Below are positions 1 through 64,000 of a stretch of 64,000 nucleotides of DNA, one piece after another (the stretch's first letter is position 1; each line of letters starts with the position of its first letter). The translations under genes were made by a program, and so were the position numbers. The notes beneath the pieces were generated by a model. It worked only from the letters and a program-made list of their open reading frames with translations. It was not told where the DNA came from and made no database searches. This DNA is from Nitrospirota bacterium (GTDB lineage: Bacteria; Nitrospirota; Thermodesulfovibrionia; Thermodesulfovibrionales; Dissulfurispiraceae): NCBI GenBank assembly GCA_963710375.1, contig CAVPZX010000005.1, forward strand, positions 192,001 to 256,000, read 5' to 3'.

Positions 1-1
1 C

Positions 2-1612
2 CAGAAGCAGGTCGGCGGCTACCTCGGACAGATCCTCATCCAGCAGGGCATAATTACTGAAACACATCTTGTGGAGGCATTGTCGGAGCAGTTGGCCATC
101 CCTGTTTTCGACTGGGAAAACTACGAGACGGACCGCGAAGGCGTAATTATCCCTCTGTCCCAGGAAGTGGACCTCGATTTCATTGTGAGGAACCATTTTG
201 TCCCTGTGCAGTTCGACAGGAACAAAGGCGTTATCACATTTGTCACTGACGATCCCCTGAATAATTCCGTTGAAGAGTATTTAACCAAAAGCACCCCTTA
301 TTCAGTCGTTACTCTCCTTGCCGCCGAACGGGCTGTCAGGGAATTATCCAAAACATATATAGGGGACAAGGACGATAATTTTGTTTCCCTTCATGTGGAT
401 GACACGCCTGAGCGCCTGAAGGAGCTGGCGTTCGAAGCCCCTGTTATCAAATATCTGAACAACCTTGTGAGCAGGGCGGTGGAATTGCGGGCTACGGATA
501 TCCATATAGAGCCGGTAGGGGACAAGTACCGGGTGCGGTTCAGGATCGACGGAATACTCCATGATATCGACTCGCTGGAAGATGCCTTTTACCTTGCTGT
601 TGTATCGAGGATAAAGCTCCTTTCCGCCCTGGACATAGCAGAGAAGAGATTGCCCCAGGACGGCAAGTTCAGCACCAAAATCGCATCCATTTTCCTCGAC
701 ATCAGGGTGTCCACCATCCCAATGGTGAAAAGCGAGAGCGTTGTGATGAGGCTGCTCTACAGGGAACGGCTTACTTTCGATATCATGCAGCTTGGCATGG
801 AATCGGACCATGCGAAGACAATCATTGATCTTATAGCAAAGCCATACGGCATTCTCCTGGTGACAGGCCCCACCGGTTCAGGCAAGACCACCTCGCTTTA
901 TTCAATGCTTACGCGCCTGAACAACACTGACAGGAAAATCATAACTGTGGAAGACCCGGTGGAGTACCAGATCGATGGAATAAACCAGATTCAGGTTAAA
1001 ACCGAGATCGGTTTGACCTTTGCCTCAGCCCTCCGTTCTATTCTCAGACACGATCCCGATGTCATTATGGTGGGTGAAATCAGGGACAGGGAGACGGCGG
1101 AAATTTCCATTCATTCTGCGCTTACAGGACATCTCGTTCTTTCTACTCTTCACACCAACGATTCTCCAGGCAGTCTTTTCAGGCTGATGGAAATGGGACT
1201 GGAAGATTATTTGTTGAACGCCTCTGTTATAGGGGTTATAGCACAGCGCATTATAAGAAAGAATTGTCCGAAATGCACTGATATCTGCCATGTGCCCGAT
1301 GAGGTATTGACGGAGTTTGACCTCCATTCTCTATATGGAAGGTTCAAGCACCTGCTGGGCGGCGAAATGGTTTTCAAAAGGGGTAAGGGCTGCCCCGCCT
1401 GCGCCGGGACCGGGTACAAGGGCAGGATGTCCATCTTCGAGTGCTTTGATTATACCGATGATCTTAAGGATACATTCCTCAGAGGCCGTTCTCTCGAAAC
1501 GCTGCGGGCTGCTCTCAGGGAAAGACACTCCTTCCGGTCGCTCCGTGAGGATGGCTTACTGAAGGTGATGAAGGGACTTACTACCATAGAAGAGATATTG
1601 AGGGTGAGCTGA
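2..1612 (+). CDS. gspE: Type II secretion ATPase GspE/PulE (5'-truncated by window edge)
   Basis: Walker A GPTGSGKTT, ITVEDPVEY, LRHDPDVIMVGEIRD, STLHTND and CxxC...CxxC zinc motif. The frame is open back to position 2 (QKQVGGYLGQILIQQGIITETHLVEALSEQ), so the true start is upstream of the window. Confidence 0.95.
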   Translation, partial: QKQVGGYLGQILIQQGIITETHLVEALSEQLAIPVFDWENYETDREGVIIPLSQEVDLDFIVRNHFVPVQFDRNKGVITFVTDDPLNNSVEEYLTKSTPYSVVTLLAAERAVRELSKTYIGDKDDNFVSLHVDDTPERLKELAFEAPVIKYLNNLVSRAVELRATDIHIEPVGDKYRVRFRIDGILHDIDSLEDAFYLAVVSRIKLLSALDIAEKRLPQDGKFSTKIASIFLDIRVSTIPMVKSESVVMRLLYRERLTFDIMQLGMESDHAKTIIDLIAKPYGILLVTGPTGSGKTTSLYSMLTRLNNTDRKIITVEDPVEYQIDGINQIQVKTEIGLTFASALRSILRHDPDVIMVGEIRDRETAEISIHSALTGHLVLSTLHTNDSPGSLFRLMEMGLEDYLLNASVIGVIAQRIIRKNCPKCTDICHVPDEVLTEFDLHSLYGRFKHLLGGEMVFKRGKGCPACAGTGYKGRMSIFECFDYTDDLKDTFLRGRSLETLRAALRERHSFRSLREDGLLKVMKGLTTIEEILRVS

Positions 1613-2811
1613 TGGATTTCAAATACAGGTGTCTCGACCCTGCCGGCAGAGTTATCGCGGGAAGTATAACAGCCGGAGGTTCTGCGGAGGCACTCTATCT
1701 CCTTAAACAGCGGGACTTGACCGTAGTAGAAATAAATGAGGTGGCTGCGAGGGCCGCAAAAATGCGCGGTTTCAGGAAAAAGGCGAGGGACGCAGACCTT
1801 TATAACGTGTTCCGTGAAATGAGCATACTCCTCAAATCCGGAATAAAGATAGACAGGGCGCTTGAAATCATCGTCAATTCCAGTTCGTCTTTACAAATCA
1901 GGGAAACCCTCTCGACTATCCTGAAGGATATCAAGGCCGGCAAGACTATATCGCGGGCCTTTTCCGACACGGGGAAGTTCACCCTGCTCAGCACCACGAT
2001 GATCCATGCCGGAGAAAGTGTGGGTGATGTGAGGTCGGCCTTTGAGAACATCGCTGAATACCAGCGGTTCCAAATGCAGTTAAAGGGAGAAATAAAGAAC
2101 GCCCTCGCATATCCTTCTTTTCTGATAGGCGCCAGTATGCTTGTCATTTTTGTTATATTCAAGTTCATCATACCGCGATTTTTCAGCATTTTCGGCAAAA
2201 ATGATGCAACCCTTCCCGTTACGGCAAAGATCCTCTATTCCATAGGCAATTTTCTCAGCATCACAAATTTTTATTTTATCTCATTTGCTGTTGCGCTGGT
2301 TTTCGTAATGCTGAAGGTAGTGAATACAAAAAAGGTCCTTTCAAAGGCCTATTCATACTTAATTTATATTCCTCTCTTCGGCAGCCTGATTCTCTATCTC
2401 GAATTGTCCAGGTTTTCCTATTCTATGTACTCTATGCTCAACAGCGGCATCGCGTTCATCGATGCCCTGCGTTTGTCCACGGGGGTTATTATGGACAAAA
2501 AAGTACGTGCATCCATTGAGCCGACTATTGACCAGATCAAGGAGGGAAAAGGCATCGCCGATGTTTTTTCCCATGTGCATATCCTGCCGGAGATAGTGCC
2601 GAACATGATCCGGGTGGGAGAAGAGAGCGGCAATCTCAGGGACATTTTTTTTGAGATTCACCGTATTTTCGACGAACGTTTCAGAAACACGACCAAAAGA
2701 GTACTTGCGCTCGTGGAGCCGGTGGTCATCACCGTCACCGGCATCATTGTGGGATTTATTGTTATCTCCCTGATCATGACAGTGATGAGCGCAAGCGACA
2801 TAAAATTATGA
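1612..2811 (+). CDS. gspF: Type II secretion inner-membrane platform protein GspF
   Basis: Two GspF repeats (MIHAGESVG; MIRVGEESGNL), ALAYP and LVEPVVI motifs; TGATG coupling to gspE. Confidence 0.93.
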   Translation: MDFKYRCLDPAGRVIAGSITAGGSAEALYLLKQRDLTVVEINEVAARAAKMRGFRKKARDADLYNVFREMSILLKSGIKIDRALEIIVNSSSSLQIRETLSTILKDIKAGKTISRAFSDTGKFTLLSTTMIHAGESVGDVRSAFENIAEYQRFQMQLKGEIKNALAYPSFLIGASMLVIFVIFKFIIPRFFSIFGKNDATLPVTAKILYSIGNFLSITNFYFISFAVALVFVMLKVVNTKKVLSKAYSYLIYIPLFGSLILYLELSRFSYSMYSMLNSGIAFIDALRLSTGVIMDKKVRASIEPTIDQIKEGKGIADVFSHVHILPEIVPNMIRVGEESGNLRDIFFEIHRIFDERFRNTTKRVLALVEPVVITVTGIIVGFIVISLIMTVMSASDIKL

Positions 2812-3227
2812 AGAGGGCAAAGGGCGAAGGGCAAAGGGCAAAGGGTTTTACGCTCATAGAATTACTCATGGTTATCACCATTATCGGGATGATGTTCTCC
2901 GTGAGCGTTCCGATTTCCTATTCCATTTACCAGCGCTATCAGGCATCCCTCAAAGCGGAAAAGGTCTTGACCTTTGTCAGCTCCCTGAAGTTGGAGGCCT
3001 TTTTGTACGGACGGGATAGGCTTATCGAGTCAAAGGAGGGCAGGATGCTCATTGACGGGACTGATCCGGGAGGGTTTAATGATATGTTTATCCAGGTAGA
3101 CAACCCCATCACGTTTTACAGGACGGGTACTACTTCCGGGGGTCAGATCAAGGTGTATGCTGATAGCAATACCTTTCTTATAGTAATACAGGCCCCTTTC
3201 GGAGGACTCGTGATGAAATCGGCATAA
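2808..3227 (+). CDS. Minor pseudopilin (GspH-like)
   Basis: Prepilin site G|FTLIELLMVITII; leader peptide is encoded by AGGGCAA repeats. Confidence 0.85.
   Translation: MKRAKGEGQRAKGFTLIELLMVITIIGMMFSVSVPISYSIYQRYQASLKAEKVLTFVSSLKLEAFLYGRDRLIESKEGRMLIDGTDPGGFNDMFIQVDNPITFYRTGTTSGGQIKVYADSNTFLIVIQAPFGGLVMKSA
2814..2845 (+). repeat. 7-nt tandem repeat (AGGGCAA x about 4.5) encoding the prepilin leader
   Basis: agggcaa agggcga agggcaa agggcaa aggg. Confidence 0.9.
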
Positions 3228-3228
3228 T

Positions 3229-3681
3229 ATGGCAAAGGGCAAAGGGCAAAGGGCAAAGGGTAACGAGAGAGGTTTTCTGATCCTTGAGGTCATGATCGCG
3301 AGCCTGATTCTGACCGCCGGTGTCGCAGCGACCATGTATCTTTTCAGGCTCGGATTTCAGTATCTGGAACGGGCGAATGATTCCAACCTGATCTCGTCCA
3401 AACTGCCTCAGGTCATCAACTTCCTGAAGGTGCTCGATATGGAAGCACAGAGCGGGACCGAAGATATGGGTGATGATGTTATAATGCATTGGGACGCCAA
3501 GCTAATCGAGACGGTGCGGCCTGTACATGATACACCTGATGGCAAGGAGTCCCATCCCTTTAATCTGTACCTTTATAAGGTGAACATACGCCTCGATTAT
3601 AAAAATCTGAACAGGGACTACAAAATAAATATATTCAGGAGTTCCAGGCTTAATGAGACTCATTTGCCGCGGGAATTTTAG
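3229..3681 (+). CDS. Minor pseudopilin (GspI-like)
   Basis: G|FLILEVMIASLIL with Glu at +5; position in operon. Confidence 0.8.
   Translation: MAKGKGQRAKGNERGFLILEVMIASLILTAGVAATMYLFRLGFQYLERANDSNLISSKLPQVINFLKVLDMEAQSGTEDMGDDVIMHWDAKLIETVRPVHDTPDGKESHPFNLYLYKVNIRLDYKNLNRDYKINIFRSSRLNETHLPREF
3231..3260 (+). repeat. 7-nt tandem repeat (AGGGCAA) encoding the prepilin leader
   Basis: ggcaa agggcaa agggcaa agggcaa aggg. Confidence 0.9.
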
Positions 3682-4318
3682 AGGATACACATTTATCGAG
3701 GTGCTGGTGGCCATGGCAATTTTCAGCGCCATGGTAACGCTTGCCACCATGGCGCTGGATCAGGGACTGAAGCAGTATCGCGGCCTAATGGAAAAAGGAG
3801 TCAATTTCTGGGACAAGGCCAGGTACATCTGGGTCAACGGCAGCTTCGGTTCCGCGGTCGATTACTATGTGCATAGAGATGGTATGGGCTTTGTACCGTA
3901 TTTCCTCGGTGATGGCGAAAGGATTTCCTATGTGTCTCTGTCTCCTGTCATGGGAGATCTGCCGGTCGTTGTCTGGATCGTGAAGGAGAAAAAAGATAAT
4001 GGACTTTATGCTGTGGTATATTATGAACTGCCTGTTTATACGAAAGATTACAACGAATTGGACAGGGAGTATGTCACAGGCGATTACAAAAAAGGATATT
4101 CCGTGCCGCTGCTGGATGGGGTTACAGATATTAATATGGAATTCTTCGGGTTTGATTTCATGACACGGAAGGCCGTGTGGTCCCCTGACTTTGACGGAAG
4201 CAAAAACAGATCGCTGCCCTCTGCGGTGAAGCTTACTTATGTTTCTGAGAACAAAAAACAGATAATGCTGTTTTGCATCAACACAAACTCCATGAGAAAG
4301 TCAAGTTATAATGAATAA
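3653..4318 (+). CDS. Minor pseudopilin (GspJ-like)
   Basis: G|YTFIEVLVAMAIFS; size and gene order. Confidence 0.82.
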   Translation: MRLICRGNFRGYTFIEVLVAMAIFSAMVTLATMALDQGLKQYRGLMEKGVNFWDKARYIWVNGSFGSAVDYYVHRDGMGFVPYFLGDGERISYVSLSPVMGDLPVVVWIVKEKKDNGLYAVVYYELPVYTKDYNELDREYVTGDYKKGYSVPLLDGVTDINMEFFGFDFMTRKAVWSPDFDGSKNRSLPSAVKLTYVSENKKQIMLFCINTNSMRKSSYNE

Positions 4319-5231
4319 TTATAAGAGGGCCGGGGGTTCCGCCAGCATCCTTGCGTTATTGATAACAGGGGTTATTATTACCGTGGGAATCGGGTTCAAC
4401 TGGCTCGTGAAAGAACACCTGAAGGCTGCCGAGGGAATGAAACGCAAGACCGAAGCGATGCTGACGGCTGTCTCCACTTACAACACCCTCGTATACAGCA
4501 TACTTGCAGGTGTAACGGCTCCTGATCAGGTTGTTTTTATGAACGGGGGGAACCTTCTTGGCGTGAAAAGCATTCCCCTGAATAACGAAGGAGTCAGTGT
4601 TGGCGCTGATATAGAGATAAAGATCCAGGACAGTAACGGCATGATTTCTCTTGCCGGTCCCGACCTTTTGGCCCTGCAAAGGTTGTTGCGCAACGCAAAT
4701 CCTGACCAGGATCAGAGCGCAACAATCATAGACAGCTACCTTGATTGGATTAGCAGGGGCAACATGGTGCACATCAATGGTGCCAAGGAGGCTTATTACA
4801 GGGCCCAGGGTAAACCGTACACTGCCCGGAATTACCCGATGCAGTACAAAGAGGAGTTCGCATTTGTGAGAGGAATGGACCAGGAGCTCTACAAAAAAAT
4901 ATCTCCTTTTGTGACCTTGCTTCCCAATTCAGGCTTTAATCCCAACACAGCCCCTGATCCGGTTCTGGCAGCTTTTCTGGGTATCGACGAGGAAGCAGTG
5001 CAGAACCTTAAGGCATATATGAAGACGGCGCCGCTCACTTCCAACTCTACACTCTTTAATATTGTGCGAAGGACCATAGCCGGGGAAGGATTCGATTTCA
5101 ACCCTTCACGGTTCTGGGATATAACAATAAATGTTGGCAAGCCCGAACCTGTGTATTCTCTCAGGGCTGGAATCGACATAAGATGGAACGAAACATATCC
5201 ATACTCCGTCATTTATTGGGGAAAGGACTGA
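4311..5231 (+). CDS. gspK: Pseudopilin GspK
   Basis: Hydrophobic N-terminus without Glu5; IQDSNGMISL, DSYLDW, ARNYP..KEEFAFVRGM and FNPNTAP motifs typical of GspK. Confidence 0.85.
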   Translation: MNNYKRAGGSASILALLITGVIITVGIGFNWLVKEHLKAAEGMKRKTEAMLTAVSTYNTLVYSILAGVTAPDQVVFMNGGNLLGVKSIPLNNEGVSVGADIEIKIQDSNGMISLAGPDLLALQRLLRNANPDQDQSATIIDSYLDWISRGNMVHINGAKEAYYRAQGKPYTARNYPMQYKEEFAFVRGMDQELYKKISPFVTLLPNSGFNPNTAPDPVLAAFLGIDEEAVQNLKAYMKTAPLTSNSTLFNIVRRTIAGEGFDFNPSRFWDITINVGKPEPVYSLRAGIDIRWNETYPYSVIYWGKD

Positions 5232-6547
5232 TGGAGGGTTGGATGTTTAGGAGATTGGAAGGTTGGAAGCTCGGCAATTTGGCAGCTCGAAAGCTCGGTG
5301 GTTTGGCTAACCCTCTAACCCGCAAGTTCTCCAATCTTCTAATTGGTTACTGGCATAAAGGGGGGGTGGAAATTTACCGGCTTTCCGCCCCAAAAAGTCA
5401 AAGGCTTTCCGGGGGCGCCGGGCCCGCGGAAAGCAAGATCACTCTGTTTGCATCCGGAGGTCTCGACACACTTAAACCTGTCAAAGCATTCGGCAAAATA
5501 GTATTGATTGTGGGGAGAGACCTTTTTCTCCACACAAGGAAAAAGTTTCCCCCGGCATCGTTAGATGATTTGAAGAAAGCTGTAAACCTTGAAATCGGCG
5601 AGTTGTTCCCACTGAAGAGTCCCTCCTTTTTCCTCAATGTTTTTGAGAGGACCGAAGCTTACACCCTGGCTGATATATGGGCGTGGGACAGTTCTGGATA
5701 TGACAACCTGAAGCGTGTGCTCCCCTTTACCTATGTATTGCCGGAAGACATGGCCTTTATATCAGGGGAACCCGAAATCAGTGTTTTGAGCGGCTCTGCC
5801 GGCGACGCCGGTGTCTCCCATTTGCTGGCTCATTCAAAAGAAGGATTTCTCGGCATGTCGTCATTCAGAGGCCGGGTCAGCCGGAGCCACATAGAGAAGC
5901 TTCTCAAGGCGATCAGCAGTCATGCGGAAGAGGTTAAGAGGGTGAACCTTTACGGGGGAGCAGAAGCTGTTACCGCTATTAATGACCTTGGATTCCCGGT
6001 CGTGAAAAAGGAGACCAGGGGGTATCCCGCCTGCCTTGAAAATTTGAGCAGGCTCGATCTTAAACAGTTCAGTGTCCGGACAGAACCGGCTTTTATGGAA
6101 TACATTGATGTCGGCATCAGGTCCGTAATATACCTTTTTGTTGCGTATGGCATATCCCTTATTGTTGCAGGCAGGCATTATGATGCTGCAATCAGTGAAG
6201 TGAAGATAAAGACTGCAAGGCTGACTACGAGCATGTCTGCCGTAATCGTGGGGCAGAAGAAAGATTACGAGGAGGCTGCGGACGAGATGAAGGAAAAGCT
6301 GAAGGGTTGGCGTCCGCCGTTGCCTGTAATGGAGGCGTTGGCCAAAAATCTGCCTGACAAGAGCTATGTGACAAGAATGGTACTTAATGAGACCACACTG
6401 GAGTTGACACTTGCATCGAATGACCCCCTGGCGGTTGTGAAAGCCGTGGGGAGAACTGACGGAGTAAAAACAGTGAAATTGAAGGGCTCGCCTTCGAAAA
6501 ATGATAAAGGGCTTTATACCTTCTATCTTACGGTGGAACTGAAATGA
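5231..6547 (+). CDS. GspL/PilN-like T2SS assembly protein
   Basis: Cytoplasmic domain, one TM segment near residue 300, PilN-like C-terminal domain (ALAKNLPDKSYVTRM). ATG 5231 overlaps the gspK stop (TGATG). Confidence 0.7.
   Translation: MEGWMFRRLEGWKLGNLAARKLGGLANPLTRKFSNLLIGYWHKGGVEIYRLSAPKSQRLSGGAGPAESKITLFASGGLDTLKPVKAFGKIVLIVGRDLFLHTRKKFPPASLDDLKKAVNLEIGELFPLKSPSFFLNVFERTEAYTLADIWAWDSSGYDNLKRVLPFTYVLPEDMAFISGEPEISVLSGSAGDAGVSHLLAHSKEGFLGMSSFRGRVSRSHIEKLLKAISSHAEEVKRVNLYGGAEAVTAINDLGFPVVKKETRGYPACLENLSRLDLKQFSVRTEPAFMEYIDVGIRSVIYLFVAYGISLIVAGRHYDAAISEVKIKTARLTTSMSAVIVGQKKDYEEAADEMKEKLKGWRPPLPVMEALAKNLPDKSYVTRMVLNETTLELTLASNDPLAVVKAVGRTDGVKTVKLKGSPSKNDKGLYTFYLTVELK
5233..5342 (+). repeat. 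Degenerate 8-nt repeat array with inverted arm at the 5' end of the gspL-like gene
   Basis: ggagggtt ggatgttt aggagatt ggaaggtt ggaagctc ...; ttaggagattgga (5247-5259) pairs with tccaatcttctaa (5330-5342). Confidence 0.65.
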
Positions 6548-6551
6548 AGAC

Positions 6552-6654
6552 AGAAGTTGAGAAGTTGCGAAGGTGAGAAGATGAGAGAAAGGATACTGCG
6601 TGAAAATGTGGGTTTGGGGTCTCAACTTCACAACTTCACAATTTCTCAACTTCT
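6552..6654 (+). repeat. Intergenic inverted-repeat hairpin built of 8-nt units (GAGAAGTT/AACTTCTC)
   Basis: 35-nt arms 6552-6586 and 6620-6654; 30/35 Watson-Crick plus one G-U by manual alignment. Confidence 0.9.
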
Positions 6655-6674
6655 ATGTTTACAGCGGCGCTGAA

Positions 6675-7214
6675 ATGATGAGCAGGGATAGATTAAAAAT
6701 ATTAGGGGCTTATGTGTTGGCGGCGCTGATAATAGCTCGGGTTGTTATAACGCCTCTTCAGCACTCGCTGCAGGAGAAAAAGGCCCTTCTGAATGAATAT
6801 CAGGACACCTATAAGGTGCGCATGCTTTCCTTCGAAAAATATAAGGAGCAGGCAAAGGGGAAAAACAAAGAGAGCTCGTCGGTTAACGAAGGCTTCCTGA
6901 AATCGCTTTATAGCAGGGACATTCTTTACAGCGAATTGCAGTCGGATGTCGTTGAGAAGATTTTGGGCCTGGCCGGTAAAGAGGGGCTTACCCTGGGGAG
7001 TTATGATTTTGCAGAACCGACTTACCTGAAAGCCATCAGCGAAGTCCCTGTTGTAATCAGGCTGAACGGCGAACAGAAAGGAATCGTTGCCATGCTAAGG
7101 GAATTGGATACGAATGACAAGAAACTGGTGGTAAGGCGGTTCGATATTACTAAAAACGGACCTTACTCCGCCCAGTGCCTCATGACCATATCCGCCTTCA
7201 GGCTCGAGAAATGA
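6675..7214 (+). CDS. GspM/PilO-like T2SS protein
   Basis: MMSRDRLKIL start, one TM helix, coiled coil and small periplasmic domain. The longer GTG start at 6600 runs through the repeat arm and is less likely. Confidence 0.7.
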   Translation: MMSRDRLKILGAYVLAALIIARVVITPLQHSLQEKKALLNEYQDTYKVRMLSFEKYKEQAKGKNKESSSVNEGFLKSLYSRDILYSELQSDVVEKILGLAGKEGLTLGSYDFAEPTYLKAISEVPVVIRLNGEQKGIVAMLRELDTNDKKLVVRRFDITKNGPYSAQCLMTISAFRLEK

Positions 7215-8164
7215 AAAAGATTCAGACAGAAAAAATCGAGCTTTTCGCAAGGAAATATATTTTTGACATAGGCATTGCAGCCATATTCTTTTTTTTCGCG
7301 CTTGTCCTTGCAGAAAGGCCGAAGGTGGACCTTCGCCTGAGAAATGCTTTGCCGGCATTGTCCGGGAAAGTCAGCGTTAAGCAGATACCGGTGACTGCTG
7401 CTCCTGCCGGCGCCCAGCAAAGTCTCGGTCTTTCCAGGGACCAGGTTCCGGCAAAAGACGGTAATATAAATCCGGACATTTCAGATTTTTATGCGGATGA
7501 ATTCAGGATCCAGGGAAAAGATGTTCGTAAGCTCTGTGAAGCAATCAGGAGTGACGGTTATAAAATCGGGGCAATAAATGCTTCCGCGGGCACTATTGAA
7601 CGGCTCAATGCAGGAAATCTTATTGAACGGCTCAATGCCGGAAATCTTATCGAGTGGCTGAATAGCTTGCTCAGGGTCGGCGATTTGTTCGATAAAATTA
7701 CCTATATGAAACCGGACCTTGTCCTGACAGATGAGATAAAAGAACTCAGGGACCAAACTGAAGAGAAACGCGGGAAGCCATTTAACGGCCTCAAAGATGA
7801 CGAGAAGAAGGCAATAAAAAGGCTGAACAGATTGATGTTAGAGCTGGCTTATCCAAAGGAAACCCCGAAGAACAGGAATCTTGTGGTAAGGAATATATTC
7901 GATCCGGAAGGCAACTACGAACAGCCCAAAGAGTTGATAATCATTCCTGAAAAACCATATAATCTCATTGCTGTCCTGGAAGGAAAGGAAAAGAGGGCGA
8001 TATTAAGGGATTATACCGGCAATATGGTTTCTCTCAAGACAGGTGATAAGATGATCGACGGAGCTGTTGTTATCAAAATCGACAAGCTGAGCGTTACAGC
8101 AAAAAAAGGCGTGAAGAAAATGGAATACAGGATTTTCGATGTTAAACCGAAAAAGAAAAAATAA
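7211..8164 (+). CDS. Membrane-anchored T2SS protein, GspC-like position
   Basis: N-terminal TM segment; C-terminal RNIF...YNLIAVLEG..RAIL......LKTGD beta domain resembling the GspC HR/PilP fold; lies directly before the secretin. Confidence 0.55.
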   Translation: MKKIQTEKIELFARKYIFDIGIAAIFFFFALVLAERPKVDLRLRNALPALSGKVSVKQIPVTAAPAGAQQSLGLSRDQVPAKDGNINPDISDFYADEFRIQGKDVRKLCEAIRSDGYKIGAINASAGTIERLNAGNLIERLNAGNLIEWLNSLLRVGDLFDKITYMKPDLVLTDEIKELRDQTEEKRGKPFNGLKDDEKKAIKRLNRLMLELAYPKETPKNRNLVVRNIFDPEGNYEQPKELIIIPEKPYNLIAVLEGKEKRAILRDYTGNMVSLKTGDKMIDGAVVIKIDKLSVTAKKGVKKMEYRIFDVKPKKKK

Positions 8165-8213
8165 AAGGTTAATTTTTGATGACAAAGAGATGAAGGGAGA
8201 ACAAGGGAGAATT

Positions 8214-10391
8214 ATGAGCAGGATATTTCAATGTATCGTGACGGTAATAATTTCTTTAGTGGTCTTTGGATGCGCTTCAACCAAAGAGGTGAAGCCTTCT
8301 GCGTCCGGGCAGGACAATCAACCGGCTGCGGCGTCTGTGACGCAAGGAGACAAAGTCCAGGAAACAAAAAATATTGAATCACTTCAGCCTGCTGAGGAAC
8401 CGAGCCAGAAGAGGCCGGACGAAGACATATTAATGCCGCAAATTAAGAAATCTCTTTATCAGAAATCGCTTCCCGCCAAAGCTGAGCGTATGCCGATAGA
8501 TCCGAAGCGTATTGTGCATGTTTCGGGGAACGTTATTCTTAATGCTGAATCCATGCCCCTTTCGGACTTTATCGTATATGCCCTTGGCGATACCCTGAGG
8601 ATAACTTTTTTCGTGGACGAGCCGGTAATGGCCATGAAAAATCCTATTACCCTCAGAATGACACAGGAAATGCCTGCGGAAAAGGTCGTTGAAGTCGTCA
8701 TAGGCTTTCTCGAGAAAAATGGTTTGGTCGTGGAGGAAAAGGGCGGGGCCCTGTATATCATGAAGCCGAAACCGCCGGCTGTCCAGTCCCCTCCGGTGGA
8801 TTTCAGGATAGGCAGGAATACCGAGGACAGCCCTGCAAACGTATTTCAGTTCGTGCCTTTCAGGCATTTGCATGGAGCGCAAGTAATGCAACTGCTTGGG
8901 GATTTGTTTAAGGATGTCAGGATACAATGGTATAACAAAGAAAACGCCCTTATGCTCAGCGGACCGGCTTCATCCATGAAAGAGATGATCGATTTTATTG
9001 ATTTTATCGATGTCCCCACGTTGAGTGATAAAAAACTCTTTTTGTTCCAGCTTACGTACTGGCAGCCTGATGATTTCATAAGACAGATTAGTGCGATATT
9101 GGAGGGAGTCGGCTATTCTATTGCAAAAGGTCCTGCCGATCCCGGTATTGAATTTATCCCAATCAAGTATCTCAATAGCATACTTATCGTGTCTCCTGAT
9201 GACGCCACGCTGAAATTCGCCCTTGACTGGAAAAGAAGACTCGATACCGCTGAGTCGGCCGGAACAGAGGAAAAGGTATTCACTTTTACCCCGCAGTATT
9301 CCAAGGCGTCGGATCTTGTGGACTCCATAAAAAAGCTGTATGGTGTGATGCCGGCGATCGCGCCGGCAAGAGGACCTCAGGGAGTGCAGGCTGCTCCTGT
9401 TGGCGCTGCTGCCCCGACTGCCACGGCTGCTGCCGCAGTCCCACTTCCGACTACTGCTTCCGTGTCTCCTGCGTCTCCTGTGTCTTCTGTGTCTTCTGCC
9501 TCAATCCCGGGGCTGAAGATTTCAGGCGACGACAGGAGAAATATTGTCGTCATCATTTCAACCCCCTCCATATTCAAGTCTGTTCTCGCTATCCTACAGG
9601 AGCTGGATAAGCCGCCTAAACAGGTGCTCATAGAGGCCATGATAGCCGAGCTGACCCTTACAGACGATCTGTCCTACGGGCTCGAATGGTACCTGCAGAC
9701 CAGGAATAAGACATCGGGCACATCGAACTCGCTTACCACCCTCGGTCAGCTAGGGCTAAACACATCCTCCGGCCTTGTATATAACTTTTTGTCTGACTCG
9801 CAGAGATTACAGGCCGTTGTGAATGCTTTTGCGCAGCAGAACAAGGTGAATATTCTTTCGACTCCTAGGATAATGGTCCTCGATAATCAGACCGCAACAT
9901 TGAATGTAGGATCTCAAGTGCCCATTTTAGGGGGCCAGACAACAACTTCCACTGTTGAAGGGTCTACTGTAAATGCCCAGGTTGTTTCATACGTCACTAC
10001 AGGAATTACCGTGAGTGTAACACCGACAATCAACACCGAAGGACTGCTTACCCTTCAAATATCTGTTACGGACAGTCAGGCGGTGCCGAATTCAACTTCT
10101 TCAATAAACAGCCCTTTGATAACCAACGACTCGCTGTCCACCAGCATTGTTGCCACGACATCGGAAACTATATTATTGGGAGGGATGATGTCGGACAGTG
10201 TGACCGACAGTGAGTCGAAAGTTCCCCTTCTCGGTGATATACCGTTGCTAGGGAACCTTTTCAAGACAAGGTCAAAGGACAAAACAAAGACTGAATTAAT
10301 AATAATGTTGACGCCCAAGATTCTGACAAGCGGCGACGAGGCAGCAAGAATCACCAATGAAATTAGAAAGAGTATTAAATGGTTGCAGTGA
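8214..10391 (+). CDS. gspD: Secretin GspD, predicted lipoprotein
   Basis: Lipobox-like VFGC; LDKPPKQVLIEAMIAE, ILSTPRIMVLDNQTATLNVG, KVPLLGDIPLLGNLFK, TELIIMLTPKI. Confidence 0.95.
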   Translation: MSRIFQCIVTVIISLVVFGCASTKEVKPSASGQDNQPAAASVTQGDKVQETKNIESLQPAEEPSQKRPDEDILMPQIKKSLYQKSLPAKAERMPIDPKRIVHVSGNVILNAESMPLSDFIVYALGDTLRITFFVDEPVMAMKNPITLRMTQEMPAEKVVEVVIGFLEKNGLVVEEKGGALYIMKPKPPAVQSPPVDFRIGRNTEDSPANVFQFVPFRHLHGAQVMQLLGDLFKDVRIQWYNKENALMLSGPASSMKEMIDFIDFIDVPTLSDKKLFLFQLTYWQPDDFIRQISAILEGVGYSIAKGPADPGIEFIPIKYLNSILIVSPDDATLKFALDWKRRLDTAESAGTEEKVFTFTPQYSKASDLVDSIKKLYGVMPAIAPARGPQGVQAAPVGAAAPTATAAAAVPLPTTASVSPASPVSSVSSASIPGLKISGDDRRNIVVIISTPSIFKSVLAILQELDKPPKQVLIEAMIAELTLTDDLSYGLEWYLQTRNKTSGTSNSLTTLGQLGLNTSSGLVYNFLSDSQRLQAVVNAFAQQNKVNILSTPRIMVLDNQTATLNVGSQVPILGGQTTTSTVEGSTVNAQVVSYVTTGITVSVTPTINTEGLLTLQISVTDSQAVPNSTSSINSPLITNDSLSTSIVATTSETILLGGMMSDSVTDSESKVPLLGDIPLLGNLFKTRSKDKTKTELIIMLTPKILTSGDEAARITNEIRKSIKWLQ

Positions 10392-10434
10392 AGAAGGGGC
10401 AATAGGCTATGGGTGATAGGAAATAAAAAAACGA

Positions 10435-10541
10435 ACCACAGAGGCACTGAGACACAGAGAAAGCAAATGATAGCGAAAAAGGAAAAGACGTTTTCTTTCT
10501 GTATTATGGAGCATACCTCTGTGCCTCTGTGTCTCTGTGGT
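10435..10541. repeat. Intergenic inverted repeat of CACAGAG-type units (MITE/REP-like)
   Basis: accacagaggcactgagacacagag (10435-10459) versus ctctgtgcctctgtgtctctgtggt (10517-10541); 22/25 Watson-Crick plus one G-U. Confidence 0.85.
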
Positions 10542-10775
10542 ATGTTTTTGCAATTGGCAAATTTGGCATCAAAATTGCTCTCTATATAAATAAAATTCAA
10601 GGGTAATAATTTTTTTAGACTCAGTGAAAAAAGGGTTGTTCTTTTTGAATGGATATGGTATATATATCATACTTTGTGTTTTCTATTATATATTTGATCG
10701 GGTTGCAACGGTACTTTAAACATCACGTCCGCGGGAGAGGATTGAGGCGTGGGGTAATAGGGCTGTATTAATCAC

Positions 10776-10804
10776 TTGACAAGAAGATATAATTTAATTA
10801 TTAT
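10776..10804 (+). promoter_or_regulatory. Sigma70-type promoter of the S-layer-like gene
   Basis: TTGACA (10776-10781), 17-nt spacer, TATTAT (10799-10804) in an AT-rich region. Confidence 0.75.
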
Positions 10805-11016
10805 TAGTGCATCTTTAAAGCTTTAGGCAGAGGCGGTAAATGTTTAAAATGAAATTAATCATCGGTTGTTATTTAGGGTTAGAGTAAATGAAATTCAGTA
10901 ATCAAGGAGGTGATGAGAAAAGCCGATCCTTGGGAGAGTAAGGAAGCAGGAAGTGCGAACACTTTGCGGTTATCATCATTATTATTTATTATTTATCAAA
11001 AAAAGGAGGATTGAAA

Positions 11017-12591
11017 ATGACTAAGTTTTTAAAGGTTTCTTTTTTAGCAATGTTGATTGTTGCCGTAATGGCATTGCCGGCCTTTGCAGGCACCATTACA
11101 TTTTGGGGTTCACCTGGCGGTACAAGTGGTGCAGCTAATGTCAAATATTCAGTTGCCTTGGAGGCAATGAATGCTGCGAGAAATTTCACTATAACCAGTT
11201 CATCCGGGACAACCGGCTCCGGATACGCTAATGCGCCATTAAAAATCACCCCCGGCCAGCAATTGGCCAGCGGCTCATTGTTGACTATCACATTGGCAAA
11301 TGCCGCGTTTAATGCCGGAGCTACCGGAAGCGTACTTTTGTGCGCTGCTACCAGCGATACCGCGTCAGTAGACGTCCCTGTTGCGGCCCAGCAGCCTGCA
11401 GCAAACAGCGCAAGCTTGTCGTGGGTATTAGGTACTACAGTATCCACCGGCCAATTTCTCTTTGTGACAACGTCTGGGACAACATCTTGCAGTAACAGTA
11501 ATGCAAGCTTGAGTGTTCAGTTCCAGCCTGTCTCATCAGCAGCCTTGGCCTCGGTTTCTTATACTGTTTCCCTGAACTCAACCACGTATGACCAAAAATC
11601 GGCTGTCAATTTCGCTAACTTTGCTAGGGAGTTCACAACAGCTTACGCAAATTTACCTTCTACAATTGATTATACGACGAACAGCGCTTCAAACGGAGCC
11701 CATTTTGTTGTAGGTACAGGAGCTAATGCTGCCAACGCGGGTACGGCGAATATTGCTCGCGGCACGGTAGATTTTAGTGCTGAGGCCGTCGGCGCCACCG
11801 GTGCCAGCCTTTCAGTAGCAGGTATATTGTCCCTTCAGGATTCAGCATCCTGGCAGGGTGTGAAGGATGCTTATGTGCTTGGTAGTGCTGGTGGTGGTAA
11901 TAATTGTGCCGCCGCTGGGCCTGGAGCTAATAACGCGATAGTACAAGGCGCTGCAAATCTTGGCACTGGAACAGTGAACCTGGCTGTATCTTCAGCCGCA
12001 TTTAATGGTGCGGCGTCCTATGCTGCGGTTGCGTGCGTTGATGTGCTGGGCAATACTGTTCTTCAGTCCAGGTCGATCAAGGGATTCTACACTGTCAACG
12101 GTGGAGTCGCTGATGTTGATTCCGCGACACTCCTTATGACCTGGTCACCTAACGGTTATCAGGCAATAATTCCGTATATTAACGGATCCTCGACATTCGA
12201 CACGATATGCACCATCAGTAACCAGGGCGCAACTGCTGCACCTGCGACTGCTACTTTACTTTCAGCAGAGAGCATAGGCGCGGCTGGAGGATCTATTCCA
12301 ACAGGTGCACAGGGTATTAGCCTGGGTACAGTGCCGGCTAATGGACTAATACGTGTAGACTTTACTTCATCAATTACGCCTTACACGTATAGCGGTGGTG
12401 TTGAGACCGCAGGCACGGCAGTTGCGATTCCTGGCGTCCAGGGTAATGACAGGATGTCTGTCATACTGAATGTCGGAGCAGGTGTAACTGCGATTCAGAC
12501 AAATTGCATTCAAACGGATACCCTTGCTGGTGTCAAGAGAAATGTGCCGGTGCTGACGCAAACCAGTGGCACAGTTCCATGGCAGCAGTAA
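11017..12591 (+). CDS. Secreted cell-surface protein, probable S-layer subunit
   Basis: SD AAGGAGGA; Sec signal ending PAFA; A/G/S/T/N/V-rich with few charged residues; own promoter and terminator; adjacent to T2SS. Confidence 0.7.
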   Translation: MTKFLKVSFLAMLIVAVMALPAFAGTITFWGSPGGTSGAANVKYSVALEAMNAARNFTITSSSGTTGSGYANAPLKITPGQQLASGSLLTITLANAAFNAGATGSVLLCAATSDTASVDVPVAAQQPAANSASLSWVLGTTVSTGQFLFVTTSGTTSCSNSNASLSVQFQPVSSAALASVSYTVSLNSTTYDQKSAVNFANFAREFTTAYANLPSTIDYTTNSASNGAHFVVGTGANAANAGTANIARGTVDFSAEAVGATGASLSVAGILSLQDSASWQGVKDAYVLGSAGGGNNCAAAGPGANNAIVQGAANLGTGTVNLAVSSAAFNGAASYAAVACVDVLGNTVLQSRSIKGFYTVNGGVADVDSATLLMTWSPNGYQAIIPYINGSSTFDTICTISNQGATAAPATATLLSAESIGAAGGSIPTGAQGISLGTVPANGLIRVDFTSSITPYTYSGGVETAGTAVAIPGVQGNDRMSVILNVGAGVTAIQTNCIQTDTLAGVKRNVPVLTQTSGTVPWQQ

Positions 12592-12616
12592 AAATGTAGT
12601 AATAGGTCTTTCAGAG

Positions 12617-12646
12617 AAGAGGCGGACTTTTGTCCGCCTCTTTTTT
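12617..12646 (+). terminator. Rho-independent terminator
   Basis: aagaggcggac-tttt-gtccgcctctt followed by a T run. Confidence 0.9.
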
Positions 12647-12705
12647 GTATAAAAATTAACCACAGAGACATAGAGTCAGAGGGGATGAAAGAGGGAGGTA
12701 TAAAA

Positions 12706-13179
12706 TTGGGCTCTAAAAAGTCATTAATATGCATTTTTTTGTTTTCTGCCGTGGTACTTTTCTTAACGGATGCGCGCTCTGAAGAAAATCATTGGAAGTT
12801 TATGGGCAAGACAAAGGACACCCATTATCTTATATATTACGATACAGCGAACGTTGACTACATAAGAAAAGACTATGTGCGTGTGAGACTTAAAAAGGAA
12901 CTCTCGGAAGAGGGATTAGTGCAGTTCAGGAAGGATTTCTATTCTTCTGTTAAAACCGCCGAGGAACAGTCAGGAGGCAAAGTGGAAAACCCGGAGCCCC
13001 TTTTGAAAGCGTTGGCAAAACACGAGACAAAGGAGTATCCAATCGATATTGACTGCTCCAGCAATGAGTTGAAAGTGCAGCCTGACAAGATGTCGGCAAT
13101 CAATATTGTTGTTGTCGATGAAATACAGGCAGGTACGGCATTTGAGAAAATAAGAGACGAGGTTTGCCCGAAAAAATGA
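12706..13179 (+). CDS. Small secreted protein, surface-adhesin-E-like
   Basis: Signal peptide; W.FMG....Y.YD...V.V..K, IDC and C-terminal EVC pattern. TTG start follows GGAGG (alternative ATG at 12685). Confidence 0.55.
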   Translation: MGSKKSLICIFLFSAVVLFLTDARSEENHWKFMGKTKDTHYLIYYDTANVDYIRKDYVRVRLKKELSEEGLVQFRKDFYSSVKTAEEQSGGKVENPEPLLKALAKHETKEYPIDIDCSSNELKVQPDKMSAINIVVVDEIQAGTAFEKIRDEVCPKK

Positions 13180-13230
13180 GGAGCCTGTCGGCTTGCTTTT
13201 TTGTTATTCTCTGTTTTATTATTCAACTCC

Positions 13231-15141
13231 ATGTCTAAATCAAAAGAAAAATCAAAAGAAAACCACTCGACAGTAATGCGAAAGGAGATGGCCTCAGAGG
13301 GGACCGCAGACAGTATTGTCGTCCATGAATATCCTTCCGTCGTAGAGTGGTTTAAGACCGTTGCAACCAACATAACCAACAACTGGTTCATTATCGGACT
13401 GGCGATATTCGCGGTATTTGTTGCTTTCATGTTTTATTATCCATCGGTGGGTGGCGACGAAGACATTTGGTTTCATATCAGATATGGATATCACTTTGTC
13501 CATAACATGACATGGAAGATAAACCACGCACAGTTCAACTGGATCCCTTTTGAACCTAATTTCAAGTATGTGACCTGGATAGGAAGCTCCATACTTTATA
13601 TATTCTATGCTCTGATGTCGCATTACGGGCTCTATCTGCTCCAATACATAGTCATAGGCTCTATTGTGGGCTGCTTCCTTTATTTCCTTAAAAAAACAGC
13701 ATACCGCTTCGATATTACAAGTCTGCTGGCAATGCTGGCTGTCCTTCTGGTTTTGAACCTCAAATACCTCTATATCAAGCCGGATATGTTCAGCGGATTG
13801 TTGTTTACCGTTGCCTGCATGCTTTACTATAAGGTCAAGGAAACCGGAAACTGGAGACTGTTTTATGTCTATCCGCCGATGTTCCTCCTCTGGGTTAATA
13901 CTCATGGCGGCTTCATAGTGGGACTATTCTTTATAAGCGCCGCACTCGGATGCGAATTCGTTAATTCCTTCATATTCAGGAATGCGAGACTCGACAACAA
14001 AAGCCTTCTGCATTTTGCGTTAAACGTTGTCCTTAGCTATGCCGTTATCGGTATAAACCCTGAAGGCTATGGCTACTTTACAGGCATAATCAGCGATTTT
14101 TTCTCTCCGGGGATGAAAACGACAGAGGCAATCATAGCTGAATATGGCAGCATGTGGGGCACTCTTTTGCTTAAACCTGCAGGTTTCAGGTTTAAATTTG
14201 CAGCATTTTCAATGCTCGCTATGCTTGTAGTGTTTATCGGAATATGCATTTATCTTATCAAGAAGAAGAAATTCTTTGATATGCCGTCCGTCTTTCTTGT
14301 TGTCTTTTTCTATATCTTTGCAATGTCCATTGTTCGCGCATCCCAATATTATCCCCTTATCTGGTTCTTTGCCTTTTTTTACGTTTATAAGCGGTTCGAT
14401 GCCGTAAAGATCAAAGGCGTCTTCAACTTTATATCCCTGTTAATAATATTCATGTTGTGCTTTAGAATAGTCAATTTGGCGCTTGTTGATTATGACTCGA
14501 TTGCATGGTTTGGCACCAACTGGGAGGAAAGCTACCCTGTCAAGGAAGTGCAATACATAAAGAAGGCGAACCCTCCGGGCAATTTGTGGAATGATTACTT
14601 GACGGGAGGCTATCTCTTATGGGCACTGTATCCCAAATACAAGGTCTTCGTCGATCCGCGCTACGGCGGATACATGGCAAACTTTATGCCCACGGCCGAG
14701 GAGTATAAAGATGCTAAAGGACTGGAGGCGTATACAAAGAGGTTCCCCTTCAAGGTGGCCATCGTGGCTTATCATGAAACTCAGATTATCGAATGGCTTC
14801 TGAAAGCGGATTGGAGGATTGCCTTCCTGGACAAGAACGCCCTGGTAATTGTCAATAAGTCGGTGATCCCCGAGCTGTCGAAAGCTGCCCTGGAAGAGGA
14901 CGTCAGCACCAATAGATTTTTGAATGTCGATAACCCCAACATTCTCAGGACATTGTTTAATTTCTATGTAAACCTTGGTCCAAGTTTCGGAAGGGAGATT
15001 ATAGAAATATACCAGAGGAACGTCAGAACAATCTACAGGAACAGGGATTCCGATCTGAACAACATGCGGAATTTTCTTGAACAGAAAGAGGCCGAGATAG
15101 CTGCGCAGAAAGGCAAAGGCAAGACTGGACAAACAAAATGA
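13231..15141 (+). CDS. Polytopic membrane protein, probable GT-C-fold glycosyltransferase
   Basis: More than ten TM segments; acidic DEDIWFH after TM1; WVNTHGGF; periplasmic C-terminal domain with NDYLTGGYLLW and VFVDPR. Confidence 0.6.
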   Translation: MSKSKEKSKENHSTVMRKEMASEGTADSIVVHEYPSVVEWFKTVATNITNNWFIIGLAIFAVFVAFMFYYPSVGGDEDIWFHIRYGYHFVHNMTWKINHAQFNWIPFEPNFKYVTWIGSSILYIFYALMSHYGLYLLQYIVIGSIVGCFLYFLKKTAYRFDITSLLAMLAVLLVLNLKYLYIKPDMFSGLLFTVACMLYYKVKETGNWRLFYVYPPMFLLWVNTHGGFIVGLFFISAALGCEFVNSFIFRNARLDNKSLLHFALNVVLSYAVIGINPEGYGYFTGIISDFFSPGMKTTEAIIAEYGSMWGTLLLKPAGFRFKFAAFSMLAMLVVFIGICIYLIKKKKFFDMPSVFLVVFFYIFAMSIVRASQYYPLIWFFAFFYVYKRFDAVKIKGVFNFISLLIIFMLCFRIVNLALVDYDSIAWFGTNWEESYPVKEVQYIKKANPPGNLWNDYLTGGYLLWALYPKYKVFVDPRYGGYMANFMPTAEEYKDAKGLEAYTKRFPFKVAIVAYHETQIIEWLLKADWRIAFLDKNALVIVNKSVIPELSKAALEEDVSTNRFLNVDNPNILRTLFNFYVNLGPSFGREIIEIYQRNVRTIYRNRDSDLNNMRNFLEQKEAEIAAQKGKGKTGQTK

Positions 15142-15914
15142 AGGTTGTTATTTTAGCAGGGGGGCTTGGCACACGTCTGAGCGAAGAGACTGATATAAAA
15201 CCCAAGCCGATGGTCGAGATAGGCGGAAAGCCTATCCTCTGGCATATCATGAAGATTTATTCTCACTATGGTTTCAATGATTTCATCATCTGCCTCGGCT
15301 ATAAAGGCTATGTCATAAAGGAATACTTCGCCAACTATTTCCTTCATCAGTCCGATGTTACTATAGATTTGAGCGTCAACAAGCTGGAGGTCCATAACTG
15401 TAAGGCAGAGCCCTGGAGGATTACCCTTATAGAGACAGGATTGAACACGAATACAGGAGGCAGGATAAAGAGAATAAAAGATTATGTCGGCGAAGAGACC
15501 TTTATGCTTACCTACGGAGATGGCGTTGCTGATGTAGATATAGGTGGACTCCTGGAGTTTCACAAATCTCACGACAAGGCAGCTACAATCACCTCAGTTC
15601 AGCCTACTGGCAGATACGGTGCATTGGAACTTGATGAAAAGAGTAGAGTGACAAATTTTCAGGAAAAACCGCAAGGCGATGGGGCGTGGGTAAACGGCGG
15701 CTTTTTTGTATTGGAGCCTGAGGTATTTGATTATATATCCGGGGATGAAATCATATGGGAAAGGGAACCGCTCGAATATTTAGCGAGTCACGGTCAGCTC
15801 GATGCATATAAACACCAGGGATTCTGGAAATGTATGGATACCCTTCGCGACAAGACAGAGTTGGAAACCCTCTGGAGTTCCCGAAACGCACCCTGGAAGA
15901 AATGGAACGACTAA
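15138..15914 (+). CDS. rfbF: Glucose-1-phosphate cytidylyltransferase
   Basis: ILAGGLGTRLSEET..KPKPMVEIGGKPILWHIMK; TYGDG; CMDTLRDK; APWKKW. Confidence 0.97.
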   Translation: MKVVILAGGLGTRLSEETDIKPKPMVEIGGKPILWHIMKIYSHYGFNDFIICLGYKGYVIKEYFANYFLHQSDVTIDLSVNKLEVHNCKAEPWRITLIETGLNTNTGGRIKRIKDYVGEETFMLTYGDGVADVDIGGLLEFHKSHDKAATITSVQPTGRYGALELDEKSRVTNFQEKPQGDGAWVNGGFFVLEPEVFDYISGDEIIWEREPLEYLASHGQLDAYKHQGFWKCMDTLRDKTELETLWSSRNAPWKKWND

Positions 15915-15918
15915 ATAT

Positions 15919-16027
15919 GAAGTTGAGAAATTGAGAAGATGTGAAGATGAGAAAAAGAAATGTAAGCCTGATTTGTTGTCGCGCACCTTCTCACCTTCTC
16001 AGCTTCCCATCTTCGGATCGCCGAAGG
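15919..16027 (+). repeat. 8-nt-unit inverted-repeat hairpin immediately upstream of the four-helix-bundle gene
   Basis: gaagttgagaaattgagaagatgtgaagatgagaa (15919-15953) and caccttctcaccttctcagcttcccatcttc (to 16014), then cttcgg-atcg-ccgaag. Confidence 0.85.
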
Positions 16028-16031
16028 TGTG

Positions 16032-16433
16032 ATGGTGGGCAATAGTCAGAAAATAAAAAGTGTTAGGGATTTGGATGTTTATAAGATGGCTTTCAATGCG
16101 GCAATGGACATTTGGCAGATAACAAACGGTTTTCCCAAAGAAGAAAAATATTCTCTTGTAGATCAAATAAGGCGTTCTTCAAGATCTGTATGTTCAAATC
16201 TTGCAGAAGCGTGGCGAAAGAGGCGATATAAAGCCGTGTTCAAGAATAAGTTGACTGATGCTATGCAAGAGGCTTCTGAAACGCAGACATGGCTGGAGTT
16301 CAGTGTTGCTTGTAAATATGTTGATCAAAATAAATTTGATGACTTTGATCAAAAATATGAACATATATTAGCTATGTTGAATAATATGGACTTGAAAGCT
16401 GAATCCTTCTGCTTCTCAACTTCTGATAAATAA
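16032..16433 (+). CDS. Four helix bundle protein (23S rRNA IVS-encoded protein family)
   Basis: DLDVYK.AF...FPKEEKYSLVDQIRRSSRSVCSNLAEAWRKRRY...EASETQTWLEF family signature. Confidence 0.93.
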   Translation: MVGNSQKIKSVRDLDVYKMAFNAAMDIWQITNGFPKEEKYSLVDQIRRSSRSVCSNLAEAWRKRRYKAVFKNKLTDAMQEASETQTWLEFSVACKYVDQNKFDDFDQKYEHILAMLNNMDLKAESFCFSTSDK

Positions 16434-17638
16434 TGTTTAGGGACGTATATAGAGGTAAGCAAGTATTAATCACTGGTCACACGGGATTCAAAGGCTCTTG
16501 GCTTGCCCTGTGGCTCAGAGAGTTAGGAGCGAATATAATCGGTTATTCCCTTGATCCACCTACAAACCCCAATCATTTTGATTTGCTAGCCTCTTCTCAG
16601 GTTCTCACCTTCTCATCTTCTCAACTTCCCAACTTCATCTCTATTTTCGGAGATATACGGGATGTAAAGAAGCTGAATCAGACCTTTCAGAACTATAAGC
16701 CTGATATAGTCTTCCACCTCGCTGCACAACCTCTCGTCAGGTATTCATATAAACATCCGCTCGATACATTTGAGACAAATGTGATAGGGACAATAAATGT
16801 TCTTGAAGCTTGCAGACAGACTGAATCAGTCAGGGCAGTAGTAAATATAACGAGCGACAAGTGCTATGAAAACAAAGAATGGGTATGGGGCTATCGTGAG
16901 AGTGACCCGTTTGGCGGTTACGACCCCTACAGCGCATCAAAAAGTTGCGCAGAGCTTGTGACTAACTGTTACAGGCGCTCTTTCTTTATAACTGAAACTG
17001 AGAAGTTGAGAAGGTGTGAAGGTGAGAGTAAAGCCGAAGGACTCACAACTTCTCAACTTCTCAACTTCACAACTTCAGTCCTTTTAGCCAGCGCAAGAGC
17101 GGGCAATGTCATAGGCGGCGGAGATTGGGCAGCGGACAGATTGATTCCCGACATTATGAGGGCGGTCAGCCGGAATAAGAAGGTTGTTATCAGAAATCCC
17201 AAGTCAACCCGTCCCTGGCAGCATGTGCTGGAGCCGTTGTCAGGTTATCTGGCGCTTGGGCAGAAGCTCTTGGAAGGGAAATCGGAATTTGCCGATGGGT
17301 GGAATTTTGGGCCTGATGATGAAAGCAACATATGTGTTGAAGAAGTTGCAGAAAAGATGACCAGCTTCTGGCATAAAATTGGTTACCAACGCAAACCATT
17401 TAAACATCCAAGCCTCCGGCCATCCGACCCTCATGAGGCTGGTCTGTTAAAACTTGACTGCTCGAAAGCCCATTCAAGGCTTGAGTGGAAACCTGTCTGG
17501 GATATTAAGAAAACGCTTGTAATGACCGCTCAATGGTATAAAGAGTTTTACGAACGTGATGGAATAATGAGTCAGAAGGATTTGGATGAGTATATTCTGA
17601 ATGCGAAGGAAAAAGGTTTGCGTTGGGCAGTTGATTGA
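16433..17638 (+). CDS. rfbG: CDP-glucose 4,6-dehydratase with two repeat-derived in-frame insertions
   Basis: TGHTGFKGSWL, HLAAQPLVR, TSDKCYEN, DPYSASK, RAGNVIGGGDW, RPWQHVLEPL. Confidence 0.96.
   Translation: MFRDVYRGKQVLITGHTGFKGSWLALWLRELGANIIGYSLDPPTNPNHFDLLASSQVLTFSSSQLPNFISIFGDIRDVKKLNQTFQNYKPDIVFHLAAQPLVRYSYKHPLDTFETNVIGTINVLEACRQTESVRAVVNITSDKCYENKEWVWGYRESDPFGGYDPYSASKSCAELVTNCYRRSFFITETEKLRRCEGESKAEGLTTSQLLNFTTSVLLASARAGNVIGGGDWAADRLIPDIMRAVSRNKKVVIRNPKSTRPWQHVLEPLSGYLALGQKLLEGKSEFADGWNFGPDDESNICVEEVAEKMTSFWHKIGYQRKPFKHPSLRPSDPHEAGLLKLDCSKAHSRLEWKPVWDIKKTLVMTAQWYKEFYERDGIMSQKDLDEYILNAKEKGLRWAVD
16593..16636 (+). repeat. Pyrimidine-rich 8-nt tandem array in frame inside rfbG
   Basis: cttctcag gttctcac cttctcat cttctcaa cttcccaa cttc encodes SSQVLTFSSSQLPNF. 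Confidence 0.88.
16991..17079 (+). repeat. In-frame 8-nt-unit hairpin inside rfbG
   Basis: 39-nt arms (16991-17029 and 17041-17079), 32/39 complementary, 11-nt loop. Confidence 0.92.
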
Positions 17639-17662
17639 GCAGGTTTGTCGGAAGACTCCTAC

Positions 17663-19108
17663 ATGGAAAGAAGAGAACAACTAAAACAGGAAATATTTGA
17701 GAGAATAAGGGCATTTTATCAGCTTGTGCATGAGACATCCCACAATGCAGAGTTTGTTGCAGGCAAAAGTCGCATAAACTATGCAGGCCGGGTATTTGAT
17801 GAAGAAGAGATGATTAATCTTGTCGATAGTTCCCTTGATTTCTGGCTTACAACAGGCAAATATGCCGAAAGGTTTGAAAAAGAATTTGCAGATTTCCTTG
17901 GAGTGAAATATTGCTCTCTTGTCAATTCAGGGTCTTCAGCTAATCTCCTCGCGTTTATGGCGTTAACATCTCCGAAGCTCGGTGATAGAAGCATTCAGAG
18001 GGGCAATGAGGTCATAACAGTAGCAGCAGGTTTCCCAACCACAGTCGCTCCCATCATTCAGTATGGCGCTGTGCCGGTATTTGTTGATGTTACGCTGCCG
18101 GCATACAACATAGATTGTTCGCAGCTCGAAAATGCACTATCAGATAAAACAAAGGCTGTAATGGTCGCGCATACCCTCGGCAATCCCTTCGATATCCGGA
18201 CGGTAAAAACGTTCTGCGATAAACATAATCTCTGGCTCATCGAGGATAACTGCGACGCTCTTGGCAGTAAATACCGAAGGTGGGAAGTTGAGAAGGTGAG
18301 AAGTTGTGAACGTGAGAAGGCAGGCCCAACTTCACAACTTCACAACTTCCCACCTTCGGAGCTTTACGGCTACACCGGGACTTTCGGGCATATTGGAACG
18401 TCGAGTTTTTATCCGCCCCATCATATGACTATGGGAGAAGGCGGCGCTGTTTATACGAACGATATTCAGCTCAAAGGGATAATAGATTCTTTCCGTGACT
18501 GGGGCAGGGACTGCTGGTGTGTGTCGGGTAAAGACGATACATGCAAAAAACGCTTTAAATGGCAGCTCGGAGAACTTCCTTACGGATATGATCACAAATA
18601 TATCTATTCCCATTTCGGGTATAACTTAAAGGTTACCGACATGCAGGCGGCTATAGGCTGTGCGCAACTCGAAAAGCTGCCCTTTTTTATTGAAGCAAGA
18701 AAGAAAAACTGGAGTCTTCTGAGGGACGGGCTGCATGACCTTTCAGATAAGTTTATCCTGCCTGAGCCTACTGCGAATTCAGAGCCATCCTGGTTTGGGT
18801 TCCTGTTGACTGTGAAGGAGAGCGCGGGTTTTACGAGGGATGAGATAGTGAATTATCTTGAATCAAATAACATCCAGACACGTATGCTCTTTGCAGGAAA
18901 TATACTGAAGCATCCCTGCTTCGATGAAATGAGAAAAACCGGCCACGGTTTCCGTGTCATTAGGGACTTACCGGTAACTGACCGCATAATGCGCGACAGT
19001 TTTTGGGTTGGGGTCTATCCGGGGATGAAAGAAGAGGCGATCGAATATGTCATGCAAAAGATAAAAGAGTATGCAAGACATGAACAATCGATTCCCGGTT
19101 TAGGGTAA
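17663..19108 (+). CDS. rfbH: CDP-4-keto-6-deoxyglucose 3-dehydrase (E1) with in-frame hairpin insertion
   Basis: NSGSSANL, AAGFPTT, SFYPPHHMTMGEGG (His replacing the Schiff-base Lys), RDWGRDCWC, GYDHKY. Confidence 0.95.
   Translation: MERREQLKQEIFERIRAFYQLVHETSHNAEFVAGKSRINYAGRVFDEEEMINLVDSSLDFWLTTGKYAERFEKEFADFLGVKYCSLVNSGSSANLLAFMALTSPKLGDRSIQRGNEVITVAAGFPTTVAPIIQYGAVPVFVDVTLPAYNIDCSQLENALSDKTKAVMVAHTLGNPFDIRTVKTFCDKHNLWLIEDNCDALGSKYRRWEVEKVRSCEREKAGPTSQLHNFPPSELYGYTGTFGHIGTSSFYPPHHMTMGEGGAVYTNDIQLKGIIDSFRDWGRDCWCVSGKDDTCKKRFKWQLGELPYGYDHKYIYSHFGYNLKVTDMQAAIGCAQLEKLPFFIEARKKNWSLLRDGLHDLSDKFILPEPTANSEPSWFGFLLTVKESAGFTRDEIVNYLESNNIQTRMLFAGNILKHPCFDEMRKTGHGFRVIRDLPVTDRIMRDSFWVGVYPGMKEEAIEYVMQKIKEYARHEQSIPGLG
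18274..18359 (+). repeat. In-frame 8-nt-unit hairpin inside rfbH
   Basis: 33-nt arms (18274-18306 and 18327-18359), 30/33 complementary, outer 17 bp perfect. Confidence 0.93.
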
Positions 19109-21199
19109 TATTTCATTCAGCAATTGCCGGGTTTTTTGGTCATCCGGCTTTATCTTTAACCTTGTCATCAATTGAATGCGCGCATTTTCTATAATATCCG
19201 GTCTCAGGCGCAGGGCAGTTTCGAATTCATTTTTGGCCTTGTCAAGTCTGTCGCTGTCGTAATAAACAAGGCCAAGATTAAAATGTGCTTCTGCGTAATC
19301 GGGCGCAAGTTTAATGGCAATCAGATACTGCTCAATAGATTTGTCAGGCATGTTGATGGCATGATAGGCAATGCCGAGATTATTATGTGCCTCAGCATAA
19401 TCAGGCTTGAGTTTAATGGCAATGATATATTGCTCAATAGCATTGTCAAGCATGTTGCGACTTTTATAAAAATTACCAAGTCTGGCATGTGCATTTGCGT
19501 AACGGGGGAATCTTTTAACTGTATCTTCCCACATTTTTTTGCTGTCTCCATATAGATTGTTCTGCAAATGAGCTGCGACTGACAGAATGCTTATAATAAG
19601 GGCGAGCGTCACTAGTATCACATTGCCGGCTTTCTGTGAACGAATTTTTTCTTTCAGCAGAAATACCCCCGTAACTGTGCAAATGATTACCCCGACCGAG
19701 GGCAGATACATTCGATACGTTTCAATAAGCCTCGGCGTAGGTATAATGCTCGATTCAACTGAAAGGGTGATAAAGAACCACAATATACCGAAACCCATCA
19801 AACGAAAAGCAGGACTAAGGGCAGAGGACTGAGAGGCGAGGACTGAGGACTGAGGACTGAGAGACGAGGACTGAGAGGCGAGGACTGAGGACTGAGGACT
19901 GAGAGACGAGGACTGAGAGGCGAGGACTGAGTTTTCGTCTTCGCGCTTTGCCCTCAGTCCTTTGCCCTTAGTCCTCAGTCCTGGACCCTCTTCCTTTGGC
20001 CCTTTCCACTCAGTCCTCAGTCCTTCGCCCTCAGTCCTCAGTCCTCGCCTCTCTTTTTTCTGCACTAAATAAATCCCCAGTCCAAATAGCGCTGAGAGAA
20101 ACACAAATGAAACGGATACCTGCGGTTGAAAAAAAGACTTAAACACAGGGTACTCATAATTGAGTTCCAGGTTTGCCGGGAAAAACAGCATTCGCAGGTA
20201 AGTGACAATGACCCTGAACTGGGTGAAAAAATACTCTCCCCGCGAGTAGTCCCAGGTGAATCCGGCCATATATGAGCCCGGGTCAATAAGGCTGGGATTA
20301 ATCAGTTGTGTGCCGCGTACTTCGGTCACTGTCGGCATGCTCATAATAGTCAGAGGTATGATGCAAAGTGAAAGCAATAATGGAGCAAGAACGAGCATCC
20401 TCTTCTTAATGCCGCCATTAAAAAAACAAAACTCGTACAACGTTATCACAAAGGGCAGAGTAAACGCATTCTCCTTTGTTTTCATTGCCAGGACCGCTGA
20501 AAGAAGGGATATGGCGTACATAGTCCGGCGCCGGGCTTTATGATGGTCAGGAGCCTCCAATCTGAACTTAATATATGCTGTGAGGGAAAGGAGATAGAAA
20601 AAAGCGGCGAGAGAGGCATAACGTTGCATGACATACGTAACCGCCGCTGTCTGCAGCGGGTGGACGGCAAACAGAGCGGCGGAGAAGAAGGCAATCACTG
20701 CCGGATTGCCTGAACTTGAGAAATTGAGAACTTGTGAAGGTGTGCCCTTTGCCCTATGCCCTATGCCTTTCATGTAAGGTGTTCTGAATGTCAATAGAAC
20801 AAGCAAATAAACCAGGATTGTATTGGCGATATGAATGGCAATATTGACAATATGGTAGCCGGTCACCGATAAACCGTTTATACGGTAGTTGAGCGCAAAG
20901 GTGAGATGCGAGATGTAGCGGGATATGAAAAAACGGTAATTCTCAAACCCTTGAGCTGTTGAGGGGTGAAGGAAATAATTAAGGTCCTTGATAATAGGCT
21001 CGTTAACAATATGCATCTCTTCATCCCACTGAAATGGGACATTCAAGGCATTGGAGTAAATGATCAGAATAAGCAGAGACAGACAAGCGATATGCACAAA
21101 GGAGTTATATGTCAATGACAGCGGACTGAACGATGCATGTGCAGGGGGAAGGTCATTGTGACGGATCAGCTTATTTGTTTTCTTACCCTTGTTTTTCAT
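19100..21199 (-). CDS. TMTC-like membrane glycosyltransferase (GT-C) with C-terminal TPRs, paralog 1
   Basis: YSNAL..PFQWDE, YHIVNIAIH, AVHPLQTAAVTY, KTKEN, YRMYLPS, TPR repeats (YAEAHNNLG). Confidence 0.8.
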   Translation of the reverse strand: MKNKGKKTNKLIRHNDLPPAHASFSPLSLTYNSFVHIACLSLLILIIYSNALNVPFQWDEEMHIVNEPIIKDLNYFLHPSTAQGFENYRFFISRYISHLTFALNYRINGLSVTGYHIVNIAIHIANTILVYLLVLLTFRTPYMKGIGHRAKGTPSQVLNFSSSGNPAVIAFFSAALFAVHPLQTAAVTYVMQRYASLAAFFYLLSLTAYIKFRLEAPDHHKARRRTMYAISLLSAVLAMKTKENAFTLPFVITLYEFCFFNGGIKKRMLVLAPLLLSLCIIPLTIMSMPTVTEVRGTQLINPSLIDPGSYMAGFTWDYSRGEYFFTQFRVIVTYLRMLFFPANLELNYEYPVFKSFFQPQVSVSFVFLSALFGLGIYLVQKKERRGLRTEGEGLRTEWKGPKEEGPGLRTKGKGLRAKREDENSVLASQSSSLSPQSSVLASQSSSLSPQSSVLASQSSALSPAFRLMGFGILWFFITLSVESSIIPTPRLIETYRMYLPSVGVIICTVTGVFLLKEKIRSQKAGNVILVTLALIISILSVAAHLQNNLYGDSKKMWEDTVKRFPRYANAHARLGNFYKSRNMLDNAIEQYIIAIKLKPDYAEAHNNLGIAYHAINMPDKSIEQYLIAIKLAPDYAEAHFNLGLVYYDSDRLDKAKNEFETALRLRPDIIENARIQLMTRLKIKPDDQKTRQLLNEILP
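19811..20050 (-). repeat. In-frame 7-nt (GGACTGA/TCAGTCC) inverted repeat array in paralog 1
   Basis: Encodes RRGLRTEGEGLRTEWKGPKEEG...SVLASQSSSLSPQSS; purine-rich arm followed by its complement. Confidence 0.92.
20712..20770 (-). repeat. Mixed 7-nt (AGGGCAT/A) and 8-nt (TTCTCAA) in-frame insertion in paralog 1
   Basis: Minus strand reads aaggcatagggcatagggcaaagggcacaccttcacaagttctcaatttctcaagttc. Confidence 0.8.
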
Positions 21200-21217
21200 A
21201 AAAGATCCCTGACCGTT

Positions 21218-23867
21218 TCAGCGTGAGATTGCATTCAATAACTGACGGGCTATCTGGTCATCAGGCTTTATCTTTAATCTCGCTATCAACTCTCTGCGCG
21301 CATTTTCCAGTTGTCCCATATTATAGTAGAGGACTCCGAGATTAAAATGAGCTGTTTCATTATCCGGTTGGAGGCGTATGACAGTTTGTAATTCATTCAC
21401 GGCCTTGTCAGGCATGTTGAGGGACTGATAAAGAATAGCGAGATTATTGTGCGCTTCCACATAGTTGGGCTTCTCCTGTATTGCGGCCAGATAGTGTTCA
21501 GTTGCCTTGCCAGACATGCCCTGATCTTTATAGACATTGGCTAGATTATAATGCGCCTCAGGGTAATCAGGCTTCAGATTAATGGCAGTCTGAAACTCTT
21601 TTATAGCCTTGTCAGGCATGTTGAGGGCCTGATAAACAGCTCCCAGATTATTATACGCTTCTATAAAATCGGGTTTTAGATTAATGGCAGTCAGAAACTC
21701 TTTTATAGCCTTGTCAGGCATTTTGAGGGCCTGATCATAGAGGACGCCAAGATTGTAATGCGCCTTCCAGTGCCCAGGGGCAAGACTTATTGCAGTCAGA
21801 TATTCCTTTAAAGCAGCATCGGGCATACCGAGGTCTTGATAGCTGTTGCCGAGACCGAGATGCGCTTCAGTGGAATCAGGATTAATTTTCAAGGCAAGCT
21901 GAAACTGTTCCGCAGCCTTGTCCGACATGCGATGGTGTCGGTAGGCCAACCCAAGATTATAATGCACTCTTTCTTTTGCAGGGAATTTTAACGCGTCTTC
22001 TTTCCATAACTTGACTTCGTCTCTCCACATATCATTGCGCATATATGTAGCAACTGACAGTACGCCTGCAGCAAGTGCAAGAATGGTTACTATCACCCTA
22101 CCGGCTTTTGGGGAACGCAGATTTTCTTTCAGCAGAAATGCACCGGTAACAACGCAAACAAATATCCCCATTGAAGGCAGATACACGCGGTGTTCAAAAA
22201 TCACATCGGCGATGGGTATGATGCTCGACTCCACTGAGAGAGTGATGAAAAACCACAATATCCCGAAACCCATCAACTTAAAGGCAGGACTGAGGGCAGA
22301 GGACTGAGAGGCGAGGACTGAGGACTGAGGACTGAGTGCCAAGGACTGAGAGACGAGGGCAGAGGACTGAGGACTGAGAGACAAGGACTGAGAGGCGAGG
22401 ACTGAGGACTGAGTGTCAAGGACTGAGGACTGAGCAGAGAGGACTGAGTTTTGGTCTTCGATCTTTGCACTCAATCCTCTGCCCTCAGTCCTCAGTCCTG
22501 GATCCTCTTTCCTTTGGCCCTTTCCACTCAGTCCTCAGTCCTCTGTCCTCAGTCCTTGTTTTTTTCTCGCTCCACAGCACTAAATAAATGCCCAGCCCGA
22601 AAAGCGCGGCAAGAAACATAAACGAAAAGATCACCTGGGGGTAAAAGAAAGATCTATAAATAGGATAGTCATAGTCGACATTCTGTCCTGCGGGGAAAAA
22701 CAGCAGCCGCATATATCTCACAATTACTGAGAACTCCGTCATCAGGTATTGCCATGGCGTCGTCCTTGTCTGCACTGTTATCTTGCTCGCATCCGACAAT
22801 ACTTTCCCCAACGGCTGGCTCACATTCAGCAAGCTCAAAGGAATGATGACCACTGTTGCCAGCAGCGGCAAGGCCCATAGAGCCCTCCTGAGCAGATTGC
22901 CTCTGCCGAAGAACACCAGTTCGTACAACACAACAATAAACGGCAGTGTAAAGGCTATCTCCTTTGTCATCATCGCAAGCACAGCCGAAACAATAGAAAT
23001 CCCATAATAAAAATATGGCATGTATTTTCGTTTTTCCCGGCTACCGGCCACCGGCCCCTGGCCACTGTCTTTTGCTTCTTGCCCTCCGCCCTCAGTCCTC
23101 AGTCCTTGGTCCTCTGCCCTCAGTCCTCGCCTCTCAGTCCTCAGTCCTTGGTCCTCTGCCCTCAGTCCTCTGCTCTCAGTCCTCAGTCCTTGGTCCTCCG
23201 CCCTCAGTCCTCGCCTCTCAGTCCTCAGTCCTTGGTCCTCTGCCCTCAGTCCTCGCCTCTCAGTCCTCAGTCCTCTGCCCTCAGTCCTTGTTTTATTACC
23301 CTCAGTCCTTGACTTTATATATGTCACTAATGAAAGGAGATAAAAAAATGAAGCGAGGGACGCAAGCCTCTGCACTATATAAGTGACCGCCTGAGTTTGG
23401 ATAGGATGCACCGCAAACAAGACAGCAGAGAAGAAGGCGATCAGCCCGGAATCGCTGAGTACTAAAGACTGAGGACTTAGGACTGAGGGCATAGGACTGA
23501 GGACTGAGGACTGAGGACTCATGGCCGGTGTTCTGAATGTAAATAGCACAAATAAATAAACCAGCATGGAGTTAGCAATATGAATTGCAAGATTGACTAT
23601 ATGGTAGCCGGTCACATTTGAACCACCCAAGCTGTAGTTCAGGGAAAATGTCAGATACCCGATGAATCGTCTAGAAAAATGTTCATACCCTGTGGAACTG
23701 AACAGAAAATTTCCGATATGACGCACTATACTGTTATCAATTATGTTGAATTCATCGTCAAATACAAACGGCGCATGAAAAGTATTAGAATAACAAATCA
23801 GGCATAATAGAGCTATAATGCCGGCATGTAAGAGCTGGGAATTATGATTTTGATTTGGAAATTTCAT
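21218..23867 (-). CDS. TMTC-like GT-C + TPR protein, paralog 2; split by a +1 frameshift near 22508-22510
   Basis: ORFs 22485-23867 (FVFDD, AVHPIQT) and 21218-22474 (EHRVYLPS, TPRs) join if one T is removed from ctctttcc; both paralogs read ctcttcc here. Confidence 0.8.
22286..22556 (-). repeat. 7-nt inverted repeat array in paralog 2 (site C)
   Basis: ggactga units 22286-22447 followed by tcagtcc units to about 22556. Confidence 0.92.
23090..23309 (-). repeat. 7-nt array with 42-nt higher-order repeat in paralog 2 (site B)
   Basis: GLRTE(R/S)RGLRAEDQ occurs four times in tandem. Confidence 0.93.
23455..23519 (-). repeat. 7-nt array in paralog 2 (site A)
   Basis: Encodes SPQSSVLSPMPSVLSPQSLVLS. 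Confidence 0.88.
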
Positions 23868-26091
23868 TCAGCAACTGTCGGACATTTTGGTCGTTAGGTT
23901 TTATCCTTAATATCGTTGTCAATTCCCTGCGTGCCTTTTCTTTCTGTCCCCTCTCATAATAGAGTTCTCCAAGATTGGAATGCGCCTCTATATAATCGGG
24001 CTTCAGTTTAATGGCAATCAGATAATATTCTATGGCCTTGTCGGGCATTTTCTGGTCTTCATAGATTACGCCAAGATTATTATACGCCTCTGCGCAGTCA
24101 GGCTTTAGTTTAACAGCAATCAGATACTCTTTTAAAGCCCTTCCACGCATGCTGCGGGACTGATAAAACACGCCACCCAGATCAAGATGGGCCTCCACAT
24201 AATCAGGCCTCAGTTCTACGGCAGTCATAAACTCTTTTATAGCTTTCTCGGGCATTTTACGATCTTTATATATATTGCCAAGGTTATAATGTGCCTCAGG
24301 TAAGTCCGGATTAAGCTTGGAAGCAATCATAAACTGCTCAATCGCCTTGTCAGGCATATTACGGTCTCGGTAGATAACCCCGAGGTTATTGTATTCCTCT
24401 GCAGAATCAGGTTTCAGCCCAATGGCAATCCGGTACTGCTCTATGGCTTCATCGAACTTTTTTTGAGACTGATAGAGGCGACCAAGATTATAATGCGCCC
24501 TTTCCTTGGCAGGTGATTTTGCCACGACGTCTTTCCACAGTCTTATACTGTCTCCCCACACTTCGTTCCGCAGATACGTAGCGACCGACAAAACTCCTAT
24601 AGCAAGGGCCAGCATCAAGATTATTACCCTGCCGTACCTGGGCGAACGCACCTTTTCTATTAACAAAAAGGCCCCTGTAACTGTACAAATAATCATTCCT
24701 ATTGAAGGCAGATAAGCACGGTGCTCGTAAATTACATCAGTGATAGGTATTATGCTTGACTCGACCGAAAGAGTGATAAAAAACCACAATATACCAAAAC
24801 CCATCAAACGAAAAGCAGGACTGAGAGGCGAGGACTGAGAGGCGAGGACTGAGGACTGAGCAGTTAGGACTGAGTTTTGGTCTTCGCGCTTTGCACTCAG
24901 TCCTTTGACCTCAGTCCTCAGTCCTGGACCCTCTTCCTTTGGCCCTTTCCACTCAGTCCTCAGTCCTCTGTCCTCAGTCCTTGCTTTATTACCCTCAGTC
25001 CTCAGTCCTTGGTCCTTCGTCTTCAGCACTAAATAAATGCCCAGCCCGAAAAGCGTCACCAGAAACAGAAGCGACAGCATCACCTGGGGATAGAAGAAAG
25101 ATCTATACACCGGATAGTCATAATCGAGGTTCTGCCCTGCAGGGAAAAACAGCAGCCGCACATACGTCACGATCACAGTGAACTCTGTTATCAGATACTG
25201 CCACCGCGTCATGCTTGTTCCCGCCGCAGTCACCTGATTCACATCCGACAACACCTTCCCCAACTGTTGGCCCACATTCAGCATGCTCAGTGGAATGATG
25301 ACCACTGTTGCCAGCAGCGGTAAGGCCCATAGCGTCCTCTTAATCAGATTGCCTCTGCCGAAAAACACCAACTCGTAAATCACAATGATAAACGGCAGCG
25401 TAAAGGCTATCTCCTTTGTCTTCATCGCCAGCACCGCAGAGATAATAGAGATGCTGTAGAAGAAGAGATACCGGAAGTTGCCCTTTGCCCCGCCTGAGGC
25501 GGGCCCTCTGCCCTCTGCTATTAGCCTGAACCGAACATAAAAGTACAACGAGGCAACATAAAACAAAGCTGCCAAAGACGCAAGCCGCTGCACTATGTAT
25601 GTCACTGCCTCGGTTTGGATAGGATGCACCACAAATAACGCGGCAGAAAAAAAGGCAATCAGATTAGAATTTCTGAGGACCGAGGACTGAGGACTGAGAG
25701 GCAAGGACTGAGGACTGAGAGACGAGGACTGAGGGTTCATTAACGGAGTCCTGAATGTAAGCACCACCAATCCATAAACCAGAAGCGCACAGGCCAGATG
25801 TATGGCAAGATTTACTACATGGTAGCCGGTCACATCAAGGCCGCCCAAGCGGTAGTTCAGGGCGAATGTCAGAAACCCTATAAAACGGCGGGGATTATTT
25901 TCATATCCTTTGGAGCTGAAGATAAAATTGCCGATATCATGGACTACCCTGTTATCCCTTATAGAGTATTCGTCGTCAAATATAAACGGCACATGGAAAC
26001 TGTTGGAATAGACGATTATTCCTGCCAAAATTATCAGGAAGGGATAAAAAAAATGATGGGCCGTTGCTGAATTCTTTGCCTTCCGAAACAT
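23842..26091 (-). CDS. TMTC-like GT-C + TPR protein, paralog 3
   Basis: YSNSF..PFIFDD, YHVVNLAIH, VHPIQTEAVTYIVQR, MKTKE, EHRAYLPS, multiple TPRs. Confidence 0.82.
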   Translation of the reverse strand: MFRKAKNSATAHHFFYPFLIILAGIIVYSNSFHVPFIFDDEYSIRDNRVVHDIGNFIFSSKGYENNPRRFIGFLTFALNYRLGGLDVTGYHVVNLAIHLACALLVYGLVVLTFRTPLMNPQSSSLSPQSLPLSPQSSVLRNSNLIAFFSAALFVVHPIQTEAVTYIVQRLASLAALFYVASLYFYVRFRLIAEGRGPASGGAKGNFRYLFFYSISIISAVLAMKTKEIAFTLPFIIVIYELVFFGRGNLIKRTLWALPLLATVVIIPLSMLNVGQQLGKVLSDVNQVTAAGTSMTRWQYLITEFTVIVTYVRLLFFPAGQNLDYDYPVYRSFFYPQVMLSLLFLVTLFGLGIYLVLKTKDQGLRTEGNKARTEDRGLRTEWKGPKEEGPGLRTEVKGLSAKREDQNSVLTAQSSVLASQSSPLSPAFRLMGFGILWFFITLSVESSIIPITDVIYEHRAYLPSIGMIICTVTGAFLLIEKVRSPRYGRVIILMLALAIGVLSVATYLRNEVWGDSIRLWKDVVAKSPAKERAHYNLGRLYQSQKKFDEAIEQYRIAIGLKPDSAEEYNNLGVIYRDRNMPDKAIEQFMIASKLNPDLPEAHYNLGNIYKDRKMPEKAIKEFMTAVELRPDYVEAHLDLGGVFYQSRSMRGRALKEYLIAVKLKPDCAEAYNNLGVIYEDQKMPDKAIEYYLIAIKLKPDYIEAHSNLGELYYERGQKEKARRELTTILRIKPNDQNVRQLLNEISKSKS
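24818..25016 (-). repeat. 7-nt inverted repeat array in paralog 3 (site C)
   Basis: Encodes DQGLRTEGNKARTEDRGLRTEWKGPKEEG...SVLTAQSSVLASQSS. Confidence 0.92.
25673..25734 (-). repeat. 7-nt array in paralog 3 (site A)
   Basis: Encodes PQSSSLSPQSLPLSPQSSVLR. Confidence 0.88.
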
Positions 26092-26103
26092 ATCCCCTGA
26101 CAG

Positions 26104-26493
26104 CTATCTTCCTGTTTTGGAGGGCGTTGTCCTGTCCTCTGTCCCTATCTTTTTTTCCAGGGTCTTAAGTTTTGTTTGCAGCAAACCCAACTCCTGGGCA
26201 AGACGGTTGTTTTTTACGTCCAGCAGGGATATTATTGTCGAGAAATGCAGGAGCAGCACCAGCAGAAATACAATTGCAAGGAGGAACAGGAACGACGGCG
26301 GGTAATAGATGCCTATCATATTTGATATCAGACTAAGCAGGTTCCTCGATACAGAAAAGCTTATTAAAACTATCGAAGCGGCAAGCCATATGAGGCTGTA
26401 GCGCTCCTTAAGGTGGCTGCGCCTTATGAGTTCTATGACTGCGAAAAATATTGAGACACTGACAGTAATAGCAACAACCTGGACGATATCCAT
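26104..26493 (-). CDS. DUF2304-like small membrane protein
   Basis: LKERYSLIW, GIYYPPSFLF and LAQELGLL pattern; typical neighbour of GT2 genes. Confidence 0.8.
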   Translation of the reverse strand: MDIVQVVAITVSVSIFFAVIELIRRSHLKERYSLIWLAASIVLISFSVSRNLLSLISNMIGIYYPPSFLFLLAIVFLLVLLLHFSTIISLLDVKNNRLAQELGLLQTKLKTLEKKIGTEDRTTPSKTGR

Positions 26494-26508
26494 AACACCT
26501 TTCTTATA

Positions 26509-27204
26509 TTAATCGATTTTCTTCATCAAATCAATAAATACTGCCAGAAGCACCTTGACCATATAATAAACTGCTCTTGAGATTGTTATCGACGATCTGC
26601 CGCTGGTGCGGGGACCTATTTCTGACGGCACTTCTACAATCTTCAACCTCTTTTTATGGGCAAGGATAAGGGCCTCCACCTCAGGATAGTCTTCAGAATA
26701 GATCGAACAGAAAAATTCGAGCGTTTTTTTTCCGTAAACCCGGAAGCCGGATGTGGTGTCTGTTATCCTTTGTCCTGTGATAGAGGAAACTACAAAGGAT
26801 AGTATCTTGGCGCCTATCCTCCTTTGCACCGACGATGTGAACCCGCCGTCTGAGAGAAATCTTGAGCCTACAACGAGGTCAGCGCCTTGAGAGACCCATG
26901 GCGCCAGTATCTTTTCGATCTGGTCTGCGTGGTGCTGCCCGTCTCCATCGAATTGTATGGCCGCGTCATATCCCTCCTGCAGAGCAAAGAGGAACCCTGC
27001 CTGCATGGCTCCGCCGATCCCAAGATTATATGGCAGATTTACGACCCTTGCACCCATATCCTCAGCTATGACCGGCGTCTTGTCCCGCGAGCCGTCGTTA
27101 ATGACAACTATATCTCCAACAGGGAAGTTGTCCCTTAGGTCCTGGATTACCCTGTTAATGCATCCTTCTTCATTATACGCCGGTATGATTACAAGTATAC
27201 GCAC
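26509..27204 (-). CDS. GT2 glycosyltransferase, polyprenol-phosphate sugar synthase-like
   Basis: IIPAYNE, INDGSRD, NLGIGGA, QFDGDGQH, GSRF, DTTSGFR. Confidence 0.9.
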   Translation of the reverse strand: MRILVIIPAYNEEGCINRVIQDLRDNFPVGDIVVINDGSRDKTPVIAEDMGARVVNLPYNLGIGGAMQAGFLFALQEGYDAAIQFDGDGQHHADQIEKILAPWVSQGADLVVGSRFLSDGGFTSSVQRRIGAKILSFVVSSITGQRITDTTSGFRVYGKKTLEFFCSIYSEDYPEVEALILAHKKRLKIVEVPSEIGPRTSGRSSITISRAVYYMVKVLLAVFIDLMKKID

Positions 27205-28227
27205 TTAGTCCCTCAGCACAAGTTCAGCCGCTGTAATAATGTTCATATTCAAAAGATCTTTATATTTTTCTATAGATAGCCGCTTTGAACCCCAAATCCT
27301 TTTCCTTTTTTTCAACGCTGCAGGCAGTCCGGCGATAGCGCCATACCATGCCTTGAGGACAACACCAATAAGATTTAAACTTCCGCCGCCCTGGGCAAAC
27401 CTTGCCACGCTGCCTTTGTCTGATAAGAGCCCGTAAAACTGAACAACGTATCTCCATATGGTATAAAACGGGAACAATAATATAAACGATGCCGGAAGGT
27501 CCTTCATAAGCACCCAGAAGCGGTTCCTTTCGATGTGATAGGCCTTAAACCCTGAATATGGTCCGCCTGTCTGTGAATACAAATGCCTGACAGTTGCCTG
27601 AGGAGCCAACACCGCCTTCCAACCCGCCAGCCTCGCCCTTAAACCGAGGTCAGCGTCCTCGCAGTAGCAAAAGAAATCTTCGTCGAAACCGCCGATGTCC
27701 TTCAGCATATCACCCCTGTAAAGGGCGGCGCAAGCGCTCGGGAAAAGCACCTCTCCGATGTTGTCGAATTGTCCGCTATCTATCTCGCCCCTTCCCCTCT
27801 GACGGGACATTCCGTCGGGGTATATAAGCATTCCCGCAGAATCCAACTCTCTTCCCTCTCGTCCAAGGAATATCTTAGAGGCCACCATGCCCACTAAGGG
27901 GTCCGATTCGGCAGCCTCGTACAATGCTTTGAGCCACCCGCTGTTTGCTATAGTGTCGTTATTCAGAGTAACTATATACCGGGCAGAAGAAGTTGCAAAG
28001 CCTGTATTGTTCCCCTCTGCAAAACCTGTGTTTTTTGCGAGACCGATGACCCTCACCCAGGGGAAATCATTCCTTATGAGATCAAGTGAGCTGTCTGTCG
28101 AGCCGTTGTCAACCACGATAACCTCGAAATCACTGAAGGTCTGGCAAGCAAGCGATACAATACAGTCGCGCAGATACCTTTCACCGTTCAGATTGACTAT
28201 TATAACCGATATAACTGGAGATGGCAT
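27205..28227 (-). CDS. GT2 family glycosyltransferase
   Basis: VVDNGSTD, NTGFAEGNN, LNNDT, GGFDEDFFCYCEDADL. Confidence 0.9.
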   Translation of the reverse strand: MPSPVISVIIVNLNGERYLRDCIVSLACQTFSDFEVIVVDNGSTDSSLDLIRNDFPWVRVIGLAKNTGFAEGNNTGFATSSARYIVTLNNDTIANSGWLKALYEAAESDPLVGMVASKIFLGREGRELDSAGMLIYPDGMSRQRGRGEIDSGQFDNIGEVLFPSACAALYRGDMLKDIGGFDEDFFCYCEDADLGLRARLAGWKAVLAPQATVRHLYSQTGGPYSGFKAYHIERNRFWVLMKDLPASFILLFPFYTIWRYVVQFYGLLSDKGSVARFAQGGGSLNLIGVVLKAWYGAIAGLPAALKKRKRIWGSKRLSIEKYKDLLNMNIITAAELVLRD

Positions 28228-28322
28228 ATCCCTGTATTAATCCCAAAAAAGATCCCCATATTTTGTTATATCATTATAACACTTCCTATTTGCCCTCGAT
28301 TGTTACCGCAACAAGATAAAAG

Positions 28323-28346
28323 CCCTCATTATTATAATAATGAGGG
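28323..28346. promoter_or_regulatory. Perfect 24-bp palindrome in divergent intergenic region (candidate operator)
   Basis: ccctcattattataataatgaggg equals its own reverse complement. Confidence 0.6.
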
Positions 28347-28462
28347 TATGAGGTGATGGCGTGGTGAGTTCTAGGAGTGGTATCTTATGTGGTATGATAA
28401 CAAAAACCAGATCATTAGACACTAATGATCTGTCATGCTTGAAAAGAGATACAAAAGCACAA

Positions 28463-29437
28463 ATGACTTCACACTTATATAAACAAAAACAATCGTTGGA
28501 ATTTTATGAAGATAGGTATGAAAAAGGATACATGGATGAATGGCCTGCTGAAAAAAAAAGAATTGTAAATGAAGTAATTCAGGAGATTAATCTGCCGGCT
28601 AAAGGTGAGGCATTGGATTTTGGATGTGGGAATGGGGTCCTTACGGAAATTATTCAGCAAGTACTTCCTTCTTGGAAAATATTCGGCACTGATTTAAGCA
28701 AGAAAGCTATTGATAATGCAAGGATACGCTATCCAAACTGTACTTTTTTTGAAGTAAACAGCCCGGATTTTACACGAAAGAAGTTTGATTTTGTCTTTAC
28801 ACACCACGTTTTTGAACATGTATATAATTTAAGTGACGTGTTTGATCAGATGAACGAATATCTAAAACCAGAATCTGCAATGCTTCACTTTTTACCTTGT
28901 GGAAATGAAGGAAGCTATGAATATAATATTTGCAAATTGCGAAAAGATGGGATTAATGCTGAACTTGAAAACCGGTTCTTTTTTGAAGATGAAAGTCATG
29001 TTCGAAGATTAACCACAGATGATTTCTGTAACCTCTGTCGAACTAAAGGTTTTCACTTAAATAAATCTTTTTATTTAAGTCAATACTATGGCGCAATAAA
29101 TTGGATTACAAATTCTCATCCCAGGTTTGTACTGATGTTTTCTGATAGTTCTCAGGCTGTTGATAAAAAGGCTGAACAAAAGTTAAAGAAAACCAGGATG
29201 TACTTGATTGTTATAACCTTACTACGGCTGCCTGCAAAGATTGTTGCAAAACTTTTGCCAAAAAAGAATAAACAATTCAAACACTATTTATTATTGCTAA
29301 TGGGATTACCTTTTTTCGTGTTTTCAAACCATATTGATAAGTATTGGAAAAGAAAAGCCAGAGATGAATGGGAAACAAAGAAGTTTGAGCGTAATGGCAG
29401 TGAAATGTGTTTGTACTTTAAGAGAAGTTTGAGATAA
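28463..29437 (+). CDS. Class I SAM-dependent methyltransferase
   Basis: ALDFGCGNG motif I, FDFVFTHHVFEH. Start uncertain (28361/28394/28463); visibly AT-rich. Confidence 0.85.
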   Translation: MTSHLYKQKQSLEFYEDRYEKGYMDEWPAEKKRIVNEVIQEINLPAKGEALDFGCGNGVLTEIIQQVLPSWKIFGTDLSKKAIDNARIRYPNCTFFEVNSPDFTRKKFDFVFTHHVFEHVYNLSDVFDQMNEYLKPESAMLHFLPCGNEGSYEYNICKLRKDGINAELENRFFFEDESHVRRLTTDDFCNLCRTKGFHLNKSFYLSQYYGAINWITNSHPRFVLMFSDSSQAVDKKAEQKLKKTRMYLIVITLLRLPAKIVAKLLPKKNKQFKHYLLLLMGLPFFVFSNHIDKYWKRKARDEWETKKFERNGSEMCLYFKRSLR

Positions 29438-29477
29438 GGATTAACAATACATTGTTTTGGGATGAGGCGCCTTATAA

Positions 29478-30567
29478 ATGAAGCTGTCTAATTTTACTAA
29501 AGGCAGAGACAACAATTTCAATCTAATCCGGATTCTCGCAGCACTTTCTGTACTTATATACCACAGACTGCTTGCTGACAGCTACCCAGGATCCGGTGCT
29601 AGGGAGACTTGGCCTTACCCTGGGTTCAATTGGAGTTGATATTTTTTTCATTATTAGCGGCTTTCTTGTCACCGCCAGTATATTAAATAGACAAAGCGTT
29701 ATTGAATTTTTTTGGGCCAGAGTCCTTCGAATATTTCCGGCGCTGCTGATAATGCTGCTCTTGACCGTCTTCGTGCTTGGCAGTTTCTTTACCTCATTGC
29801 CTAAGATAACTTACCTGACCCAACCCATGACAATTAACTATTTTTTGAAAGGCGCAACCCTAATCACCGGAGTTGACTACATTTTACCGGGAGTTTTTAC
29901 CGGCAACCGATACGCGTACTATTTCAACGGGTCTCTTTGGTCGTTGCCCCTTGAAATAAGATTGTACTTAGCGTTGGCTGTTATATGGGTTGTGGTTCGA
30001 GCAATAAAGAGGAGTAGTTTAAGACTATTTCAAATAGCGATTGTTATTAATTTCGTTGCAGCTTTTGTTGTAGTTGCTCTTAATAACTTCGAAATGCATC
30101 ATATTTTTCCCCAAAGGGCCCACTTAATGTTCTTTTACGGTGCAGCCTTTTATATTCTGAAAGAACATATAACGCTATCTCGCTGGTGCTTCTGGTTGCT
30201 TTGTTTTGCTCTTCTGGCAGCAGCTATTACCAGTAAATATGTGTTCGTTATCACGTACGTGCTGATCGTTCCCTATATTGTATTCTACCTTGCATATATA
30301 CCTTCCGGATTCATCAGAAAATACAATCAAGTAGGGGATTACTCTTACGGCGTCTACATATATGCTTTTCCTATACAGCAATCAGTCGAAGCATTGGTTC
30401 CCGGACTTTCAGCTTTGTCTATGCTATGGATCTCAGCTTCCATTACTATCTTTGTGGCAGCACTTTCCTGGCATCTCTTAGAGCAACGTGCTCTCGGTTT
30501 AAAAGTACTTTACGTGGGTCACACCAAAAATACTCTCTCACGTTTCTTCCCTTATCACGTAAAATAA
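29478..30567 (+). CDS. Membrane acyltransferase (OafA/acyltransferase-3 type); +1 frameshift near 29567
   Basis: ATG 29478 gives MKLSNFTKGRDNNFNLIRILAA.SV..YH. Removing one base joins it to the ORF with GVDIFFIISGFL, RIFP, NGSLWSL and GDYSYGVYIY. Confidence 0.85.
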
Positions 30568-30610
30568 GATTCCCACGGCAGTATCCATGACCTCTGTCCG
30601 GCAAAAAGTC

Positions 30611-30656
30611 TTGAATTTGCTTAGTTCCCTATGTTATTGTTCATATCATGAACAAT
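30611..30656 (+). promoter_or_regulatory. Putative promoter plus palindromic operator overlapping the regulator start codon
   Basis: TTGAAT (30611) ... TGtTATTGT (30632-30640); attgttcat-atc-atgaacaat (30636-30656). Confidence 0.6.
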
Positions 30657-31247
30657 GTTCCAGACTCGGAGAAGCGCGGTTCACTGCACATACTTACCGA
30701 ACTTTCTGACAATGACTCTCTGACCCAGAGGGACCTCAGCAGCAGCCTTGGCATAGCATTGGGCCTGGTGAACTCTTACATCAAGAACCTTATGGCAAAG
30801 GGCTTCATCACTGTCAAGGCCATACCACGCAGACGATACGCATATTATCTGACCCCAAAGGGTTTTGCCGAAAAGACCCGCCTTGCTTATGATCTTTTGC
30901 ACGATTATACGAGGATTTATCAGGAAGCGAGGTCAAATCTCAAGCGGCTGTTCGCCGAACTCAGTTCTGACGGCGTAAAGAGGGTAGTCTTTGCGGGCGC
31001 TGATGAGGTGGCAGAGATTGCGTACCTTACGCTGCTGGAGACGAACGTCGAGCTTACCGGCGTTGTTGATGAAGAAATGGCAGGAAAGAAGTTTTTTGGC
31101 AGGGATATAAAACCTTGTGCCGCAGTTGACAGCACGGCATATGATTGCATAATCGTTACTTCGTATCTTAAGAGGGAAACGATATATAAAAAGCTTATCA
31201 GCAGCAAAGTGAGGAAGGAAGACATAAAAGTCATCTTCCCTTTTTGA
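30648..31247 (+). CDS. Winged-helix (MarR-like, polysaccharide-locus-associated) transcriptional regulator with C-terminal Rossmann-like domain
   Basis: TQRDLS..LGIALGLVNSYIK.L..KG, YYLTPKGF.EK; C-terminal VFAGADEVAE. Confidence 0.88.
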   Translation: MNNVPDSEKRGSLHILTELSDNDSLTQRDLSSSLGIALGLVNSYIKNLMAKGFITVKAIPRRRYAYYLTPKGFAEKTRLAYDLLHDYTRIYQEARSNLKRLFAELSSDGVKRVVFAGADEVAEIAYLTLLETNVELTGVVDEEMAGKKFFGRDIKPCAAVDSTAYDCIIVTSYLKRETIYKKLISSKVRKEDIKVIFPF

Positions 31248-31250
31248 AAC

Positions 31251-31282
31251 GCCTGCCGGTTTAAGGTTTTTTACCGGCAGGC
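31251..31282. repeat. GC-rich hairpin after the regulator (REP-like or terminator)
   Basis: gcctgccggt-N12-accggcaggc, perfect 10-bp stem. Confidence 0.65.
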
Positions 31283-31439
31283 ATTAGAGCGCCCTGAATG
31301 ACGGTACGGGCAACAGATAACTTATACGAACAGGCCACAAAAAGACCTGAATGGCGGCAGCCTGTTCGCTTTTTGGTTTGCTCATGGCAAAGCACCCGGA
31401 TTCCACTATCACGTCGGGGAATGACGTTAAGTATTCTTT

Positions 31440-32438
31440 ATGGGATTAAAGAATAAAAAAGTTTTAGTCACCGGGGCAGATGGCTTTATAGGCAGTCACC
31501 TTGTTGAGAAACTGCTCTCGGAAGGATGTCGTGTTAAGGCATTTGTTTATTACAATTCATTTAATTCCTGGGGATGGCTGGATAGCCTTTCTAAGGAGAA
31601 ACTGGAATGCCTTGAAATCTTCGCCGGCGATGTGAGAGACCCTAATGGAGTCAGGAAAGCCGTAAAAGGGGCTGATATAGTTTTTCATTTGGCCGCATTA
31701 ATTGGAATCCCGTTTTCATATCATTCACCTGATTCCTATATTGACACGAACATCAAAGGTACTCTGAATGTGCTCCAGGCTTGCAGGGATTTTGATGTAG
31801 GGCGGACTGTCATCACATCCACCTCTGAGGTATATGGGACAGCCAGGTATGTGCCTATAGATGAAAAGCATCCGCTTCAGGGGCAATCCCCTTACTCTGC
31901 TTCGAAAATAGGAGCTGATAAGATTGCAGAATCATTCTATCGTTCTTTTAACACCCCTGTTGTCATAGCGCGACCTTTTAATACCTATGGCCCCCGCCAA
32001 TCTGCAAGAGCCATTGTCCCAACTATTATTACACAGTTGTTGAATGGCGCGGACGAAATGTATCTGGGATCACTCCACCCTACAAGAGATTTGAATTATG
32101 TTTCAGACATCTGCAGGGGCTTTATCTCCCTTGCCTGTTGCGATGAGGCGGTTGGCAGAGAGGTCAATATCGGTTCCGGACAGGAGATTTCCATAGGCGA
32201 TCTTGCAGAATTGATAATCTCACTTTTCAATTCGAATGCCAAAGTTGTTACTGAGGAAACTAGAAGAAGGCCTGAAAAAAGCGAGGTCGAACGTCTGCTT
32301 TGCGACAATGGATTGATAAAACAGCTTACCGGATGGCAACCCGAATTCTCTTTAAAAAAAGGACTTGAGCAAACAATCGAATGGTTTAGAGATACAAACA
32401 ACCTCAGTAAATATAAAGGGAATATTTATAATGTCTGA
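31440..32438 (+). CDS. legB: NAD-dependent nucleotide-sugar 4,6-dehydratase (LegB-like)
   Basis: TGADGFIGSHL, YNSFNSWGWLD, LIGIPFSY, QSPYSASK, RPFNTYGPRQS. Confidence 0.85.
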   Translation: MGLKNKKVLVTGADGFIGSHLVEKLLSEGCRVKAFVYYNSFNSWGWLDSLSKEKLECLEIFAGDVRDPNGVRKAVKGADIVFHLAALIGIPFSYHSPDSYIDTNIKGTLNVLQACRDFDVGRTVITSTSEVYGTARYVPIDEKHPLQGQSPYSASKIGADKIAESFYRSFNTPVVIARPFNTYGPRQSARAIVPTIITQLLNGADEMYLGSLHPTRDLNYVSDICRGFISLACCDEAVGREVNIGSGQEISIGDLAELIISLFNSNAKVVTEETRRRPEKSEVERLLCDNGLIKQLTGWQPEFSLKKGLEQTIEWFRDTNNLSKYKGNIYNV

Positions 32439-33600
32439 TAGTAATACAAGAAATGTAATTCCATTGTCCGAGCCTGAGATATCAGGTAACGAATGGAAGT
32501 ATATAAAGGATTGTCTCGATACCGGATGGGTTTCCTCCGCAGGGGAATATGTCAATCGCTTTGAAAAAATGGTGGCCGATTATGTCGATAGCAAGTATGC
32601 GGTTGCAACAGTTAATGGAACTTCTGCGCTTCATATAAGTCTTTTGCTGTGCGGCGTTGAGCCGGGCGATGAAGTTATTGTGCCGGCACTCACGTTCGTC
32701 GCACCCGTCAACACAGTGAGGTATTGCGGAGCACATCCAGTTTTTATGGATTGCGACCGTTCAACACTTTGCATGGATTTTGGAAAAATGAATGACTTCC
32801 TGTCCTATGAATGCGAACAGCGTAAAAATGGGCATACCTATAATAAAAAAACAGGCAGAAGGATACGAGCGGTCATTCCTGTGCATGTATTCGGACACCC
32901 TGCTGACATGGATCAAATATCGGCTATTTGCGCGGCAAATAATATCGAAATAATTGAGGACGCTACAGAGAGTCTCGGCTCTAAATACAAAGGTAAACAG
33001 ACAGGCACGTTCGGCAAGATTGGCTGCCTCTCATTCAACGGGAATAAAATTATAACTACCGGAGGAGGCGGCATGGTTATCACCGACGACAATACGATTG
33101 CGGAGAGGGCAAGGCATTTAACAACTCAGGCCAGGAGCGATTCATTTGAATATGACCATGACGAAATAGGGTATAATTATCGTCTTTCCAGTGTACAGGC
33201 TGCCATTGGTGTCGCGCAGATGGAGAGGCTTGATCATTTCGTGACCGCAAAAAGAAAAAAAGCACTTTTATATAGAGAAATGCTCTCGAATATCGAACAG
33301 GTTGAATTTTTATGGGAGAAAGAACAGGTAAGAAGTAATTTCTGGTTTTATACCATAAGAGTACCGAAGGGCCACAAGAGAGCATTAATGGAGCACCTGA
33401 TTTCAAACAATATTCAAGTTAGGCCGATATGGAAATTGATACATACACTTCCTATGTATAACGACTGCCAATCGTACAGGATCGAAAAGGCTCTCGAAGC
33501 TTATGACAAATCTATAAATATTCCGTGCAGTGTCAATTTGACTACCGGAGATATTGAAACGGTCGCAGAAAATATTAAAAGTTATTTTCTTATGAGCTGA
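32431..33600 (+). CDS. legC: LegC-family PLP aminotransferase
   Basis: WVSSAG.YV, NGTSALH, SFNGNKIITTGGGG, GYNYR. Confidence 0.88.
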   Translation: MSDSNTRNVIPLSEPEISGNEWKYIKDCLDTGWVSSAGEYVNRFEKMVADYVDSKYAVATVNGTSALHISLLLCGVEPGDEVIVPALTFVAPVNTVRYCGAHPVFMDCDRSTLCMDFGKMNDFLSYECEQRKNGHTYNKKTGRRIRAVIPVHVFGHPADMDQISAICAANNIEIIEDATESLGSKYKGKQTGTFGKIGCLSFNGNKIITTGGGGMVITDDNTIAERARHLTTQARSDSFEYDHDEIGYNYRLSSVQAAIGVAQMERLDHFVTAKRKKALLYREMLSNIEQVEFLWEKEQVRSNFWFYTIRVPKGHKRALMEHLISNNIQVRPIWKLIHTLPMYNDCQSYRIEKALEAYDKSINIPCSVNLTTGDIETVAENIKSYFLMS

Positions 33601-33603
33601 CAA

Positions 33604-34266
33604 ATGAAGGTGTTATTCTTAGCGAAACAAAGGCCTTTTTCGGATGATGCAGCCGGAATCATTAAGTCCAATTTTTCCTCTTCGTCCAGGATAATATTTG
33701 GAAGCGGAGATGAGCCATTTCCGGCTCAATTGCTGACCGACAATTTTGATTACATCATCTCGTACATATCTCCCTGGATAGTTCCTGGACAGGTACTCGG
33801 GAACGCCAAGATAGCGGCAATAAATCTTCATCCTGGGCCGCCCGAGTATCCTGGAATAGGTTGTACTAATTTTGCGCTGTATAATAACGAGAAGGACTTC
33901 GGCATTACGGTTCATCATATGAATGAGAAGGTCGATACAGGAAGAATCATCATGGTTAAGAGGTTCCCTATTTTCAATAACGATACGGTTTATTCTCTTA
34001 CGCAGCGATGTTACTCCTATGTATATGTTGCCTTTATTGAGATGATTTCCTTTATCCTTGAAGGCAAATCCTTACCAGCATCTGACGAGCAGTGGAAAAG
34101 GGAACCTTTTACGAGAAAAGAACTAAACGCTCTCTGCGAGGTTTCGGCAGATATGTCCGATTACGAAATCAAAAGGCGCATAAAGGCAACTACTTATCCC
34201 GGTATGCCGGGGGCTTTTGTCAGGCTGTCTGGAAACAGGTTTCTGGCCGATAATTCATCCAAATAA
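33604..34266 (+). CDS. Formyltransferase-family protein (sugar N-formyltransferase)
   Basis: INLHPGPPEYPG, GITVHHM.EKVDTG.I. Confidence 0.8.
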   Translation: MKVLFLAKQRPFSDDAAGIIKSNFSSSSRIIFGSGDEPFPAQLLTDNFDYIISYISPWIVPGQVLGNAKIAAINLHPGPPEYPGIGCTNFALYNNEKDFGITVHHMNEKVDTGRIIMVKRFPIFNNDTVYSLTQRCYSYVYVAFIEMISFILEGKSLPASDEQWKREPFTRKELNALCEVSADMSDYEIKRRIKATTYPGMPGAFVRLSGNRFLADNSSK

Positions 34267-34285
34267 AGATTTCTAAGGACAGAAG

Positions 34286-35287
34286 ATGAGGACCTTTATT
34301 ATCGCAGAAGCAGGCGTTAACCATAATGGAAACATTGAAACAGCGAAGAGAATGATAGACTCTGCTGTCGATGCCGGCGCTGACGCTATAAAATTTCAAA
34401 CATTCAGAGCGGAGAACCTTGTAAGCAAAAATGCTCCAAAGGCTGAATATCAAAAAAGAAATACGGATACCGCAGAGTCCCAATTAGATATGCTCAAGAG
34501 GCTTGAATTAAACAGGGAGGCTCATGTAGAGCTTCTAGACTACTGCGGCAATAAAAAGATACAGTTTCTTTCAACGCCGTTCGACACTGAGGGCGTTGAC
34601 TTGCTTTATTCTCTCGGGCTCGGGATATTCAAGATACCGTCAGGTGAGATAACGAATCTTCCTTATCTCAGGAAGATCGGAAGTCTGAAGAAGAGAGTTA
34701 TACTTTCCACGGGGATGTCGGATTGCGGCGAAATTGAAGACGCTCTCAATATATTGATTTCTGCGGGTACAGACAAAGACCATATAACAATACTTCATTG
34801 CAATACAGAATATCCCACACCGTATGAGGATGTAAATCTGCTCGCAATGGTGACAATCAGGGATGTTTTTAAAGTTAAGGTTGGATATTCTGATCATACT
34901 TTAGGCATTGAGGTGTCTGTTGCTGCTGTGGCATTGGGTGCAACAGTTATTGAAAAACACTTTACTTTGGATAAGAACATGCCTGGCCCTGACCATAAAG
35001 CGTCTCTGGAACCGGATGAATTTAAGGGCATGGTCCTGGCGATCCGCAATATCGAAAAGTCACTGGGGACCGGCCTTAAGCAGGCGTCACCCTCGGAGTT
35101 GAAAAACAGGCACACTGCTCGCAAAAGTATTGTGGCCTCTCGGGACATCATGGCAGGAGAACTCTTCAGCGAAGGCAATATCACCGGCAAACGCCCGGAC
35201 ACGGGCATCAGTCTAATGGAGTGGGATAAAGTCGTCGGCAGGAAAGCATTAAAAAATTTTAAAAAAGATGATTTCATAATAATCTGA
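34286..35287 (+). CDS. neuB: Nonulosonic acid synthase (NeuB/LegI) with C-terminal SAF domain
   Basis: IIAEAGVNHNG, KFQTF, KIPSGE, STGM, LHCNTEYP, GYSDHT, IEKHFTLD, RKSIVA. Confidence 0.95.
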   Translation: MRTFIIAEAGVNHNGNIETAKRMIDSAVDAGADAIKFQTFRAENLVSKNAPKAEYQKRNTDTAESQLDMLKRLELNREAHVELLDYCGNKKIQFLSTPFDTEGVDLLYSLGLGIFKIPSGEITNLPYLRKIGSLKKRVILSTGMSDCGEIEDALNILISAGTDKDHITILHCNTEYPTPYEDVNLLAMVTIRDVFKVKVGYSDHTLGIEVSVAAVALGATVIEKHFTLDKNMPGPDHKASLEPDEFKGMVLAIRNIEKSLGTGLKQASPSELKNRHTARKSIVASRDIMAGELFSEGNITGKRPDTGISLMEWDKVVGRKALKNFKKDDFIII

Positions 35288-35296
35288 TATCTCAGA

Positions 35297-35992
35297 ATGA
35301 TAGTTGCAATTCATCAACCCAGCTATTTTCCCTGGCTCGGCCTTTTGCACAAGATATATAAGAGTGATTATTTTATTTTGATGGATGAAGTCCAGTTGGC
35401 AGACAGGGCTTATCAGCACAGAAATCTTTTTCTAAGCATACAAGGGAAAGCTCACTATTTAACTATTCCTTTCCATAAGACAGGCTATAGGGACAAGAAA
35501 ATCAAGGATCTGCTTGTTTATGGAAACGGATGGCAAAAAAGTCATGAGAAATTTATCCGTTATAACTACAAACATTCAGCATATTTCGACGAGATATATG
35601 GTAAGCTTGAAGCCTTTTATTCTAAAGAATACCATTTCTTGCTTGATGCCTTAAAAGAGTCGATGAGGATAAGTATGGACTTTTTTAATATAAAGACCAA
35701 GCTGGTCCAACAGAGTGAACTCAACTATAATACCGATAGTAAAAAAAGCGATTTGATTCTTGCGCTGGTAAAATCGGTGGGAGGGAATATATATCTGTCA
35801 GGTACAGGGGCCAAAGACTATTTGAAGGATGAAGACTTTGAGACAGCACAGATCAGTTTGATCTTTAATACATTTAGTCATCCGGTTTATCAGCAGATCA
35901 ACTCGAAAGAATTTATTCCAGGATTGGCATGCCTTGATGTTTTATTTAGTCTGGGCATAGAAAAATCAAGAACGCTGTTGGGCCTGATCTGA
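35297..35992 (+). CDS. WbqC-family protein
   Basis: IHQP.YFPWLG, YQHRN, YLSGTGAKDY, HPVY.Q, LD.LF. Confidence 0.88.
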   Translation: MIVAIHQPSYFPWLGLLHKIYKSDYFILMDEVQLADRAYQHRNLFLSIQGKAHYLTIPFHKTGYRDKKIKDLLVYGNGWQKSHEKFIRYNYKHSAYFDEIYGKLEAFYSKEYHFLLDALKESMRISMDFFNIKTKLVQQSELNYNTDSKKSDLILALVKSVGGNIYLSGTGAKDYLKDEDFETAQISLIFNTFSHPVYQQINSKEFIPGLACLDVLFSLGIEKSRTLLGLI

Positions 35993-36007
35993 ATTGGATA
36001 TAATTTC

Positions 36008-37852
36008 ATGAAGGGTATGAAGGACATAGTATTATTTGCTAATTGGGGCCTTGGAGCCTCCGTGTTAAACAGTCTTCTAAAAAATGGGTTTTCTGTCCGA
36101 GCAGTGGTCACACAGTATGATGCCTCAAAAAACAACGACCCTTTCTTTAATGGTGTTTACAATGCGGCAAAGAAATATGGCCTGAAGGTTTTTACAAGTC
36201 ATAAAGGCCTGCTTTGCAGCAGCTTGAGACTCAACGATGCAATCGGGATCTCAGTAACGTATAACAAAATCCTGGATGCTGAAATACTTGCCAAACTCAA
36301 GATTGTTATAAATTTTCACCCTTCCAGACTCCCCGAGTACAGGGGGCCCTCGCCAATAGCGTGGCAACTAATGCATCTTCAAAAAAAACTCGCTTTTACT
36401 GCTCACTTTGTTAGTTCACTCATAGATGGAGGAGATATTTTAGCGCAGGAAAACTATCCTATTGACTATAGGCTTCGATACGATGCGTTTATTGAAAACG
36501 TCAATGCTGTTTTTGCCTCTTTTATCATAAAAACGGTCCGTTGCTATTGTTCAGGACGTCTCAAAGCTACGCCAGTTGCTCATCTATGCAGTGAGGCCAA
36601 CTATTATCCGCATTTGCGGATCCCGAATGCTGTCAAGCACGCTACCCTCAAAGAGGTGTCGGCATTCCTAAACAGGCCGAGGCTGATATTTTTTACGGGG
36701 AATAGGGCTGAGTTCGGAATATTATTCCCGCTTATCATAGAACTTTCGAAAAAATATTTTATTGATATTGTAGTATCAGGCGCTCATATGCTGAAGCCAT
36801 GGTTCACTATCAGAGAAATCGAAGAAAAATTAAAGACCTTTCAGGTGCCTGCTGCAATTGCAACGATACAACTTGACGGATTAAAAGACGTCTACTCCGA
36901 ATCCCTGTCAAAAATATACAAAGAAACAATCACTCTTCTGAACGACAAAAATCGGTATCAATTTGCTATTGTCCTTGGTGACAGAATTGAAACATTCGGT
37001 TTTACTTTGGCCTGCTTTTATAAAAAAATACCCATCATTCACGTAAACGGCGGCGATATAGCAAATGTGCCGTATTTTGATACAAACGTCAGACACAGTA
37101 TAACAAAGCTGGCGCATGTTCACCTGACAACAAACGCTCTCAGTTGCCAAGTGGTAAAACAACTGGGTGAAGAACAGTGGCGGATTCATGACATAGGAAA
37201 TCTGAGTTACGATTATGACCGGCTCCGCATGCTTAGTTCAGCCGGAGCAATTGAGAAAGATTTAAATGTGAACAGGAATGAACTTATCATAATTTACACC
37301 TACCATCCGTCCCACAACAAAAGCTGTGACCAGAACTATTCTGATTTTAAAATGATTTTAGGAGTATTAAAAGGAACGGGGAAAAAAGTGATTGTTACCT
37401 ATCCGAATAACGATCCCGGTGGTGAAAAAATAATTGACCGCCTGGAAACGATGAGTAATAATGACCCAGCTTTTATTGTTGTTCAAAATCTCGGGACACT
37501 AAGACTGCTGTCACTATTAAAATATTTTAGGGCCATTGTAGTCGGCAATTCAAGCAGTGTTCTCACCGAAACCGCGTTCTATCGTGTTCCTGGAGTCAAT
37601 ATCGGCGAACGACAAACAGACCGCTTCAGGGGCACTAATGTTTTTGACTGCGCATTAAAGAAAGAAGATATTATGCGCATAATTATCAAAATAATTAAGA
37701 ATTATAATCAGCTGCGTGACGGCTTCAACTCGTCGCAATATTTTTTTGGGGATGGTAAAGCAGCACTCAAAGCTGTTAAAATTGTAAATAAGCTTATTGC
37801 AATACCTAAAGAAGAGCTTTTGTTTAAGAAATTTAGAACCAGTTTTTCATAA
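36008..37852 (+). CDS. Fusion of formyltransferase domain and hydrolysing NDP-sugar 2-epimerase (NeuC/LegG-like)
   Basis: N-terminal INFHPSRLPEYRG; from about residue 222 FTGNRAEFG, LGDRIE, HVNGGD, RHSITKLAH, YPNNDPG, VGNSS, NIGERQ..R. Confidence 0.88.
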   Translation: MKGMKDIVLFANWGLGASVLNSLLKNGFSVRAVVTQYDASKNNDPFFNGVYNAAKKYGLKVFTSHKGLLCSSLRLNDAIGISVTYNKILDAEILAKLKIVINFHPSRLPEYRGPSPIAWQLMHLQKKLAFTAHFVSSLIDGGDILAQENYPIDYRLRYDAFIENVNAVFASFIIKTVRCYCSGRLKATPVAHLCSEANYYPHLRIPNAVKHATLKEVSAFLNRPRLIFFTGNRAEFGILFPLIIELSKKYFIDIVVSGAHMLKPWFTIREIEEKLKTFQVPAAIATIQLDGLKDVYSESLSKIYKETITLLNDKNRYQFAIVLGDRIETFGFTLACFYKKIPIIHVNGGDIANVPYFDTNVRHSITKLAHVHLTTNALSCQVVKQLGEEQWRIHDIGNLSYDYDRLRMLSSAGAIEKDLNVNRNELIIIYTYHPSHNKSCDQNYSDFKMILGVLKGTGKKVIVTYPNNDPGGEKIIDRLETMSNNDPAFIVVQNLGTLRLLSLLKYFRAIVVGNSSSVLTETAFYRVPGVNIGERQTDRFRGTNVFDCALKKEDIMRIIIKIIKNYNQLRDGFNSSQYFFGDGKAALKAVKIVNKLIAIPKEELLFKKFRTSFS

Positions 37853-37878
37853 AGCAACGTTATTCAGAGGGAACGACT

Positions 37879-38634
37879 ATGAGAGAATCCATTGCAACTA
37901 AGACAAAATTATCTGACGCTGAACACATGGTACAGAACGAATTGCTGAATCTTTTTAAAAGCTGTCCCATGCCTGAGAATGAAACCATAGTTAACCTTGG
38001 CTTGTTTTTAAGACGTCAGGAGTTATCAAGAATTCTGTTCATGCACGAGTTATATCAGCACATACTCAATACTAACGGCATCATCCTGGAGTTTGGCGTA
38101 CGATGGGGGCAGAATCTTGCATTGTTCCAGGCATTGCGCGGGATGTATGAGCCATACAATTATCTCAGAAAAATTGTTGGGTTCGATAGCTTTGCGGGCT
38201 TTCAATCAGTTGATGATAAAGATGGCAATACTGATTTCACATCACAAGGAGCTTATTCTGTGACACAAGGATACGAGGAATACCTGCAAAAAATTCTTGA
38301 CTGTCATGAGCAGGAAAGTCCTTTGAACCATATAAAGAAACATGCTCTCATCAAAGGAGATGCAACTGTAACTATTAGTCAGTTTCTGAAAGAAAATCCT
38401 GAAACAATCATCGCTCTGGCTTATTTTGATTTTGACATTTATAAGCCTACCCTCAAATGCCTTGAAGCAATAAAAGGGCACCTTACGAAAGGAAGCGTCA
38501 TCGGCTTTGACGAGTTAAATACCCACGAGTTCCCGGGTGAAACCATTGCGCTTAAGGAGGTCTTCGGACTTGATAAGTATAAAATTCGCCGGTCGCTTTA
38601 CAATCCGGCGCCTTCCTACATTATAATTGATTGA
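37879..38634 (+). CDS. TylF/MycF-like sugar O-methyltransferase
   Basis: ILEFGVRWG, GFDSFAGF, KGDA, YFDFDIY.PT, GSVIGFDE, FPGET.A. Confidence 0.78.
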   Translation: MRESIATKTKLSDAEHMVQNELLNLFKSCPMPENETIVNLGLFLRRQELSRILFMHELYQHILNTNGIILEFGVRWGQNLALFQALRGMYEPYNYLRKIVGFDSFAGFQSVDDKDGNTDFTSQGAYSVTQGYEEYLQKILDCHEQESPLNHIKKHALIKGDATVTISQFLKENPETIIALAYFDFDIYKPTLKCLEAIKGHLTKGSVIGFDELNTHEFPGETIALKEVFGLDKYKIRRSLYNPAPSYIIID

Positions 38635-38737
38635 TGACGATAAGTTGTAACTAGGTAAAAGAATACCGGCATTAGAACTCTCCCTTAATTGATATGCAGA
38701 TGGGAAAAGGTCTTTTTCCACGGATTAAAAAGAACTG

Positions 38738-40783
38738 ATGAAAGCCACGAAACAGCGGTGCAGAATATTTTTAGGCGATTTAACCTATTATAACAACTAC
38801 ACACTTGCCAGAATACCCATTCCCCTTAATGTCGGCTATATTACGAGCTATCTGAAATATTTGTACGGTAACGAATGTGATGTGATAATTTTCAAAAATC
38901 CGGAGCAACTGCTTAGTGCAGCAAGAACCAAGCCGCCGGACATTTTAGGATTGTCCTGCTATCTTTGGAATCAAAATCTCGATATCCTTGTGGCCAAACG
39001 CATTAAAGAACTTATACCGGACTGCCTCACTGTTATAGGGGGCCCTAATGTCGATACAGATCCTGAGGAACAGTACAAACTCTATTCAGCGTTTAATGGA
39101 GCCGCAGATATTCTGGTAGTCAACGATGGTGAGCTTGGATTCTCAAATATAGTAGGTCGCTTGTTGTCTGTTGGAAAAGATAAATTATATGATGCTCCTA
39201 TTGATGGTTGCGTCTTCTTTGCCGATGCAATAAATCGAGTCTCAGGCAAGGATATCGGGTTGTCCCTGGATTTAAATACGGTACCCTCTCCCATTTTGGA
39301 GGGCATTCTGGATGATTTTTTAGTTTCCTCTTTTTCTCCTATGCTCCACACATCGAGAGGATGCCCCTATAACTGTACATATTGTGCTCATGGAAAGTTA
39401 AAAGAAAAAATAAGAACTTTTCCGGTAGATATCGTCAAAGAAGAAATTCTGTATCTGGCTAAGAAATATCGTGACTTTCCCCACAAAACGCTTATCATAA
39501 CGGACGATAATTTCGGCATAAAAGACCGGGATATCGAGATAGCAAAATGCCTCGTTGAAACTAAAGATCAAATAGGCTATCCACAACAAATCCATACTTA
39601 TTTTGATAAAAATTTCTCCTCAACCGTCAGGGAAACCGCCTATCTTCTCGCCGATATAAACTTTGGAGGGCTACAGGTTGGTTTCCAGTCGTTCAACCCG
39701 TCAACGTTGAATGCCATAAACAGGAAGCCTGTGACTGAAGATAAACTGAATACCTTTATTACATGGGCCCGAGAAAACAATTTCGAAATAAGCTGTGATC
39801 TCATTTACGGGCTTCCTTTTGAAACAAAAGAATCGTTTCTCACAAACCTGGAATATGTTATCTGCAAAAGCATCGATCAAATTGTAGTTATGAATCTTCA
39901 ACTTATGCCTGGAACTATTATGAACAAAAAAAGCGAACGAGAGGCTTTTGGGTTTGTCACTAAGTACAGACCATTATTTTCAAATGATTTTGGTATTATT
40001 GACGGGTGTTTCGTGACCGAAAGTCAAGAAGTGGTCGTGTCGTCGTTTCACGCATCTTTTCAAGATTACCTCGATACCAGAAAAATCATGTTATTGGTAT
40101 ATGTTGTTTGGGCCATGGGATATTTCAGAAAGGTCTTTGATTATTTAATCAGCAAAGATTACAAGATCATTCCCATTCTTGAAAAAATAATGAATCCTTC
40201 TCTGCATCTGCGGGCTGATGCCTTTGAGGAATTAGACGCTCAGGATTGCCAGACCTTTGTTAATGATTATGTGTCTGCTGCACAAGCAGAACTTTATGAT
40301 AGTGAAAGCATGCTATATGAAGACCTGAAGAAAAAATATGAAGCAAACATCGGAGCAATAAGCGAGCCGACACGTCTTAACGTCTATTATGGATCACGAC
40401 TGATATATTCAGAAAGAAAATGGTTTGGCAAAATACTGTTGAAAATCATAGAGGATGAACCTGCAAACAATCATGACATGACGATCATTAAAGACCTCAT
40501 AAGCGTTGCAGAAGAAGAGTGGCTGAATGTTTTGGCCCCTGAGGAAGGAAAAACTCTTTTAGTCAAAAGTGAGACACTGCAATATTTAGGTCTTACACCG
40601 ACGAATGGTTGCTGCAATGAGCACTCCATAAAAATGAGCGCGTCAGAGTCGCAGATCAAGAAAATACAATCCTATGTAAAACAGTTCCGGGCAAAAACAG
40701 ACGATATCTCTTTCTATTACAATATTATGGATAACATTACGCCTCGACGCTGTTTGCGATATGAGCTTATGCGCATCGTCTGA
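38738..40783 (+). CDS. Cobalamin-binding radical SAM protein
   Basis: B12-binding-like N-terminus (PLNVGYI, GLSCYLWN, IGGPN); SRGCPYNCTYC; DDNFG; IYGLP.ET. Confidence 0.9.
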   Translation: MKATKQRCRIFLGDLTYYNNYTLARIPIPLNVGYITSYLKYLYGNECDVIIFKNPEQLLSAARTKPPDILGLSCYLWNQNLDILVAKRIKELIPDCLTVIGGPNVDTDPEEQYKLYSAFNGAADILVVNDGELGFSNIVGRLLSVGKDKLYDAPIDGCVFFADAINRVSGKDIGLSLDLNTVPSPILEGILDDFLVSSFSPMLHTSRGCPYNCTYCAHGKLKEKIRTFPVDIVKEEILYLAKKYRDFPHKTLIITDDNFGIKDRDIEIAKCLVETKDQIGYPQQIHTYFDKNFSSTVRETAYLLADINFGGLQVGFQSFNPSTLNAINRKPVTEDKLNTFITWARENNFEISCDLIYGLPFETKESFLTNLEYVICKSIDQIVVMNLQLMPGTIMNKKSEREAFGFVTKYRPLFSNDFGIIDGCFVTESQEVVVSSFHASFQDYLDTRKIMLLVYVVWAMGYFRKVFDYLISKDYKIIPILEKIMNPSLHLRADAFEELDAQDCQTFVNDYVSAAQAELYDSESMLYEDLKKKYEANIGAISEPTRLNVYYGSRLIYSERKWFGKILLKIIEDEPANNHDMTIIKDLISVAEEEWLNVLAPEEGKTLLVKSETLQYLGLTPTNGCCNEHSIKMSASESQIKKIQSYVKQFRAKTDDISFYYNIMDNITPRRCLRYELMRIV

Positions 40784-40822
40784 ATGCTTGCAAGCGGGAC
40801 ACTTCCGTAAAAGGAGAACAGA

Positions 40823-41926
40823 GTGTATTACTACTTTAACCTTCAGTCACTAATTGATGACGGACTATCTGAAATGAATTTTTCAGATGAGGATCCCGCC
40901 TGTATTCTCGTCGATAATGATTTGCGAGTCATAGGCAATAAAAAAGCATATGTCGAGGCATTATCATCTAATGCACGCTATATTAAAGGGAAACGGCTCA
41001 ATCTTAATAGTGAAAATCCTCCCTTTCCCCAATCTGTTGGAATTGAAATATCAAGCCAATGCAACTATCAGTGCAAAATGTGTCCGAGGAGAAAACTTAC
41101 GCGACCCTCAATAAATATGGATCCGGGGATATTTTATAAAGTGGTGGATGAGATAAGGCATTATGATATAAAAATGCTTGGATTATACAGACTTGGAGAA
41201 TCCTTAAAACATCCGCAATTTTTTGACTTTTTGAATTATATAGGCCGGTTTGATTCCCTGCGGAACACTTTTCTAAGTACCAACGGTGGTCTTCTTACTG
41301 AGAAAGTTATAGGAAAGCTTTTATCCAGTAGCCTCAAATTTCTTAACATTTCTATGAATGCCCTTGATCGGGAAACGTATCAGTTAATAACAGGCAGAGA
41401 TCATTTTGACAAAGTTTTGACTATTTCACGGTCGATTAAAAAACTTAAGATTAAGCGCACACCTTTTATTTCATTCCAGTTTTTAGAGCAAGATGTAACC
41501 TTTGGACAAGTTGAGAAATTTGTCGAAGAGTATATAGAGTATGCTGACTTTGTGGAAAATTCCGTATTGGAAGACTTCGGAGGGCAATTGACAGACAATG
41601 CGAAATTTCTTGAATCTTCAAGGTATGCAAACATTGACAGTGGACCCCGCCCCTGTCCACGATCCAAATCGGGACATGCGCTCATTTACTCAAACGGCGA
41701 TGTCGTGCCGTGCATTTGCGATATTAATGCGCAATATATCAAGGTCGGCAATATAAATACGTCTTCCCTTAAGGACATGTATGAAGGTGAAGCCTGGACG
41801 TCTTTTCGAAAAATGCATGAGGAAAGGGCCTTTGCGGATCATCCGCTTTGCGGCAAATGCAGGGATCGTCTTATTTTTGATTTATCAAAAACAAGAGACA
41901 AAAAACTCACCTCCGCGAAATCATAA
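40823..41926 (+). CDS. Radical SAM protein with SPASM/twitch-type C-terminus
   Basis: CNYQCKMC, GESL.HP, STNG; C-terminal PC...GDVVPC.CD....GNI...C..C. Confidence 0.88.
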   Translation: MYYYFNLQSLIDDGLSEMNFSDEDPACILVDNDLRVIGNKKAYVEALSSNARYIKGKRLNLNSENPPFPQSVGIEISSQCNYQCKMCPRRKLTRPSINMDPGIFYKVVDEIRHYDIKMLGLYRLGESLKHPQFFDFLNYIGRFDSLRNTFLSTNGGLLTEKVIGKLLSSSLKFLNISMNALDRETYQLITGRDHFDKVLTISRSIKKLKIKRTPFISFQFLEQDVTFGQVEKFVEEYIEYADFVENSVLEDFGGQLTDNAKFLESSRYANIDSGPRPCPRSKSGHALIYSNGDVVPCICDINAQYIKVGNINTSSLKDMYEGEAWTSFRKMHEERAFADHPLCGKCRDRLIFDLSKTRDKKLTSAKS

Positions 41927-41928
41927 CG

Positions 41929-42600
41929 ATGAAAAAACGGGTCTTAGTAGTGGCGCCTCATCCGGACGATGAAACACTTGGATGCGGTGGTACGCTTCTT
42001 AAACATAACGCTATGGGCGATAAAATATTTTGCCTGTTTGTCACCAACATTTCTATAGATCAGCGCTATGGGTCTCGAAGAATTGCCCAGAGACAGCGAG
42101 AAATTGATTCCGTAGCAAAAGAATATGGCATGGAGAAGATATTAAAACTCGATTATCCCGCAGCAGAGCTGGATACCATACCATTAGGACACCTCGTAGA
42201 AAAGATCCAACAAGCGCTTGTGGAACTGACGCCATCTGTCGTTTATATACCCAACCGCGGCGATATTCATTCGGACCACACTATAACGTTTACAGCCGCC
42301 ATAAGCGCTATAAAAACATTTCGCTGCCCGTTTGTCCAAAGAGTCATGATGTATGAAACTGTTTCTGAAAGCGAATTTGCTCCACCACTGTTTGAAGCGG
42401 CTTTTCTGCCCAACAGTTTTTCGGATATATCGGATTTTCTCGCAAAAAAAATAGAAATTATGCAAATTTATAAAAGCGAACTTGGGGCGCATCCTTTCCC
42501 TCGAAGCATAGAAAACATTACGGCGCTTGCTACGCTCAGAGGGGCCACGGCAGGGTTCAAATATGCCGAAGCGTTCATGATGATAAAGGAACGCTGGTAA
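41929..42600 (+). CDS. PIG-L/LmbE-family de-N-acetylase
   Basis: APHPDDETLGCGG, DIHSDH, HPFPRS, AEAF. Confidence 0.92.
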   Translation: MKKRVLVVAPHPDDETLGCGGTLLKHNAMGDKIFCLFVTNISIDQRYGSRRIAQRQREIDSVAKEYGMEKILKLDYPAAELDTIPLGHLVEKIQQALVELTPSVVYIPNRGDIHSDHTITFTAAISAIKTFRCPFVQRVMMYETVSESEFAPPLFEAAFLPNSFSDISDFLAKKIEIMQIYKSELGAHPFPRSIENITALATLRGATAGFKYAEAFMMIKERW

Positions 42601-42604
42601 TATC

Positions 42605-43672
42605 ATGGAAAACGCAAAACTCAATTCACTCTTGATCCCTCCTGATACCACCATAAAACGGGCGATGCAACTTTTGAATAAGACGGCTGAAAAAATACTT
42701 TTTATTACCGATGAAAAGAAGAAGCTTATGGGCACACTGACTGATGGAGACATCAGGCGAGCACTTATAAATGGCATGCAATTTAGTGCCCCCGTTGATG
42801 CAGTGATGTTTACCTTGTTTGTTTTCATCAGCAGTGATGAAACGAACAAAAAAGAGAAAGCAAAAAAGATAATGCTGGAAAAAGGCATAGAACAATTGCC
42901 GGTTGTGACAAGAGAAAAATGTATTGTTGACGTACTGGTCTGGACAGATATTTTTGACGACACTATACTCAGCACAGAAAAGCATTGCTTCGAAAATTCA
43001 ATAGTAATAATGGCGGGAGGTAAAGGGACGAGACTTGATCCCTTTACCAGAATATTGCCTAAGCCGTTAATTCCGGTAGGAGACAAAACTGTTATAGAAT
43101 TGATAATGGAAAATTTTTCCAAAAGAGGTTTTTATAATTTTATTTTCACACTCAATTACAAAAAAGATTACATCAAAATGTTCCTGAAAGAGAGCGACTT
43201 TTCCTATAACATCAGTTTGGTGGAGGAGGAGGCCTACTTGGGAACATCGGGAAGCTTGTCCCTTTTAAAAAACATGATAACCGATACTTTCATAGTTACG
43301 AATTGTGATATTCTTCTTGATGCTAATTATGCTGATATTGTTAAGTGGCACAAGGAAAACAATAATATCATTACAATTGTCGGTTGTCACAAAGAGATAA
43401 ATATTCCTTATGGGATACTGGAAATGGATAAGGGCGTACTCTCAAGTTTTCATGAAAAGCCCAAATATGATGTTCTTATCAATACCGGTCTTTATGTGAT
43501 CGAACCTGAAGTTATTTCGCTTATCGCGGAAAACCGTTACATGGACATGAATATCCTTATTGAATCTGCGTCCCATAAGGGAAAGGTGTCGGTTTACCCG
43601 GTGCACGAAGGTTTTTTTGACATCGGGCAGTGGGAAGAGTACAGAAAAACTGTAGAGCAATTTTCAAAATAG
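42605..43672 (+). CDS. CBS-domain nucleotidyltransferase (PtmE/LegX-like)
   Basis: N-terminal CBS pair (TDGDIRR); MAGGKGTRL.PFT..LPKPL; TNCD; DIG. Confidence 0.88.
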   Translation: MENAKLNSLLIPPDTTIKRAMQLLNKTAEKILFITDEKKKLMGTLTDGDIRRALINGMQFSAPVDAVMFTLFVFISSDETNKKEKAKKIMLEKGIEQLPVVTREKCIVDVLVWTDIFDDTILSTEKHCFENSIVIMAGGKGTRLDPFTRILPKPLIPVGDKTVIELIMENFSKRGFYNFIFTLNYKKDYIKMFLKESDFSYNISLVEEEAYLGTSGSLSLLKNMITDTFIVTNCDILLDANYADIVKWHKENNNIITIVGCHKEINIPYGILEMDKGVLSSFHEKPKYDVLINTGLYVIEPEVISLIAENRYMDMNILIESASHKGKVSVYPVHEGFFDIGQWEEYRKTVEQFSK

Positions 43673-43677
43673 CAAAC

Positions 43678-44685
43678 ATGAAACCTTTCAAAGCAGGAGT
43701 TATAGGACTCGGTAACATAGGCTTCCGCTTCAACCTCGACCCAAAACGTAAAGAAACGTGGAGCCACGTCTCCGCATATGAGAGGTGTCAGGATACTGAA
43801 CTCGCAGCAGCGGTCGAAATAAACCGTGAAACCATCGACCTCTTCAGTCAGCAATACGGTAACGTACCTGTGTTTGATTCAGTGGGACGTATGATGGAGC
43901 ATCTGGACATAGACATCGCATCTATCTGTACTCCTACGGAAAGCCATGCCGCTATCCTTGAGGAACTGGCAGCATATCCGGTCAAGGCCATCTTCTGCGA
44001 AAAGCCCTTTGCTGCCTCGATTGACGAAGGGGCACGGATGGTCCGGTTGTGCGAGGGGAACGGCATAGTCCTTGCGGTCAACCACACGAGGCGGTGGGAT
44101 GCAGGATATATCACTGTCCGGGACATGATACGCGACGGGAAGATTGGAAATGTTACCGCTATTAACGCACTCTACCCGGGACAGGTGTTCAACATAGGTA
44201 CCCATCTTATTGACACCGTGCGGATGTTCATAGAAAAAGATGTGCGTGCAGTAAGCGGCATCTCCTTCAATATCGATAACCGGGACCCTAACATATCAGG
44301 TTGGATTGATTTCGGAGGTTGTATTCCTTTTACAATGTTAGCCACTGGAAAACGCGAAGACTTGATCTTCGAAATAGACGTGGTAGGCACTGAAGGAAGG
44401 ATTCGTAGCTTGGAAAACGGTGACAAAGTGGAATGGTACGCCTTTGATGAAAGTCAACGATATTCCGGCTATCGGGAACTTGTGCCGATGCCGGTAAAGC
44501 CTGTATCCAAAAATGACAGGCTTGTTGAAGCTGTAAAGGACATCACTGCGGTGTTAAAAGGGGAGAAGAAGACTGTAAATTGTGCCGGAATTGACGGTTT
44601 ATTGGCAGTATCTATTGCTCTCTCTCTGGAGGAATCTGGAAAAAACAACGGCAGACCGGTTTCTCTTGTCAGAACCGTTTCTTAA
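43678..44685 (+). CDS. Gfo/Idh/MocA oxidoreductase
   Basis: GVIGLGNIG, ICTPT..H, FCEKP, VNHTRRW. Confidence 0.9.
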   Translation: MKPFKAGVIGLGNIGFRFNLDPKRKETWSHVSAYERCQDTELAAAVEINRETIDLFSQQYGNVPVFDSVGRMMEHLDIDIASICTPTESHAAILEELAAYPVKAIFCEKPFAASIDEGARMVRLCEGNGIVLAVNHTRRWDAGYITVRDMIRDGKIGNVTAINALYPGQVFNIGTHLIDTVRMFIEKDVRAVSGISFNIDNRDPNISGWIDFGGCIPFTMLATGKREDLIFEIDVVGTEGRIRSLENGDKVEWYAFDESQRYSGYRELVPMPVKPVSKNDRLVEAVKDITAVLKGEKKTVNCAGIDGLLAVSIALSLEESGKNNGRPVSLVRTVS

Positions 44686-44718
44686 GCAATCCTGATTAAT
44701 TATAAAAAGAGGTGCAGA

Positions 44719-46089
44719 GTGTTAGAACTATCATTATTCGGCGGCGATCCAGTAAGAAAAAAGCCCTTTCAGAGCTCGGTAGTGGTGGACGAAAAAGAAT
44801 GGGACTACATTAGCCAGGTACTCCGGAACAAGGAGTTTTCCCGTTTTATGGGAAGCCCCTCCAAAGATATCGGCACGCTTTTGACTATGCCGTCCGACGA
44901 CGCTGAGGACTTGGAAGGGCAGTATTTCAGCTTTCTGGGCGGTAGGATGGTCCGTAAATTCGAGGCCGAGTTCGCCGGGAAGTTTGGCGTACCCTACGCA
45001 ATATCTCTCAACTCTGCAACTTCCGGCCTTTCTACAGCGTTGGGCGCCGCAGGCGTAGGTCCCGGTGATGAAGTGATTACCACCTGTATGTCCTTCAACG
45101 CCACGGCCCTCAGCATCCTGCTGTTTAATTCCATCCCCGTTTTCGTCGATGTCGATCCAGGGACCTTCTGTCTTGATCCCATGGAAGTCGAGAAAGCAAT
45201 TACCCCTAAAACTCGGGCAATTATGGTTGTGCACCTTTTCGGCAATGCAGCAGACATGGATGTCATTATGAAGATAGCGGAACGTCACAATCTTGTGGTT
45301 ATAGAGGATTGCGCCCAAGCTCCAGGTACAAAATATAAGGGGAAATACGTTGGAACAATCGGCCACATGGGCGTATTCAGTTTTCAGGAAACAAAGAACA
45401 TGATGACCGGTGAAGGAGGTATGATCATCACCGCAAACCCTGAATTCGCCCAAAAAGCCCGGCTCATTCGCAATCACGGCGAGTCGGTCCCCGATGATAC
45501 GTGGTATGATGACTCTTTAGTGAACCTGATTGGAATGAACTTCAGGATGACGGAGTTGACTGCAGCCCTGGGCATTGCGCAATTGGCAAAACTTGATGAA
45601 AACAACCGGATCAGGACGAACAACGCGCGGTACCTATCTGAAGAGCTTTCCGGTCTGCCCGGACTCACTATACCTGTCGTGATGCACGATGCTGTTCCTC
45701 ATAGTTTCCCTATGCTTTATGATGAGAAAGAGACGGGAGTGGAGCGGCATAAAGTGCTCATGGCGTTGAGGAGCGAAGGTATACCTGTCGGCTCCGGCTA
45801 TCTGCGCCTCATGTATGAAAATCCAATTTTCCTGAGGAAAATAGCTTACGGCAAGCATCATTGTCCGTGGTCCTGCCATCTCTACAATGCTGACCGTGAG
45901 TACAAACAAGGGGATTGTCCAACCGGAGAAAGGCTCCTCAGAGAGCAATTTATCTGGTTTTATCATATTAACAGGCCAAACACTATTGACGACATGAAGG
46001 ATGTGGTAAGGGCTTTCAACAAAGTGTTTGACAGGCTCGGCGATCTTAGAAATGCTGAGATCGACGGCACTTTGAGCTATAAATGGTGA
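44719..46089 (+). CDS. DegT/DnrJ/EryC1 PLP aminotransferase
   Basis: NSATSGL, IEDCAQAPG, SFQETKNMMTGEGG, GMNFRMTE. Confidence 0.9.
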   Translation: MLELSLFGGDPVRKKPFQSSVVVDEKEWDYISQVLRNKEFSRFMGSPSKDIGTLLTMPSDDAEDLEGQYFSFLGGRMVRKFEAEFAGKFGVPYAISLNSATSGLSTALGAAGVGPGDEVITTCMSFNATALSILLFNSIPVFVDVDPGTFCLDPMEVEKAITPKTRAIMVVHLFGNAADMDVIMKIAERHNLVVIEDCAQAPGTKYKGKYVGTIGHMGVFSFQETKNMMTGEGGMIITANPEFAQKARLIRNHGESVPDDTWYDDSLVNLIGMNFRMTELTAALGIAQLAKLDENNRIRTNNARYLSEELSGLPGLTIPVVMHDAVPHSFPMLYDEKETGVERHKVLMALRSEGIPVGSGYLRLMYENPIFLRKIAYGKHHCPWSCHLYNADREYKQGDCPTGERLLREQFIWFYHINRPNTIDDMKDVVRAFNKVFDRLGDLRNAEIDGTLSYKW

Positions 46090-46805
46090 GAGCAATGGAG
46101 AACGCCCTTAACATCGTCGGGATCATTCATGCAAGGGGAGGGTCCAAACGGATTCCACTGAAAAACATAAAACCCCTCGGCGGCAAACCGCTTATTCATT
46201 ACATGGTAAAGGCGGCCCTGGGCAGCAAGTATCTGAGAAGAGTAATCGTTTCTACCGACCATGAAGGGATAAAAAGGGCTTCAATCGAAGCCGGAGCAGA
46301 GGCGCCTTTTGTCAGACCTGCGCATCTTTCAGAGGATTGCCCATCAGAGTGGGTCACCATGCATGCCGTGGAGTTTGTGGAAAACGATGAGAATAACAAA
46401 GTCGATATTGTGGTAAGTATGCAGCCAACGACCCCTTTCTGTTTGAGTACTGATATAGACGCATGCATTGAACTTCTTATAAAGGAGGAGCGGTTTGATT
46501 CAACTTTCTCCTGTAAAATAATTCATGAACGGCCCGAATGGATGTTTACTGTTCAGGATAATAACAGCGCGGAACTGTTTCTTGGAGGAGAAATCAAGGG
46601 CGAGCGCGGCGTTTTTCAATCGCTTCAGCGCATGGTTATGCCCAACGGAGCGGTCTACGCCACACGGAGGGATACCCTGTTCAAGGAGGGAGTGATTATC
46701 TCTAAAAAAACAGGCGTGCACATTATGCCGCCTGAACGGTCGGTTGACATCGACGAACCTATAGACTTTCTGTTTTCGGAATTTCTAATTGAAAAAATGA
46801 GGTGA
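46083..46805 (+). CDS. CMP-nonulosonate cytidylyltransferase (NeuA/LegF-like)
   Basis: ARGGSKRIPLKN, VSTD, RP..LS.D, QPTTP, PNGAVY, SVDIDE. Start may be 46095. Confidence 0.92.
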   Translation: MVRAMENALNIVGIIHARGGSKRIPLKNIKPLGGKPLIHYMVKAALGSKYLRRVIVSTDHEGIKRASIEAGAEAPFVRPAHLSEDCPSEWVTMHAVEFVENDENNKVDIVVSMQPTTPFCLSTDIDACIELLIKEERFDSTFSCKIIHERPEWMFTVQDNNSAELFLGGEIKGERGVFQSLQRMVMPNGAVYATRRDTLFKEGVIISKKTGVHIMPPERSVDIDEPIDFLFSEFLIEKMR

Positions 46806-46809
46806 TATG

Positions 46810-46992
46810 ATGAGTAAATTTTTAAAGGGGAACTACCAGGTTAACAACAACGGCTCTGCGCCATCCGCTCCGGAAGAGAAAAGTCTTGCGGAGATTTTTG
46901 AAGCAGAAGCACTGACGCAGCTTGGAGGGAGTATCGCTTTCGTTATGAAATCGAATACCTTCATATGGGATGATGATGAAAATCCCAAGTGA
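46810..46992 (+). CDS. Small hypothetical protein (about 60 aa)
   Basis: SD-like GAGGTG at 46799-46804; fills the gap in an otherwise tightly packed operon. Confidence 0.45.
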   Translation: MSKFLKGNYQVNNNGSAPSAPEEKSLAEIFEAEALTQLGGSIAFVMKSNTFIWDDDENPK

Positions 46993-48004
46993 AAAAGAGC
47001 TGCACATGCTTTCAGAGGCAACTTTTAGGAAAACTGCGGATGTTGGATTAAAAAACGCTGAAGCCAACCAGCCATACATTGGTAAGACGATAAAAGACCT
47101 CAAACGTGAAATGTCTGAAAAGCCTCCCAAACCGGCAATTGTTATTTCGGCGGGTCCGAGTCTCCATCGGAAGCGTTCTATCGAAACAATCAAGAAAGCT
47201 AATGGCAACTGCCATATCATTGCTGTTGATGGAGCTCTGGGACACTGCCTGCGCAACGGCGTCATACCCGATTTCGTTATTACCGTTGATCCTGATGAGC
47301 ACCGCATTATCAGATGGTTTGGAGACCCACGGCTCGATGAACGACCGGAAGACGACTATTTCAGGCGGCAAGATCTTGACCCCGCACTTAACACGAACGA
47401 ACTGGCCCGTAACAGAGAGCTCATTCAACTCGTCAACAGTTACGGTCCAGGGATAACGACCATCATATCCACTAGTGTAACACCGGAAATAACGCTCAGA
47501 TGCAGAGATGCGGGAATGCGGTTGTACTGGTGGAATCCCCTGTATGACGATTATGAGAAAAGTGACAGTGTGTCACGGAAAATCTATCAAATGAATCATG
47601 TCACCTGCATGGTTACCGGAGGGAATGTCGGGTCCTCTGCATGGGTCTTCGCTCATTCCATCCTGAACAGCCCTGACGTAGTCCTTGTCGGCATGGATTT
47701 TTCCTATCCCCCGGGTACGAATGTTTTGAATACACAGTATTACACAATTCTAAAAGAACTTTTTCCAGACCAGCCGTCTCACGGATTGATAGAAATACAT
47801 AACCCCTACCTTAATGAGACTTGGTTGACGGATCCCGGCTACTATTGGTACAGCCAATGTTTTCTGCAAATGGCCCCTCATGCATCGTGTAAGACATATA
47901 ATTGTACTGAAGGCGGCATTTTGTTCGGAGAAGGGATTGTGTTTTCCGGTTTGGCCGACACGCTTCAGGACCTTTTAACCAAAAAAGAGCATAGCCATGG
48001 CTAG
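46970..48004 (+). CDS. Maf/DUF115 (MptE-like) domain protein, candidate nonulosonate transferase
   Basis: IVISAGPSL, IIAVD, PDFVITVDP, GGNVG, LVGMDFSY, YNCTEGG. Confidence 0.8.
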   Translation: MMMKIPSEKELHMLSEATFRKTADVGLKNAEANQPYIGKTIKDLKREMSEKPPKPAIVISAGPSLHRKRSIETIKKANGNCHIIAVDGALGHCLRNGVIPDFVITVDPDEHRIIRWFGDPRLDERPEDDYFRRQDLDPALNTNELARNRELIQLVNSYGPGITTIISTSVTPEITLRCRDAGMRLYWWNPLYDDYEKSDSVSRKIYQMNHVTCMVTGGNVGSSAWVFAHSILNSPDVVLVGMDFSYPPGTNVLNTQYYTILKELFPDQPSHGLIEIHNPYLNETWLTDPGYYWYSQCFLQMAPHASCKTYNCTEGGILFGEGIVFSGLADTLQDLLTKKEHSHG

Positions 48005-49482
48005 AGTGCTCTTTATAAATCCGGTGATCAGACAAAACCAGAAGCCGGCGCATGTCCCTTTTGGCCTGGCTCAACTGGTCGCCATTTCAGTTAACGAGGG
48101 GCATATGGTGCAGGTGTTTGACGCCAATGCCTGGAGACCGACAGACCAGGATATCTGCGATGTTCTCTCGGCTGACAAGTGGGATGTTATAGCCACCGGG
48201 GGACTTGTGACAACGTATGGGTTTATAAAAAAGACCGTCCGGTTTGCCAAACAAATATGCCCTGAGGCGACGATTGTCGTAGGAGGAGGGATCATTACTC
48301 CCATCCCTTACGATATAATGGAACTTTTGCCCGAAATTGATATAGGAGTAATCGGCGAGGGATATGATACATTTCCGGAACTGCTGAAACGGGTTGATAC
48401 TAACAATTCTGACTGGCAATCCGTCAAAGGCATAATATTCAGGACGCGTGACGGGGCGGCACAACTGAACGAACACCGCGCTCTTAAAGAAGATATAGAC
48501 TCTCTTCCGTTCCCTGCCTGGGATTTTTTCCCGCTTGATATATATTTCAAAAACAGCAGCCTTCTGCTCAGCGAAGAGGCAATGCTTGCCAGAAGACATA
48601 TCAGTGTCATTGCGAGCTACGGGTGCCCTTTTAAATGTAAATACTGTTTCCATCTTGGCTTGAGTGGTGAATTGGAATCCAGGGATTGCAATGGACGAAG
48701 GGATGTCGTTATAACTCAGCAAAGAAAAGTCCGCCACCATAGTCCGGAGTATTTGGTAGATTTGATAGAGTATGCAAGGCGCAGGTATGACGTCGATTTT
48801 GTTTCATTTCTCGACGAAAATTTCTCTGTGCTCGCCAGGAAAGGCGCATGGCTCGATGCGTTTTCCAATCTGTGGGTGAAAAAAGGATTGCAACCTTCCT
48901 GTAATCGTGAAAATAAAGCTCATGATCAACGCACCTGTACGGGGGTCCACTGGGGCACATCAGCGCATGCAGTCTGTTGTCACACAAGAGATGCTGGTAC
49001 GCTTTAAAGAGCTGGGTTGTTCTCATTTAGACTTTGGGTTCGAATCATTTTCAGATGATATCTTGCAGTCCATTGGAAAGGGTGCAACAGTAAAGCAAAA
49101 CGAAGCTGCTGTCATAATGTCAATGAAGGCCGGCATCCGGCCCATCCCCAACCAGATCATCGGGTTCCCGGAAGAGACATTAGATAGTATTTTAGCCAAT
49201 ATCAAAGCATGGGAGAAACTGGGGATCATGAGTTATCCTTTCCTGGCCACGCCGTATCCAGGGTCAGAGTGGTATTTTTCTTACAAGGACAGGATACTGG
49301 AGCAATACGGGGGCGATTTGGAAAAATTCCTTTTAGACCTTGGCGACGCAACAAAAATTAGTGCTGTGATATCCAAAAACTTTAATGCTGTGGAACTGCT
49401 CGGTCTCAGGGAACTGATGGTAAACAGGGACGTGAAGAGAATCAGGGAATACGAATCCCTCAAGAAGAACTGCATCTGCTAA
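47997..49482 (+). CDS. Cobalamin-binding radical SAM protein; +1 frameshift near 48972
   Basis: PFGLAQL, VVGGG, IGEG, YGCPFKCKYC, LDENF. Removing one G gives HASVVTQEM...GC..LDFGFES...IIGFP.ET...PYPGS. Confidence 0.85.
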
Positions 49483-51434
49483 TGGGCGGGAAAGTCATAT
49501 GGGTCGAAAGACTCGGTGTTTTTGAAATATTTTATTTAGCTGCAAGGTCTCTTTTTTCCCTCATCGTTGTGCGTTACGACGGCCATAATGTCTCCGGATC
49601 CGGAAAGATCGCGCTTCGCCTTTTAAAGGGTTCCGGGTTATGCGACAACTTTTCACCTTTCAATCTGTCGCTCGAAAAAAGGAGACCTGACGGAGAAACG
49701 CTGCGGTACCTTCCAGACGAGATAATACGCTCCTGTATGGAGCAATTTTTTCTGGAACATGACGGCGAGTGGCCGGAAAGTTTCAGGAACATGATGAGCT
49801 GTTATATTGCCGGCCAGTTGCTCAGCAGGGTCGCCTTTGCGGCAGCAGCCGAAGCTGAGGCGGGCTGTGGAAGTGCTGAGAAGAACATGCTGCAGCACGA
49901 GCTTTATTTCAGGAGGCACCCCTTAAACAGGCTGCTTGTTTCTTTTTACAGGGAACGGCGATTTTTGGTCAGGGAGTCCGTCTGCAATAGAGAGCACCTC
50001 AAGTTTTTTGCCCGTCCCCTTCTATACCTGACGGCTGCTCTGTTATCCAAAATCCTTTCTCTTCGGACAAAGAGCAATATCTCCAGTATCAGACCTTCGG
50101 TTTGGGTCGAATATGCCCATAATGATGTGTGCGATTTTATGTTCTGGCGGAATGTCGTAAAAGCTGAAGATTTTGACATGGCGTATTATCTTGATCGAGC
50201 TGACACGCCGCTTATGGGCGGTATAACTGACACGATTGAGGCTATGGGATTGAAATGGGTGGATGCGCATTTTATTCCCATGTGCAAATACTTCGACTTC
50301 AGCGCGGCAGTAATCGGGGATTTATTACGGACACTGTTCCCGATGGATCGCAGGCATCCGGCGTGGTACAGGTTATTTGAGTTTGAACGTGTCTTCTGGT
50401 TTTCTTTTTTCCGTTCTGTTTATGAGAGGTTTATGGTCAGGGTCCTTATTCAGCATCAGGATACTTCATGGCGTCAGGAAGTTCAGGCAAGGGCGGTTGA
50501 ATCTGCTGGAGGTGTTATGGTCGGATTTCACTGGTCGAATTACCCCTCGGTCGTGACGCCGACGCTGGTTTTCCCATTTCATGTTTTTTTCGTTTGGGGT
50601 GTTTTGATAAGCGATTTTGTGAGGGAGGGCGGCAATACATGCAGCTACATTCTTCCTTCCGGTTACTCAATGCAGGGGGAAGATCATAAAATAGAACAAA
50701 CCGTTGCCCTTTCTGAACACCTGGATTTTGTTCTTGCTGTCTTTGACTCATCTGCAGCCTATAATATTCACCAGACGCCTGAGACGCTTTCACAGTTTTA
50801 CGTAAAACTGTTAGACCTCCTAGAAGGCAATACAAAATGGGGGGCGATCATAAAGAGCAAAAACTGGGACGTTGACGGCTTTTATTCACTTCCGTCCGGA
50901 GGAGAGATCGTGAGCAGGTTAAAACTGCTTATCGATGATAAAAGAGCGGTTGTTCTCGACACTGCAATTTCTCCTGCTGCAGCCGCTGCGCGCGCGGATT
51001 TGTCAGTATGTTATGCGTTGAACAGCGCAGGAATTATCGCAGGGATTCACGGCAGCAGGGCAATACACTGGGATTGTGCGGGCTGGGTGCGCCATCCCTT
51101 CTACAAAGACCCTGACCAACGATTTGTTTTCCGAAGCCTGGATGAGCTGGAACAAGCGATTACCATGGCAGCAAAAGGGGACTCCGCAATAGGGGACTTT
51201 TCAGGCTGGCAGCAGAAATTAAATTATTTTAATGACTTCAAAGCGCCACAAAGGGTGGGTCGCTTTATTCAGACTCTTATGGATGAGATAATAAAGACCG
51301 GCGACAATAGACAGTCGCTGGCTATTGCAGTGCGAAAATACATACGGGACAACAATCTCGGTGATGACTTTTTTGCCCCGGGGCACTTGTGGGAGCAGAC
51401 AGACATCCAGTACCCCATTACAAATAATGGATAA
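49482..51434 (+). CDS. Large hypothetical polysaccharide-locus protein (possible GT-B-fold transferase)
   Basis: 650-aa ORF coupled to both neighbours; FVWG and C-terminal D....QR pattern only weakly suggestive. Confidence 0.55.
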   Translation: MGGKVIWVERLGVFEIFYLAARSLFSLIVVRYDGHNVSGSGKIALRLLKGSGLCDNFSPFNLSLEKRRPDGETLRYLPDEIIRSCMEQFFLEHDGEWPESFRNMMSCYIAGQLLSRVAFAAAAEAEAGCGSAEKNMLQHELYFRRHPLNRLLVSFYRERRFLVRESVCNREHLKFFARPLLYLTAALLSKILSLRTKSNISSIRPSVWVEYAHNDVCDFMFWRNVVKAEDFDMAYYLDRADTPLMGGITDTIEAMGLKWVDAHFIPMCKYFDFSAAVIGDLLRTLFPMDRRHPAWYRLFEFERVFWFSFFRSVYERFMVRVLIQHQDTSWRQEVQARAVESAGGVMVGFHWSNYPSVVTPTLVFPFHVFFVWGVLISDFVREGGNTCSYILPSGYSMQGEDHKIEQTVALSEHLDFVLAVFDSSAAYNIHQTPETLSQFYVKLLDLLEGNTKWGAIIKSKNWDVDGFYSLPSGGEIVSRLKLLIDDKRAVVLDTAISPAAAAARADLSVCYALNSAGIIAGIHGSRAIHWDCAGWVRHPFYKDPDQRFVFRSLDELEQAITMAAKGDSAIGDFSGWQQKLNYFNDFKAPQRVGRFIQTLMDEIIKTGDNRQSLAIAVRKYIRDNNLGDDFFAPGHLWEQTDIQYPITNNG

Positions 51435-53223
51435 AAGAACGCAAAAAATCAGGCACTTTCTTTCTGTTGCGCGGCTTTATCTGGGTAAAACACCTCAAGT
51501 GCGTCTTATCCTTTTCATGATATTTGCCTCTGGCATAGGCCAGGTTGTCTCGTCTACAATTGTTGTGCCCATTGTGAGCGTTTTTACAAAAGAATCATCT
51601 CTCAGTGATTCTGCCCAGATAAGCGGATATGTAAAACAGGCGCTTAACCTGGTGGGTATGAAAATGTCCATCCCCAACCTGTTGTTTGCCATGATAGCGC
51701 TCGAGGTGTTTTCATATCTTCTGGTATATGTTCAGGACCGTCTCGTGAATCATTCCTGCGCTGTTTTTGTTCTTAATGTGAGAAGAGATTTACTGAACGA
51801 CTTGCTCAACGCGAAATGGAAGTGCCTTGTGAACCATTCATCGGGGGAGACCACCAGCCGGTTGACTGTTGAAACACAGAGAGCAAGCGCATCAGCTTTT
51901 GCACTATTGGACGCTATTGTTGCAGCCGGCTATATTTTGGTTTTTCTATCGGCTTTTCTTTTTTTATATTGGCAGCTGGCAGCCCTGTTGTGTTTTATAA
52001 CAGGTTTGTCTTTTTATCTCACAAGGGGATTGCAGTATAAGACACAGCGATTGGGGAACGATCAGACAGAGGAAAACAATAGTTTTATCAATCAGATTAT
52101 TGAGTTTTTGAGAGGTATAAAACTTATAAAGGTCTCGGCACTCGAAGACTATGCAAATAATACTCTTAACACCTCCAGTCAACGCAATCAGAAGAATATA
52201 AAGGACATGTCAGATTACCAGGCAAAGATGAGTTTTTATGTTTCTTCTTTCAGGTCTCTTACTACGGCTGCAATAATATTTCTTGCCCTCGTAGTGTTCA
52301 GGATTCAGATATCAATGCTTGTCTTGTTCTTCTATTTGTACCTGAAAATAATGCCTAAGATAAACCTTCTCCAGATCCGCATTCTCTCCTATTTTTCAAC
52401 TTGCAATTCGCTTGAGGGCATCGAGGAGTTCCGCAGCCGGTTGTCATTTGAAGAAAGCATGGGAAAAGGCAAAAAGATTTTTGAAAGGTTAGGAGAGGGA
52501 ATTGTGTTCAAGAATGTCTCTTTTAGTTACGGGGAACACAGGATTCTCGAAAACATAAATATAAAGATACTGCCTAAAATGAGTGTGGGAATTGCCGGTC
52601 CCTCAGGGGCAGGAAAATCGACCCTGGTGGATTTGCTTGTCGGTCTCCATAAGCATCAAAGCGGTGATATCACTTTAGATTCGACCGGCCTGTTTGATTA
52701 TAAAATTCGGACATGGAGAGAAAAGGTCGGGTATGTGACACAGGATGATATCATGTTCAATGACACCATCTGGAATAATCTGGTGTTTGGCCTTAAATCT
52801 GTTGATAAGGAATGGGTAGACCACTGCGTAAGGCTGGCGAATATGCACCAGTTTATCGGAGAAGCGCCTGACGGGTATGACACTGTTATAGGGGAGAGCG
52901 GTATAAGGCTTTCAGGCGGTCAGAGGCAGAGGCTCTCTCTTGCACGGGCATTAATCAGGAAGCCTGAACTGCTTATACTCGATGAAGCCACAAGTTCGCT
53001 CGACACAGAATCCGAGAGGATAATCCAGAGTTCAATAAGAGATATATCACACAAGATGACAATTTTAATGATTGCGCACAGATTATCAACACTGGCCGAC
53101 GCAGATATCATCTATGTCCTTGACAATGGAATATGTATCGAAGAAGGGACATACGCTGAACTTGTGCAGAAAGGCGGTTACTTTTCAAGAATGTACAACC
53201 TGCAAACAACCGGCGTAGAATAA
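51427..53223 (+). CDS. ABC exporter (TMD + NBD), MsbA/PglK-like candidate glycan flippase
   Basis: TM domain; GPSGAGKST, LSGGQRQR, ILDEATSSLD, IAHRLST. Confidence 0.92.
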   Translation: MDKRTQKIRHFLSVARLYLGKTPQVRLILFMIFASGIGQVVSSTIVVPIVSVFTKESSLSDSAQISGYVKQALNLVGMKMSIPNLLFAMIALEVFSYLLVYVQDRLVNHSCAVFVLNVRRDLLNDLLNAKWKCLVNHSSGETTSRLTVETQRASASAFALLDAIVAAGYILVFLSAFLFLYWQLAALLCFITGLSFYLTRGLQYKTQRLGNDQTEENNSFINQIIEFLRGIKLIKVSALEDYANNTLNTSSQRNQKNIKDMSDYQAKMSFYVSSFRSLTTAAIIFLALVVFRIQISMLVLFFYLYLKIMPKINLLQIRILSYFSTCNSLEGIEEFRSRLSFEESMGKGKKIFERLGEGIVFKNVSFSYGEHRILENINIKILPKMSVGIAGPSGAGKSTLVDLLVGLHKHQSGDITLDSTGLFDYKIRTWREKVGYVTQDDIMFNDTIWNNLVFGLKSVDKEWVDHCVRLANMHQFIGEAPDGYDTVIGESGIRLSGGQRQRLSLARALIRKPELLILDEATSSLDTESERIIQSSIRDISHKMTILMIAHRLSTLADADIIYVLDNGICIEEGTYAELVQKGGYFSRMYNLQTTGVE

Positions 53224-53321
53224 TATGTTTGATAATAAAGTAAGCAAATAAAGAATTAAGTTCTAAATAATCGGACACCATATAAGAAACCGGTATAGAT
53301 AATGAGAGACAGGAGAACCAA

Positions 53322-54296
53322 ATGAAATTCACGATTGGCTTCGAAAAGGAGGATGCAAAAAAGTTGCACTCCTATTGGGATGAAATCATAGATTCACAGC
53401 AATGGACCGAATGGAAATTTAGCAGGATGTTCGAGGAGAAATGGACCGACCACAATTCACTGTACTCAGTCTCTTTCGGCTCATGGTCGGGCGCCGCGCT
53501 GGCTGCCCTCGAGTTCTTTAATGTGCGCAACAAGACTGTGCTCTGCCCATCGAACACATTTATGGCAACTCCGCTGAGCGTTATAAAGGCCGGTGCAAAC
53601 GTAGAGTTCGTAGATTGCAATCGCGATGACCTTTGCATGTCATTTGAGGATTTAAAAATCAAAATCGAAAAGTTCAAGCCGGCTGCTGTATGGGTGGTGC
53701 ATATCGGAGGACATATAGCTTTCGAGATCGAAAGAATAGCTGCGTTGTGCAAAGACAAAGGAATCGTCCTGCTCGAAGACTGCGCCCACGCCCATGGCGC
53801 TTCATGGAACAGCAAAAGACCGGGGGCATGGGGAGATGCAGGCGTATACTCTTTTTACGCGACAAAAACAGTGTCGACGGGCGAAGGGGGGATGCTGGTA
53901 ACGGCCAATAGGGACCTTGAGAATTTTGCAAAACAGTACAGGAATTACGGAAAGCCGGATTATAAGGTCGAAGGGCTGAATTTCAGGATGAGCGAGTTCA
54001 CAGCGGCAATCGGCTGCGTGCAGGTTGACAGGCTTGGAGACATTGTTGCATGGAAGACAGAGTATGCGAAGAAGCACCTGGACCCCGCGTATAAACACAG
54101 GGTCCTGTTCCCGGAAGGAATGCAATCCGGATATTACAAATATATTGTTTTCGATCCCATAGAGAAATCGACGGGCAAGGTGTACGACACACCCTGCCAC
54201 TGCATAATGAAACGTGAAGACAACTTTCCTAACACAGACTGGATAGCGCAAAACCACTGGTGCGTGCCTCTGTATTACAAGGGCGATGAGCCCTAG
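53322..54296 (+). CDS. Short DegT/DnrJ-family aminotransferase
   Basis: SNTFMAT, LEDCAHAHG, SFYATKTVSTGEGG, GLNFRMSE. Confidence 0.88.
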   Translation: MKFTIGFEKEDAKKLHSYWDEIIDSQQWTEWKFSRMFEEKWTDHNSLYSVSFGSWSGAALAALEFFNVRNKTVLCPSNTFMATPLSVIKAGANVEFVDCNRDDLCMSFEDLKIKIEKFKPAAVWVVHIGGHIAFEIERIAALCKDKGIVLLEDCAHAHGASWNSKRPGAWGDAGVYSFYATKTVSTGEGGMLVTANRDLENFAKQYRNYGKPDYKVEGLNFRMSEFTAAIGCVQVDRLGDIVAWKTEYAKKHLDPAYKHRVLFPEGMQSGYYKYIVFDPIEKSTGKVYDTPCHCIMKREDNFPNTDWIAQNHWCVPLYYKGDEP

Positions 54297-55356
54297 GTCG
54301 AACATACTTTTTGTGGCGACCCAGTTCGGTTCTTTCAATATGTTATATCCCATTCTCATGAAGTGTATGGCAAATTACGGGGTGGGCTATATGGGCATAA
54401 GCGCTATAACCGGCGACGGCCTGATACTGAATCGGACAATAGGCGAGAATGATCATATACCTTCATGGGTCCTTGAGCGCTACAACCTGGTGGTTACAGG
54501 CACGTCTCATTTAAGCGAAGTGGAGTATGATGTTTGGCGCGAGGCGGCCAAAAGGAATATAGGAAGCGTATGTGTCCTGGATTCATCGAAGGGATGCGGG
54601 GACCGTTTCATCAAGAACGGCAGCGCTGTCTACCCTGACGTTATATGTGTTGTAGACGAAAAGGCCGTGGAGGCGCTGATCGACCTTGGCGCCCCCAAGG
54701 AGCGTATAGTGGTCACGGGGTCGCCATACCTGGAGGCCGTCAACGCCTTCAGGCTTTCCGTGGAGGAAAGGGAGCAGGAGAAAAAAGTGGCCTCCCCTGA
54801 AGGTAAAAAAATAGTGACCTTTTGTACGGAATACTTAGCCAAGAGCGGCGAGGCAGGAAGATACGGTTACGACGAGCTGACTATTCTTCGGGATCTGCTC
54901 CTGTATATTGATCAAAGAGGGCCGGGGCGTTTCAAGCTGCTCATCAAGCTGCACCCCAATGATTCCGCAGGCATCTACAATGATTTCATGCAAGGGGCGT
55001 CGTCTGCGGTTGACTGGCAGGTAGTCTATGCAGATACAGAAAAGAAGTTTCTCCAGATTTCGGATGTGGTTGTAGGCATGACATCGGTTATACTCACAGA
55101 GGCCTTGATGCTTGACCTTCCTGTCGTCAGTTACCAGCCTGTTACCGATGCGGGAATGGTCCACTACGCCGTGGGATTGCAGCCTGAGTTTTGTGTTACA
55201 TCGAGAGATGCTTTCTTCACCTTGCTGGACAATAAGCTTAGCCCCGGAAACAGGATGTCGGATGTGTGTGTTGAAGCGCCGCGCCATGGCTCTCTGAACG
55301 CCTTGATGAAGGTGATTGACAGGGCACTGCCTGAACAGGGGGACGCAGCGCGTTGA
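54286..55356 (+). CDS. Hypothetical GT-B-fold protein (sialyltransferase/epimerase-like)
   Basis: VTGTS, PDVICVVD, IVVTGSPY, IKLHP, VVGMTS...EA..L..PVVS. Confidence 0.6.
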   Translation: MSPRSNILFVATQFGSFNMLYPILMKCMANYGVGYMGISAITGDGLILNRTIGENDHIPSWVLERYNLVVTGTSHLSEVEYDVWREAAKRNIGSVCVLDSSKGCGDRFIKNGSAVYPDVICVVDEKAVEALIDLGAPKERIVVTGSPYLEAVNAFRLSVEEREQEKKVASPEGKKIVTFCTEYLAKSGEAGRYGYDELTILRDLLLYIDQRGPGRFKLLIKLHPNDSAGIYNDFMQGASSAVDWQVVYADTEKKFLQISDVVVGMTSVILTEALMLDLPVVSYQPVTDAGMVHYAVGLQPEFCVTSRDAFFTLLDNKLSPGNRMSDVCVEAPRHGSLNALMKVIDRALPEQGDAAR

Positions 55357-55364
55357 GATACGGG

Positions 55365-56336
55365 ATGAAGGCGGCGGCGCTTTTCCGCGCACAGATCTCC
55401 GACAGGGTTGCGGCTCTCGGCTCTCTCGGTTTGAAGCCGGTTGTAGAACTGCATCTGTTCGGTCTTGACGACGTGTTCGGCCCGCGCTGTGGAGAAGTGG
55501 TCGAAAATTGCCGCTCGTTTCAGGAAACTGTGTTTATAGTCCATTACCCTATATACGATACCTCCACCGGTTATATTTACGACCCGTTCAACGGAGAGGC
55601 GGAGGGTTTTGAAAAAACGCTCCGCTTTGCAAAGGACATAGGTTCGAATGTCATGGTAATGCATCGCTGCTTCGGTTTTGACAGGGGCCTCGGAAAGGAA
55701 GAGGCCGGGGCGCGTTTTTTCGAAAACGTGGCGCAGTGGGACTGTCTCGCAAAAGAGTCCGGTGTGAAAATACTTTATGAGAACTACGGTTTTGTATGGC
55801 TTCAGAAAGGTCTGGGCAAAGATTATGTGACAAGCCCGCTTGACCATTTTTTCCCCTGGGACATGCGGGAGTTTGCTCTCAAGGCGGAAAGGATGGGTCT
55901 TGAGAATACGGGCGTCCTTCTGGATTTTGCTCATGCCGCGCTTTCGGCCAATATGTTCAACATGCTAAAGGTCCAATCTCATCTTAGGTCCGATGCAAGG
56001 TTTGCAAACATTTATCCGGAAGACCTCGAAAGGGCCGAACAGTTGACTGTGGCGGATTTCGTGCTCGATTTTATAGACTATTTCCATGTTTCAGACGCCC
56101 TCGTCTGGGAAAGCTCCTACGGGCTTGACCGAATCGACAGGTTTTTATGCACTGAGAATCTTCCGATAGGGCGGGGGAACATAGACTACAGGGGGATCTT
56201 AAGCAGAGTCATGGGGGACAAGACACTTATAATGGAGATTGACCCTGAAGAGGGCGACCATACCCATAACGTATCTCAGCTCCGTGGCGTTGAGTGGTTC
56301 AAAAAAAATATTGAGGAGATATCGCTATGTGCCTGA
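55365..56336 (+). CDS. TIM-barrel sugar-phosphate isomerase/epimerase-like protein
   Basis: ILYEN, LLDFAHA, YFHVSD, LPIGRGNIDY, IME motifs. Confidence 0.7.
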   Translation: MKAAALFRAQISDRVAALGSLGLKPVVELHLFGLDDVFGPRCGEVVENCRSFQETVFIVHYPIYDTSTGYIYDPFNGEAEGFEKTLRFAKDIGSNVMVMHRCFGFDRGLGKEEAGARFFENVAQWDCLAKESGVKILYENYGFVWLQKGLGKDYVTSPLDHFFPWDMREFALKAERMGLENTGVLLDFAHAALSANMFNMLKVQSHLRSDARFANIYPEDLERAEQLTVADFVLDFIDYFHVSDALVWESSYGLDRIDRFLCTENLPIGRGNIDYRGILSRVMGDKTLIMEIDPEEGDHTHNVSQLRGVEWFKKNIEEISLCA

Positions 56337-57128
56337 TTATCGCGGAAGCCGGTGAAAACCATCTTGGCGACATGGAAATAGCCAAAAAGCTGATAGATCT
56401 GTCCAGGAATGCCGGAGCTGATTATGTGAAGTTTCAGTATTATGACGCTGCAACCTGCGCTGCCGATGACCCTGAAAAAGAGTGGTTTGAAAAGGTGCAG
56501 TTGGACATTGAAAAGATAAAATATCTCTATGACTACTGCGGCAGGAGCGGTATACCATTTATGTGCACGCCCTGGGACGCCAAAAAAGCCGAGGACCTGT
56601 TCTCCCTCGGCGTAAGGGATATGAAGATTGCCTCGTTTCATATAACAGACACTGAAATGCTTCGAACTGTCGCGAAAAAAGCCGGGAGGGTCTTTCTTTC
56701 GACAGGCATGAGCTCGGTTGATGAAATAGACGCTGCTGCGGCCCTTTTAAAGGGTACCGAGCTTTATCTGCTCCACTGCGTATCAGAGTATCCGCTGGCC
56801 GAAGAACGTGTAAATTTGCTGTGTATGGACTTCCTGCGTGAGCGCTACGGATGCAGGGTGGGATACTCGGACCATACTCTCGGCATTCTGGCGCCGCTTG
56901 CCGCCGTGGCCCGGGGGGCGGATGTAATCGAAAAACACATTACGCTCTCAAAGACCTTTTTCGGCACGGATCATATCCTTTCCGCTGATCCTGCGGAGCT
57001 TAAGCTGCTTGTGGAATACGCCGGAAGAATAGGCAAAATGCTCGGCAGCAAGGAGAAAACCATTACGGATACAGAGCTCGGCGTCCCAGGCGTTTCTGAG
57101 AAACCGCTTCAACCACGAGAATAAATAG
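56327..57128 (+). CDS. Second NeuB-family synthase lacking the SAF domain (SpsE-like); probable +1 indel near 57085
   Basis: IIAEAGENH.GD, KFQ, STGM, LHCVSEYP, GYSDHT, IEKHITL. Removing one C gives ELGVQAFLRNRFNHENK*; as read the ORF stops at 57124. Confidence 0.88.
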
Positions 57129-57148
57129 GGGACCGGCAGGGTATTACT

Positions 57149-59170
57149 ATGAAACTACACGATAAAAAAACGGTCATTATCGATCTATGGGAAACACTTA
57201 TCTTCGGCACCGAAGACTCCGCTATTTCTATATTTTATAAGAAAATTACCGGTGAAGACATATCTCCCGAGCAGATAAGAAACTGCCTGCTCATAGGAGA
57301 GTCCGAACCACGGGCATTTCTTCAAAAGTTTCTCGAATTGGTGACGCCGTCAAACCTGCCGTCAATGCTTCTGGCTGTAAAGAACCCCAAGTCCCCTATG
57401 CACGCTAAAATACTGAAACAGTTCAACGAACACGTCGCAGATACGTTTAGGGGTATACGTTGGGCGCCGGGTGCAATAGAGCTGCTTGAGTTGCTGCGTA
57501 GTAAAAACTACCGAATCATCATTGTCTCTAACGTCTGGGCCTACCAGAAGGATTTTTTCGTCAATGAACTACGCCTTGGAGAGTATGTTGACCTGTGGCT
57601 TTTCTCATGCGATATGGGAATCAACAAGGACCGGATACTCCAAAAGCTCCCTGAAGTAGCGGGCGTCAAGCCGGGAGATGCGATCTATGTAGGGAAGTCT
57701 TATGAATACGATATAATACCCGCGGTCAATGCAAACCTGAGCGCTTTGCGGGTTGCGGATGAAAACAACATAATCGACCCTGAAAAACTCAGTCTCCTGA
57801 TAAAGGAGGAGCTAGACGGCAAGGCAGCAAACGCTGCGGCGAAATTTCCGCTGTCTTCCGACGCTAAAGACGTTTTGATAGTGGTGCCACCCTTTTACAA
57901 GCTCCTCGGGAGCCACAACAACAGGCTGAACCTTTCAGCGGCCTCTCTGTCTTCATACCTGTCCCATCTGGGATATGACAGCACCATATATCATGCAGAT
58001 TCGAGGAATCATGAAAACTATATCACGCGCTACCAGATGGTTTTCAATTCGATAGAATTTTACGAGGCCCTTGAAAAAGAGGAGGCCTACGACGAATTCG
58101 AGGATTATTACGCTGCTAATAAAGCGGACACAGTGTTTGTAACTTGCGGCGACCTCCTGAACCCATCCTTCGACAGCGGAAACTGGGATTCCACCAATAA
58201 AATAGCGAAGATAGTCCGCAGAATAAATCCAAAGGCATATGTTATCGCTATAGGACCGGAGATAGGAAGGCAGTCCAAAGACTTCGACCTTGTTGTTGAG
58301 GGAGAAATAGAGAACACGCTGCAGTCAATCATGGAGAAGCGTATTCGTGGTCGCGTGTCAGGCACGCTTCTGGCTGAAGGCAAATTTAAGGACGTGCCGC
58401 TGTTCGATATGAAGAAGATAGTGACTCCGGTTTCGCCGGTCTCACTGGACACCATAATATGGCGCAGAGGATGCGCCGGGACCTGTAGCTTTTGCAGGGT
58501 AGCTCAAATAAACAGGGGCCTGATACGCTACCGCACGATGGATTCAGTGTTCGAGGACATCGCGGTGCGCTATAACGGCCTGGGGATACGCAACTTTTAC
58601 ATCGTCAACGCCAATTTCACGTCACACAAAGAGCTTGTCATGGATTTCTGCAAGCGGCTATCCTCTGAATTTCCCGGGATAAGGTGGAGGACAGAGAGCA
58701 GGTTCGACACGCTCGACGAGGAGCTGCTCGGCGTGATGAAGGACTCAGGCTGCACACACCTCAAGCTTGGACTCGAGAACGCCCTGAGCGAGAGACATCA
58801 GGTCAAGACAAAAAAGGTGAACCTCCAGCTCGCATCGCAATGGATAAAGACAATCCAGGGGACCGGCATAAAGTGTGTTATTTATCTAATGCTCGGCGGA
58901 AAATGGTTTACACACAGCCAGTATGAACAAATGTACGAAAACGCCAGGTCGCTGAACGCGGACGGCTATACAGTAAGTCTTTACAACCCGTACCCCGACA
59001 CGCCTGCGGGTATAACTCATGAGGAGTGGTCGAGAAGAAAGTTCATAGGCAGTCATCTCGACATAAGGTTGATCGATTTCTGGAAGATACCAATAGATGT
59101 TTTCGACGCATTTTTTTCCATAGAAATGGCAAATGGACGTGAAGACAAAGACGTGAGGAAGTTCATATAG
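57149..59170 (+). CDS. HAD-like hydrolase domain fused to a radical SAM domain
   Basis: N-terminal IIDLWETL, VSN, YVG.S...DI; C-terminal RRGCAGTCSFC, ESRFD, GLEN, PYPDT. Confidence 0.8.
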   Translation: MKLHDKKTVIIDLWETLIFGTEDSAISIFYKKITGEDISPEQIRNCLLIGESEPRAFLQKFLELVTPSNLPSMLLAVKNPKSPMHAKILKQFNEHVADTFRGIRWAPGAIELLELLRSKNYRIIIVSNVWAYQKDFFVNELRLGEYVDLWLFSCDMGINKDRILQKLPEVAGVKPGDAIYVGKSYEYDIIPAVNANLSALRVADENNIIDPEKLSLLIKEELDGKAANAAAKFPLSSDAKDVLIVVPPFYKLLGSHNNRLNLSAASLSSYLSHLGYDSTIYHADSRNHENYITRYQMVFNSIEFYEALEKEEAYDEFEDYYAANKADTVFVTCGDLLNPSFDSGNWDSTNKIAKIVRRINPKAYVIAIGPEIGRQSKDFDLVVEGEIENTLQSIMEKRIRGRVSGTLLAEGKFKDVPLFDMKKIVTPVSPVSLDTIIWRRGCAGTCSFCRVAQINRGLIRYRTMDSVFEDIAVRYNGLGIRNFYIVNANFTSHKELVMDFCKRLSSEFPGIRWRTESRFDTLDEELLGVMKDSGCTHLKLGLENALSERHQVKTKKVNLQLASQWIKTIQGTGIKCVIYLMLGGKWFTHSQYEQMYENARSLNADGYTVSLYNPYPDTPAGITHEEWSRRKFIGSHLDIRLIDFWKIPIDVFDAFFSIEMANGREDKDVRKFI

Positions 59171-59189
59171 TGACTCTTGACTGCTGCGG

Positions 59190-60191
59190 ATGAAGAAGTT
59201 GAGAGCAGGCATAATCGGCCTCGGGCGAATCGCCTCCCTTTACGAGAAGGACGGGCGGGCAAAAAAATACTACCCGTTTCTGACGCATGCCGGTGCTTAT
59301 TTCAAGCACCCCTCGATCGAGGTCGTCTGCGGCGCCGACATAGACACTAAGCGCCTGCAGGCGTTCCGCAAAATGTGGGGCACAGAGAGACTTTATAGGG
59401 ATTATGAGGAAATGCTCGAAGAGAACATGCTCGATATCCTCAGCATATGCACTCACCCGGAGCTGCATTACCCCATCATTCAATCCGCTGCCGGACGAGC
59501 AGGTGTGATCTTTTGTGAAAAGCCCTTCGCGTTAAACAGCCGGGAGATACGGTCTATAATACGATTGTGCGGAAAGACCGGAACTAAAATTACCGTCAAT
59601 CTTTACCGCGAGTACGACAGGTCCCACGGGGCTGTCAGGACGCTTCTTAAACAGCGCTGTTACGGGGAGCTGCAGAGGATAAACTGCTTTTACGGCAAAG
59701 GACTGAGGAACATGGGTTCCCACATGCTCGGATACCTGATAGGGACGCTGGGGATGCCCGGAAAAATAACTGTGCTCGGCAGACGGCGTTACTCCGGGAT
59801 TGAGGAAGACACCTATGATGTATACCTTGAGTTCAGGGGCGGCATTCCCGCAATGCTCCAGGCATGCGATTTCAATAATTACCGGTTGTTTGAAATGGAT
59901 TTTGTGTGTCAAAGCGGCAGGATACAGATTGCGGACGAGGGGCTTACGTTCCGGTTCTTTGAGTCACGTCCGAACCGCGCTGAAAGCGGCGCCCGCGAAT
60001 TGTTAGAAACGAGGAGGGGCGTGAAAAGCACGATAGGCAATGCGCTGTTTTATGCGGTTGATCACCTTGCCGCGCTGAGCCGGAAGGCCGGGACTAAACC
60101 GATAGTGTCTCCCGAGGCTTATTTAGGGATTCAGAAGGTAATAGAAGAAATTGAACAACAGGGGGGTAAGATGCCGTGTATCCAAAGTTAG
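59190..60191 (+). CDS. Gfo/Idh/MocA oxidoreductase
   Basis: GIIGLGRIA, ICTHPELH, FCEKP. Confidence 0.9.
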   Translation: MKKLRAGIIGLGRIASLYEKDGRAKKYYPFLTHAGAYFKHPSIEVVCGADIDTKRLQAFRKMWGTERLYRDYEEMLEENMLDILSICTHPELHYPIIQSAAGRAGVIFCEKPFALNSREIRSIIRLCGKTGTKITVNLYREYDRSHGAVRTLLKQRCYGELQRINCFYGKGLRNMGSHMLGYLIGTLGMPGKITVLGRRRYSGIEEDTYDVYLEFRGGIPAMLQACDFNNYRLFEMDFVCQSGRIQIADEGLTFRFFESRPNRAESGARELLETRRGVKSTIGNALFYAVDHLAALSRKAGTKPIVSPEAYLGIQKVIEEIEQQGGKMPCIQS

Positions 60192-61462
60192 CTTTGTTAG
60201 GCGGCTCCCCTGTCAGGACGAGAAAATATCCCCCTCATATTACAACAGGAGAGGAAGAGAAAAGGGCCGCAATGAGCGTGCTTGAAAAAGGAGTGTTGTC
60301 TGAGTTTGAAGGTACTAATAATGAATACTTTTCAGGTGGTGAACAGGTAAGGTTTTTGGAGCAGGAATGGGCTGAAAAGTTCTCTGTCAGATACGCAATA
60401 AGTTTCAATTCCGCGACTTCCGCTCTGTACGCCGCAGTCGGAGCTTGCGAGGTTGGACCCGGGGACGAAGTCGTTGTCACGCCTTTTACAATGAGTGCTA
60501 CCGCCACGGCGATTCTCGCTTATAACGCCATCCCCGTTTTCTCGGATGTCGAACTTGAGCATTACAACCTTGATCCGTCGGCGCTGGAAGGCAAAATAAC
60601 TCCCATGACAAAGGCTGTATTCGTAGTTCACATCTTTGGTCACCCGGCTGACATGGACGCAATTTTGGCAATAGCAAAGAAACACAATCTGAGGGTGCTT
60701 GAAGACGCTGCCCAATCTCCCGGCGCCATGTATAACGGGAAGCTGTCAGGGACGATAGGCGATATCGGCGTATATAGCCTTAATTGCAATAAGGTGATCC
60801 AGTGCGGGGAAGGCGGAATAGCTGTGACGAATGACGCTGACCTGGCGGAAAAGCTCAGGCTTATTCGCAACCATGCCGAGGCTGTGATAGCCTCCGGCCG
60901 CAAGGTCAAGGGCCTTGTCAACATGATAGGCTGGAACTACAGGATGACCGAGATCGAGGCAGCCATTGCCAGGGAACAGTTGAAGAAGCTCAACGCTCTG
61001 AATGCTGCACGGCTTGAGCTTGTTATGTATTTGAATGATAAGTTGAAGGACGTGCAGGGAATGAGCATACCGCCGGTGAGAAAAAATTCCACCCATGTTT
61101 ATTACCGGTATGCTCTTAAGATCGACCCGGACATAATTCCCATTAACGCGCCGATTTTTGTGAAGGCATTAAACGCGGAGGGAATGGACTTCTACGTCAG
61201 TTATATGAAGCCGCTGTACCTTCAGCCGCTTTATCAAAACCTGATCGGTTACGGGGACAAGGGTTGCCCGTTTACATGTCCATACTATGAAGGACGGGTG
61301 AATTACTCAAAGGGCATATGTCCGAATGCCGAGAAGTTGGAGGATGTGGTCATTTCCACTGAGATTGTGCGGCCGCCGCAGACCAGGGATGACATGGATG
61401 AGATAGCGGAGGCCGTGGAAAAGGTGCTTCACAATATGGACGACCTGAAGAAATATTCATAA
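60176..61462 (+). CDS. DegT/DnrJ/EryC1 PLP aminotransferase
   Basis: NSATSAL, LEDAAQSPG, SLNCNKVIQCGEGG, GWNYRMTE. Confidence 0.9.
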   Translation: MYPKLALLGGSPVRTRKYPPHITTGEEEKRAAMSVLEKGVLSEFEGTNNEYFSGGEQVRFLEQEWAEKFSVRYAISFNSATSALYAAVGACEVGPGDEVVVTPFTMSATATAILAYNAIPVFSDVELEHYNLDPSALEGKITPMTKAVFVVHIFGHPADMDAILAIAKKHNLRVLEDAAQSPGAMYNGKLSGTIGDIGVYSLNCNKVIQCGEGGIAVTNDADLAEKLRLIRNHAEAVIASGRKVKGLVNMIGWNYRMTEIEAAIAREQLKKLNALNAARLELVMYLNDKLKDVQGMSIPPVRKNSTHVYYRYALKIDPDIIPINAPIFVKALNAEGMDFYVSYMKPLYLQPLYQNLIGYGDKGCPFTCPYYEGRVNYSKGICPNAEKLEDVVISTEIVRPPQTRDDMDEIAEAVEKVLHNMDDLKKYS

Positions 61463-61472
61463 CACTGATGTC

Positions 61473-61609
61473 GAGCAGTCAGGCCACAGTGCTTCAGCTC
61501 ATTCTCGCAAGGCATCCAGCCTTGCTCCGAGGCTATTGCAGCCTGTTCAACCATCCGTGGTTTCTCTTAGGCTGCAAAAGTCCGCTTCAGCACCATGCCC
61601 TGCCTGCTC
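61473..61609. other. Intergenic multi-stem structured sequence (candidate RNA element)
   Basis: Nested stems gagcag/ctgctc, gtgct/agcac, gcaaggc/gccttgc, ttgcagcct/aggctgcaa and aacca-tccg-tggtt. Confidence 0.45.
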
Positions 61610-61649
61610 TTCGATTTTAATTATGAATAGTGTGAGATAGGAGAGAGAC

Positions 61650-62411
61650 GTGTCCAGGAAAAAGGTAAATGCGATTGTGGAAGCGAGGATGGGCTCTACA
61701 AGGCTCCCCGGCAAAACGCTTATGCCGATTGCGGGACAACCCGCTATTAAGCTCCTTCTGGAAAGGCTTCGCCGGGCACATGGGATTGACACTATAGTGC
61801 TTGCCACCACTACTAACCCGGAAGACGATGTTCTTGAGGAGTTCTGCCGAGACAATCAAGTTGTCTGTTTCAGAGGCTCATCAGAGGACGTCCTTGGGCG
61901 GGTACATGCTGCTGCGAAAAAATACGCTACCGACGTCGTCGTGGAGGTGACGGGCGACTGTCCCCTGTTGGACCCCGTGCTCATCGATGAGTGCATAGAT
62001 ATCTTTCTTAAGTCCGACTATGATTATCTGAGCAATTTTCTTGTTCAATCGTATCCGCCTGGAATAGACGTGCAGATATTCACGTTCGATGCCCTGGAGA
62101 AGATGCATTTGTCGGCAAAAAACCCGAAGTTCAGAGAGCATGTCACTTTGTATATAGTTAAACACCCGGAAGAGTTTAAGATGCATAACATTACGGCGCC
62201 GCCGGAACTTCACTTTCCGGATTGGCACCTTGAACTGGATGAGCCTAAAGATTATGAGCTTATAAAGAAGATATACGAAGCGTTATACCCGGACGACCCT
62301 TCTTTCACCACCCAGGCTATCGTAAACTTGCTGAAAGCACACCCCGAGTGGCTTGCGATCAACAGGGACGTGGAGCGGCAGTGGGAAAAGGTAAGGGAAG
62401 AAAATCTGTAG
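61650..62411 (+). CDS. SpsF-like cytidylyltransferase
   Basis: ARMGSTRLPGK, RGSSEDVL.R, TGDCPL.DP, REHVT, LD...DY. Confidence 0.9.
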   Translation: MSRKKVNAIVEARMGSTRLPGKTLMPIAGQPAIKLLLERLRRAHGIDTIVLATTTNPEDDVLEEFCRDNQVVCFRGSSEDVLGRVHAAAKKYATDVVVEVTGDCPLLDPVLIDECIDIFLKSDYDYLSNFLVQSYPPGIDVQIFTFDALEKMHLSAKNPKFREHVTLYIVKHPEEFKMHNITAPPELHFPDWHLELDEPKDYELIKKIYEALYPDDPSFTTQAIVNLLKAHPEWLAINRDVERQWEKVREENL

Positions 62412-62419
62412 GGGGAACA

Positions 62420-63435
62420 ATGAATAAAGTTTTTTCGAGACAGGACAGGTCCAAAACAACAGAGCAATTCAGCTACAAGAAAGACATAATGGAAATCCTC
62501 GCCAAAAATCTCGGCAAGCCGTTTATAGAGTATAGGCAACGGTTTGAGAGGGCGGCTAATTTTGAGGAAGAGCCTCAGTTCCCGATTCATATAGACTTCG
62601 AGACAGTCTTCGGCTGTAATCTCCGTTGCATCATGTGTACTCACTCCTACCGGGAGCTCTTCCCCTCACGCAAGCAGTTTATTGATTTTGAACTGTTTCG
62701 GAAGGTTATTGATGAAGGGGTGCCTTATGGCCTGTCTGCCATAGGACTGGACCAGGAAGGCGACCCTCTATTGGTAAAAAAATTGCGGGAATTTATAGAG
62801 TATGCAAGGGCGAAGGGTATCGTGGATGTAATTTTAAACACCAATGCGCTCTTGCTCGACCGGGAAAGGACTGAGGAGTTGCTTCATTCCGGGCTCACCA
62901 GGATACACTTCTCCCTGGACGCCGTAAAGGAAGAGACATACGACAAAATACGTAGAGGTTCAGACTTCAAGAAGGTCATGGAAAATATTCTCTATTTTTG
63001 TAAAAGAAAGCATGAACTGAAAAAGAGCTGCCTATTACCAGAGTCAGCTTTGTGCGGATGGTCCATAACGAGAAAGAGATAGAATCTTTTGTAGAATTCT
63101 GGACGCCACATGTCGATGCAATCGGGCTGCAGGAATACAATAACCCCTTCCCGGCTATCCCGGAACTGAACCTTTTGTATGCTGCCAACAGGATAAAGAA
63201 CCCCGACTTTAAATGTACGCAGCCGTGGTTCAGAATGGTAATACTGACAGATGGAACAGCATTGCCCTGCTGCCTGCTCGGCATGTCTTTAAAGATGGCT
63301 GTGGGCAACGCGAGCAACGAATCTGTCTACAACATTTGGAACTCGGAGAAAATGAAATACTTGAGAAAACTGCACAAGGACGGCAGATACGGTGAACATG
63401 AAACATGCCGGATTTGTGCTCAGAACTTTGTATAA
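62420..63435 (+). CDS. Radical SAM/SPASM-type protein; -1 frameshift in the A run at 63020-63024
   Basis: CNLRCIMC, GDPLL, NTNA. Adding one A gives LKKELPITRVSFVRM and joins to C.QPW...DG.ALPCC...VGN...IWNS...C..C. Confidence 0.85.
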
Positions 63436-63480
63436 GCATTAGTTTAATACGCGGAATTTGAATGAAGATGCAGATGATGA

Positions 63481-64000
63481 TTGAGCTTTCGAGCAAAAAT
63501 GTTAAAACTGATTAAAGCAAAGGTAAGAAACCTTATATTCCGACAACTTCCCGGATTTTACTGGTTTTATCGCGGACGTAGCTACTATAAGAACAGAGAC
63601 GAGTCTGTATGTGAAAAACTGCTTCATGATGAGATATGTAAAACCGTATTATCATTTCAACCTGCGCGGGTATTGGAATATGGGGTGGGCAACGGTTCGG
63701 TGTTGAACAAGCTTCTGTTAAAGAAACCGGACCTTGCCGGATATGGAATAGACATTTCAAGAAGTCAGATAGGTATAGCACGAAAAAATGCACCAAATGC
63801 AGTATTCCTCGTCAGACTCTTTGCAACAAATTGATTATCCTGACGATTTTTTCGATGTCATCTATGGATTAGGCGTCCTGATGTATCTTAAACCTGAGAC
63901 AAGAGGGAAGTCTTTTCATGAACTGTATCGTGTTTGTGGAAATTATCTTGTGGCAGTCGAATATGTCACTGATTATTTCTCTGAAGATTTATTATCCAGG
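63481..64000 (+). CDS. Class I SAM methyltransferase (frameshift near 63811; runs off window)
   Basis: VLEYGVGNG, GIDIS; the shifted frame continues SDSLQQIDYPDDFFDVIY...VLMYL...ELYRV to the window end. Confidence 0.8.

Follow-up and report, generated by a model that had tools for sequence, protein, structure and literature searches.

Pairs of short-period repeat arms, in which a purine-rich arm is followed by its pyrimidine-rich mirror, are dispersed through the genome of a Nitrospirota bacterium (assembly GCA_963710375.1), and six of the eleven families that they form flank six different genes for four-helix-bundle proteins. We tentatively interpret these tracts, with somewhat less than even confidence, as REPIN-like selfish DNA elements specified by an Avd-like pentamer. 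Similar repeats have been published in Xanthomonas and cyanobacteria without a link to a protein. The present association would join two old puzzles, namely the unexplained pairs of 6-8-nt repeats that occur in Xanthomonas, in cyanobacteria and in many further bacteria, and the role of the S23/IVS four-helix-bundle proteins, which are widespread and have the Avd fold. Long-unexplained bacterial 7-base repeats would thereby gain a testable cause, and a one-gene-one-repeat code with six pairs in a single genome offers a direct specificity matrix for purified proteins. If the protein does direct the insertion or rewriting of arms, it would represent a new route to dispersed repeats and to peptides added to proteins.

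Repeat tracts of the window

The window is a stretch of 64,000 nt (contig CAVPZX010000005.1, positions 192,001 to 256,000). A preliminary description of this DNA had reported at least 18 short-period tracts between positions 2814 and 25734 and none after 25.8 kb. Both statements hold: at least 18 tracts of periods 7 and 8 occupy this interval, simulated DNA (1.6 Mb of 5th-order Markov sequence) yielded 0 arms, and learned-family arms are absent beyond 25.7 kb as far as position 78,460 in window numbering. Rfam gave no match in window positions 1-30000. The hairpin character ascribed to the tracts applies to eight of the nine elements folded (MFE z -3.7 to -10.8), the exception being the element at 5232-5342.

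The cluster opens with two solo purine arms of the 7-nt family F5 on the plus strand, one 2 nt past the stop codon of a gspF-like gene (2814..2845) and one 3 nt past the upstream stop (3231..3263), which, as had been proposed, encode the leaders of a GspH-like prepilin and of the next prepilin, respectively. A degenerate 8-nt pair (5232..5342), whose folding is not significant (z -0.6), runs from the stop of a gspK-like gene and overlaps the next N-terminus, and an 8-nt pair of family F10 (6552..6654) lies 4 nt past the upstream stop. At 10395..10548, a weak 7-nt purine arm, placed by eye 3 nt past the gspD stop, is followed by an 8-9-nt pair (10437-10543; z -6.8) belonging to a family too rare to be learned. 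Another F10 pair (15919..16014) begins 4 nt past the rfbF stop, directly 5′ of the four-helix-bundle gene (16029..16433, plus strand, 134 aa, TIGR02436/PF05635), the cognate of the 8-nt F10. The left arm of this pair is the upstream arm of the gene cassette, and a remnant of the cassette's downstream pyrimidine arm persists within the last codons of the gene (16413..16425), at a site where relatives bear full downstream arms.

Downstream of this gene the tracts lie inside genes. An F10 solo pyrimidine arm (16593..16636) and an F10 pair (16999..17077) are in frame in rfbG (16433-17638), as is an F10 pair (18276..18357) in rfbH (17645-19108). The membrane/TPR gene 21199-19100 carries an expanded 7-nt pair of family F8 in frame (19811..20046), and at 20712..20767 lies an in-frame chimera that combines a 7-nt arm of F5 with an 8-nt arm resembling F10. 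The middle membrane/TPR gene (23867-21218) bears an expanded F8 pair (22286..22556); a long solo F8 array (23083..23311, with a short 7-nt tract at 23037-23067) and a solo F8 arm (23455..23519) are both in frame. The membrane/TPR gene 26091-23842 contains an F8 pair in frame (24817..25021), and the cluster ends with a short decayed 7-nt arm (25490..25518) and a solo F8 arm (25673..25734), again in frame. The F8 arrays of the TPR genes were expanded by 42-nt duplications.

In rfbG, rfbH and the three membrane/TPR genes the inserts keep the reading frame and contain no stop, the middle TPR gene being taken as corrected. As assembled, this gene is split; two runs from two studies, X2 and X3, have short-read contigs that lack one base at 22508, removal of this base opens the frame for 882 codons, and other single-base errors are present in the assembly. 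A one-base assembly error at 22508 is probably behind the apparent frameshift. Splicing or bypassing was rejected because all in-gene inserts that were compared preserve the frame without a stop and the sole frameshift is a probable assembly error, and phase variation at 22508 was dropped on the latter ground. Comparison with relatives revealed an empty site for the rfbH insert (18276..18357) in G009, G015 and G036, and different in-frame inserts at the same site in G001, G002 and G003.

Eleven families across the genome

A genome-wide, family-based scan of this assembly (98.8% complete) recovered 11 families and 564 arms, and the learned families comprise 216 paired elements and 112 solo arms. 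Arms are present in 99 of the 134 23-kb bins, so the "locus-wide" family of the preliminary description is genome-wide, and the span of this cluster is merely the densest (24 merged arms vs a mean of 3.9). An element consists of an A-rich leader, about 4.4-4.6 units, a loop that is A-rich then T-rich, and a mirror arm; median arm length is 4.5, 4.6 and 4.4 units for periods 6, 7 and 8, respectively. Pairs within 150 nt are invariably purine-first (216 R..Y vs 0 Y..R), which bears out the order claimed earlier but not its assignment to the transcribed strand, since an inverted pair reads identically on both strands and is silent on transcription. Because long-range solo arms are evenly split (5 Y..R and 5 R..Y) and 7 of the 173 pairs of a family-free scan are labelled Y..R by purine content, strict polarity is claimed only for learned families within 150 nt. 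Inverted doublets outnumber singlets and are largely extragenic (204 pairs intergenic, 8 within genes and 4 at gene edges), as is typical of REPINs; in-frame insertion, correct for the in-gene inserts of the window, is therefore exceptional genome-wide.

Core adenines of the units are invariant. None of the 11 learned consensus units, as printed, has a three-G run inside the unit, such a run arising in F5 only across unit boundaries, and at the level of sequence the consensus units lack the G-tracts that form G-quadruplexes. Neighbouring units are no more alike than shuffled ones in F1, F3, F6, F7, F8 and F9 and more alike than chance in F2, F4, F5, F10 and F11, possibly owing to mixed subfamilies. 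Of 101 F3 arms, 98 are distinct, and only 6 of 139 loops have a neighbour of at least 85% identity (median 60%); some whole copying does occur, since at least 9 F3 elements have loop sequence in common. The idea that loops are captured local DNA was rejected: 27 of the 139 had a non-self genome match, and the 4 matches shown outside elements were all 17-nt, chance-level ones. Arms pair no better with their own partners than with swapped ones in 6 of 9 families (p=0.999 for the 8-nt family of the window) and better in 3 (p=0.006-0.03). Both arms are equally conserved, and no clear asymmetry of the G-U type separates the 5′ from the 3′ arms (p=0.035 at one of 5 positions).

Four-helix-bundle genes and their cognate families

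The presence of a four-helix-bundle gene among the tracts is confirmed by the match of the window protein to TIGR02436 (103.6 bits, cut-off 24; a further score in the TIGR02436/PF05635 test is 115 vs a cut-off of 33.8). The genome has six TIGR02436 genes over cut-off, each with a distinct flanking family (6/6), so that one gene per repeat group holds in 6 of the 11 families, the other 5 being without a detected gene. The window gene lies between rfbF and rfbG, a junction from which it is missing in G009, and the other five lie among protein genes. The proposed tie between the elements and four-helix-bundle genes is further upheld by the proximity of 10 of the 39 8-nt arms to the gene (within 30 kb; p=4e-6), and by the way in which period and unit follow protein subfamily across phyla. 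Among 80 relatives of the window protein, the flanks are period-8 in 68, period-7 in 4 and without repeats in 8; the window's family flanks 32 of 44 relatives at 64% identity or more, 0 of 36 below, and 0 of 32 members of other subfamilies. Indeed, 8-base arms are kept beside relatives of the window gene across many phyla, and on a 91-row quick tree period changes 9 times vs 23.3 when shuffled. Cultured carriers include Bacteroides thetaiotaomicron, Nostoc PCC 7120 and Thermoflexus hugenholtzii.

Among 41 genomes, the 4 that encode a protein at least 78% identical contain 26-43 matches to the 8-nt element and the remaining 37 contain 0-6, a co-occurrence that does not amount to four independent cases since G000, G002 and G003 form one clade. 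F2, one of the five families without a detected gene in this genome, has a gene of its type in G007. On the other hand, G004 (81% complete) has 5 pairs in 40 kb and no gene match, F4 occurs without its gene in G005 and G008, and G007, G010 and G016 have 2-7 genes yet 0 pairs in 60 kb each; given these cases, the data establish neither that the gene is necessary nor that it is sufficient.

An alignment-based model of the window protein (pLDDT 93.6), used in place of a poor single-sequence fold (pLDDT 46), matches the four-helix fold of Xcc0516 and BT_0352 (TM 0.67-0.80 to 2gsc and 2rld) and resembles Avd (TM 0.73, 9% identity), with 27.4 bits against the Avd HMM NF033474 (cut-off 80). Residues Q46, N57, E60 and E84 are invariant. 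The five-chain entries 2gsc and 2rld, together with PMC4990558, suggest that the protein forms a homopentamer. In Avd, five protomers are reported to contact one RNA stem-loop (10.1101/2023.10.23.563531).

No candidate for a catalytic partner was found among the reverse transcriptase, Ku, GxxExxY and Y1 genes of the genome: there are 0 PF00078 matches, Ku was not found, the absence of any GxxExxY gene removes the association once suggested for it, and the single PF01797 (Y1 transposase) gene has no arm within 2 kb. The cognate genes are TIGR02436, not Y1/HUH tyrosine transposases. RNase III is present in 5 of 5 genomes tested and reverse transcriptases in 7 of 9 congeners, and SbcD has no match over cut-off in 5 of 5 genomes; the searches for reverse transcriptase, Ku and SbcD did not distinguish genomes in which the elements have spread from those in which they have not.

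Position at stop codons

The true directional rule is that elements begin at the stop codon. Their start lies within 10 nt of the upstream stop, or overlaps it, in 126 of 162 co-directional cases, and 31 of the 46 elements in long junctions start there vs 5.8 expected. The family-free scan places 110 of 173 at a stop vs 5.6% for random non-coding points, and in other genomes 14 of 34 (G005) and 24 of 41 (four others). Divergent junctions have pairs in proportion to their number, with 24 pairs between divergent genes, and a terminator role was rejected for want of a convergent excess (21 of 204 pairs vs 353 of 2983 junctions). Ribosomal-protein, riboflavin and other housekeeping junctions (gene names recognised from translations) hold elements too, so that the tie to surface and glycan genes drawn from this locus is not general.

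Turnover between relatives

G005 (3.4 Mb) was compared over about 1.2 Mb and G008 (2.9 Mb) over 0.4 Mb. Of 78 orthologous elements, only 18 persist; the other 77% have disappeared or been exchanged although coding sequences diverge by only about 10%, and other families occupy the same junctions in relatives. With regard to a target-site duplication, as in IS-derived MITEs, the one clean site, a 98-nt insert between rplR and rpsE, has a 3-nt overlap in both G005 and G008, other sites being ambiguous at 10% divergence. Within kept elements, conserved cores are changed at 5-7% vs 10-21% in loops, the core figure being biased low because kept elements are defined by detectable arms. The cognate proteins of F3 and F1 are 55% and 95% identical, respectively, between the two genomes (G005 vs own), and in kept arms of G005 21 of 26 F3 units are changed vs 7 of 29 F1 units (7 elements per family, units not independent). 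In F3, C stands at the last position of 268 of 302 units in G005 vs 94 of 382 in the own genome, chiefly through C/A transversion, and this shift in spectrum is genome-wide and matches the cassette arms of each genome. F3 loops have diverged more too (21% vs 10% for F1), so that re-insertion may account for some of the F3 sites counted as "kept", and the same F3 shift is also explained by selection for binding a changed protein. Contigs, from which rare variants are lost, showed no population variation of arms; in run X1, a contig of 16 kb has 2 base differences over 10 kb with several elements.

Competing explanations

Of the two roles considered in the preliminary description, the spreading of tracts accords better with the observations than an effect on RNA structure, given the results on arm pairing and G-U-type asymmetry and the proportional occupancy of divergent junctions; a role in RNA may also exist since elements start at stop codons. 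In our preferred reading, the protein would bind the arm of its own family in a sequence-specific manner, probably as an Avd-like pentamer on about four repeat units, and, likely with a borrowed host enzyme, would seed and rewrite arms in DNA, which rather than RNA would be its main substrate. Each arm would be written or converted unit by unit instead of by copying of whole elements, the arm-gene-arm form may be the horizontally moving master, and in-frame copies would be passengers tolerated in protein loops and leaders. A more specific and rather unlikely version holds that TIGR02436 pentamers are the sequence-specifying subunits of a repeat-writing reaction, in which DNA would be broken past the stop, its 3′ ends extended, each by about four degenerate family units and an A-rich tail, and then joined. 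Such a reaction would account for the fixed polarity, for arms that are independent of each other and for mirror loops that are unique, and a paralogue, once acquired, would rewrite old arms genome-wide in its own code; if true, dispersed repeats would be made and edited by a protein-coded route that needs no transposase, and bacterial heptamer repeats would owe their origin to it.

The same position at stop codons and the same conserved cores would suit a regulator useful to the host, a less probable account in which the pentamer binds the purine arm or an mRNA hairpin behind the stop, providing 3′-end protection, segmental stability, termination or reinitiation, while mutation and selection reshape the arms. 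Reports that Avd binds an RNA stem-loop sequence-specifically (10.1101/2023.10.23.563531), that in E. coli a REP lying within 15 nt of a stop causes ribosomes to stall and makes the mRNA upstream more stable (cited in PMC5082802), that most Xanthomonas repeats are transcribed (PMC4692102) and that heptamer repeats affected Nostoc recF/recO expression (10.1101/2022.06.06.494920) lend it weight. However, the orthologous loss described above is fast for useful sites, both arms are equally conserved though mRNA carries only one purine strand, pairs lie between divergent genes, and the origin of a four-unit inverted doublet at an empty site is left unexplained. It is improbable that the elements are free-living intervening sequences of the 23S type, with arms excised from mRNA by RNase III and the freed RNA, in complex with the Avd-like protein, re-inserted by a borrowed reverse transcriptase acting in trans. 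The Coxiella IVS with the same protein family, a terminal stem and an RNase III cut (PMC4990558), the occurrence of RNase III in all genomes tested and of reverse transcriptases in most congeners, and the partnership of Avd with a reverse transcriptase in DGRs speak for this scheme, but the genome itself has no reverse transcriptase, full hairpins are tolerated within rfbG and rfbH of several genomes, copying through RNA should give shared loops, which are rare here, and own arms are usually not better partners. Least probable is that the arms are passive relics which rode with cassettes and spread by slippage or recombination in a genome without SbcCD, the protein being uninvolved. The SbcD result, families without genes and genes without spread, and the plain expansion of F8 arrays by duplication accord with it, whereas a unit number fixed across periods, the 216:0 polarity, the lack of adjacent-unit similarity in six families and an F3 spectrum that changes with each genome's own cassette arms do not.

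Comparison with known systems

In Rickettsia palindromic elements, too, protein loops accommodate in-frame palindromic DNA; in-gene copies are here about 4% of pairs, differ from genome to genome in length and family, and are accompanied by a cognate gene. The closest repeats are the heptamers that Rehm et al. (2015; PMC4692102) described in Xanthomonas and Nostoc, comparable to cyanobacterial STRRs (described in PMC2670836). Xanthomonas/STRR-type pairs share with the elements a modal number of four units, a fixed inverted orientation and a purine/G-rich strand near the stop codon (PMC4692102), and one Xanthomonas 4-unit arm lies 6 nt past the bccP stop and overlaps the start of XCC0516 (PMC4692102, supplement 2). 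Rehm et al. (2015) read the heptamers as G-quadruplex sequences, whereas consensus units here lack the required G-tracts, and a helix-bundle protein has 0 mentions in the main text of PMC4692102. Eleven families of period 6-8 coexist here, unlike the heptamers, and turnover is faster; the 83% of Xanthomonas repeats reported to keep their gene context between two species (PMC4692102) imply a much slower turnover, which counts against our preferred explanation.

ORF-bearing 23S rRNA IVSs (S23p; Coxiella, Leptospira) enclose the same PF05635 inside a terminal stem (PMC4990558), but the present elements lie between or in protein genes instead of rRNA, their stems are tandem arrays and they have hundreds of gene-less copies. 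DGRs (Avd; PDB 4dwl, 8ub7) resemble this system in fold, in the pentameric state of the solved relatives and in variation at defined positions within otherwise fixed sequences. They differ in that this genome has no reverse transcriptase, core adenines are invariant and the Avd score falls below cut-off. REPIN-RAYT systems differ in partner, an HUH/Y1 transposase there and an all-helical Avd-like protein of no known chemistry here, and in their arms, palindromic REPs as opposed to degenerate tandem arrays whose copies are rarely near-identical. They nevertheless have in common with the present elements inverted extragenic doublets with singlets as decay products, and insertion beside existing elements (PMC3116915). 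Each REPIN repeat group also has a single-copy gene of its own that it flanks, an arrangement matched here by six of the eleven families.

Extent and anatomy of the elements

The tracts listed in the preliminary description were recovered by Tandem Repeats Finder and by an autocorrelation scan. Families learned by script from the own genome (assembly GCA_963710375.1; 3.19 Mb, 98.8% complete) comprise 564 arms, i.e., tandem arrays of short units, in 11 families (F1 to F11, of which F2, F4 and F5 overlap neighbouring families) with a period of 6, 7 or 8, and the same search returned no arm in 1.6 Mb of Markov-simulated DNA. The span first taken for the seat of a locus-wide family holds 24 merged arms, compared with a mean of 3.9 per 23-kb bin; none of 134 such bins reaches 24 and 35 are empty. 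The feature is thus genome-wide, and the locus is where it is densest.

The first 26 kb of the window carry a type II secretion cluster, a secreted protein gene, rfbF, rfbG and rfbH, and genes for three paralogous membrane proteins with TPR tails, the TPR matches being their sole NCBIfam result. Adjoining the type II secretion genes, window 11011-12591 encodes a protein of 526 aa, rich in Ala, Gly, Ser and Thr, whose start resembles a signal peptide and which has no match in an NCBIfam search; it is only 32–39% identical in congeners whose gspE/F are 86–93% identical, and it may be S-layer-like. Nearly all of the roughly 30 long ORFs in window 26000-64000 are on the + strand; this region lies within a stretch of 52.7 kb without arms of the learned families, one of only 8 gaps of at least 50 kb among 534, and is possibly a recently acquired glycan cluster.

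In each half of an element, an A-rich leader is followed by about four units, a partial unit and a run rich in A; the loop that joins the halves (median 36 nt) changes from A-rich to T-rich. At periods 6, 7 and 8 the median arm measures 27, 32 and 35 nt, equal to 4.5, 4.6 and 4.4 units, which indicates that the number of units is fixed and the length is not. The arms are not copies of one another (98/101 distinct sequences in F3, 85/106 in F1). In three of nine families, arms pair better with their own partners than with swapped ones; in the other six, including F10, the 8-nt family of the window, they do not. Neighbouring units resemble each other no more than shuffled ones in six families and more in five, which are possibly mixed families. 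Loops are mostly unique (6/139 have a neighbour at 85% or more), yet at least nine F3 elements have a loop sequence in common, and some of these also share flanks with another repeat. Another family of palindromic repeats, longer and with no relation to the tandem arms, was encountered at G000:C1 near 7850, C4 near 160037 and C5 near 136607, with orthologues in the genomes G005 and G008; it sometimes flanks the loop-sharing F3 elements, which may be its passengers. One F1 element occurs twice with the same sequence and the same flanks (G000:C2:686597 and C2:1070228), as part of a larger duplication.

Polarity and position at stop codons

Among pairs of learned families within 150 nt in the own genome, 216 run purine-then-pyrimidine and none the reverse. 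It had been proposed that the purine arm comes first on the transcribed strand; an inverted pair is identical on both strands, so this adds nothing, and the inward polarity is the real fact. By junction, co-directional, convergent and divergent pairs number 159:21:24, similar to the background of 2280:353:350 (genes from a simple caller, 2992 in total, some small genes missed), and only 8 of the 216 pairs are within genes.

The directional rule of the elements is that they start at the upstream stop codon. In co-directional cases the element starts at most 10 nt from the upstream stop or supplies it in 126/162, and in long junctions 31/46 elements start near the upstream stop vs. 5.8 expected. 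A family-free scan of the own genome placed 110/173 elements at a stop, with a control of 5.6% that is somewhat low because it includes unannotated short genes; the same scan gave 14/34 in G005 and 24/41 in four more genomes. For arms flanking four-helix-bundle genes across phyla it gave 35/54 (59 examined, five without an upstream ORF). In the window, each of the six junction tracts examined starts 0–4 nt after a stop.

In-frame copies inside genes

The insert site in rfbH is empty in G009, G015 and G036 and is occupied in G000 to G003 by four different in-frame inserts, one from another family; both rfbG and rfbH have additional sites whose state varies between genomes (filled, empty or decayed), always in frame. 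In the assembly the middle TPR gene is split, but one base at window 22508 is missing from contigs of two short-read runs (X2 and X3), and without it the frame is open for 882 codons. A one-base assembly error probably splits this gene, and the in-gene inserts, judged from sequence, thus appear to be translated and tolerated. Short-read contigs differ from the assembly at two further single bases (L144:10281 and 18750), and another single-base assembly error elsewhere was seen in all four runs compared. On the coding strand, the solo arms inside rfbG and rfbH are of the pyrimidine type, as one would expect were the purine strand to contain stop triplets; over the whole genome, 12 solo in-gene arms are of one type and 10 of the other. 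At four loci (L002, L004, L010 and L011, from G001, G002, G015 and G036), the rfbH frame runs about 120 residues further upstream, an extension absent in G000, G003 and G009 that we take to resemble a PemK/MazF-type domain.

Association with four-helix-bundle genes

Six TIGR02436 genes of the own genome score above the cut-off (one further, weak match lies within a longer unrelated ORF), and the families that flank the six are all different: F4, F3, F1, F8, F10 (the window gene, 16029-16433, + strand) and F5. In relatives, the window gene appears as arm-gene-arm between rfbF and rfbG; G009, which has the same 19-kb synteny, lacks the gene and has no detected tract, only decayed peptides in rfbG. 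Period-8 flanks accompany 68/80 relatives of the window protein from more than ten phyla, with purine-type arms upstream in 65/65 and pyrimidine-type arms downstream in 48/52, and the window's own family occurs in 32/44 relatives at 64% identity or more and in 0/36 below.

On a quick tree of 91 proteins, which omits rows with stops, short rows and rows without a single period, the period needs 9 changes vs. 23.3 when shuffled. Related proteins have labels in common and arms move together with the gene; by itself, the fit therefore does not prove recognition. Element copies without a gene weigh more: the 8-nt element has 26–43 matches in four genomes with a close protein, three of them one clade, and 0–6 in 37 others. 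Arms cluster near cognate genes for F10 (p = 4e-6) and F5 (p = 3e-5), weakly for F8 and not for F1, F3 and F4. The F8 cognate gene (G000:C5:269669-270480) has purine arrays on both sides and a pyrimidine arm only about 500 nt downstream, and most detected F8 arms are 55 kb away, in the TPR genes of the window.

Other observations count against the link. No cognate TIGR02436 gene was detected in the own genome for 5 of the 11 families; pairs are present with no gene match in G004 (81% complete), and G005 and G008 carry F4 without an F4 gene. Conversely, G007, G010 and G016 have genes and no pairs in the 60 kb sampled from each, G016 showing seven PF05635 matches (L250-L262), four with an internal stop and most with cognate arms, and no spread of elements in that sample. 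Neither genes nor pairs were found in the sampled sequence of G012, G017 and G018. Profile searches of the own genome found an RNase III gene but no RT gene, no Ku gene and no SbcD match.

Turnover and possible rewriting at orthologous sites

Comparison with 1.2 Mb of G005 and 0.4 Mb of G008, whose coding flanks are 89–91% identical, found 18/78 orthologous elements kept (G005/G008). In the first 0.4 Mb of G005, another family occupies 7/26 junctions filled in the own genome vs. 7/101 empty ones (p = 0.009); in G008 the figures are 2/11 and 5/101 (p = 0.14).

G005 is a natural experiment, its F1 protein being conserved (95% identical to that of the own genome) and its F3 protein diverged (55%). 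At kept sites, units changed at variable positions in 21/26 cases for F3 vs. 7/29 for F1 (p = 4e-5, units not independent), with core changes of 7 and 5%, respectively. The last F3 position is C in 268/302 G005 units and 94/382 own units, and the F3 spectrum of each genome matches the arms beside its own gene. Differences from the G005 C are to A in 11/14; in coding flanks, transitions make up 56% of C/G differences. At some sites (e.g., element 38) loop ends and flanks are nearly intact and most units differ. F3 loops have diverged more than F1 loops (21 vs. 10%), so part of the F3 change may be re-insertion.

Proposed mechanism and known systems

The alignment-based model of the window protein (pLDDT 93.6) matches Xcc0516, BT_0352 and Avd, and all of 51 sequences share the residues Q46, N57, E60 and E84. 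Pentameric Avd is described as binding a single RNA stem-loop (10.1101/2023.10.23.563531, PMC6182149), and REPINs as forming one group per RAYT (PMC3116915). We tentatively favour a reading in which the elements would be selfish, REPIN-like DNA doublets: a cognate Avd-like pentamer would bind about four units, thereby setting the unit code of each family, and with a host enzyme would insert and rewrite the arms.

Given where the elements start, one may ask whether they are instead regulator sites at mRNA 3′ ends, reshaped by selection, an account that we consider plausible though rather unlikely. An IVS-like retro-element (IVS and RNase III are treated in PMC4990558) appears improbable, no RT gene having been found in the own genome. 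That the elements are passive relics, for which one might cite the families with no cognate gene detected, seems the least likely account when the F3 arms of G005 are considered.

Both the repeats and the protein family were known before. Related repeats are treated elsewhere (PMC5082802, PMC2670836, 10.1101/2022.06.06.494920), and the available text on Beggiatoa heptamers describes them without mention of a helix bundle (PMC4679880). A full-text search covering few subscription journals found no publication tying these repeats to the protein family. For Xanthomonas heptamers, the four-unit arms, the fixed inverted pairs and a location close to stop codons have already been reported (PMC4692102); a table in that paper places a repeat 6 nt downstream of bccP that overlaps the start of XCC0516, and the main text is silent on it. 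New from the window are six gene-family pairs in one genome, a change of orthologous arms that depends on the protein, and the link to XCC0516.

Follow-up and report, generated by a model that had tools for sequence, protein, structure and literature searches.

The window analysed here, a stretch of 64,000 nucleotides from a Nitrospirota bacterium, holds a four-helix-bundle gene between rfbF and rfbG, with arms of an octamer repeat (GAAG-N-TG-N) around and within these genes. The genome of the studied contig (hereafter G000) is 3.19 Mb in size and 98.8% complete. The features are as follows; purine arms are denoted R and pyrimidine arms Y.

6553..6653, + strand: gene-less hairpin of the GAAG-N-TG-N word at an operon junction (fold z -7.63)
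15138..15914, + strand: rfbF, glucose-1-phosphate cytidylyltransferase, the upstream host gene (TIGR02623, 449 bits)
15919..15953, + strand: R1, purine arm of 4 GAAG-N-TG-N units + GA, beginning 5 nt past the rfbF stop
15981..16014, + strand: Y0, pyrimidine arm of 4 units, local partner of R1, not at this place in the congeners G001-G003
16023..16040, + strand: R2, short purine arm of 2 units + GC
16029..16433, + strand: four-helix-bundle gene (PF05635/TIGR02436) of the octamer clade, 134 aa from the first GTG
16407..16424, + strand: Y1, shortened pyrimidine arm of about 2 units within the last codons of the gene (4 units in G001-G003)
16433..17638, + strand: rfbG, CDP-glucose 4,6-dehydratase, with three in-frame repeat inserts (TIGR02622, 489 bits)
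16589..16636, + strand: Y2, lone pyrimidine arm, in frame in an RfbG loop, the in-silico long-range partner of R1
16994..17076, + strand: gene-less hairpin of the GAAG-N-TG-N word, in frame in rfbG
17387..17428, + strand: 42-nt in-frame pyrimidine insert in rfbG, of a different octamer word
17645..19108, + strand: rfbH (NF011936, 745 bits)
18276..18357, + strand: gene-less hairpin of the GAAG-N-TG-N word, in frame in rfbH (fold z -8.21)

The ORF at 16029-16433 scores 115 bits with PF05635 (cut-off 33.8) and 103.6 bits with TIGR02436 (cut-off 24), and its TIGR02623 and TIGR02622 neighbours place it between rfbF and rfbG, as the original prediction had it. The period-8 arrays claimed there are recovered by TRF (15919-15953, 15984-16014, and 16593-16636), and the repeat hairpin expected just upstream of the gene is clearly visible in a fold of 15910-16035 at -46.5 kcal/mol, an energy reached by 0 of 200 shuffles (z -6.39). 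Pyrimidine units had also been described in the last codons (16407-16424); this tract is present but merely about two units long. Overlooked at that stage was R2 (16023-16040), the second short purine arm, which holds the start codon of the gene. The last unit of R2 gives an in-frame GTG (16035), and the same unit position is the start in three orthologues. The dN/dS of the gene is 0.045-0.12 in six pairs, indicating purifying selection, and the gene at 16029-16433 is intact and conserved.

Among 12 relatives with a true rfbG, seven have rfbF directly before it and no gene between, in line with the claim that the two genes are normally adjacent. The other five comprise three with the same gene, one with an internally deleted remnant, and one without rfbF there. 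The congeners G001-G003 carry the same gene at the rfbF-rfbG junction with 78-88% identity. In G019, a gene remnant with an internal deletion lies at the junction with both arms kept, and a few purine units remain at the gene-less junction of G009. The layout in G001-G003 consists of a purine arm (one or two runs) on the 5' side and a four-unit pyrimidine arm over the last codons, with no local hairpin. G000 differs in that both inner arms are cut to about two units and an extra pyrimidine arm closes the local hairpin. The start codon lies inside the last purine unit in four of four orthologues; as a rule for the whole clade, a start codon within a repeat unit was rejected, since it holds in only 10 of 34 members.

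The original prediction further proposed that the upstream arm pairs with the downstream tracts and loops out the whole gene, as in an rRNA intervening sequence (IVS). When 15900-16650 is folded, the MFE and centroid structures both pair 15919-15953 with 16593-16636 (z -3.07, yet 1 of 20 shuffles folded equally well), so that the proposed pairing with the rfbG tract is the in-silico optimum. Pairing with the tract at the 3' end of the gene is weaker, reaching -20.9 kcal/mol versus -30.8 kcal/mol for the local hairpin and being absent from the ensemble. The local hairpin R1:Y0 is kept in a fold that ends at the end of the gene, and once the rfbG tract is added, R1 pairs there with about 30 expected pairs. 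The nested long-range pattern is also found in two of the three congeners, and R1 pairs with Y1 around the gene in G001-G003 (30-36 expected pairs). Y2 lies 52 codons inside rfbG. IVS-like loop-out of the whole gene is not borne out, since excision would take the rfbG start and the nucleotide-binding glycine motif, and the wildcard positions are paired only about half the time. Ribosomes would open the long-range stem, since Y2 is translated, and we consider loop-out in the form proposed unlikely. No DNA joint skipping the gene was found in the contigs of eight DNA runs, a weak test because contigs drop rare variants, and the listed joints from the R1 end have intervening other letters or short sides and fit other hairpins. 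On the other hand, the link to rRNA stands at the level of the family: in G000 and congeners alike, one loop of the 23S rRNA is filled by gene-less hairpins, once with the GAAG word, and passages of PMC4990558 describe heptamers before the ORF of the Coxiella IVS.

Across G000, the GAAG-N-TG-N word forms 47 arrays, versus 0 in each of three shuffled genomes. Twenty gene-less hairpins of this word all run purine-then-pyrimidine, none in the opposite order, and two of them are in frame inside rfbG and rfbH. Arms consist of four full units + 2 nt in 35 of 47 arrays, and an arm of five units matching a pentamer was rejected on this mode; for all words, 231 of 302 arms have 4-5 units. The wildcard positions 5 and 8 are free letters, paired in about half of the folds, and the median uninterrupted helix is 11 bp. 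The wildcards of paired arms match each other below random partners (0.40 vs 0.50, P 0.001). This mismatch and the tight four-unit length make the arms look like a motif rather than inverted copies. As a general rule, favoured mismatch was not upheld, being significant in one of six words, weak in the same direction in four, and reversed in GTGAANN. Few arms are identical, with four shared 24-mers among the 47 arrays.

When all words are combined, G000 has 151 hairpins of period 6, 7, or 8; the G-rich arm comes first in all 151, and their gene context resembles the background. Gene-less copies occupy tolerated places, namely operon junctions, in-frame surface loops, the 23S rRNA loop, and tRNA spacers. 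Intergenic copies between co-directional genes mostly begin 2-13 nt past the stop and end 8-21 nt before the next start, nine hairpins sit inside long ORFs, and the rfbG/rfbH loop segments have a length that is a multiple of three in 22 of 22 measured (seven genomes). Clustering near the own gene differs between words: 13 of 40 copies lie within 60 kb for the GAAG word and 15 of 16 for GACTGAG, versus 0 of 100 for GTGAA and 5 of 99 for the hexamer. A role as terminators was rejected: none of six terminator-like matches fell at arms, and the gaps between convergent genes hold no excess of hairpins (18 of 142 vs 401 of 2907). In window 10000-25000, no Rfam match reached the gathering score, and all 32 weak matches lay below it. 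Repeat arms, mostly of the hexamer, also lie within 150 nt of 11 of the 46 tRNA/tmRNA genes in G000.

Several other elements in the window are recorded here as separate observations. Three paralogous membrane-plus-TPR genes with long in-frame GACTGAG heptamer arrays lie at 19100-26091, and the four-helix-bundle gene of the GACTGAG word is about 14 kb past the window end. One of the TPR genes is split at 22474/22485 (ORFs 21218-22474 and 22485-23867), which suggested frameshifting or splicing at hairpins, an idea that was rejected. The contig has one extra base at 22508 compared with three of four DNA runs, the fourth having no cover there, and the split is most likely caused by an assembly error at this base. 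An octamer CACAGAG-type repeat pair lies at 10424-10539. The secreted-looking protein of 526 aa encoded at 11011-12591, rich in Ala/Gly/Thr/Ser and following a secretin-like cluster, may be an S-layer or surface protein. No PF13366 gene was found in G000.

G000 holds six PF05635-type genes with a separate flanking word for each: four are heptamers, one is a hexamer, and one is the octamer GAAG-N-TG-N. Since six paralogues carry six words in one genome, host mutation bias cannot account for the words. The original prediction had suggested a check of the paralogues for the same flanks, and all six are armed, though each with a word of its own. Its idea that the gene is the gene-carrying version of the empty hairpins nearby is thus supported by 6 of 6 paralogues and 71 of 80 clade homologues with arms, and the element at window 5232 and the remnant in G019 agree with it.

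The clade homologues are 80 relatives of the studied protein, found by peptide patterns taken from the query, and a period was assigned to their flanks where it exceeded the 99th percentile of 1150 shuffles. Period-8 flanks were seen in 68, period 7 in three, and no call was made in nine, whereas 30 other PF05635 genes of the same order gave period 7 in 23 and period 8 in four; the locus L147 is also heptamer-flanked. Among period-8 loci with both flanks, 58 of 67 have purine before and pyrimidine after the gene. A quick tree of 110 of the 115 rows (five dropped) places 77 rows in one clade with an SH-aLRT of 99. Within it, the GAAG-type words of a 37-row group span about eight phyla, and a second group of 35 rows has other octamers, with weak support for both (87 and 80). 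Octamer-clade proteins have a one-residue insertion (residue 63) and a basic WRKRR loop that other subtypes do not have, a feature that heptamer-flanked members share and for which the query pattern had fixed the adjacent residues. The clade genes lie in about 60 different contexts (74 upstream neighbours fall into 60 clusters, and rfb genes were seen at 3 of 80 loci), indicating that gene and arms move together. No conserved partner gene was found beside the clade.

Distant copies of the words were counted in 80 related genomes out of 104. Three tandem GAAG units gave 34-75 matches in exactly the four of these 80 genomes with an intact orthologue, 1-3 matches in six, and 0 in 70; the four are congeners, so this abundance may be one event. 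Across phyla, among 25 genomes picked from each of the two groups in the tree, word A is present in 22 of the inner-clade and 1 of the sister-clade genomes (at least five matches in 13 and 1), and word B in 0 and 14 (at least five matches in 0 and 10), where the patterns come from flanks of the same genes, making low or single counts circular, and clade is partly confounded with phylum. Hexamer arrays occur in 7 of 7 genomes with a hexamer-type gene and also in 15 of the 73 without it. The latter include G001 (20 matches, 88% complete) and G003 (25 matches, 100% complete). In G000 itself, five words with 6-24 arms each have no gene of their own, and one of them has its gene in G001; neither our own HMM nor tblastn gave further four-helix-bundle genes in G000 for such orphan words. 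Arrays without a cognate gene imply that the arms outlast the genes or that some genes serve several words.

The sites of these elements persist while the words change. We compared the elements of G000 with eight regions of G001-G003, several of them chosen for octamer arrays, which gave 28 rows. In the 25 rows with an element in both genomes, the word is the same in 13, the word or period differs in 11 (two of which may be paralogous genes), and the word is related in one; the remaining rows are one empty and two unalignable. Words in the RfbG loops are replaced at the same length between genomes. The Y2 site has a different octamer word in G002, the site of the hairpin at 16994..17076 has another word in G003, and the 42 nt at 17387..17428 are the GAAG word in G002 and G003. 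At window 5232-5325, where G000 has a gene-less array of a second octamer word, G001 carries a full heptamer-armed four-helix-bundle cassette.

The 23S rRNA offers a further case. In both 23S genes of G000 (C2:683937-686987 and C2:1067567-1070618; L165 and L166), a 138-nt gene-less hexamer hairpin replaces a 6-nt loop at about positions 283-288 of the Rfam model. The same loop has the hexamer in G005 and G007 and no repeats in G016, and two copies in G003 (a genome with 6% contamination) differ, with a heptamer in one and the GAAG-N-TG-N octamer in the other. The conserved outer stem of this loop holds three different words. A chimeric element at window 20712-20767, in frame in a TPR gene, joins an octamer arm to the heptamer arm of another word and is a possible swap intermediate. 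The nested arms and this chimeric pair suggest how word swaps proceed. At L176 in G003, orthologous to G000:C5:183590, another palindromic element, which we take to be REP-like, is seemingly inserted in the loop of a heptamer hairpin.

The structure model of the protein has four long helices (pLDDT 93) with an rmsd of 1.2-2.2 Å to 2GSC and 2RLD (TM about 0.7-0.8), both of which are five-chain structure entries. Avd (4DWL) matches the model more weakly (TM 0.73), and the Avd profiles stay below their cut-offs (NF033474, 27.4 vs 80 bits; PF22296, 25.4 vs 40). PF05635 is noted as Avd-like in a passage of PMC10053308. According to passages of bioRxiv 10.1101/2023.10.23.563531, five of five protomers of the Avd of diversity-generating retroelements (DGRs) contact a stem-loop, and flipped-out bases enter crevices between protomers.

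We consider a mobile gene-plus-arms cassette, encoding an Avd-like pentameric ring that would bind hairpins of its own word, to be the best explanation, one that we hold about evenly poised between true and false. Such a cassette would have reached many sites and phyla. The protein is probably a pentamer, by analogy with 2GSC, 2RLD, Avd, and the IVS protein in passages of PMC4990558, and, after the example of Avd, may read the fixed letters of a stem mismatched at its wildcards, most likely as RNA. A ring reading fixed letters on a periodically mismatched stem fits both the arm anatomy and the link between subtype and word. Cognate binding would account for gene-less copies of a word growing abundant in genomes that hold the gene, and, since the start codon and a purine-rich leader lie in the last purine unit, it would also control the translation of the gene itself. 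Internal deletion of cassettes may give rise to empty hairpins, as may recombination or nested insertion among existing ones; the resident protein would favour its own word. With no catalytic domain known in the protein, the DNA chemistry would fall to host enzymes, and the arms seem likely to decay slowly once the gene is lost. Against the binding model, co-inheritance alone explains the flanks.

Two rival readings are both unlikely. The arms might pair in the transcript and RNase III cut out the gene or loop without rejoining, making the hairpins processing sites in operon mRNA and rRNA. The same parts are found in the Coxiella IVS, which is excised by RNase III and has heptamers before its ORF (passages of PMC4990558); the RNase III gene (rnc) is present in G000, the 23S loop bears gene-less hairpins in G000, G003, G005, and G007, and R1:Y1 encloses the gene in G001-G003. 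However, the favoured stem here would cut out the rfbG start, the nine hairpins in long ORFs and the 22 of 22 in-frame loop segments are as expected if they are translated rather than removed, helices run uninterrupted for a median of 11 bp and pair their wildcards in about half of cases, and the subtype-specific words are left unexplained. No more probable is that the arms are selfish microsatellite hairpins, spreading by slippage and gene conversion after seeding, and that the gene is a co-inherited passenger with an unrelated role. Slippage and copying would be expected to yield uniform units and arms that match, yet the wildcard letters are free to vary and identical arms are scarce. Arms also keep tightly to four units, all 151 hairpins begin with the G-rich arm, and word and protein clade go together even across deep divergence. 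In favour of this reading, arms persist without the gene, the local clustering of some words (GAAG, 13 of 40 within 60 kb; GACTGAG, 15 of 16) fits local copying, and slippage is invoked for heptamer arrays in passages of PMC4692102.

Two further readings concern the making of the arms. The stand-alone pentamers may be specificity factors of an undescribed process that both installs and rewrites short tandem-repeat arms at existing hairpin sites, one subtype per word, which we regard as a rather doubtful proposal. A writer role is quite improbable; in it, the protein would lend specificity to a polymerase that adds repeat units to existing hairpin scaffolds, as Avd acts with its reverse transcriptase. 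The different word or period at the same site in 11 of 25 comparisons, the same-length replacement at RfbG loops, the 23S outer stem with three words, the independent wildcards, and the structural kinship to Avd all speak for such writing. Nevertheless, no reverse transcriptase (PF00078) was found in the 98.8% complete G000, the clade has no conserved partner gene beside it, and the nested and chimeric arms can explain word swaps by recombination.

Our preferred reading, a binding ring and its cassette, connects a very large family of proteins whose function is unknown with repeat hairpins of 6-8 bases that have had no explanation and with rRNA intervening sequences. It also accounts for the odd low-complexity stretches found within enzymes like RfbG and RfbH. 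G000 offers six proteins and six words, making the link directly testable. If the word code holds, these proteins would be natural, sequence-programmable nucleic-acid-binding rings. If the reading in which arms are installed and rewritten is true, there would be a recognition code between protein and word. The high number of 6-8-mer repeats in many genomes of bacteria would then be explained, and the S23p intervening sequences would simply be copies that landed in rRNA.

Each part of the system has a counterpart in print. As described in passages of PMC4990558, the Coxiella 23S IVS has a near-perfect 28-bp stem and is excised by RNase III; its ORF is decaying, and tandem heptamers precede the start codon. 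Like it, the present gene is a PF05635 gene within complementary arms, in a genome with RNase III and gene-less hairpins in the 23S loop. Unlike it, the gene lies in a protein operon between rfbF and rfbG, with none of the six paralogues in either 23S gene; its ORF is under purifying selection, mismatches fall at two positions in every eight of the arms, and gene-less copies number in the hundreds, some of them translated in frame. An enclosing stem, R1:Y1, is predicted in G001-G003; in G000, where Y1 is short, R1 has its best partner inside rfbG, and all these stems are periodically mismatched.

RAYTs are single-copy domesticated genes according to PMC5581495, and REPIN-RAYT systems resemble the present one: a single-copy conserved gene is flanked by its own genome-wide repeats, gene-less inverted doublets occur, and several gene/repeat pairs coexist per genome. 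However, the protein here is a four-helix bundle without a known nuclease or transposase domain. Pfam gives only PF05635 and a weak bAvd match, and the fold is all-helical, with no tyrosine (HUH) transposase. The repeats are tandem 6-8-mers with wildcards instead of palindromic REPs, and their sites persist while the word changes. DGR Avd has the same fold, and its pentamer binds an RNA stem-loop with flipped-out bases (passages of bioRxiv 10.1101/2023.10.23.563531). In contrast, our protein scores below the Avd model cut-offs, its neighbours are rfbF and rfbG, and G000 has no PF00078 match, hence no reverse transcriptase linked to the gene. The true-looking DGR avd of the congener G002 (L164) has no arms; this Avd-like gene is followed by template-repeat-like sequence and is likely a true DGR, judged by appearance only.

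Repeats of similar size have been described as inverted heptamer pairs in Xanthomonas and Nostoc (passages of PMC4692102) and as intergenic TAACTGA heptamers in Beggiatoaceae (PMC4679880). These too are short 7-mer arrays near gene ends, often in convergent pairs, and a binding protein was sought for them and not found. A term search of PMC4679880 gave no mention of helix-bundle or intervening-sequence proteins, and the passages of PMC4692102 hold no such link. Our literature search, with most subscription journals and supplements outside its scope, found no published link of PF05635 genes to dispersed repeat hairpins. Unlike in those genomes, several words of 6-8 bases coexist here, each tied to a gene subtype. 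The locus is apparently one member of an undescribed gene-plus-repeat system, whose parts are each already in print and whose combination departs from IVS, DGR, and REPIN systems in a defining property of each.

Follow-up and report, generated by a model that had tools for sequence, protein, structure and literature searches.

Among the closest described relatives of the element reported here are the ORF-bearing intervening sequences of 23S rRNA (e.g. in Coxiella and Leptospira), in which a gene of the S23p/PF05635 family is combined with inverted arms that form a stem, and which have been termed selfish elements (PMC4990558). The same protein family occurs at our locus, and a member from Xanthomonas is described as a pentameric ring (PMC4990558). 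Rickettsia palindromic elements (RPEs) are palindromes of about 150 bp with a conserved peptide, which lie in frame in unrelated metabolic genes in a manner compatible with the protein fold (PMC10969869). Heptamer repeats form arrays of roughly 7-base words at gene ends in Xanthomonas and Nostoc (PMC4692102) and in Beggiatoaceae (PMC4679880); they are rarely found within ORFs or between divergent genes, and 70-75 inverted pairs are described for Xanthomonas (PMC4692102, PMC4679880).

MITEs and REP elements are short, dispersed, palindromic and gene-less, as are the hairpins described below, for which a pairing of autonomous and non-autonomous forms is plausible. REPs can sit just after stop codons. 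A further point of comparison is Avd of diversity-generating retroelements, a pentameric nucleic-acid-binding fold.

We analysed a hairpin inserted in rfbH, located in a 64,000-nucleotide stretch of DNA from a Nitrospirota bacterium (the window; contig CAVPZX010000005.1, positions 192,001 to 256,000). While 23S intervening sequences reside in rRNA, the cassettes considered here lie among protein genes, and the hairpin lies in rfbH itself. Their arms consist of tandem 6-9-base words, each particular to one protein lineage; there are hundreds of copies without the gene, and the rfbH copy is apparently translated rather than excised. The hairpin is like an RPE in being placed in frame in a metabolic gene with a seemingly compatible fold, but members of its family have a median span of 94 nt, periodic arms and no conserved peptide. 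Finally, the heptamer studies each concern a single word, whereas we found 11 words in one genome, six of them with a gene of their own. We consider it probable that the rfbH hairpin, one of 239 in its genome, is a translated, dispensable loop and a gene-less copy of an arm-gene-arm cassette built around a four-helix-bundle gene upstream.

The rfbH hairpin and its surrounding block

The hairpin belongs to a block with the order rfbF, four-helix-bundle gene, rfbG, rfbH, in which the four-helix-bundle gene is two genes upstream of rfbH. The features of the block are as follows.

15138..15914, plus strand: rfbF, glucose-1-phosphate cytidylyltransferase, first gene in the block (TIGR02623, 449.4 bits)
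15918..16019, no strand assigned: 8-mer hairpin located after the rfbF stop and before the start of the four-helix-bundle gene, same type as the rfbH hairpin
16029..16433, plus strand: four-helix-bundle gene (TIGR02436 / PF05635, 23S rRNA intervening-sequence protein family; profile match), with the 8-mer type of the rfbH hairpin on its flanks
16412..16424, plus strand: C-rich right-arm remnant, short and sub-threshold as an array, in the 3' end of the four-helix-bundle ORF
16433..17638, plus strand: rfbG, CDP-glucose 4,6-dehydratase, with two repeat insertions (TIGR02622, 489.1 bits)
16593..16636, plus strand: single C-rich arm of the rfbH-hairpin type, in frame in rfbG (88.6% over 44 nt)
16991..17079, plus strand: full 8-mer hairpin of the rfbH-hairpin type, in frame in rfbG
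17645..19108, plus strand: rfbH, CDP-4-keto-6-deoxyglucose 3-dehydrase (E1) homologue, the host gene (NF011936, 744.9 bits, cut-off 423)
18274..18359, plus strand: the hairpin, an element of 8-mer repeats that carries no gene and lies in the reading frame of rfbH (unit type 15, 21 genome members)

Recounted from the letters, the hairpin spans 86 nt, with a left arm (18274-18306) and a right arm (18327-18359) around a 20-nt loop (18307-18326). As the original prediction had stated, 30 of 33 arm positions pair and the outer 17 do so perfectly; the mismatches fall at stem positions 18, 23 and 26, all within inner units. Exact mirroring of a variant unit between the arms, which had also been proposed, therefore holds for the outermost variant unit but not for the inner units. 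Folding is stronger than in shuffled sequence (z = -5.2, equalled by none of 200 shuffles). The window has no Rfam match at the gathering threshold, and a terminator scan that accepts only loops of 3-8 nt did not call the rfbH hairpin. A contig from X3, another sample of the study that includes the possible source X1, is identical over 17298-18436 (0 differences), so the hairpin is no assembly artefact. The hairpin spans 28 stop-free codons in the rfbH frame and lies 16-17 residues ahead of the His equivalent to H220 of Yersinia E1 (aligned to 3bcx/3bb8), which bears out the proposal that repeat DNA was inserted in frame near the cofactor motif.

The best match to the hairpin elsewhere in the genome is the single arm at 16593..16636 in rfbG, and a full-length second copy is absent from the genome. 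We accordingly do not class it as an RPE, which would call for conserved copies: the best second match covers 44 nt, and the peptides differ. In the orthologues of G001-G003 the right arm, of which the four-helix-bundle gene in the window keeps a remnant, is fuller. The flanks of this gene carry the same 8-mer word type, and the rfbH hairpin is part of a genome-wide family tied to the gene, which the original prediction had missed.

Other parts of the window contain related features. Tandem paralogues of a TPR membrane protein occupy 19100-26091, each with long in-frame 7-mer arrays, and their 7-mer word also flanks a four-helix-bundle gene elsewhere (G000:C5:269669). One extra base at about 22508, within a 7-mer hairpin loop, splits one paralogue (21218-23867, minus strand) into two ORFs; the base is absent in two neighbouring TPR paralogues. 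Contigs of X3 and X6 have a 1-base gap at the split site, which may stem from paralogue contigs, and the split itself may be an assembly error, a pseudogene or a phase variant. At 11011-12591, after a secretin-like gene, lies a secreted-looking ORF of 526 aa, rich in Ala, Ser and Thr, with 0 Pfam or NCBIfam matches, which is possibly a surface-layer protein.

The insertion site in related RfbH proteins

The segment at the insertion site most often has 19 aa (87 of 120 homologues); 3 homologues have 15 aa, and 30 have 21-58 aa, with peptides that are mostly repeat-like in sequence. With 44 aa in the window protein, the net gain is 25 aa relative to the commonest loop and 29 aa relative to the shortest, so that the roughly 28 extra residues first proposed describe the codons covered rather than the gain in length. 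Orthologues do not commonly carry a loop of similar length encoded by non-repetitive DNA, the exception being 30-aa loops lacking a periodic repeat in G051 and G039 (L005, L006), two genomes from which the four-helix-bundle family is absent. Within the genus, three genomes have hairpins of other lengths at this spot and a fourth has a short loop. The 15-aa loop of G009 (same genus), where the hairpin is absent, and the presence of the left arm only in L031 and L032 argue that the insert is dispensable.

Protein searches see intact ORFs only, so we also searched DNA with a pattern blind to the downstream frame; the pattern favours inserts beginning Tyr-Arg-Arg, and kin loci among the matches are non-independent. 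This search returned 13 loci, 12 with inserts, of which 11 are distinct. Adding those of the window and G002 brings the distinct inserts to 13, which have 11 different lengths between 90 and 174 nt. All 13 are multiples of 3, and all 13 are free of stops. For ten further independent lengths, the chance of such frame keeping is about 1 in 60,000, a figure overstated by the kinship of the loci. These enzymes thus carry variable peptide loops added by the hairpins, as far as frame keeping over 13 inserts can tell.

Both word and length of the insert differ even between RfbH proteins that are 91% identical, and both arms switch to the same new word between orthologues. Co-variation of the arms, as originally proposed, is therefore well founded at the level of the repeat word, but base-by-base mirroring is weak: a left arm fits its own right arm just slightly better than it fits those of other members, with a rank of 0.61 in the type of the rfbH hairpin and 0.47-0.82 over types, and the detector itself favours own arms. 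The arms share a word firmly, while single-base compensation is weak. On a FastTree phylogeny of RfbH built with the insert columns removed, the insert label must change 12 times, and well-supported (starred) branches force 5 of these changes; this indicates that the site has undergone repeated gain, loss or replacement of inserts.

To model the insert we used an AlphaFold prediction from 145 sequences, which replaced an earlier, too poor 21-sequence model (pLDDT 63). The overall pLDDT is 91.9, and the model superposes on Yersinia E1 (3bcx/3bb8) at 1.2-1.5 A with a TM of 0.97 by target. The two insert blocks within residues 211-230 (P0001 numbering) have mean pLDDT values of 59 and 44 and fall between strands 203-205 and 235-237. 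The insert is thus predicted as a low-confidence loop at the tip of a beta-hairpin with the E1 fold intact; a surface position is deduced from the low confidence and the strand context. Its closeness to the cofactor motif is a closeness in sequence, the predicted spatial position being the beta-hairpin tip. The window protein has His in place of the aminotransferase Lys in the alignment, a substitution whose role in E1 is described in PMC8987622; this substitution, the family score and the predicted fold place the protein in the RfbH/E1 family.

A shortened transcript had also been hinted at, and removal or skipping of the insert at the RNA level (splicing-like excision or ribosome bypass) would yield RfbH of normal length. 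The strong stem with closely apposed ends, the nearby catalytic His in the sequence and the TPR gene of the window, split by a frameshift inside a hairpin loop, would suit such a process. An intron or a ribosome-bypass element would, on the other hand, be free of frame and stop constraint, whereas the 13 inserts keep frame and lack stops despite an 8-nt unit, and we discarded both classes on this ground. Across the genome, 102 hairpin-strand cases with coding sequence on both sides comprise 9 in-frame read-throughs and 1 split gene, the rest having the look of separate genes on visual inspection. Hairpins of the 6-mer type are found inside ORFs in 0 of 69 cases, compared with 17 of 170 for 7- and 8-mers. 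Moreover, one-armed inserts could not form the stem, and the predicted RfbH model accommodates the insert. RNA-level removal is in our estimation highly improbable, and the strict frame keeping, along with the lack of a wobble bias described below, speaks against the shortened transcript. The insert is very probably a translated passenger loop that is read through. The hairpin is not peculiar to rfbH, and splicing is improbable.

Several further observations concern RfbH and its relatives. A second repeat-insert loop near the RfbH C-terminus (window about 18955-18970) is used in many homologues and empty in the window gene; a contig of a relative from run X7 has 9 bases inserted at 18965 in this loop. 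An N-terminal PemK-family (PF02452) domain is fused to many RfbH homologues (e.g. P0004, P0009, P0012 and others, among them those of G001 and G002). The equivalent loop is also lengthened in L019 and L020, DegT-family paralogues in G007 and G006 that are distant aminotransferases. Related 8-mer inserts occur in rfbH of L037, L038 and L042, whose records are titled Elusimicrobia or Ignavibacteria, and two of the three have a four-helix-bundle gene upstream, which suggests that the rfb block moved horizontally.

A genome-wide family of repeat-armed hairpins

The 3.19-Mb genome was searched for hairpins with arms of tandem 6-8-base words, with a block-shuffled sequence as control. We found 239 such periodic-armed hairpins, and 0 in the control. 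In 233 of the 239 the G-rich arm leads, and in 2 it follows. Clustering by word gave 11 types with at least four members, and the 8-mer type of the rfbH hairpin (21 members) includes the hairpin before the four-helix-bundle gene and that in rfbG. With genes called by a hexamer model (3467 ORFs), so that location classes are approximate, 137 hairpins are intergenic, 85 lie across an ORF end and 17 lie inside ORFs. These are short 6-8-base arrays, mostly outside ORFs and near stops, as in the class of gene-end SSRs with units of 5-11 nt.

Most of the hairpins abut stop codons. In co-directional gaps (n=169) the hairpin starts a median of 2 nt past the upstream stop, and 86% start within 30 nt. 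In the 42 gaps roomy enough to discriminate, 24 hairpins lie at most 20 nt from the stop and 4 at most 20 nt from the next start, the expectation being about 8. Gaps between divergent genes are under-represented (26/221 hairpin gaps vs 311/1485 gaps, chi-square p=0.005). Adjacent hairpins share a type in 27 of 100 pairs, compared with 16.7% after shuffling (9 of 2000 shuffles).

The position after stops and the scarcity between divergent genes are also what would be expected of host regulatory RNA, that is, of post-stop mRNA structures that serve RNase III cleavage, protection of the 3' end or pausing and to which cognate four-helix-bundle proteins bind, with the rfbH copy tuning the rfb operon. 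In line with this, the Coxiella intervening sequence that encodes a member of the protein family is cleaved by RNase III at its terminal stem (PMC4990558). Stems selected as RNA should show an excess of G-U pairs over A-C on the sense strand, and this excess is absent (378 vs 371 overall; 70 vs 70 among 186 hairpins). At the rfbH site, moreover, the hairpin is missing from G009, one-armed in L031/L032 and only weakly folding in six other loci (z -0.4 to -2.9), and the variation in word and length between nearly identical proteins also argues against a conserved regulatory role. We regard a regulatory RNA as quite unlikely. The lack of a G-U excess argues instead for an origin of the arms at the DNA level.

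Flanking direct repeats of the 239 hairpins are equal to those of shuffled pairings, giving no sign of target-site duplication, though old duplications may have decayed. The arms of the hairpins resemble the terminal inverted repeats of MITEs, though periodic; with no target-site duplication and no conserved internal sequence, we do not assign the hairpins to MITEs.

Association with four-helix-bundle genes

Six TIGR02436 genes score above the cut-off in the genome, each flanked by a different word type; the remaining five of the 11 types have no cognate gene, which counts against a tight link. The family is present in 45 of 61 related genomes. We compiled 85 genes of the family, excluding matches to fewer than 85 model positions, duplicates and matches near locus ends. 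Arrays flank 74 of the 85 on both sides, compared with 22 of 600 random windows, so that the cassettes share with 23S intervening sequences a PF05635/TIGR02436 ORF within inverted arms; the window cassette retains only the remnant of its right arm, and the rfbH hairpin has no ORF. The upstream array matches its own downstream array in word (cosine 0.58 against 0.02). A tree was made from the 74 genes and left out the four-helix-bundle gene of the window and 10 others, in which an array is missing on one side. Across genomes, proteins that are at least 60% identical tend to have matching words (median cosine 0.46-0.83), those less than 50% identical do not (cosine about 0.03), and none of 64 pairs of paralogues within a genome have a common word. 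The three orthologues of the four-helix-bundle protein of the window (83-89%) all have the 8-mer type of the rfbH hairpin. These comparisons indicate that the word follows the protein lineage and not the host, though the match could also be expected from simple co-inheritance of the gene and its flanks.

Of 10 rfbH loci with an insert (window included), 7 have a four-helix-bundle gene no more than about 3 kb upstream; of 10 loci without a repeat insert, none has one. L031, L033, L035, L040 and L085 were dropped from this count because their upstream DNA was too short; the loop of L085 is plain, and a four-helix-bundle gene lies downstream of it. Counting against the link, no four-helix-bundle gene is present within 3-5 kb ahead of the insert-bearing rfbH of L032, L041 and L042, and L037 and G003 have an rfbH word unlike that of the neighbouring cassette.

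Hairpin load was sampled over 40-100 kb per related genome, and here as in all our cross-genome counts kin genomes are non-independent. Eight genomes without a four-helix-bundle gene yielded 1 hairpin in 700 kb sampled, whereas three genomes with the gene yielded 5-10 hairpins per 100 kb. Two further genomes with the gene count against the association, namely G037, with 5 family genes and 0 hairpins in 100 kb, and G028, in which the 4 hairpin matches are GC-rich repeats of another kind.

These exceptions bear on a protein-independent origin, in which microsatellite slippage and template switching would generate the hairpins and horizontally moved polysaccharide loci would spread them, with four-helix-bundle genes riding along; the rfbH insert would remain a translated passenger. 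The missing G-U bias, the uniqueness of every copy, the five word types without a cognate gene, the likeness in type of neighbouring hairpins and the hairpin-free sample of G037 are all compatible with this account. It leaves unexplained the fixed polarity of the arms, the single word per protein lineage, the near absence of hairpins from the eight gene-less genomes and the stop-side placement in long gaps, and we judge it improbable, if not negligibly so. We favour an involvement of the four-helix-bundle gene, which may act as the spreader of these repeats.

Structural matches of the four-helix-bundle protein include 2rld and 2gsc, each with five chains. This protein bears a weak likeness to the Avd profile NF033474 (E 3e-6, 27 bits, cut-off 80). 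Since this match is below the cut-off and the 98.8% complete genome contains no RVT_1 gene, we did not class the locus as a diversity-generating retroelement. With target-site duplication, an RVT_1 gene and a full-length second copy all absent, the genome points to no mobilising enzyme. In the literature consulted, of which coverage was partial, we found no earlier paper pairing words with a protein family or joining tandem-word hairpins to TIGR02436 proteins. The available text of the heptamer-repeat papers (PMC4692102, PMC4679880) draws no link to four-helix-bundle proteins, and the part of PMC4679880 covered has neither 'four helix' nor 'IVS'.

Proposed mechanism and implications

We infer the following course for the spread of hairpin copies. 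Both arms would be generated together at the DNA level, through copying with fold-back or template switching and subsequent slippage. The cognate four-helix-bundle pentamer would bind its own word in single-stranded nucleic acid and, once bound, would promote the formation or replacement of hairpins where DNA is transcribed, chiefly at the ends of genes. Word binding and hairpin promotion by the pentamer form a step that we find plausible, at just short of an even chance. Copies landing in ORFs would survive only where they are in frame and in tolerant loops, and the rfbH loop would accordingly represent a site that is repeatedly reused.

More broadly, we hypothesize that a form of selfish DNA not yet described is driven by TIGR02436 proteins, in which each pentamer lineage recognises its own 6-9-base word and seeds or rewrites hairpins armed with it behind stop codons and in tolerant loops, without the signature of a transposase, target duplication, or a reverse transcriptase. 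This generalization is speculative, and we would expect it to fail more readily than to hold.

Taken alone, the rfbH insert would be a tolerated, RPE-like loop insertion. The wider question that it addresses is where the many 6-8-base repeats of bacteria come from, together with the role of the protein family of 23S intervening sequences and four-helix bundles. Each protein lineage corresponds to one word, and a single genome with six paralogues and their six words would lend itself to a cross-binding matrix. If the hypothesis is true, it would provide a function for the widespread TIGR02436 family and an origin for the surplus of bacterial heptamer repeats that has long been noted. The rfbH loop, in which the word at one site differs between close orthologues, would then be a natural record of how this happens.

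What the first reader, a model, noticed from the sequence alone, without database searches (positions are those of the whole stretch)
19100..26091. Three TMTC-like paralogs carry different repeat expansions at the same three loop positions
Site A (after TFRTP), site B (after YIK/VRFR) and site C (after GLGIYLV) hold different tracts in each paralog. Site A is mixed 7/8-mer in paralog 1 and TCAGTCC arrays in 2 and 3. Site B is empty in 1, about 220 nt in 2 and short in 3. Site C is a 200-270 nt inverted array in all three with a shared EWKGPKE core. In paralog 2, sites A and B are complementary to each other and bracket the conserved HPIQT.AVTY.VQR segment. This is an internal series showing hot-spot gain and expansion.
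Basis: seen in the sequence. Interest (0 to 1): 0.7.

Follow-up and report, generated by a model that had tools for sequence, protein, structure and literature searches.

The report
Repeat hairpins fill glycosyltransferase inner loops
Three neighbouring copies of a predicted membrane sugar-transferase gene carry in-frame runs of 7- and 8-base DNA repeats in loops predicted to face the cytoplasm; the same repeats litter the genome and flank small four-helix-bundle genes, and one loop insert was likely copied from gene to gene rather than gained three times.

Summary
In detail: sites A, B and C are homologous and the tracts are real. The interpretation needs changing.

A, B and C are three of the five predicted cytoplasmic loops of an 11-TM GT-C/TMTC-like fold. 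In 217 family genes, 177 of 180 short-period arrays lie in those five loops and none in the outward-facing loops.

The repeat words belong to a genome-wide family. Seven of the eight inserts tested match the arms of four-helix-bundle (PF05635) gene cassettes in this genome.

Site C is not three gains. Paralogs 1 and 3 lie in different clades yet share 98 of 102 bases there, which points to copying between paralogs.

The A-B pairing in paralog 2 is real but faces the wrong way for one element (3 of 147 pairs genome-wide do).

Four sequencing runs lack the extra base, so it is probably an assembly error.

The scan has noted this repeat family, and similar loop filling, on other DNA. Verdict: an RPE-like variant of moderate interest.

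The parts
19100..21199 (-). Paralog 1: predicted 11-TM GT-C/TMTC-like glycosyltransferase with C-terminal TPRs, 699 aa
21218..23867 (-). Paralog 2: split in this assembly into ORFs 22485-23867 and 21218-22474; intact (840, 854 or 882 aa) in other assemblies
23842..26091 (-). Paralog 3, 749 aa
20702..20776 (-). P1 site A (loop TM2-TM3): purine arm of the GGCATAG/GGCAAAG 7-mer family plus pyrimidine arm of the TTCTCAAC 8-mer family, matching two different four-helix-bundle cassettes
20519..20560 (-). P1 site B (loop TM4-TM5): no repeat
19811..20062 (-). P1 site C (loop TM8-TM9): AGGACTG arm, unique core, CAGTCCT arm; core 98 of 102 nt identical to P3
23445..23525 (-). P2 site A: lone CAGTCCT arm
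23007..23306 (-). P2 site B: lone AGGACTG arm with 42-nt higher-order repeats; begins with a non-repeat spacer otherwise found only in P3 site C
22286..22577 (-). P2 site C: inverted AGGACTG/CAGTCCT array with the shared core; folds as a hairpin (z = -6.9)
22508..22508 (.). Extra base that frameshifts P2 in this assembly; left out in the contigs of four runs; likely an assembly error
25663..25743 (-). P3 site A: lone CAGTCCT arm
25459..25524 (-). P3 site B: short decayed tract, no match to any cassette arm above background
24817..25026 (-). P3 site C: inverted AGGACTG/CAGTCCT array with the shared core
15919..16433 (+). Four-helix-bundle gene (16029-16433; PF05635, TIGR02436) preceded by an inverted 8-mer array of the same word family as the 8-mer half of P1 site A

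Best explanation
The three genes encode predicted 11-TM GT-C (TMTC-like) glycosyltransferases whose predicted cytoplasmic loops carry in-frame pieces of a genome-wide family of hairpin repeats built from 6-8-base words; such pieces likely arrive at many places but survive only where extra disordered sequence is harmless, and were likely spread between paralogs by gene conversion. Step 1, shown: the words and some spacer sequence match the arms of four-helix-bundle gene cassettes in the same genome. That those cassettes are the donors is inferred. Step 2, shown as a pattern: arrays sit in the five inward loops and the protein ends, never in the loops that form the active site, and the catalytic residues stay conserved. 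That selection causes this is inferred. Step 3, inferred from the tree and the identity profile: one site-C module was copied between paralogs of different clades with only short flanks, and a piece of it also appears at site B. Step 4, inferred: arrays grow and shrink by slippage in frame-keeping steps of 21 or 42 nt. The split of paralog 2 is likely an assembly error. The inserts are likely tolerated passengers with no function of their own.
For: Fold: the AlphaFold model of intact P2 (P0128) has mean pLDDT 81.7, with segments under 50 only at residues 1-5 and inside the B and C inserts. Its membrane part matches Pmt1 (Z 21.6, 366 aligned, rmsd 4.3), Pmt4 (Z 21.2) and archaeal AglB (Z 19.7). 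Position: 177 of 180 arrays in 78 of 217 genes lie in loops A, B, D, C and E; 0 lie in 42 kb of outward loops of those 78 genes; 3 more lie in the extreme C-terminal tail. Loops A, B, D, C and E are K/R-rich in array-free genes and map to TM2-3, 4-5, 6-7, 8-9 and 10-11 of the TMTC topology (PMC7801869). Catalytic positions are as conserved in the 78 array genes as in the 139 others. Source: all 6 PF05635 genes over the cut-off have their own repeat arms. Seven of 8 inserts tested score 44-150 against a cassette, against a background 95th percentile of 23-25. Of 40 exact AGGACTGAGGACTG hits in the genome, 22 are in the trio, 17 at or near the cassette region at C5:267-278 kb and 1 in a paralog on C2. 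Copying: the P1-P3 site-C core is 98 of 102 identical with about 50 nt of near-identical right flank, while binned identity across the membrane domain is 42-84%. A clade of the site-C carriers is rejected (AU p = 3.5e-78). The distant C2 paralog carries the same module with its own flanks. Length steps: P2 840/854/882 aa, P1 685/699 aa, and site A 7 aa shorter in P0123.
Against: No insertion, conversion or slippage event was observed: only contigs were available, no raw reads. The 42-nt length differences between assemblies could be assembler collapse. The cassette match is not genome-specific: in five relatives 22 of 59 array-bearing loops had no own-genome cassette match of score 30 or more, and the best match was often another genome's cassette. 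G009 has a PF05635 gene but 0 of 5 sampled paralogs with arrays, and four other PF05635-positive genomes had 0 of 1 each. A pure survival filter does not explain why only this family is hit: 5 of 183 multi-TM ORFs have an internal arm and all 5 are these paralogs. Loop borders were drawn by me after seeing the array positions, and the genes are not independent. The runs differ from the window at three substitutions, so the frameshift could be strain-specific.
Confidence: 0.68

Rival explanations
1. The arrays arise in place by slippage and template switching on look-alike seeds. Cassette arms and loop inserts share words only because the same genome-wide process, or the same binding protein, favours those words; the cassettes are not donors.
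For: Repeat-free relatives read SSLAPQS at site A, close to the array's own reading SSLSPQS. 22 of 59 loops in relatives lack an own-genome cassette match. Heptamer slippage is a proposed bacterial habit (introduction of PMC4679880).
Against: Non-repeat spacers are shared between sites (P2-B with P3-C) and resemble spacers in the cassette arm. P1-A joins arms of two unrelated families. Site-A DNA of the more distant repeat-free relatives does not resemble the word; DNA of the closest ones was not available.
Confidence: 0.14
2. One reading: A, B and C are sequence-specific hot spots that each paralog filled independently.
For: A, B and C hold arrays in 43, 31 and 47 genes against 7 and 6 for loops D and E. 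The family is far more colonised than other membrane proteins. P1-A and P2/P3-A are unrelated words.
Against: About 30 different units occur per site, and peptide signatures of unrelated palindromic repeats occur in the same loops, so there is no element-specific target. Site C is one shared module.
Confidence: 0.09
3. The arrays are adaptive contingency loci: 7-mer slippage switches paralogs on and off or tunes a cytoplasmic loop to vary surface glycosylation, and the P2 frameshift is a real off state.
For: The genes sit in a surface-glycan locus (rfbG, rfbH, GT2 genes), and relatives keep many paralogs.
Against: The frameshift is one base in the non-repeat core, not a 7-mer step. It is absent from four runs and from six other members of the protein cluster. 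All other length variants seen keep the frame.
Confidence: 0.05
4. In paralog 2, arms A and B form a functional RNA or DNA stem that loops out, inverts or regulates the HPIQT..VQR segment.
For: They pair in a fold prediction (z = -6.5).
Against: Any two opposite arms of one word pair. The order is pyrimidine arm first, seen in 3 of 147 same-unit neighbour pairs, and within single loops the order was purine arm first in 24 of 24 clear cases. P1 and P3 lack such a pair. No strand-switch joints appear in the contigs.
Confidence: 0.03
5. The arrays are assembly artefacts.
For: Contigs break inside the longest arrays, and the assembly has at least one probable indel here.
Against: Contigs bridge all A sites and most of P2-C without other letters. 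Independent assemblies encode the same inserts.
Confidence: 0.01

Closest known systems
Rickettsia palindromic elements (RPEs; passages of review PMC10969869 read; Ogata 2000 and 2002 not read, recalled)
   Same: Palindromic repeats inserted in frame into protein-coding genes and read as extra peptide.
   Different: RPEs are families of about 150 bp with a conserved sequence and peptide. Here the arms are tandem 6-8-base words of many kinds, occur as half-elements and mixed arms, vary in copy number, and concentrate in one membrane-protein family.
Heptamer repeats of Xanthomonas and Nostoc (PMC4692102) and TAACTGA repeats of Beggiatoaceae (PMC4679880); passages read
   Same: 7-base words in short runs, genome-wide. 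Xanthomonas has 70-75 close inverted pairs per genome, and a minority lie in ORFs.
   Different: Those papers treat one word per genome, mostly intergenic. PMC4679880 has 0 hits for 'helix bundle', 'S23' or 'intervening'. Here many words coexist, six of them flanking four-helix-bundle genes.
ORF-bearing 23S rRNA intervening sequences, S23p / four-helix-bundle protein (PF05635, TIGR02436; PMC4990558 seen as search listing and start of abstract only)
   Same: The same protein family, flanked by complementary arms.
   Different: The cassettes here lie between protein-coding genes, and their arms are tandem words that recur inside other genes.
TMTC1-4 protein O-mannosyltransferases, GT-C/PMT clan (PMC7801869; passages and section 7 part 1 read)
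   Same: 11 TM segments, acidic pair in EL1, HP motif ending TM3, K-E motif in EL3, ERxLY-like motif in EL5, C-terminal TPRs. Human TMTC2 also has an unusually long TM8-TM9 cytoplasmic loop, the position of site C.
   Different: No PF08409 match over the cut-off; SHKSYRP and DW are not kept; donor sugar and substrate are unknown.

Membership tests
GT-C fold glycosyltransferase | Multi-TM GT-C fold | tested here: met
   The model of P0128 aligns to Pmt1 6p2r (Z 21.6, rmsd 4.3, 366 aligned, model residues 4-623), Pmt4, AglB and STT3B. Foldseek listed only TPR matches.
GT-C fold glycosyltransferase | Acidic residue pair in the first external loop | tested here: met
   DD in P2 and P3, DE in P1; first D in 77 of 78 and 138 of 139 genes.
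GT-C fold glycosyltransferase | Transfers sugar from a lipid-linked donor | not testable with these tools
   Needs an assay.
TMTC (TMTC1-4 type) | 11 TM segments plus C-terminal TPR domain | tested here: met
   My reading of the model's helices and Pfam TPR hits. Orientation is taken from PMC7801869 and the K/R bias, not measured.
TMTC (TMTC1-4 type) | K-E motif in EL3 and arginine motif in EL5 | tested here: met
   KTKE/MTKE and EHRxYLP, with a variant in P1.
TMTC (TMTC1-4 type) | PF08409 (DUF1736) over the cut-off; SHKSYRP and DW motifs | tested here: not met
   Best genome match E = 0.04, 15.6 bits against a cut-off of 27, on the C3 paralog; no hit. So TMTC-like, not filed as TMTC.
Rickettsia palindromic elements | In-frame insertion into ORFs | tested here: met
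   All inserts keep the frame apart from the doubtful base at 22508.
Rickettsia palindromic elements | Palindromic, hairpin-forming element | tested here: met
   Met for site C (z = -6.9). Sites A and B of P2 and site A of P3 are lone arms.
Rickettsia palindromic elements | Conserved element of about 150 bp encoding a conserved peptide | tested here: not met
   About 30 different units per site and variable length. Works like an RPE; not a member.
MITE | Terminal inverted repeats, target-site duplication and a cognate transposase | not tested
   No target-site duplication was evident in the site-C alignments, but it was not searched for systematically, and no transposase search was run.
Four-helix-bundle / 23S rRNA IVS protein (PF05635, TIGR02436), for the neighbouring gene | Profile score over the cut-off | tested here: met
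   Window 16029-16433: PF05635 115 bits, TIGR02436 103.6 bits.
Diversity-generating retroelement Avd, for the neighbouring gene | Avd profile over the cut-off | tested here: not met
   NF033474 27.4 against a cut-off of 80; PF22296 25.4 against 40.

The most novel reading that the evidence does not exclude
Four-helix-bundle cassettes drive an undescribed arm-copying process: each cassette's repeat arm is written into new sites, can replace one arm of an older element (P1 site A joins arms of two cassettes), and homes from one paralog's loop to the same loop of its relatives. The TMTC-like family, where only the cytoplasmic loops keep the record, would be a natural reporter for what this orphan Avd-like protein does.
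Probability: 0.17. Interest if true: 0.78.

Novelty: new variant of a known kind. Interest (0 to 1): 0.4.

Why it matters
It is a clear case of selfish-looking repeats becoming protein sequence, with a strict positional rule (177 of 180 arrays in the five predicted inward loops). That rule marks where bacterial TMTC-like enzymes tolerate inserts and independently supports their topology. The trio also shows loop modules moving between paralogs against the gene tree, which no simple slippage model gives. If the four-helix-bundle cassettes are the donors, these genes offer a way to test the function of that orphan family. As a locus it is not a new system: the repeats are a lineage-wide habit.

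Tried and rejected
Programmed frameshift or real pseudogene in P2: disfavoured, because the base is left out in X1, X3, X4 and X5. These runs come from two studies and one may be the window's source.

A-B stem as one element: rejected on orientation.

A strict ban on the periplasmic side: weakened, since 3 arrays lie in C-terminal tails after the TPRs.

Read-level length heterogeneity: not testable, all runs were contigs. No RNA holder was listed. X8 holds only a small share and gave nothing usable; X6 and X7 cover only patches.

A GxxExxY (TIGR04256) partner gene: not found in this genome.

Single-sequence fold of repeat-free P0006: failed (pLDDT 41) and was not used.

Foldseek and the sequence search of solved structures listed only TPR proteins among the rows shown.

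Literature searches returned no paper on these arrays in Nitrospirota, in TMTC-like loops, or tied to four-helix-bundle genes. The library lacks most subscription papers and no supplements were read. Ogata 2002 was not held.

Genomes without a PF05635 match had 0 of 16 sampled family genes with arrays, but every genome among these relatives with arrays in the family belongs to the window's own genus, so I give this no weight.
Full report
Observation. The window is G000:C5:192001-256000 of a 3.19 Mb, 9-contig genome. Named homologs are mostly Nitrospirota (Thermodesulfovibrionales, Ca. Sulfobium) and Geobacteraceae. Three tandem minus-strand genes, P1 19100-21199, P2 21218-23867 and P3 23842-26091, lie in a surface-glycan locus (rfbG, rfbH and GT2 genes). 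Between conserved anchors the sites measure, for P1/P2/P3: A 75/81/81, B 42/300/66 and C 252/292/210 nt.

P2-C is not a multiple of three, and P2 is split into two ORFs. Contigs of X1, X3, X5 and X4 leave out one base at 22508; the other four runs laid show no cover there. Of 7 members of P2's protein cluster, 5 are full length (840, 840, 840, 854, 882 aa), one is a 667-aa partial protein that reads through site C, and one is the window's own 460-aa piece. An assembly error is most likely (about 80%). The runs also differ from the window at three substitutions, so a strain-specific frameshift is not excluded.

The proteins. The model of intact P2 (P0128, 62-sequence alignment) has mean pLDDT 81.7; segments under 50 are residues 1-5, 226-264 (B) and 457-511 (C). 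Its membrane part matches GT-C enzymes: Pmt1 Z 21.6, Pmt4 Z 21.2, AglB Z 19.7, STT3B Z 18.0. I read 11 TM helices. With the TMTC topology (N-terminus inside, catalytic loops EL1-EL5 outside; PMC7801869), A is loop TM2-3, B is TM4-5 and C is TM8-9, all cytoplasmic. PF08409 is not met, so the proteins are TMTC-like, not filed as TMTC.

Family map. From the fetched loci, 734 ORFs of 350 aa or more were screened; 285 matched the membrane domain, 257 covered it and 217 were distinct (split P2 is not among them). 78 genes carry 180 arrays of period 6-8. By loop: A 43 genes and 31 units, B 31 and 28, D (TM6-7) 7 and 6, C 47 and 30, E (TM10-11) 6 and 5. In total 177 arrays lie in these five loops, 2 at the N-terminus and 1 in a TM segment. 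None lies in 42 kb of external loops of those 78 genes, although EL1 and EL4 take ordinary insertions of 10 aa or more in 6 and 7 genes. In 121 kb of TPR and tail sequence there are 3 arrays, all in the last 20 codons. Catalytic positions are equally conserved with and without arrays. Peptide signatures that I recall as belonging to other palindromic repeat families also fall in these loops (31 of 31, 17 of 17 and 11 of 15 hits). Caveats: I drew the loop borders after seeing the arrays, the genes are related, and decayed arrays are missed.

Where the words come from. The genome has about 490 arms of 6-8-base words (families listed). Same-unit neighbours within 450 nt run purine arm first in 144 of 147 pairs. 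All six PF05635 genes over the cut-off are flanked by arms, each of a different word. The AGGACTG cassette lies at C5:269.6 kb, 14 kb beyond the window's end, with a truncated second copy at 278.3 kb. Of eight inserts tested (P1-B is empty), six score 52-150 against that cassette. P1-A scores 46 against the 281 kb cassette (7-mer half) and 44 against the window's own cassette at 16029 (8-mer half). P3-B matches none. The background 95th percentile was 23-25; the high maxima (up to 244) probably came from windows that fell on these loci, which I did not check. In five relatives, 37 of 59 array-bearing loops scored 30 or more against a cassette of their own genome and 22 did not; the best match was often in another genome, so the words are a genus-wide pool. 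An earlier scan note (e1-9583103) suggested the one-cassette-one-word idea, which I then tested here.

Site C was copied, not gained three times. In a tree of 56 proteins without the loops, P1 groups with genes of G009 and G002 (support 99), far from P2 and P3. A clade of P1, P2, P3, P0123 and P0002 is rejected (AU p = 3.5e-78; quick tree, and the set was fixed after the tree was seen). Yet the P1 and P3 cores are 98 of 102 identical, with 13 identical bases on the left and about 50 near-identical on the right, against 42-84% in bins across the membrane domain. The distant paralog on C2 has the same module inside its own flanks, and the paralog just upstream of the window has a decayed version. 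P2-B starts with a spacer found elsewhere only in P3-C. In G005 one module likewise appears at A, B and C of different paralogs. Short-tract gene conversion fits best, and it would explain why all 5 of the 183 multi-TM ORFs with an internal arm are these paralogs, among 20 of 1626 ORFs overall. This enrichment is the part a plain survival filter does not explain.

A and B in paralog 2. They pair in a fold prediction (z = -6.5), but they form one of only three pyrimidine-first pairs in the genome; another is two separate inserts in rfbG. Within single loops the order was purine arm first in all 24 clear two-arm cases. I read A and B as two half-elements that happen to face each other.

Length change. 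Variants in other assemblies differ by 14, 28 or 42 aa at P2-B, 14 aa at P1-C and 7 aa at site A of P0123. All are multiples of 21 nt, the smallest frame-keeping step for a 7-mer. Assembler collapse could give the same, and no raw reads were available.

Comparison and verdict. The inserts work like Rickettsia palindromic elements (PMC10969869) but are not members. The words resemble the heptamer repeats of Xanthomonas, Nostoc and Beggiatoaceae. Eight literature searches found no description of this family in these loops or of its tie to four-helix-bundle genes. The scan's own notes report the family, and similar loop filling, on other DNA; these are unchecked AI notes and not support. What this locus adds is the family-wide five-loop rule, a mixed-arm insert traceable to two cassettes, and copying between paralogs against the gene tree. 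New variant of a known kind; interest 0.4.

Noticed in passing
window 15919-18357: A four-helix-bundle gene (16029-16433) with 8-mer arms. The same words sit in frame in the downstream rfbG (two places) and rfbH genes.
   Followed up: partly
G000:C5:278200-278500 (outside the window): Remnant cassette: AGGACTG arm, the first 22 or so codons of a four-helix-bundle gene like the one at 269.6 kb, then the CAGTCCT arm read in frame as the N-terminus of a GT2 glycosyltransferase.
   Followed up: partly
P0123, P0004, P0001: A database protein is nearly identical to P3 from just before site A onward but has a different N-terminus. P0004, listed with the same longest-contig length, has a P3-like N-terminus and a 6-mer-type site C. 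This suggests recombination between tandem paralogs near site A.
   Followed up: partly
L070, L037, L032, L033, L036: The same loops hold peptide signatures of other palindromic repeat families (labels recalled, not from a tool), often nested with the 7-mer arms.
   Followed up: partly
window 2814-2845, 3231-3345, 6552-6654: 7- and 8-mer arms at the starts of type II secretion-like pseudopilin and accessory genes, read as N-terminal peptide.
   Followed up: no
window 11011-15141: A 526-aa signal-peptide protein and a 646-aa multi-TM protein, both without Pfam or NCBIfam hits. By appearance a surface-layer-like protein and another GT-C-like enzyme; a possible substrate for the trio.
   Followed up: no
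window 26100-26150: Short decayed repeat (GGACAGA-like on the minus strand) at the end of the gene upstream of P3.
   Followed up: no
G005:C12:170-254 kb (L031-L033): A relative with about a dozen paralogs, six of them in tandem, with loop modules shuffled among sites.
   Followed up: partly
window 23672, 24012, 24292: Substitutions shared by all covering runs against the window: a strain difference or further assembly errors.
   Followed up: no
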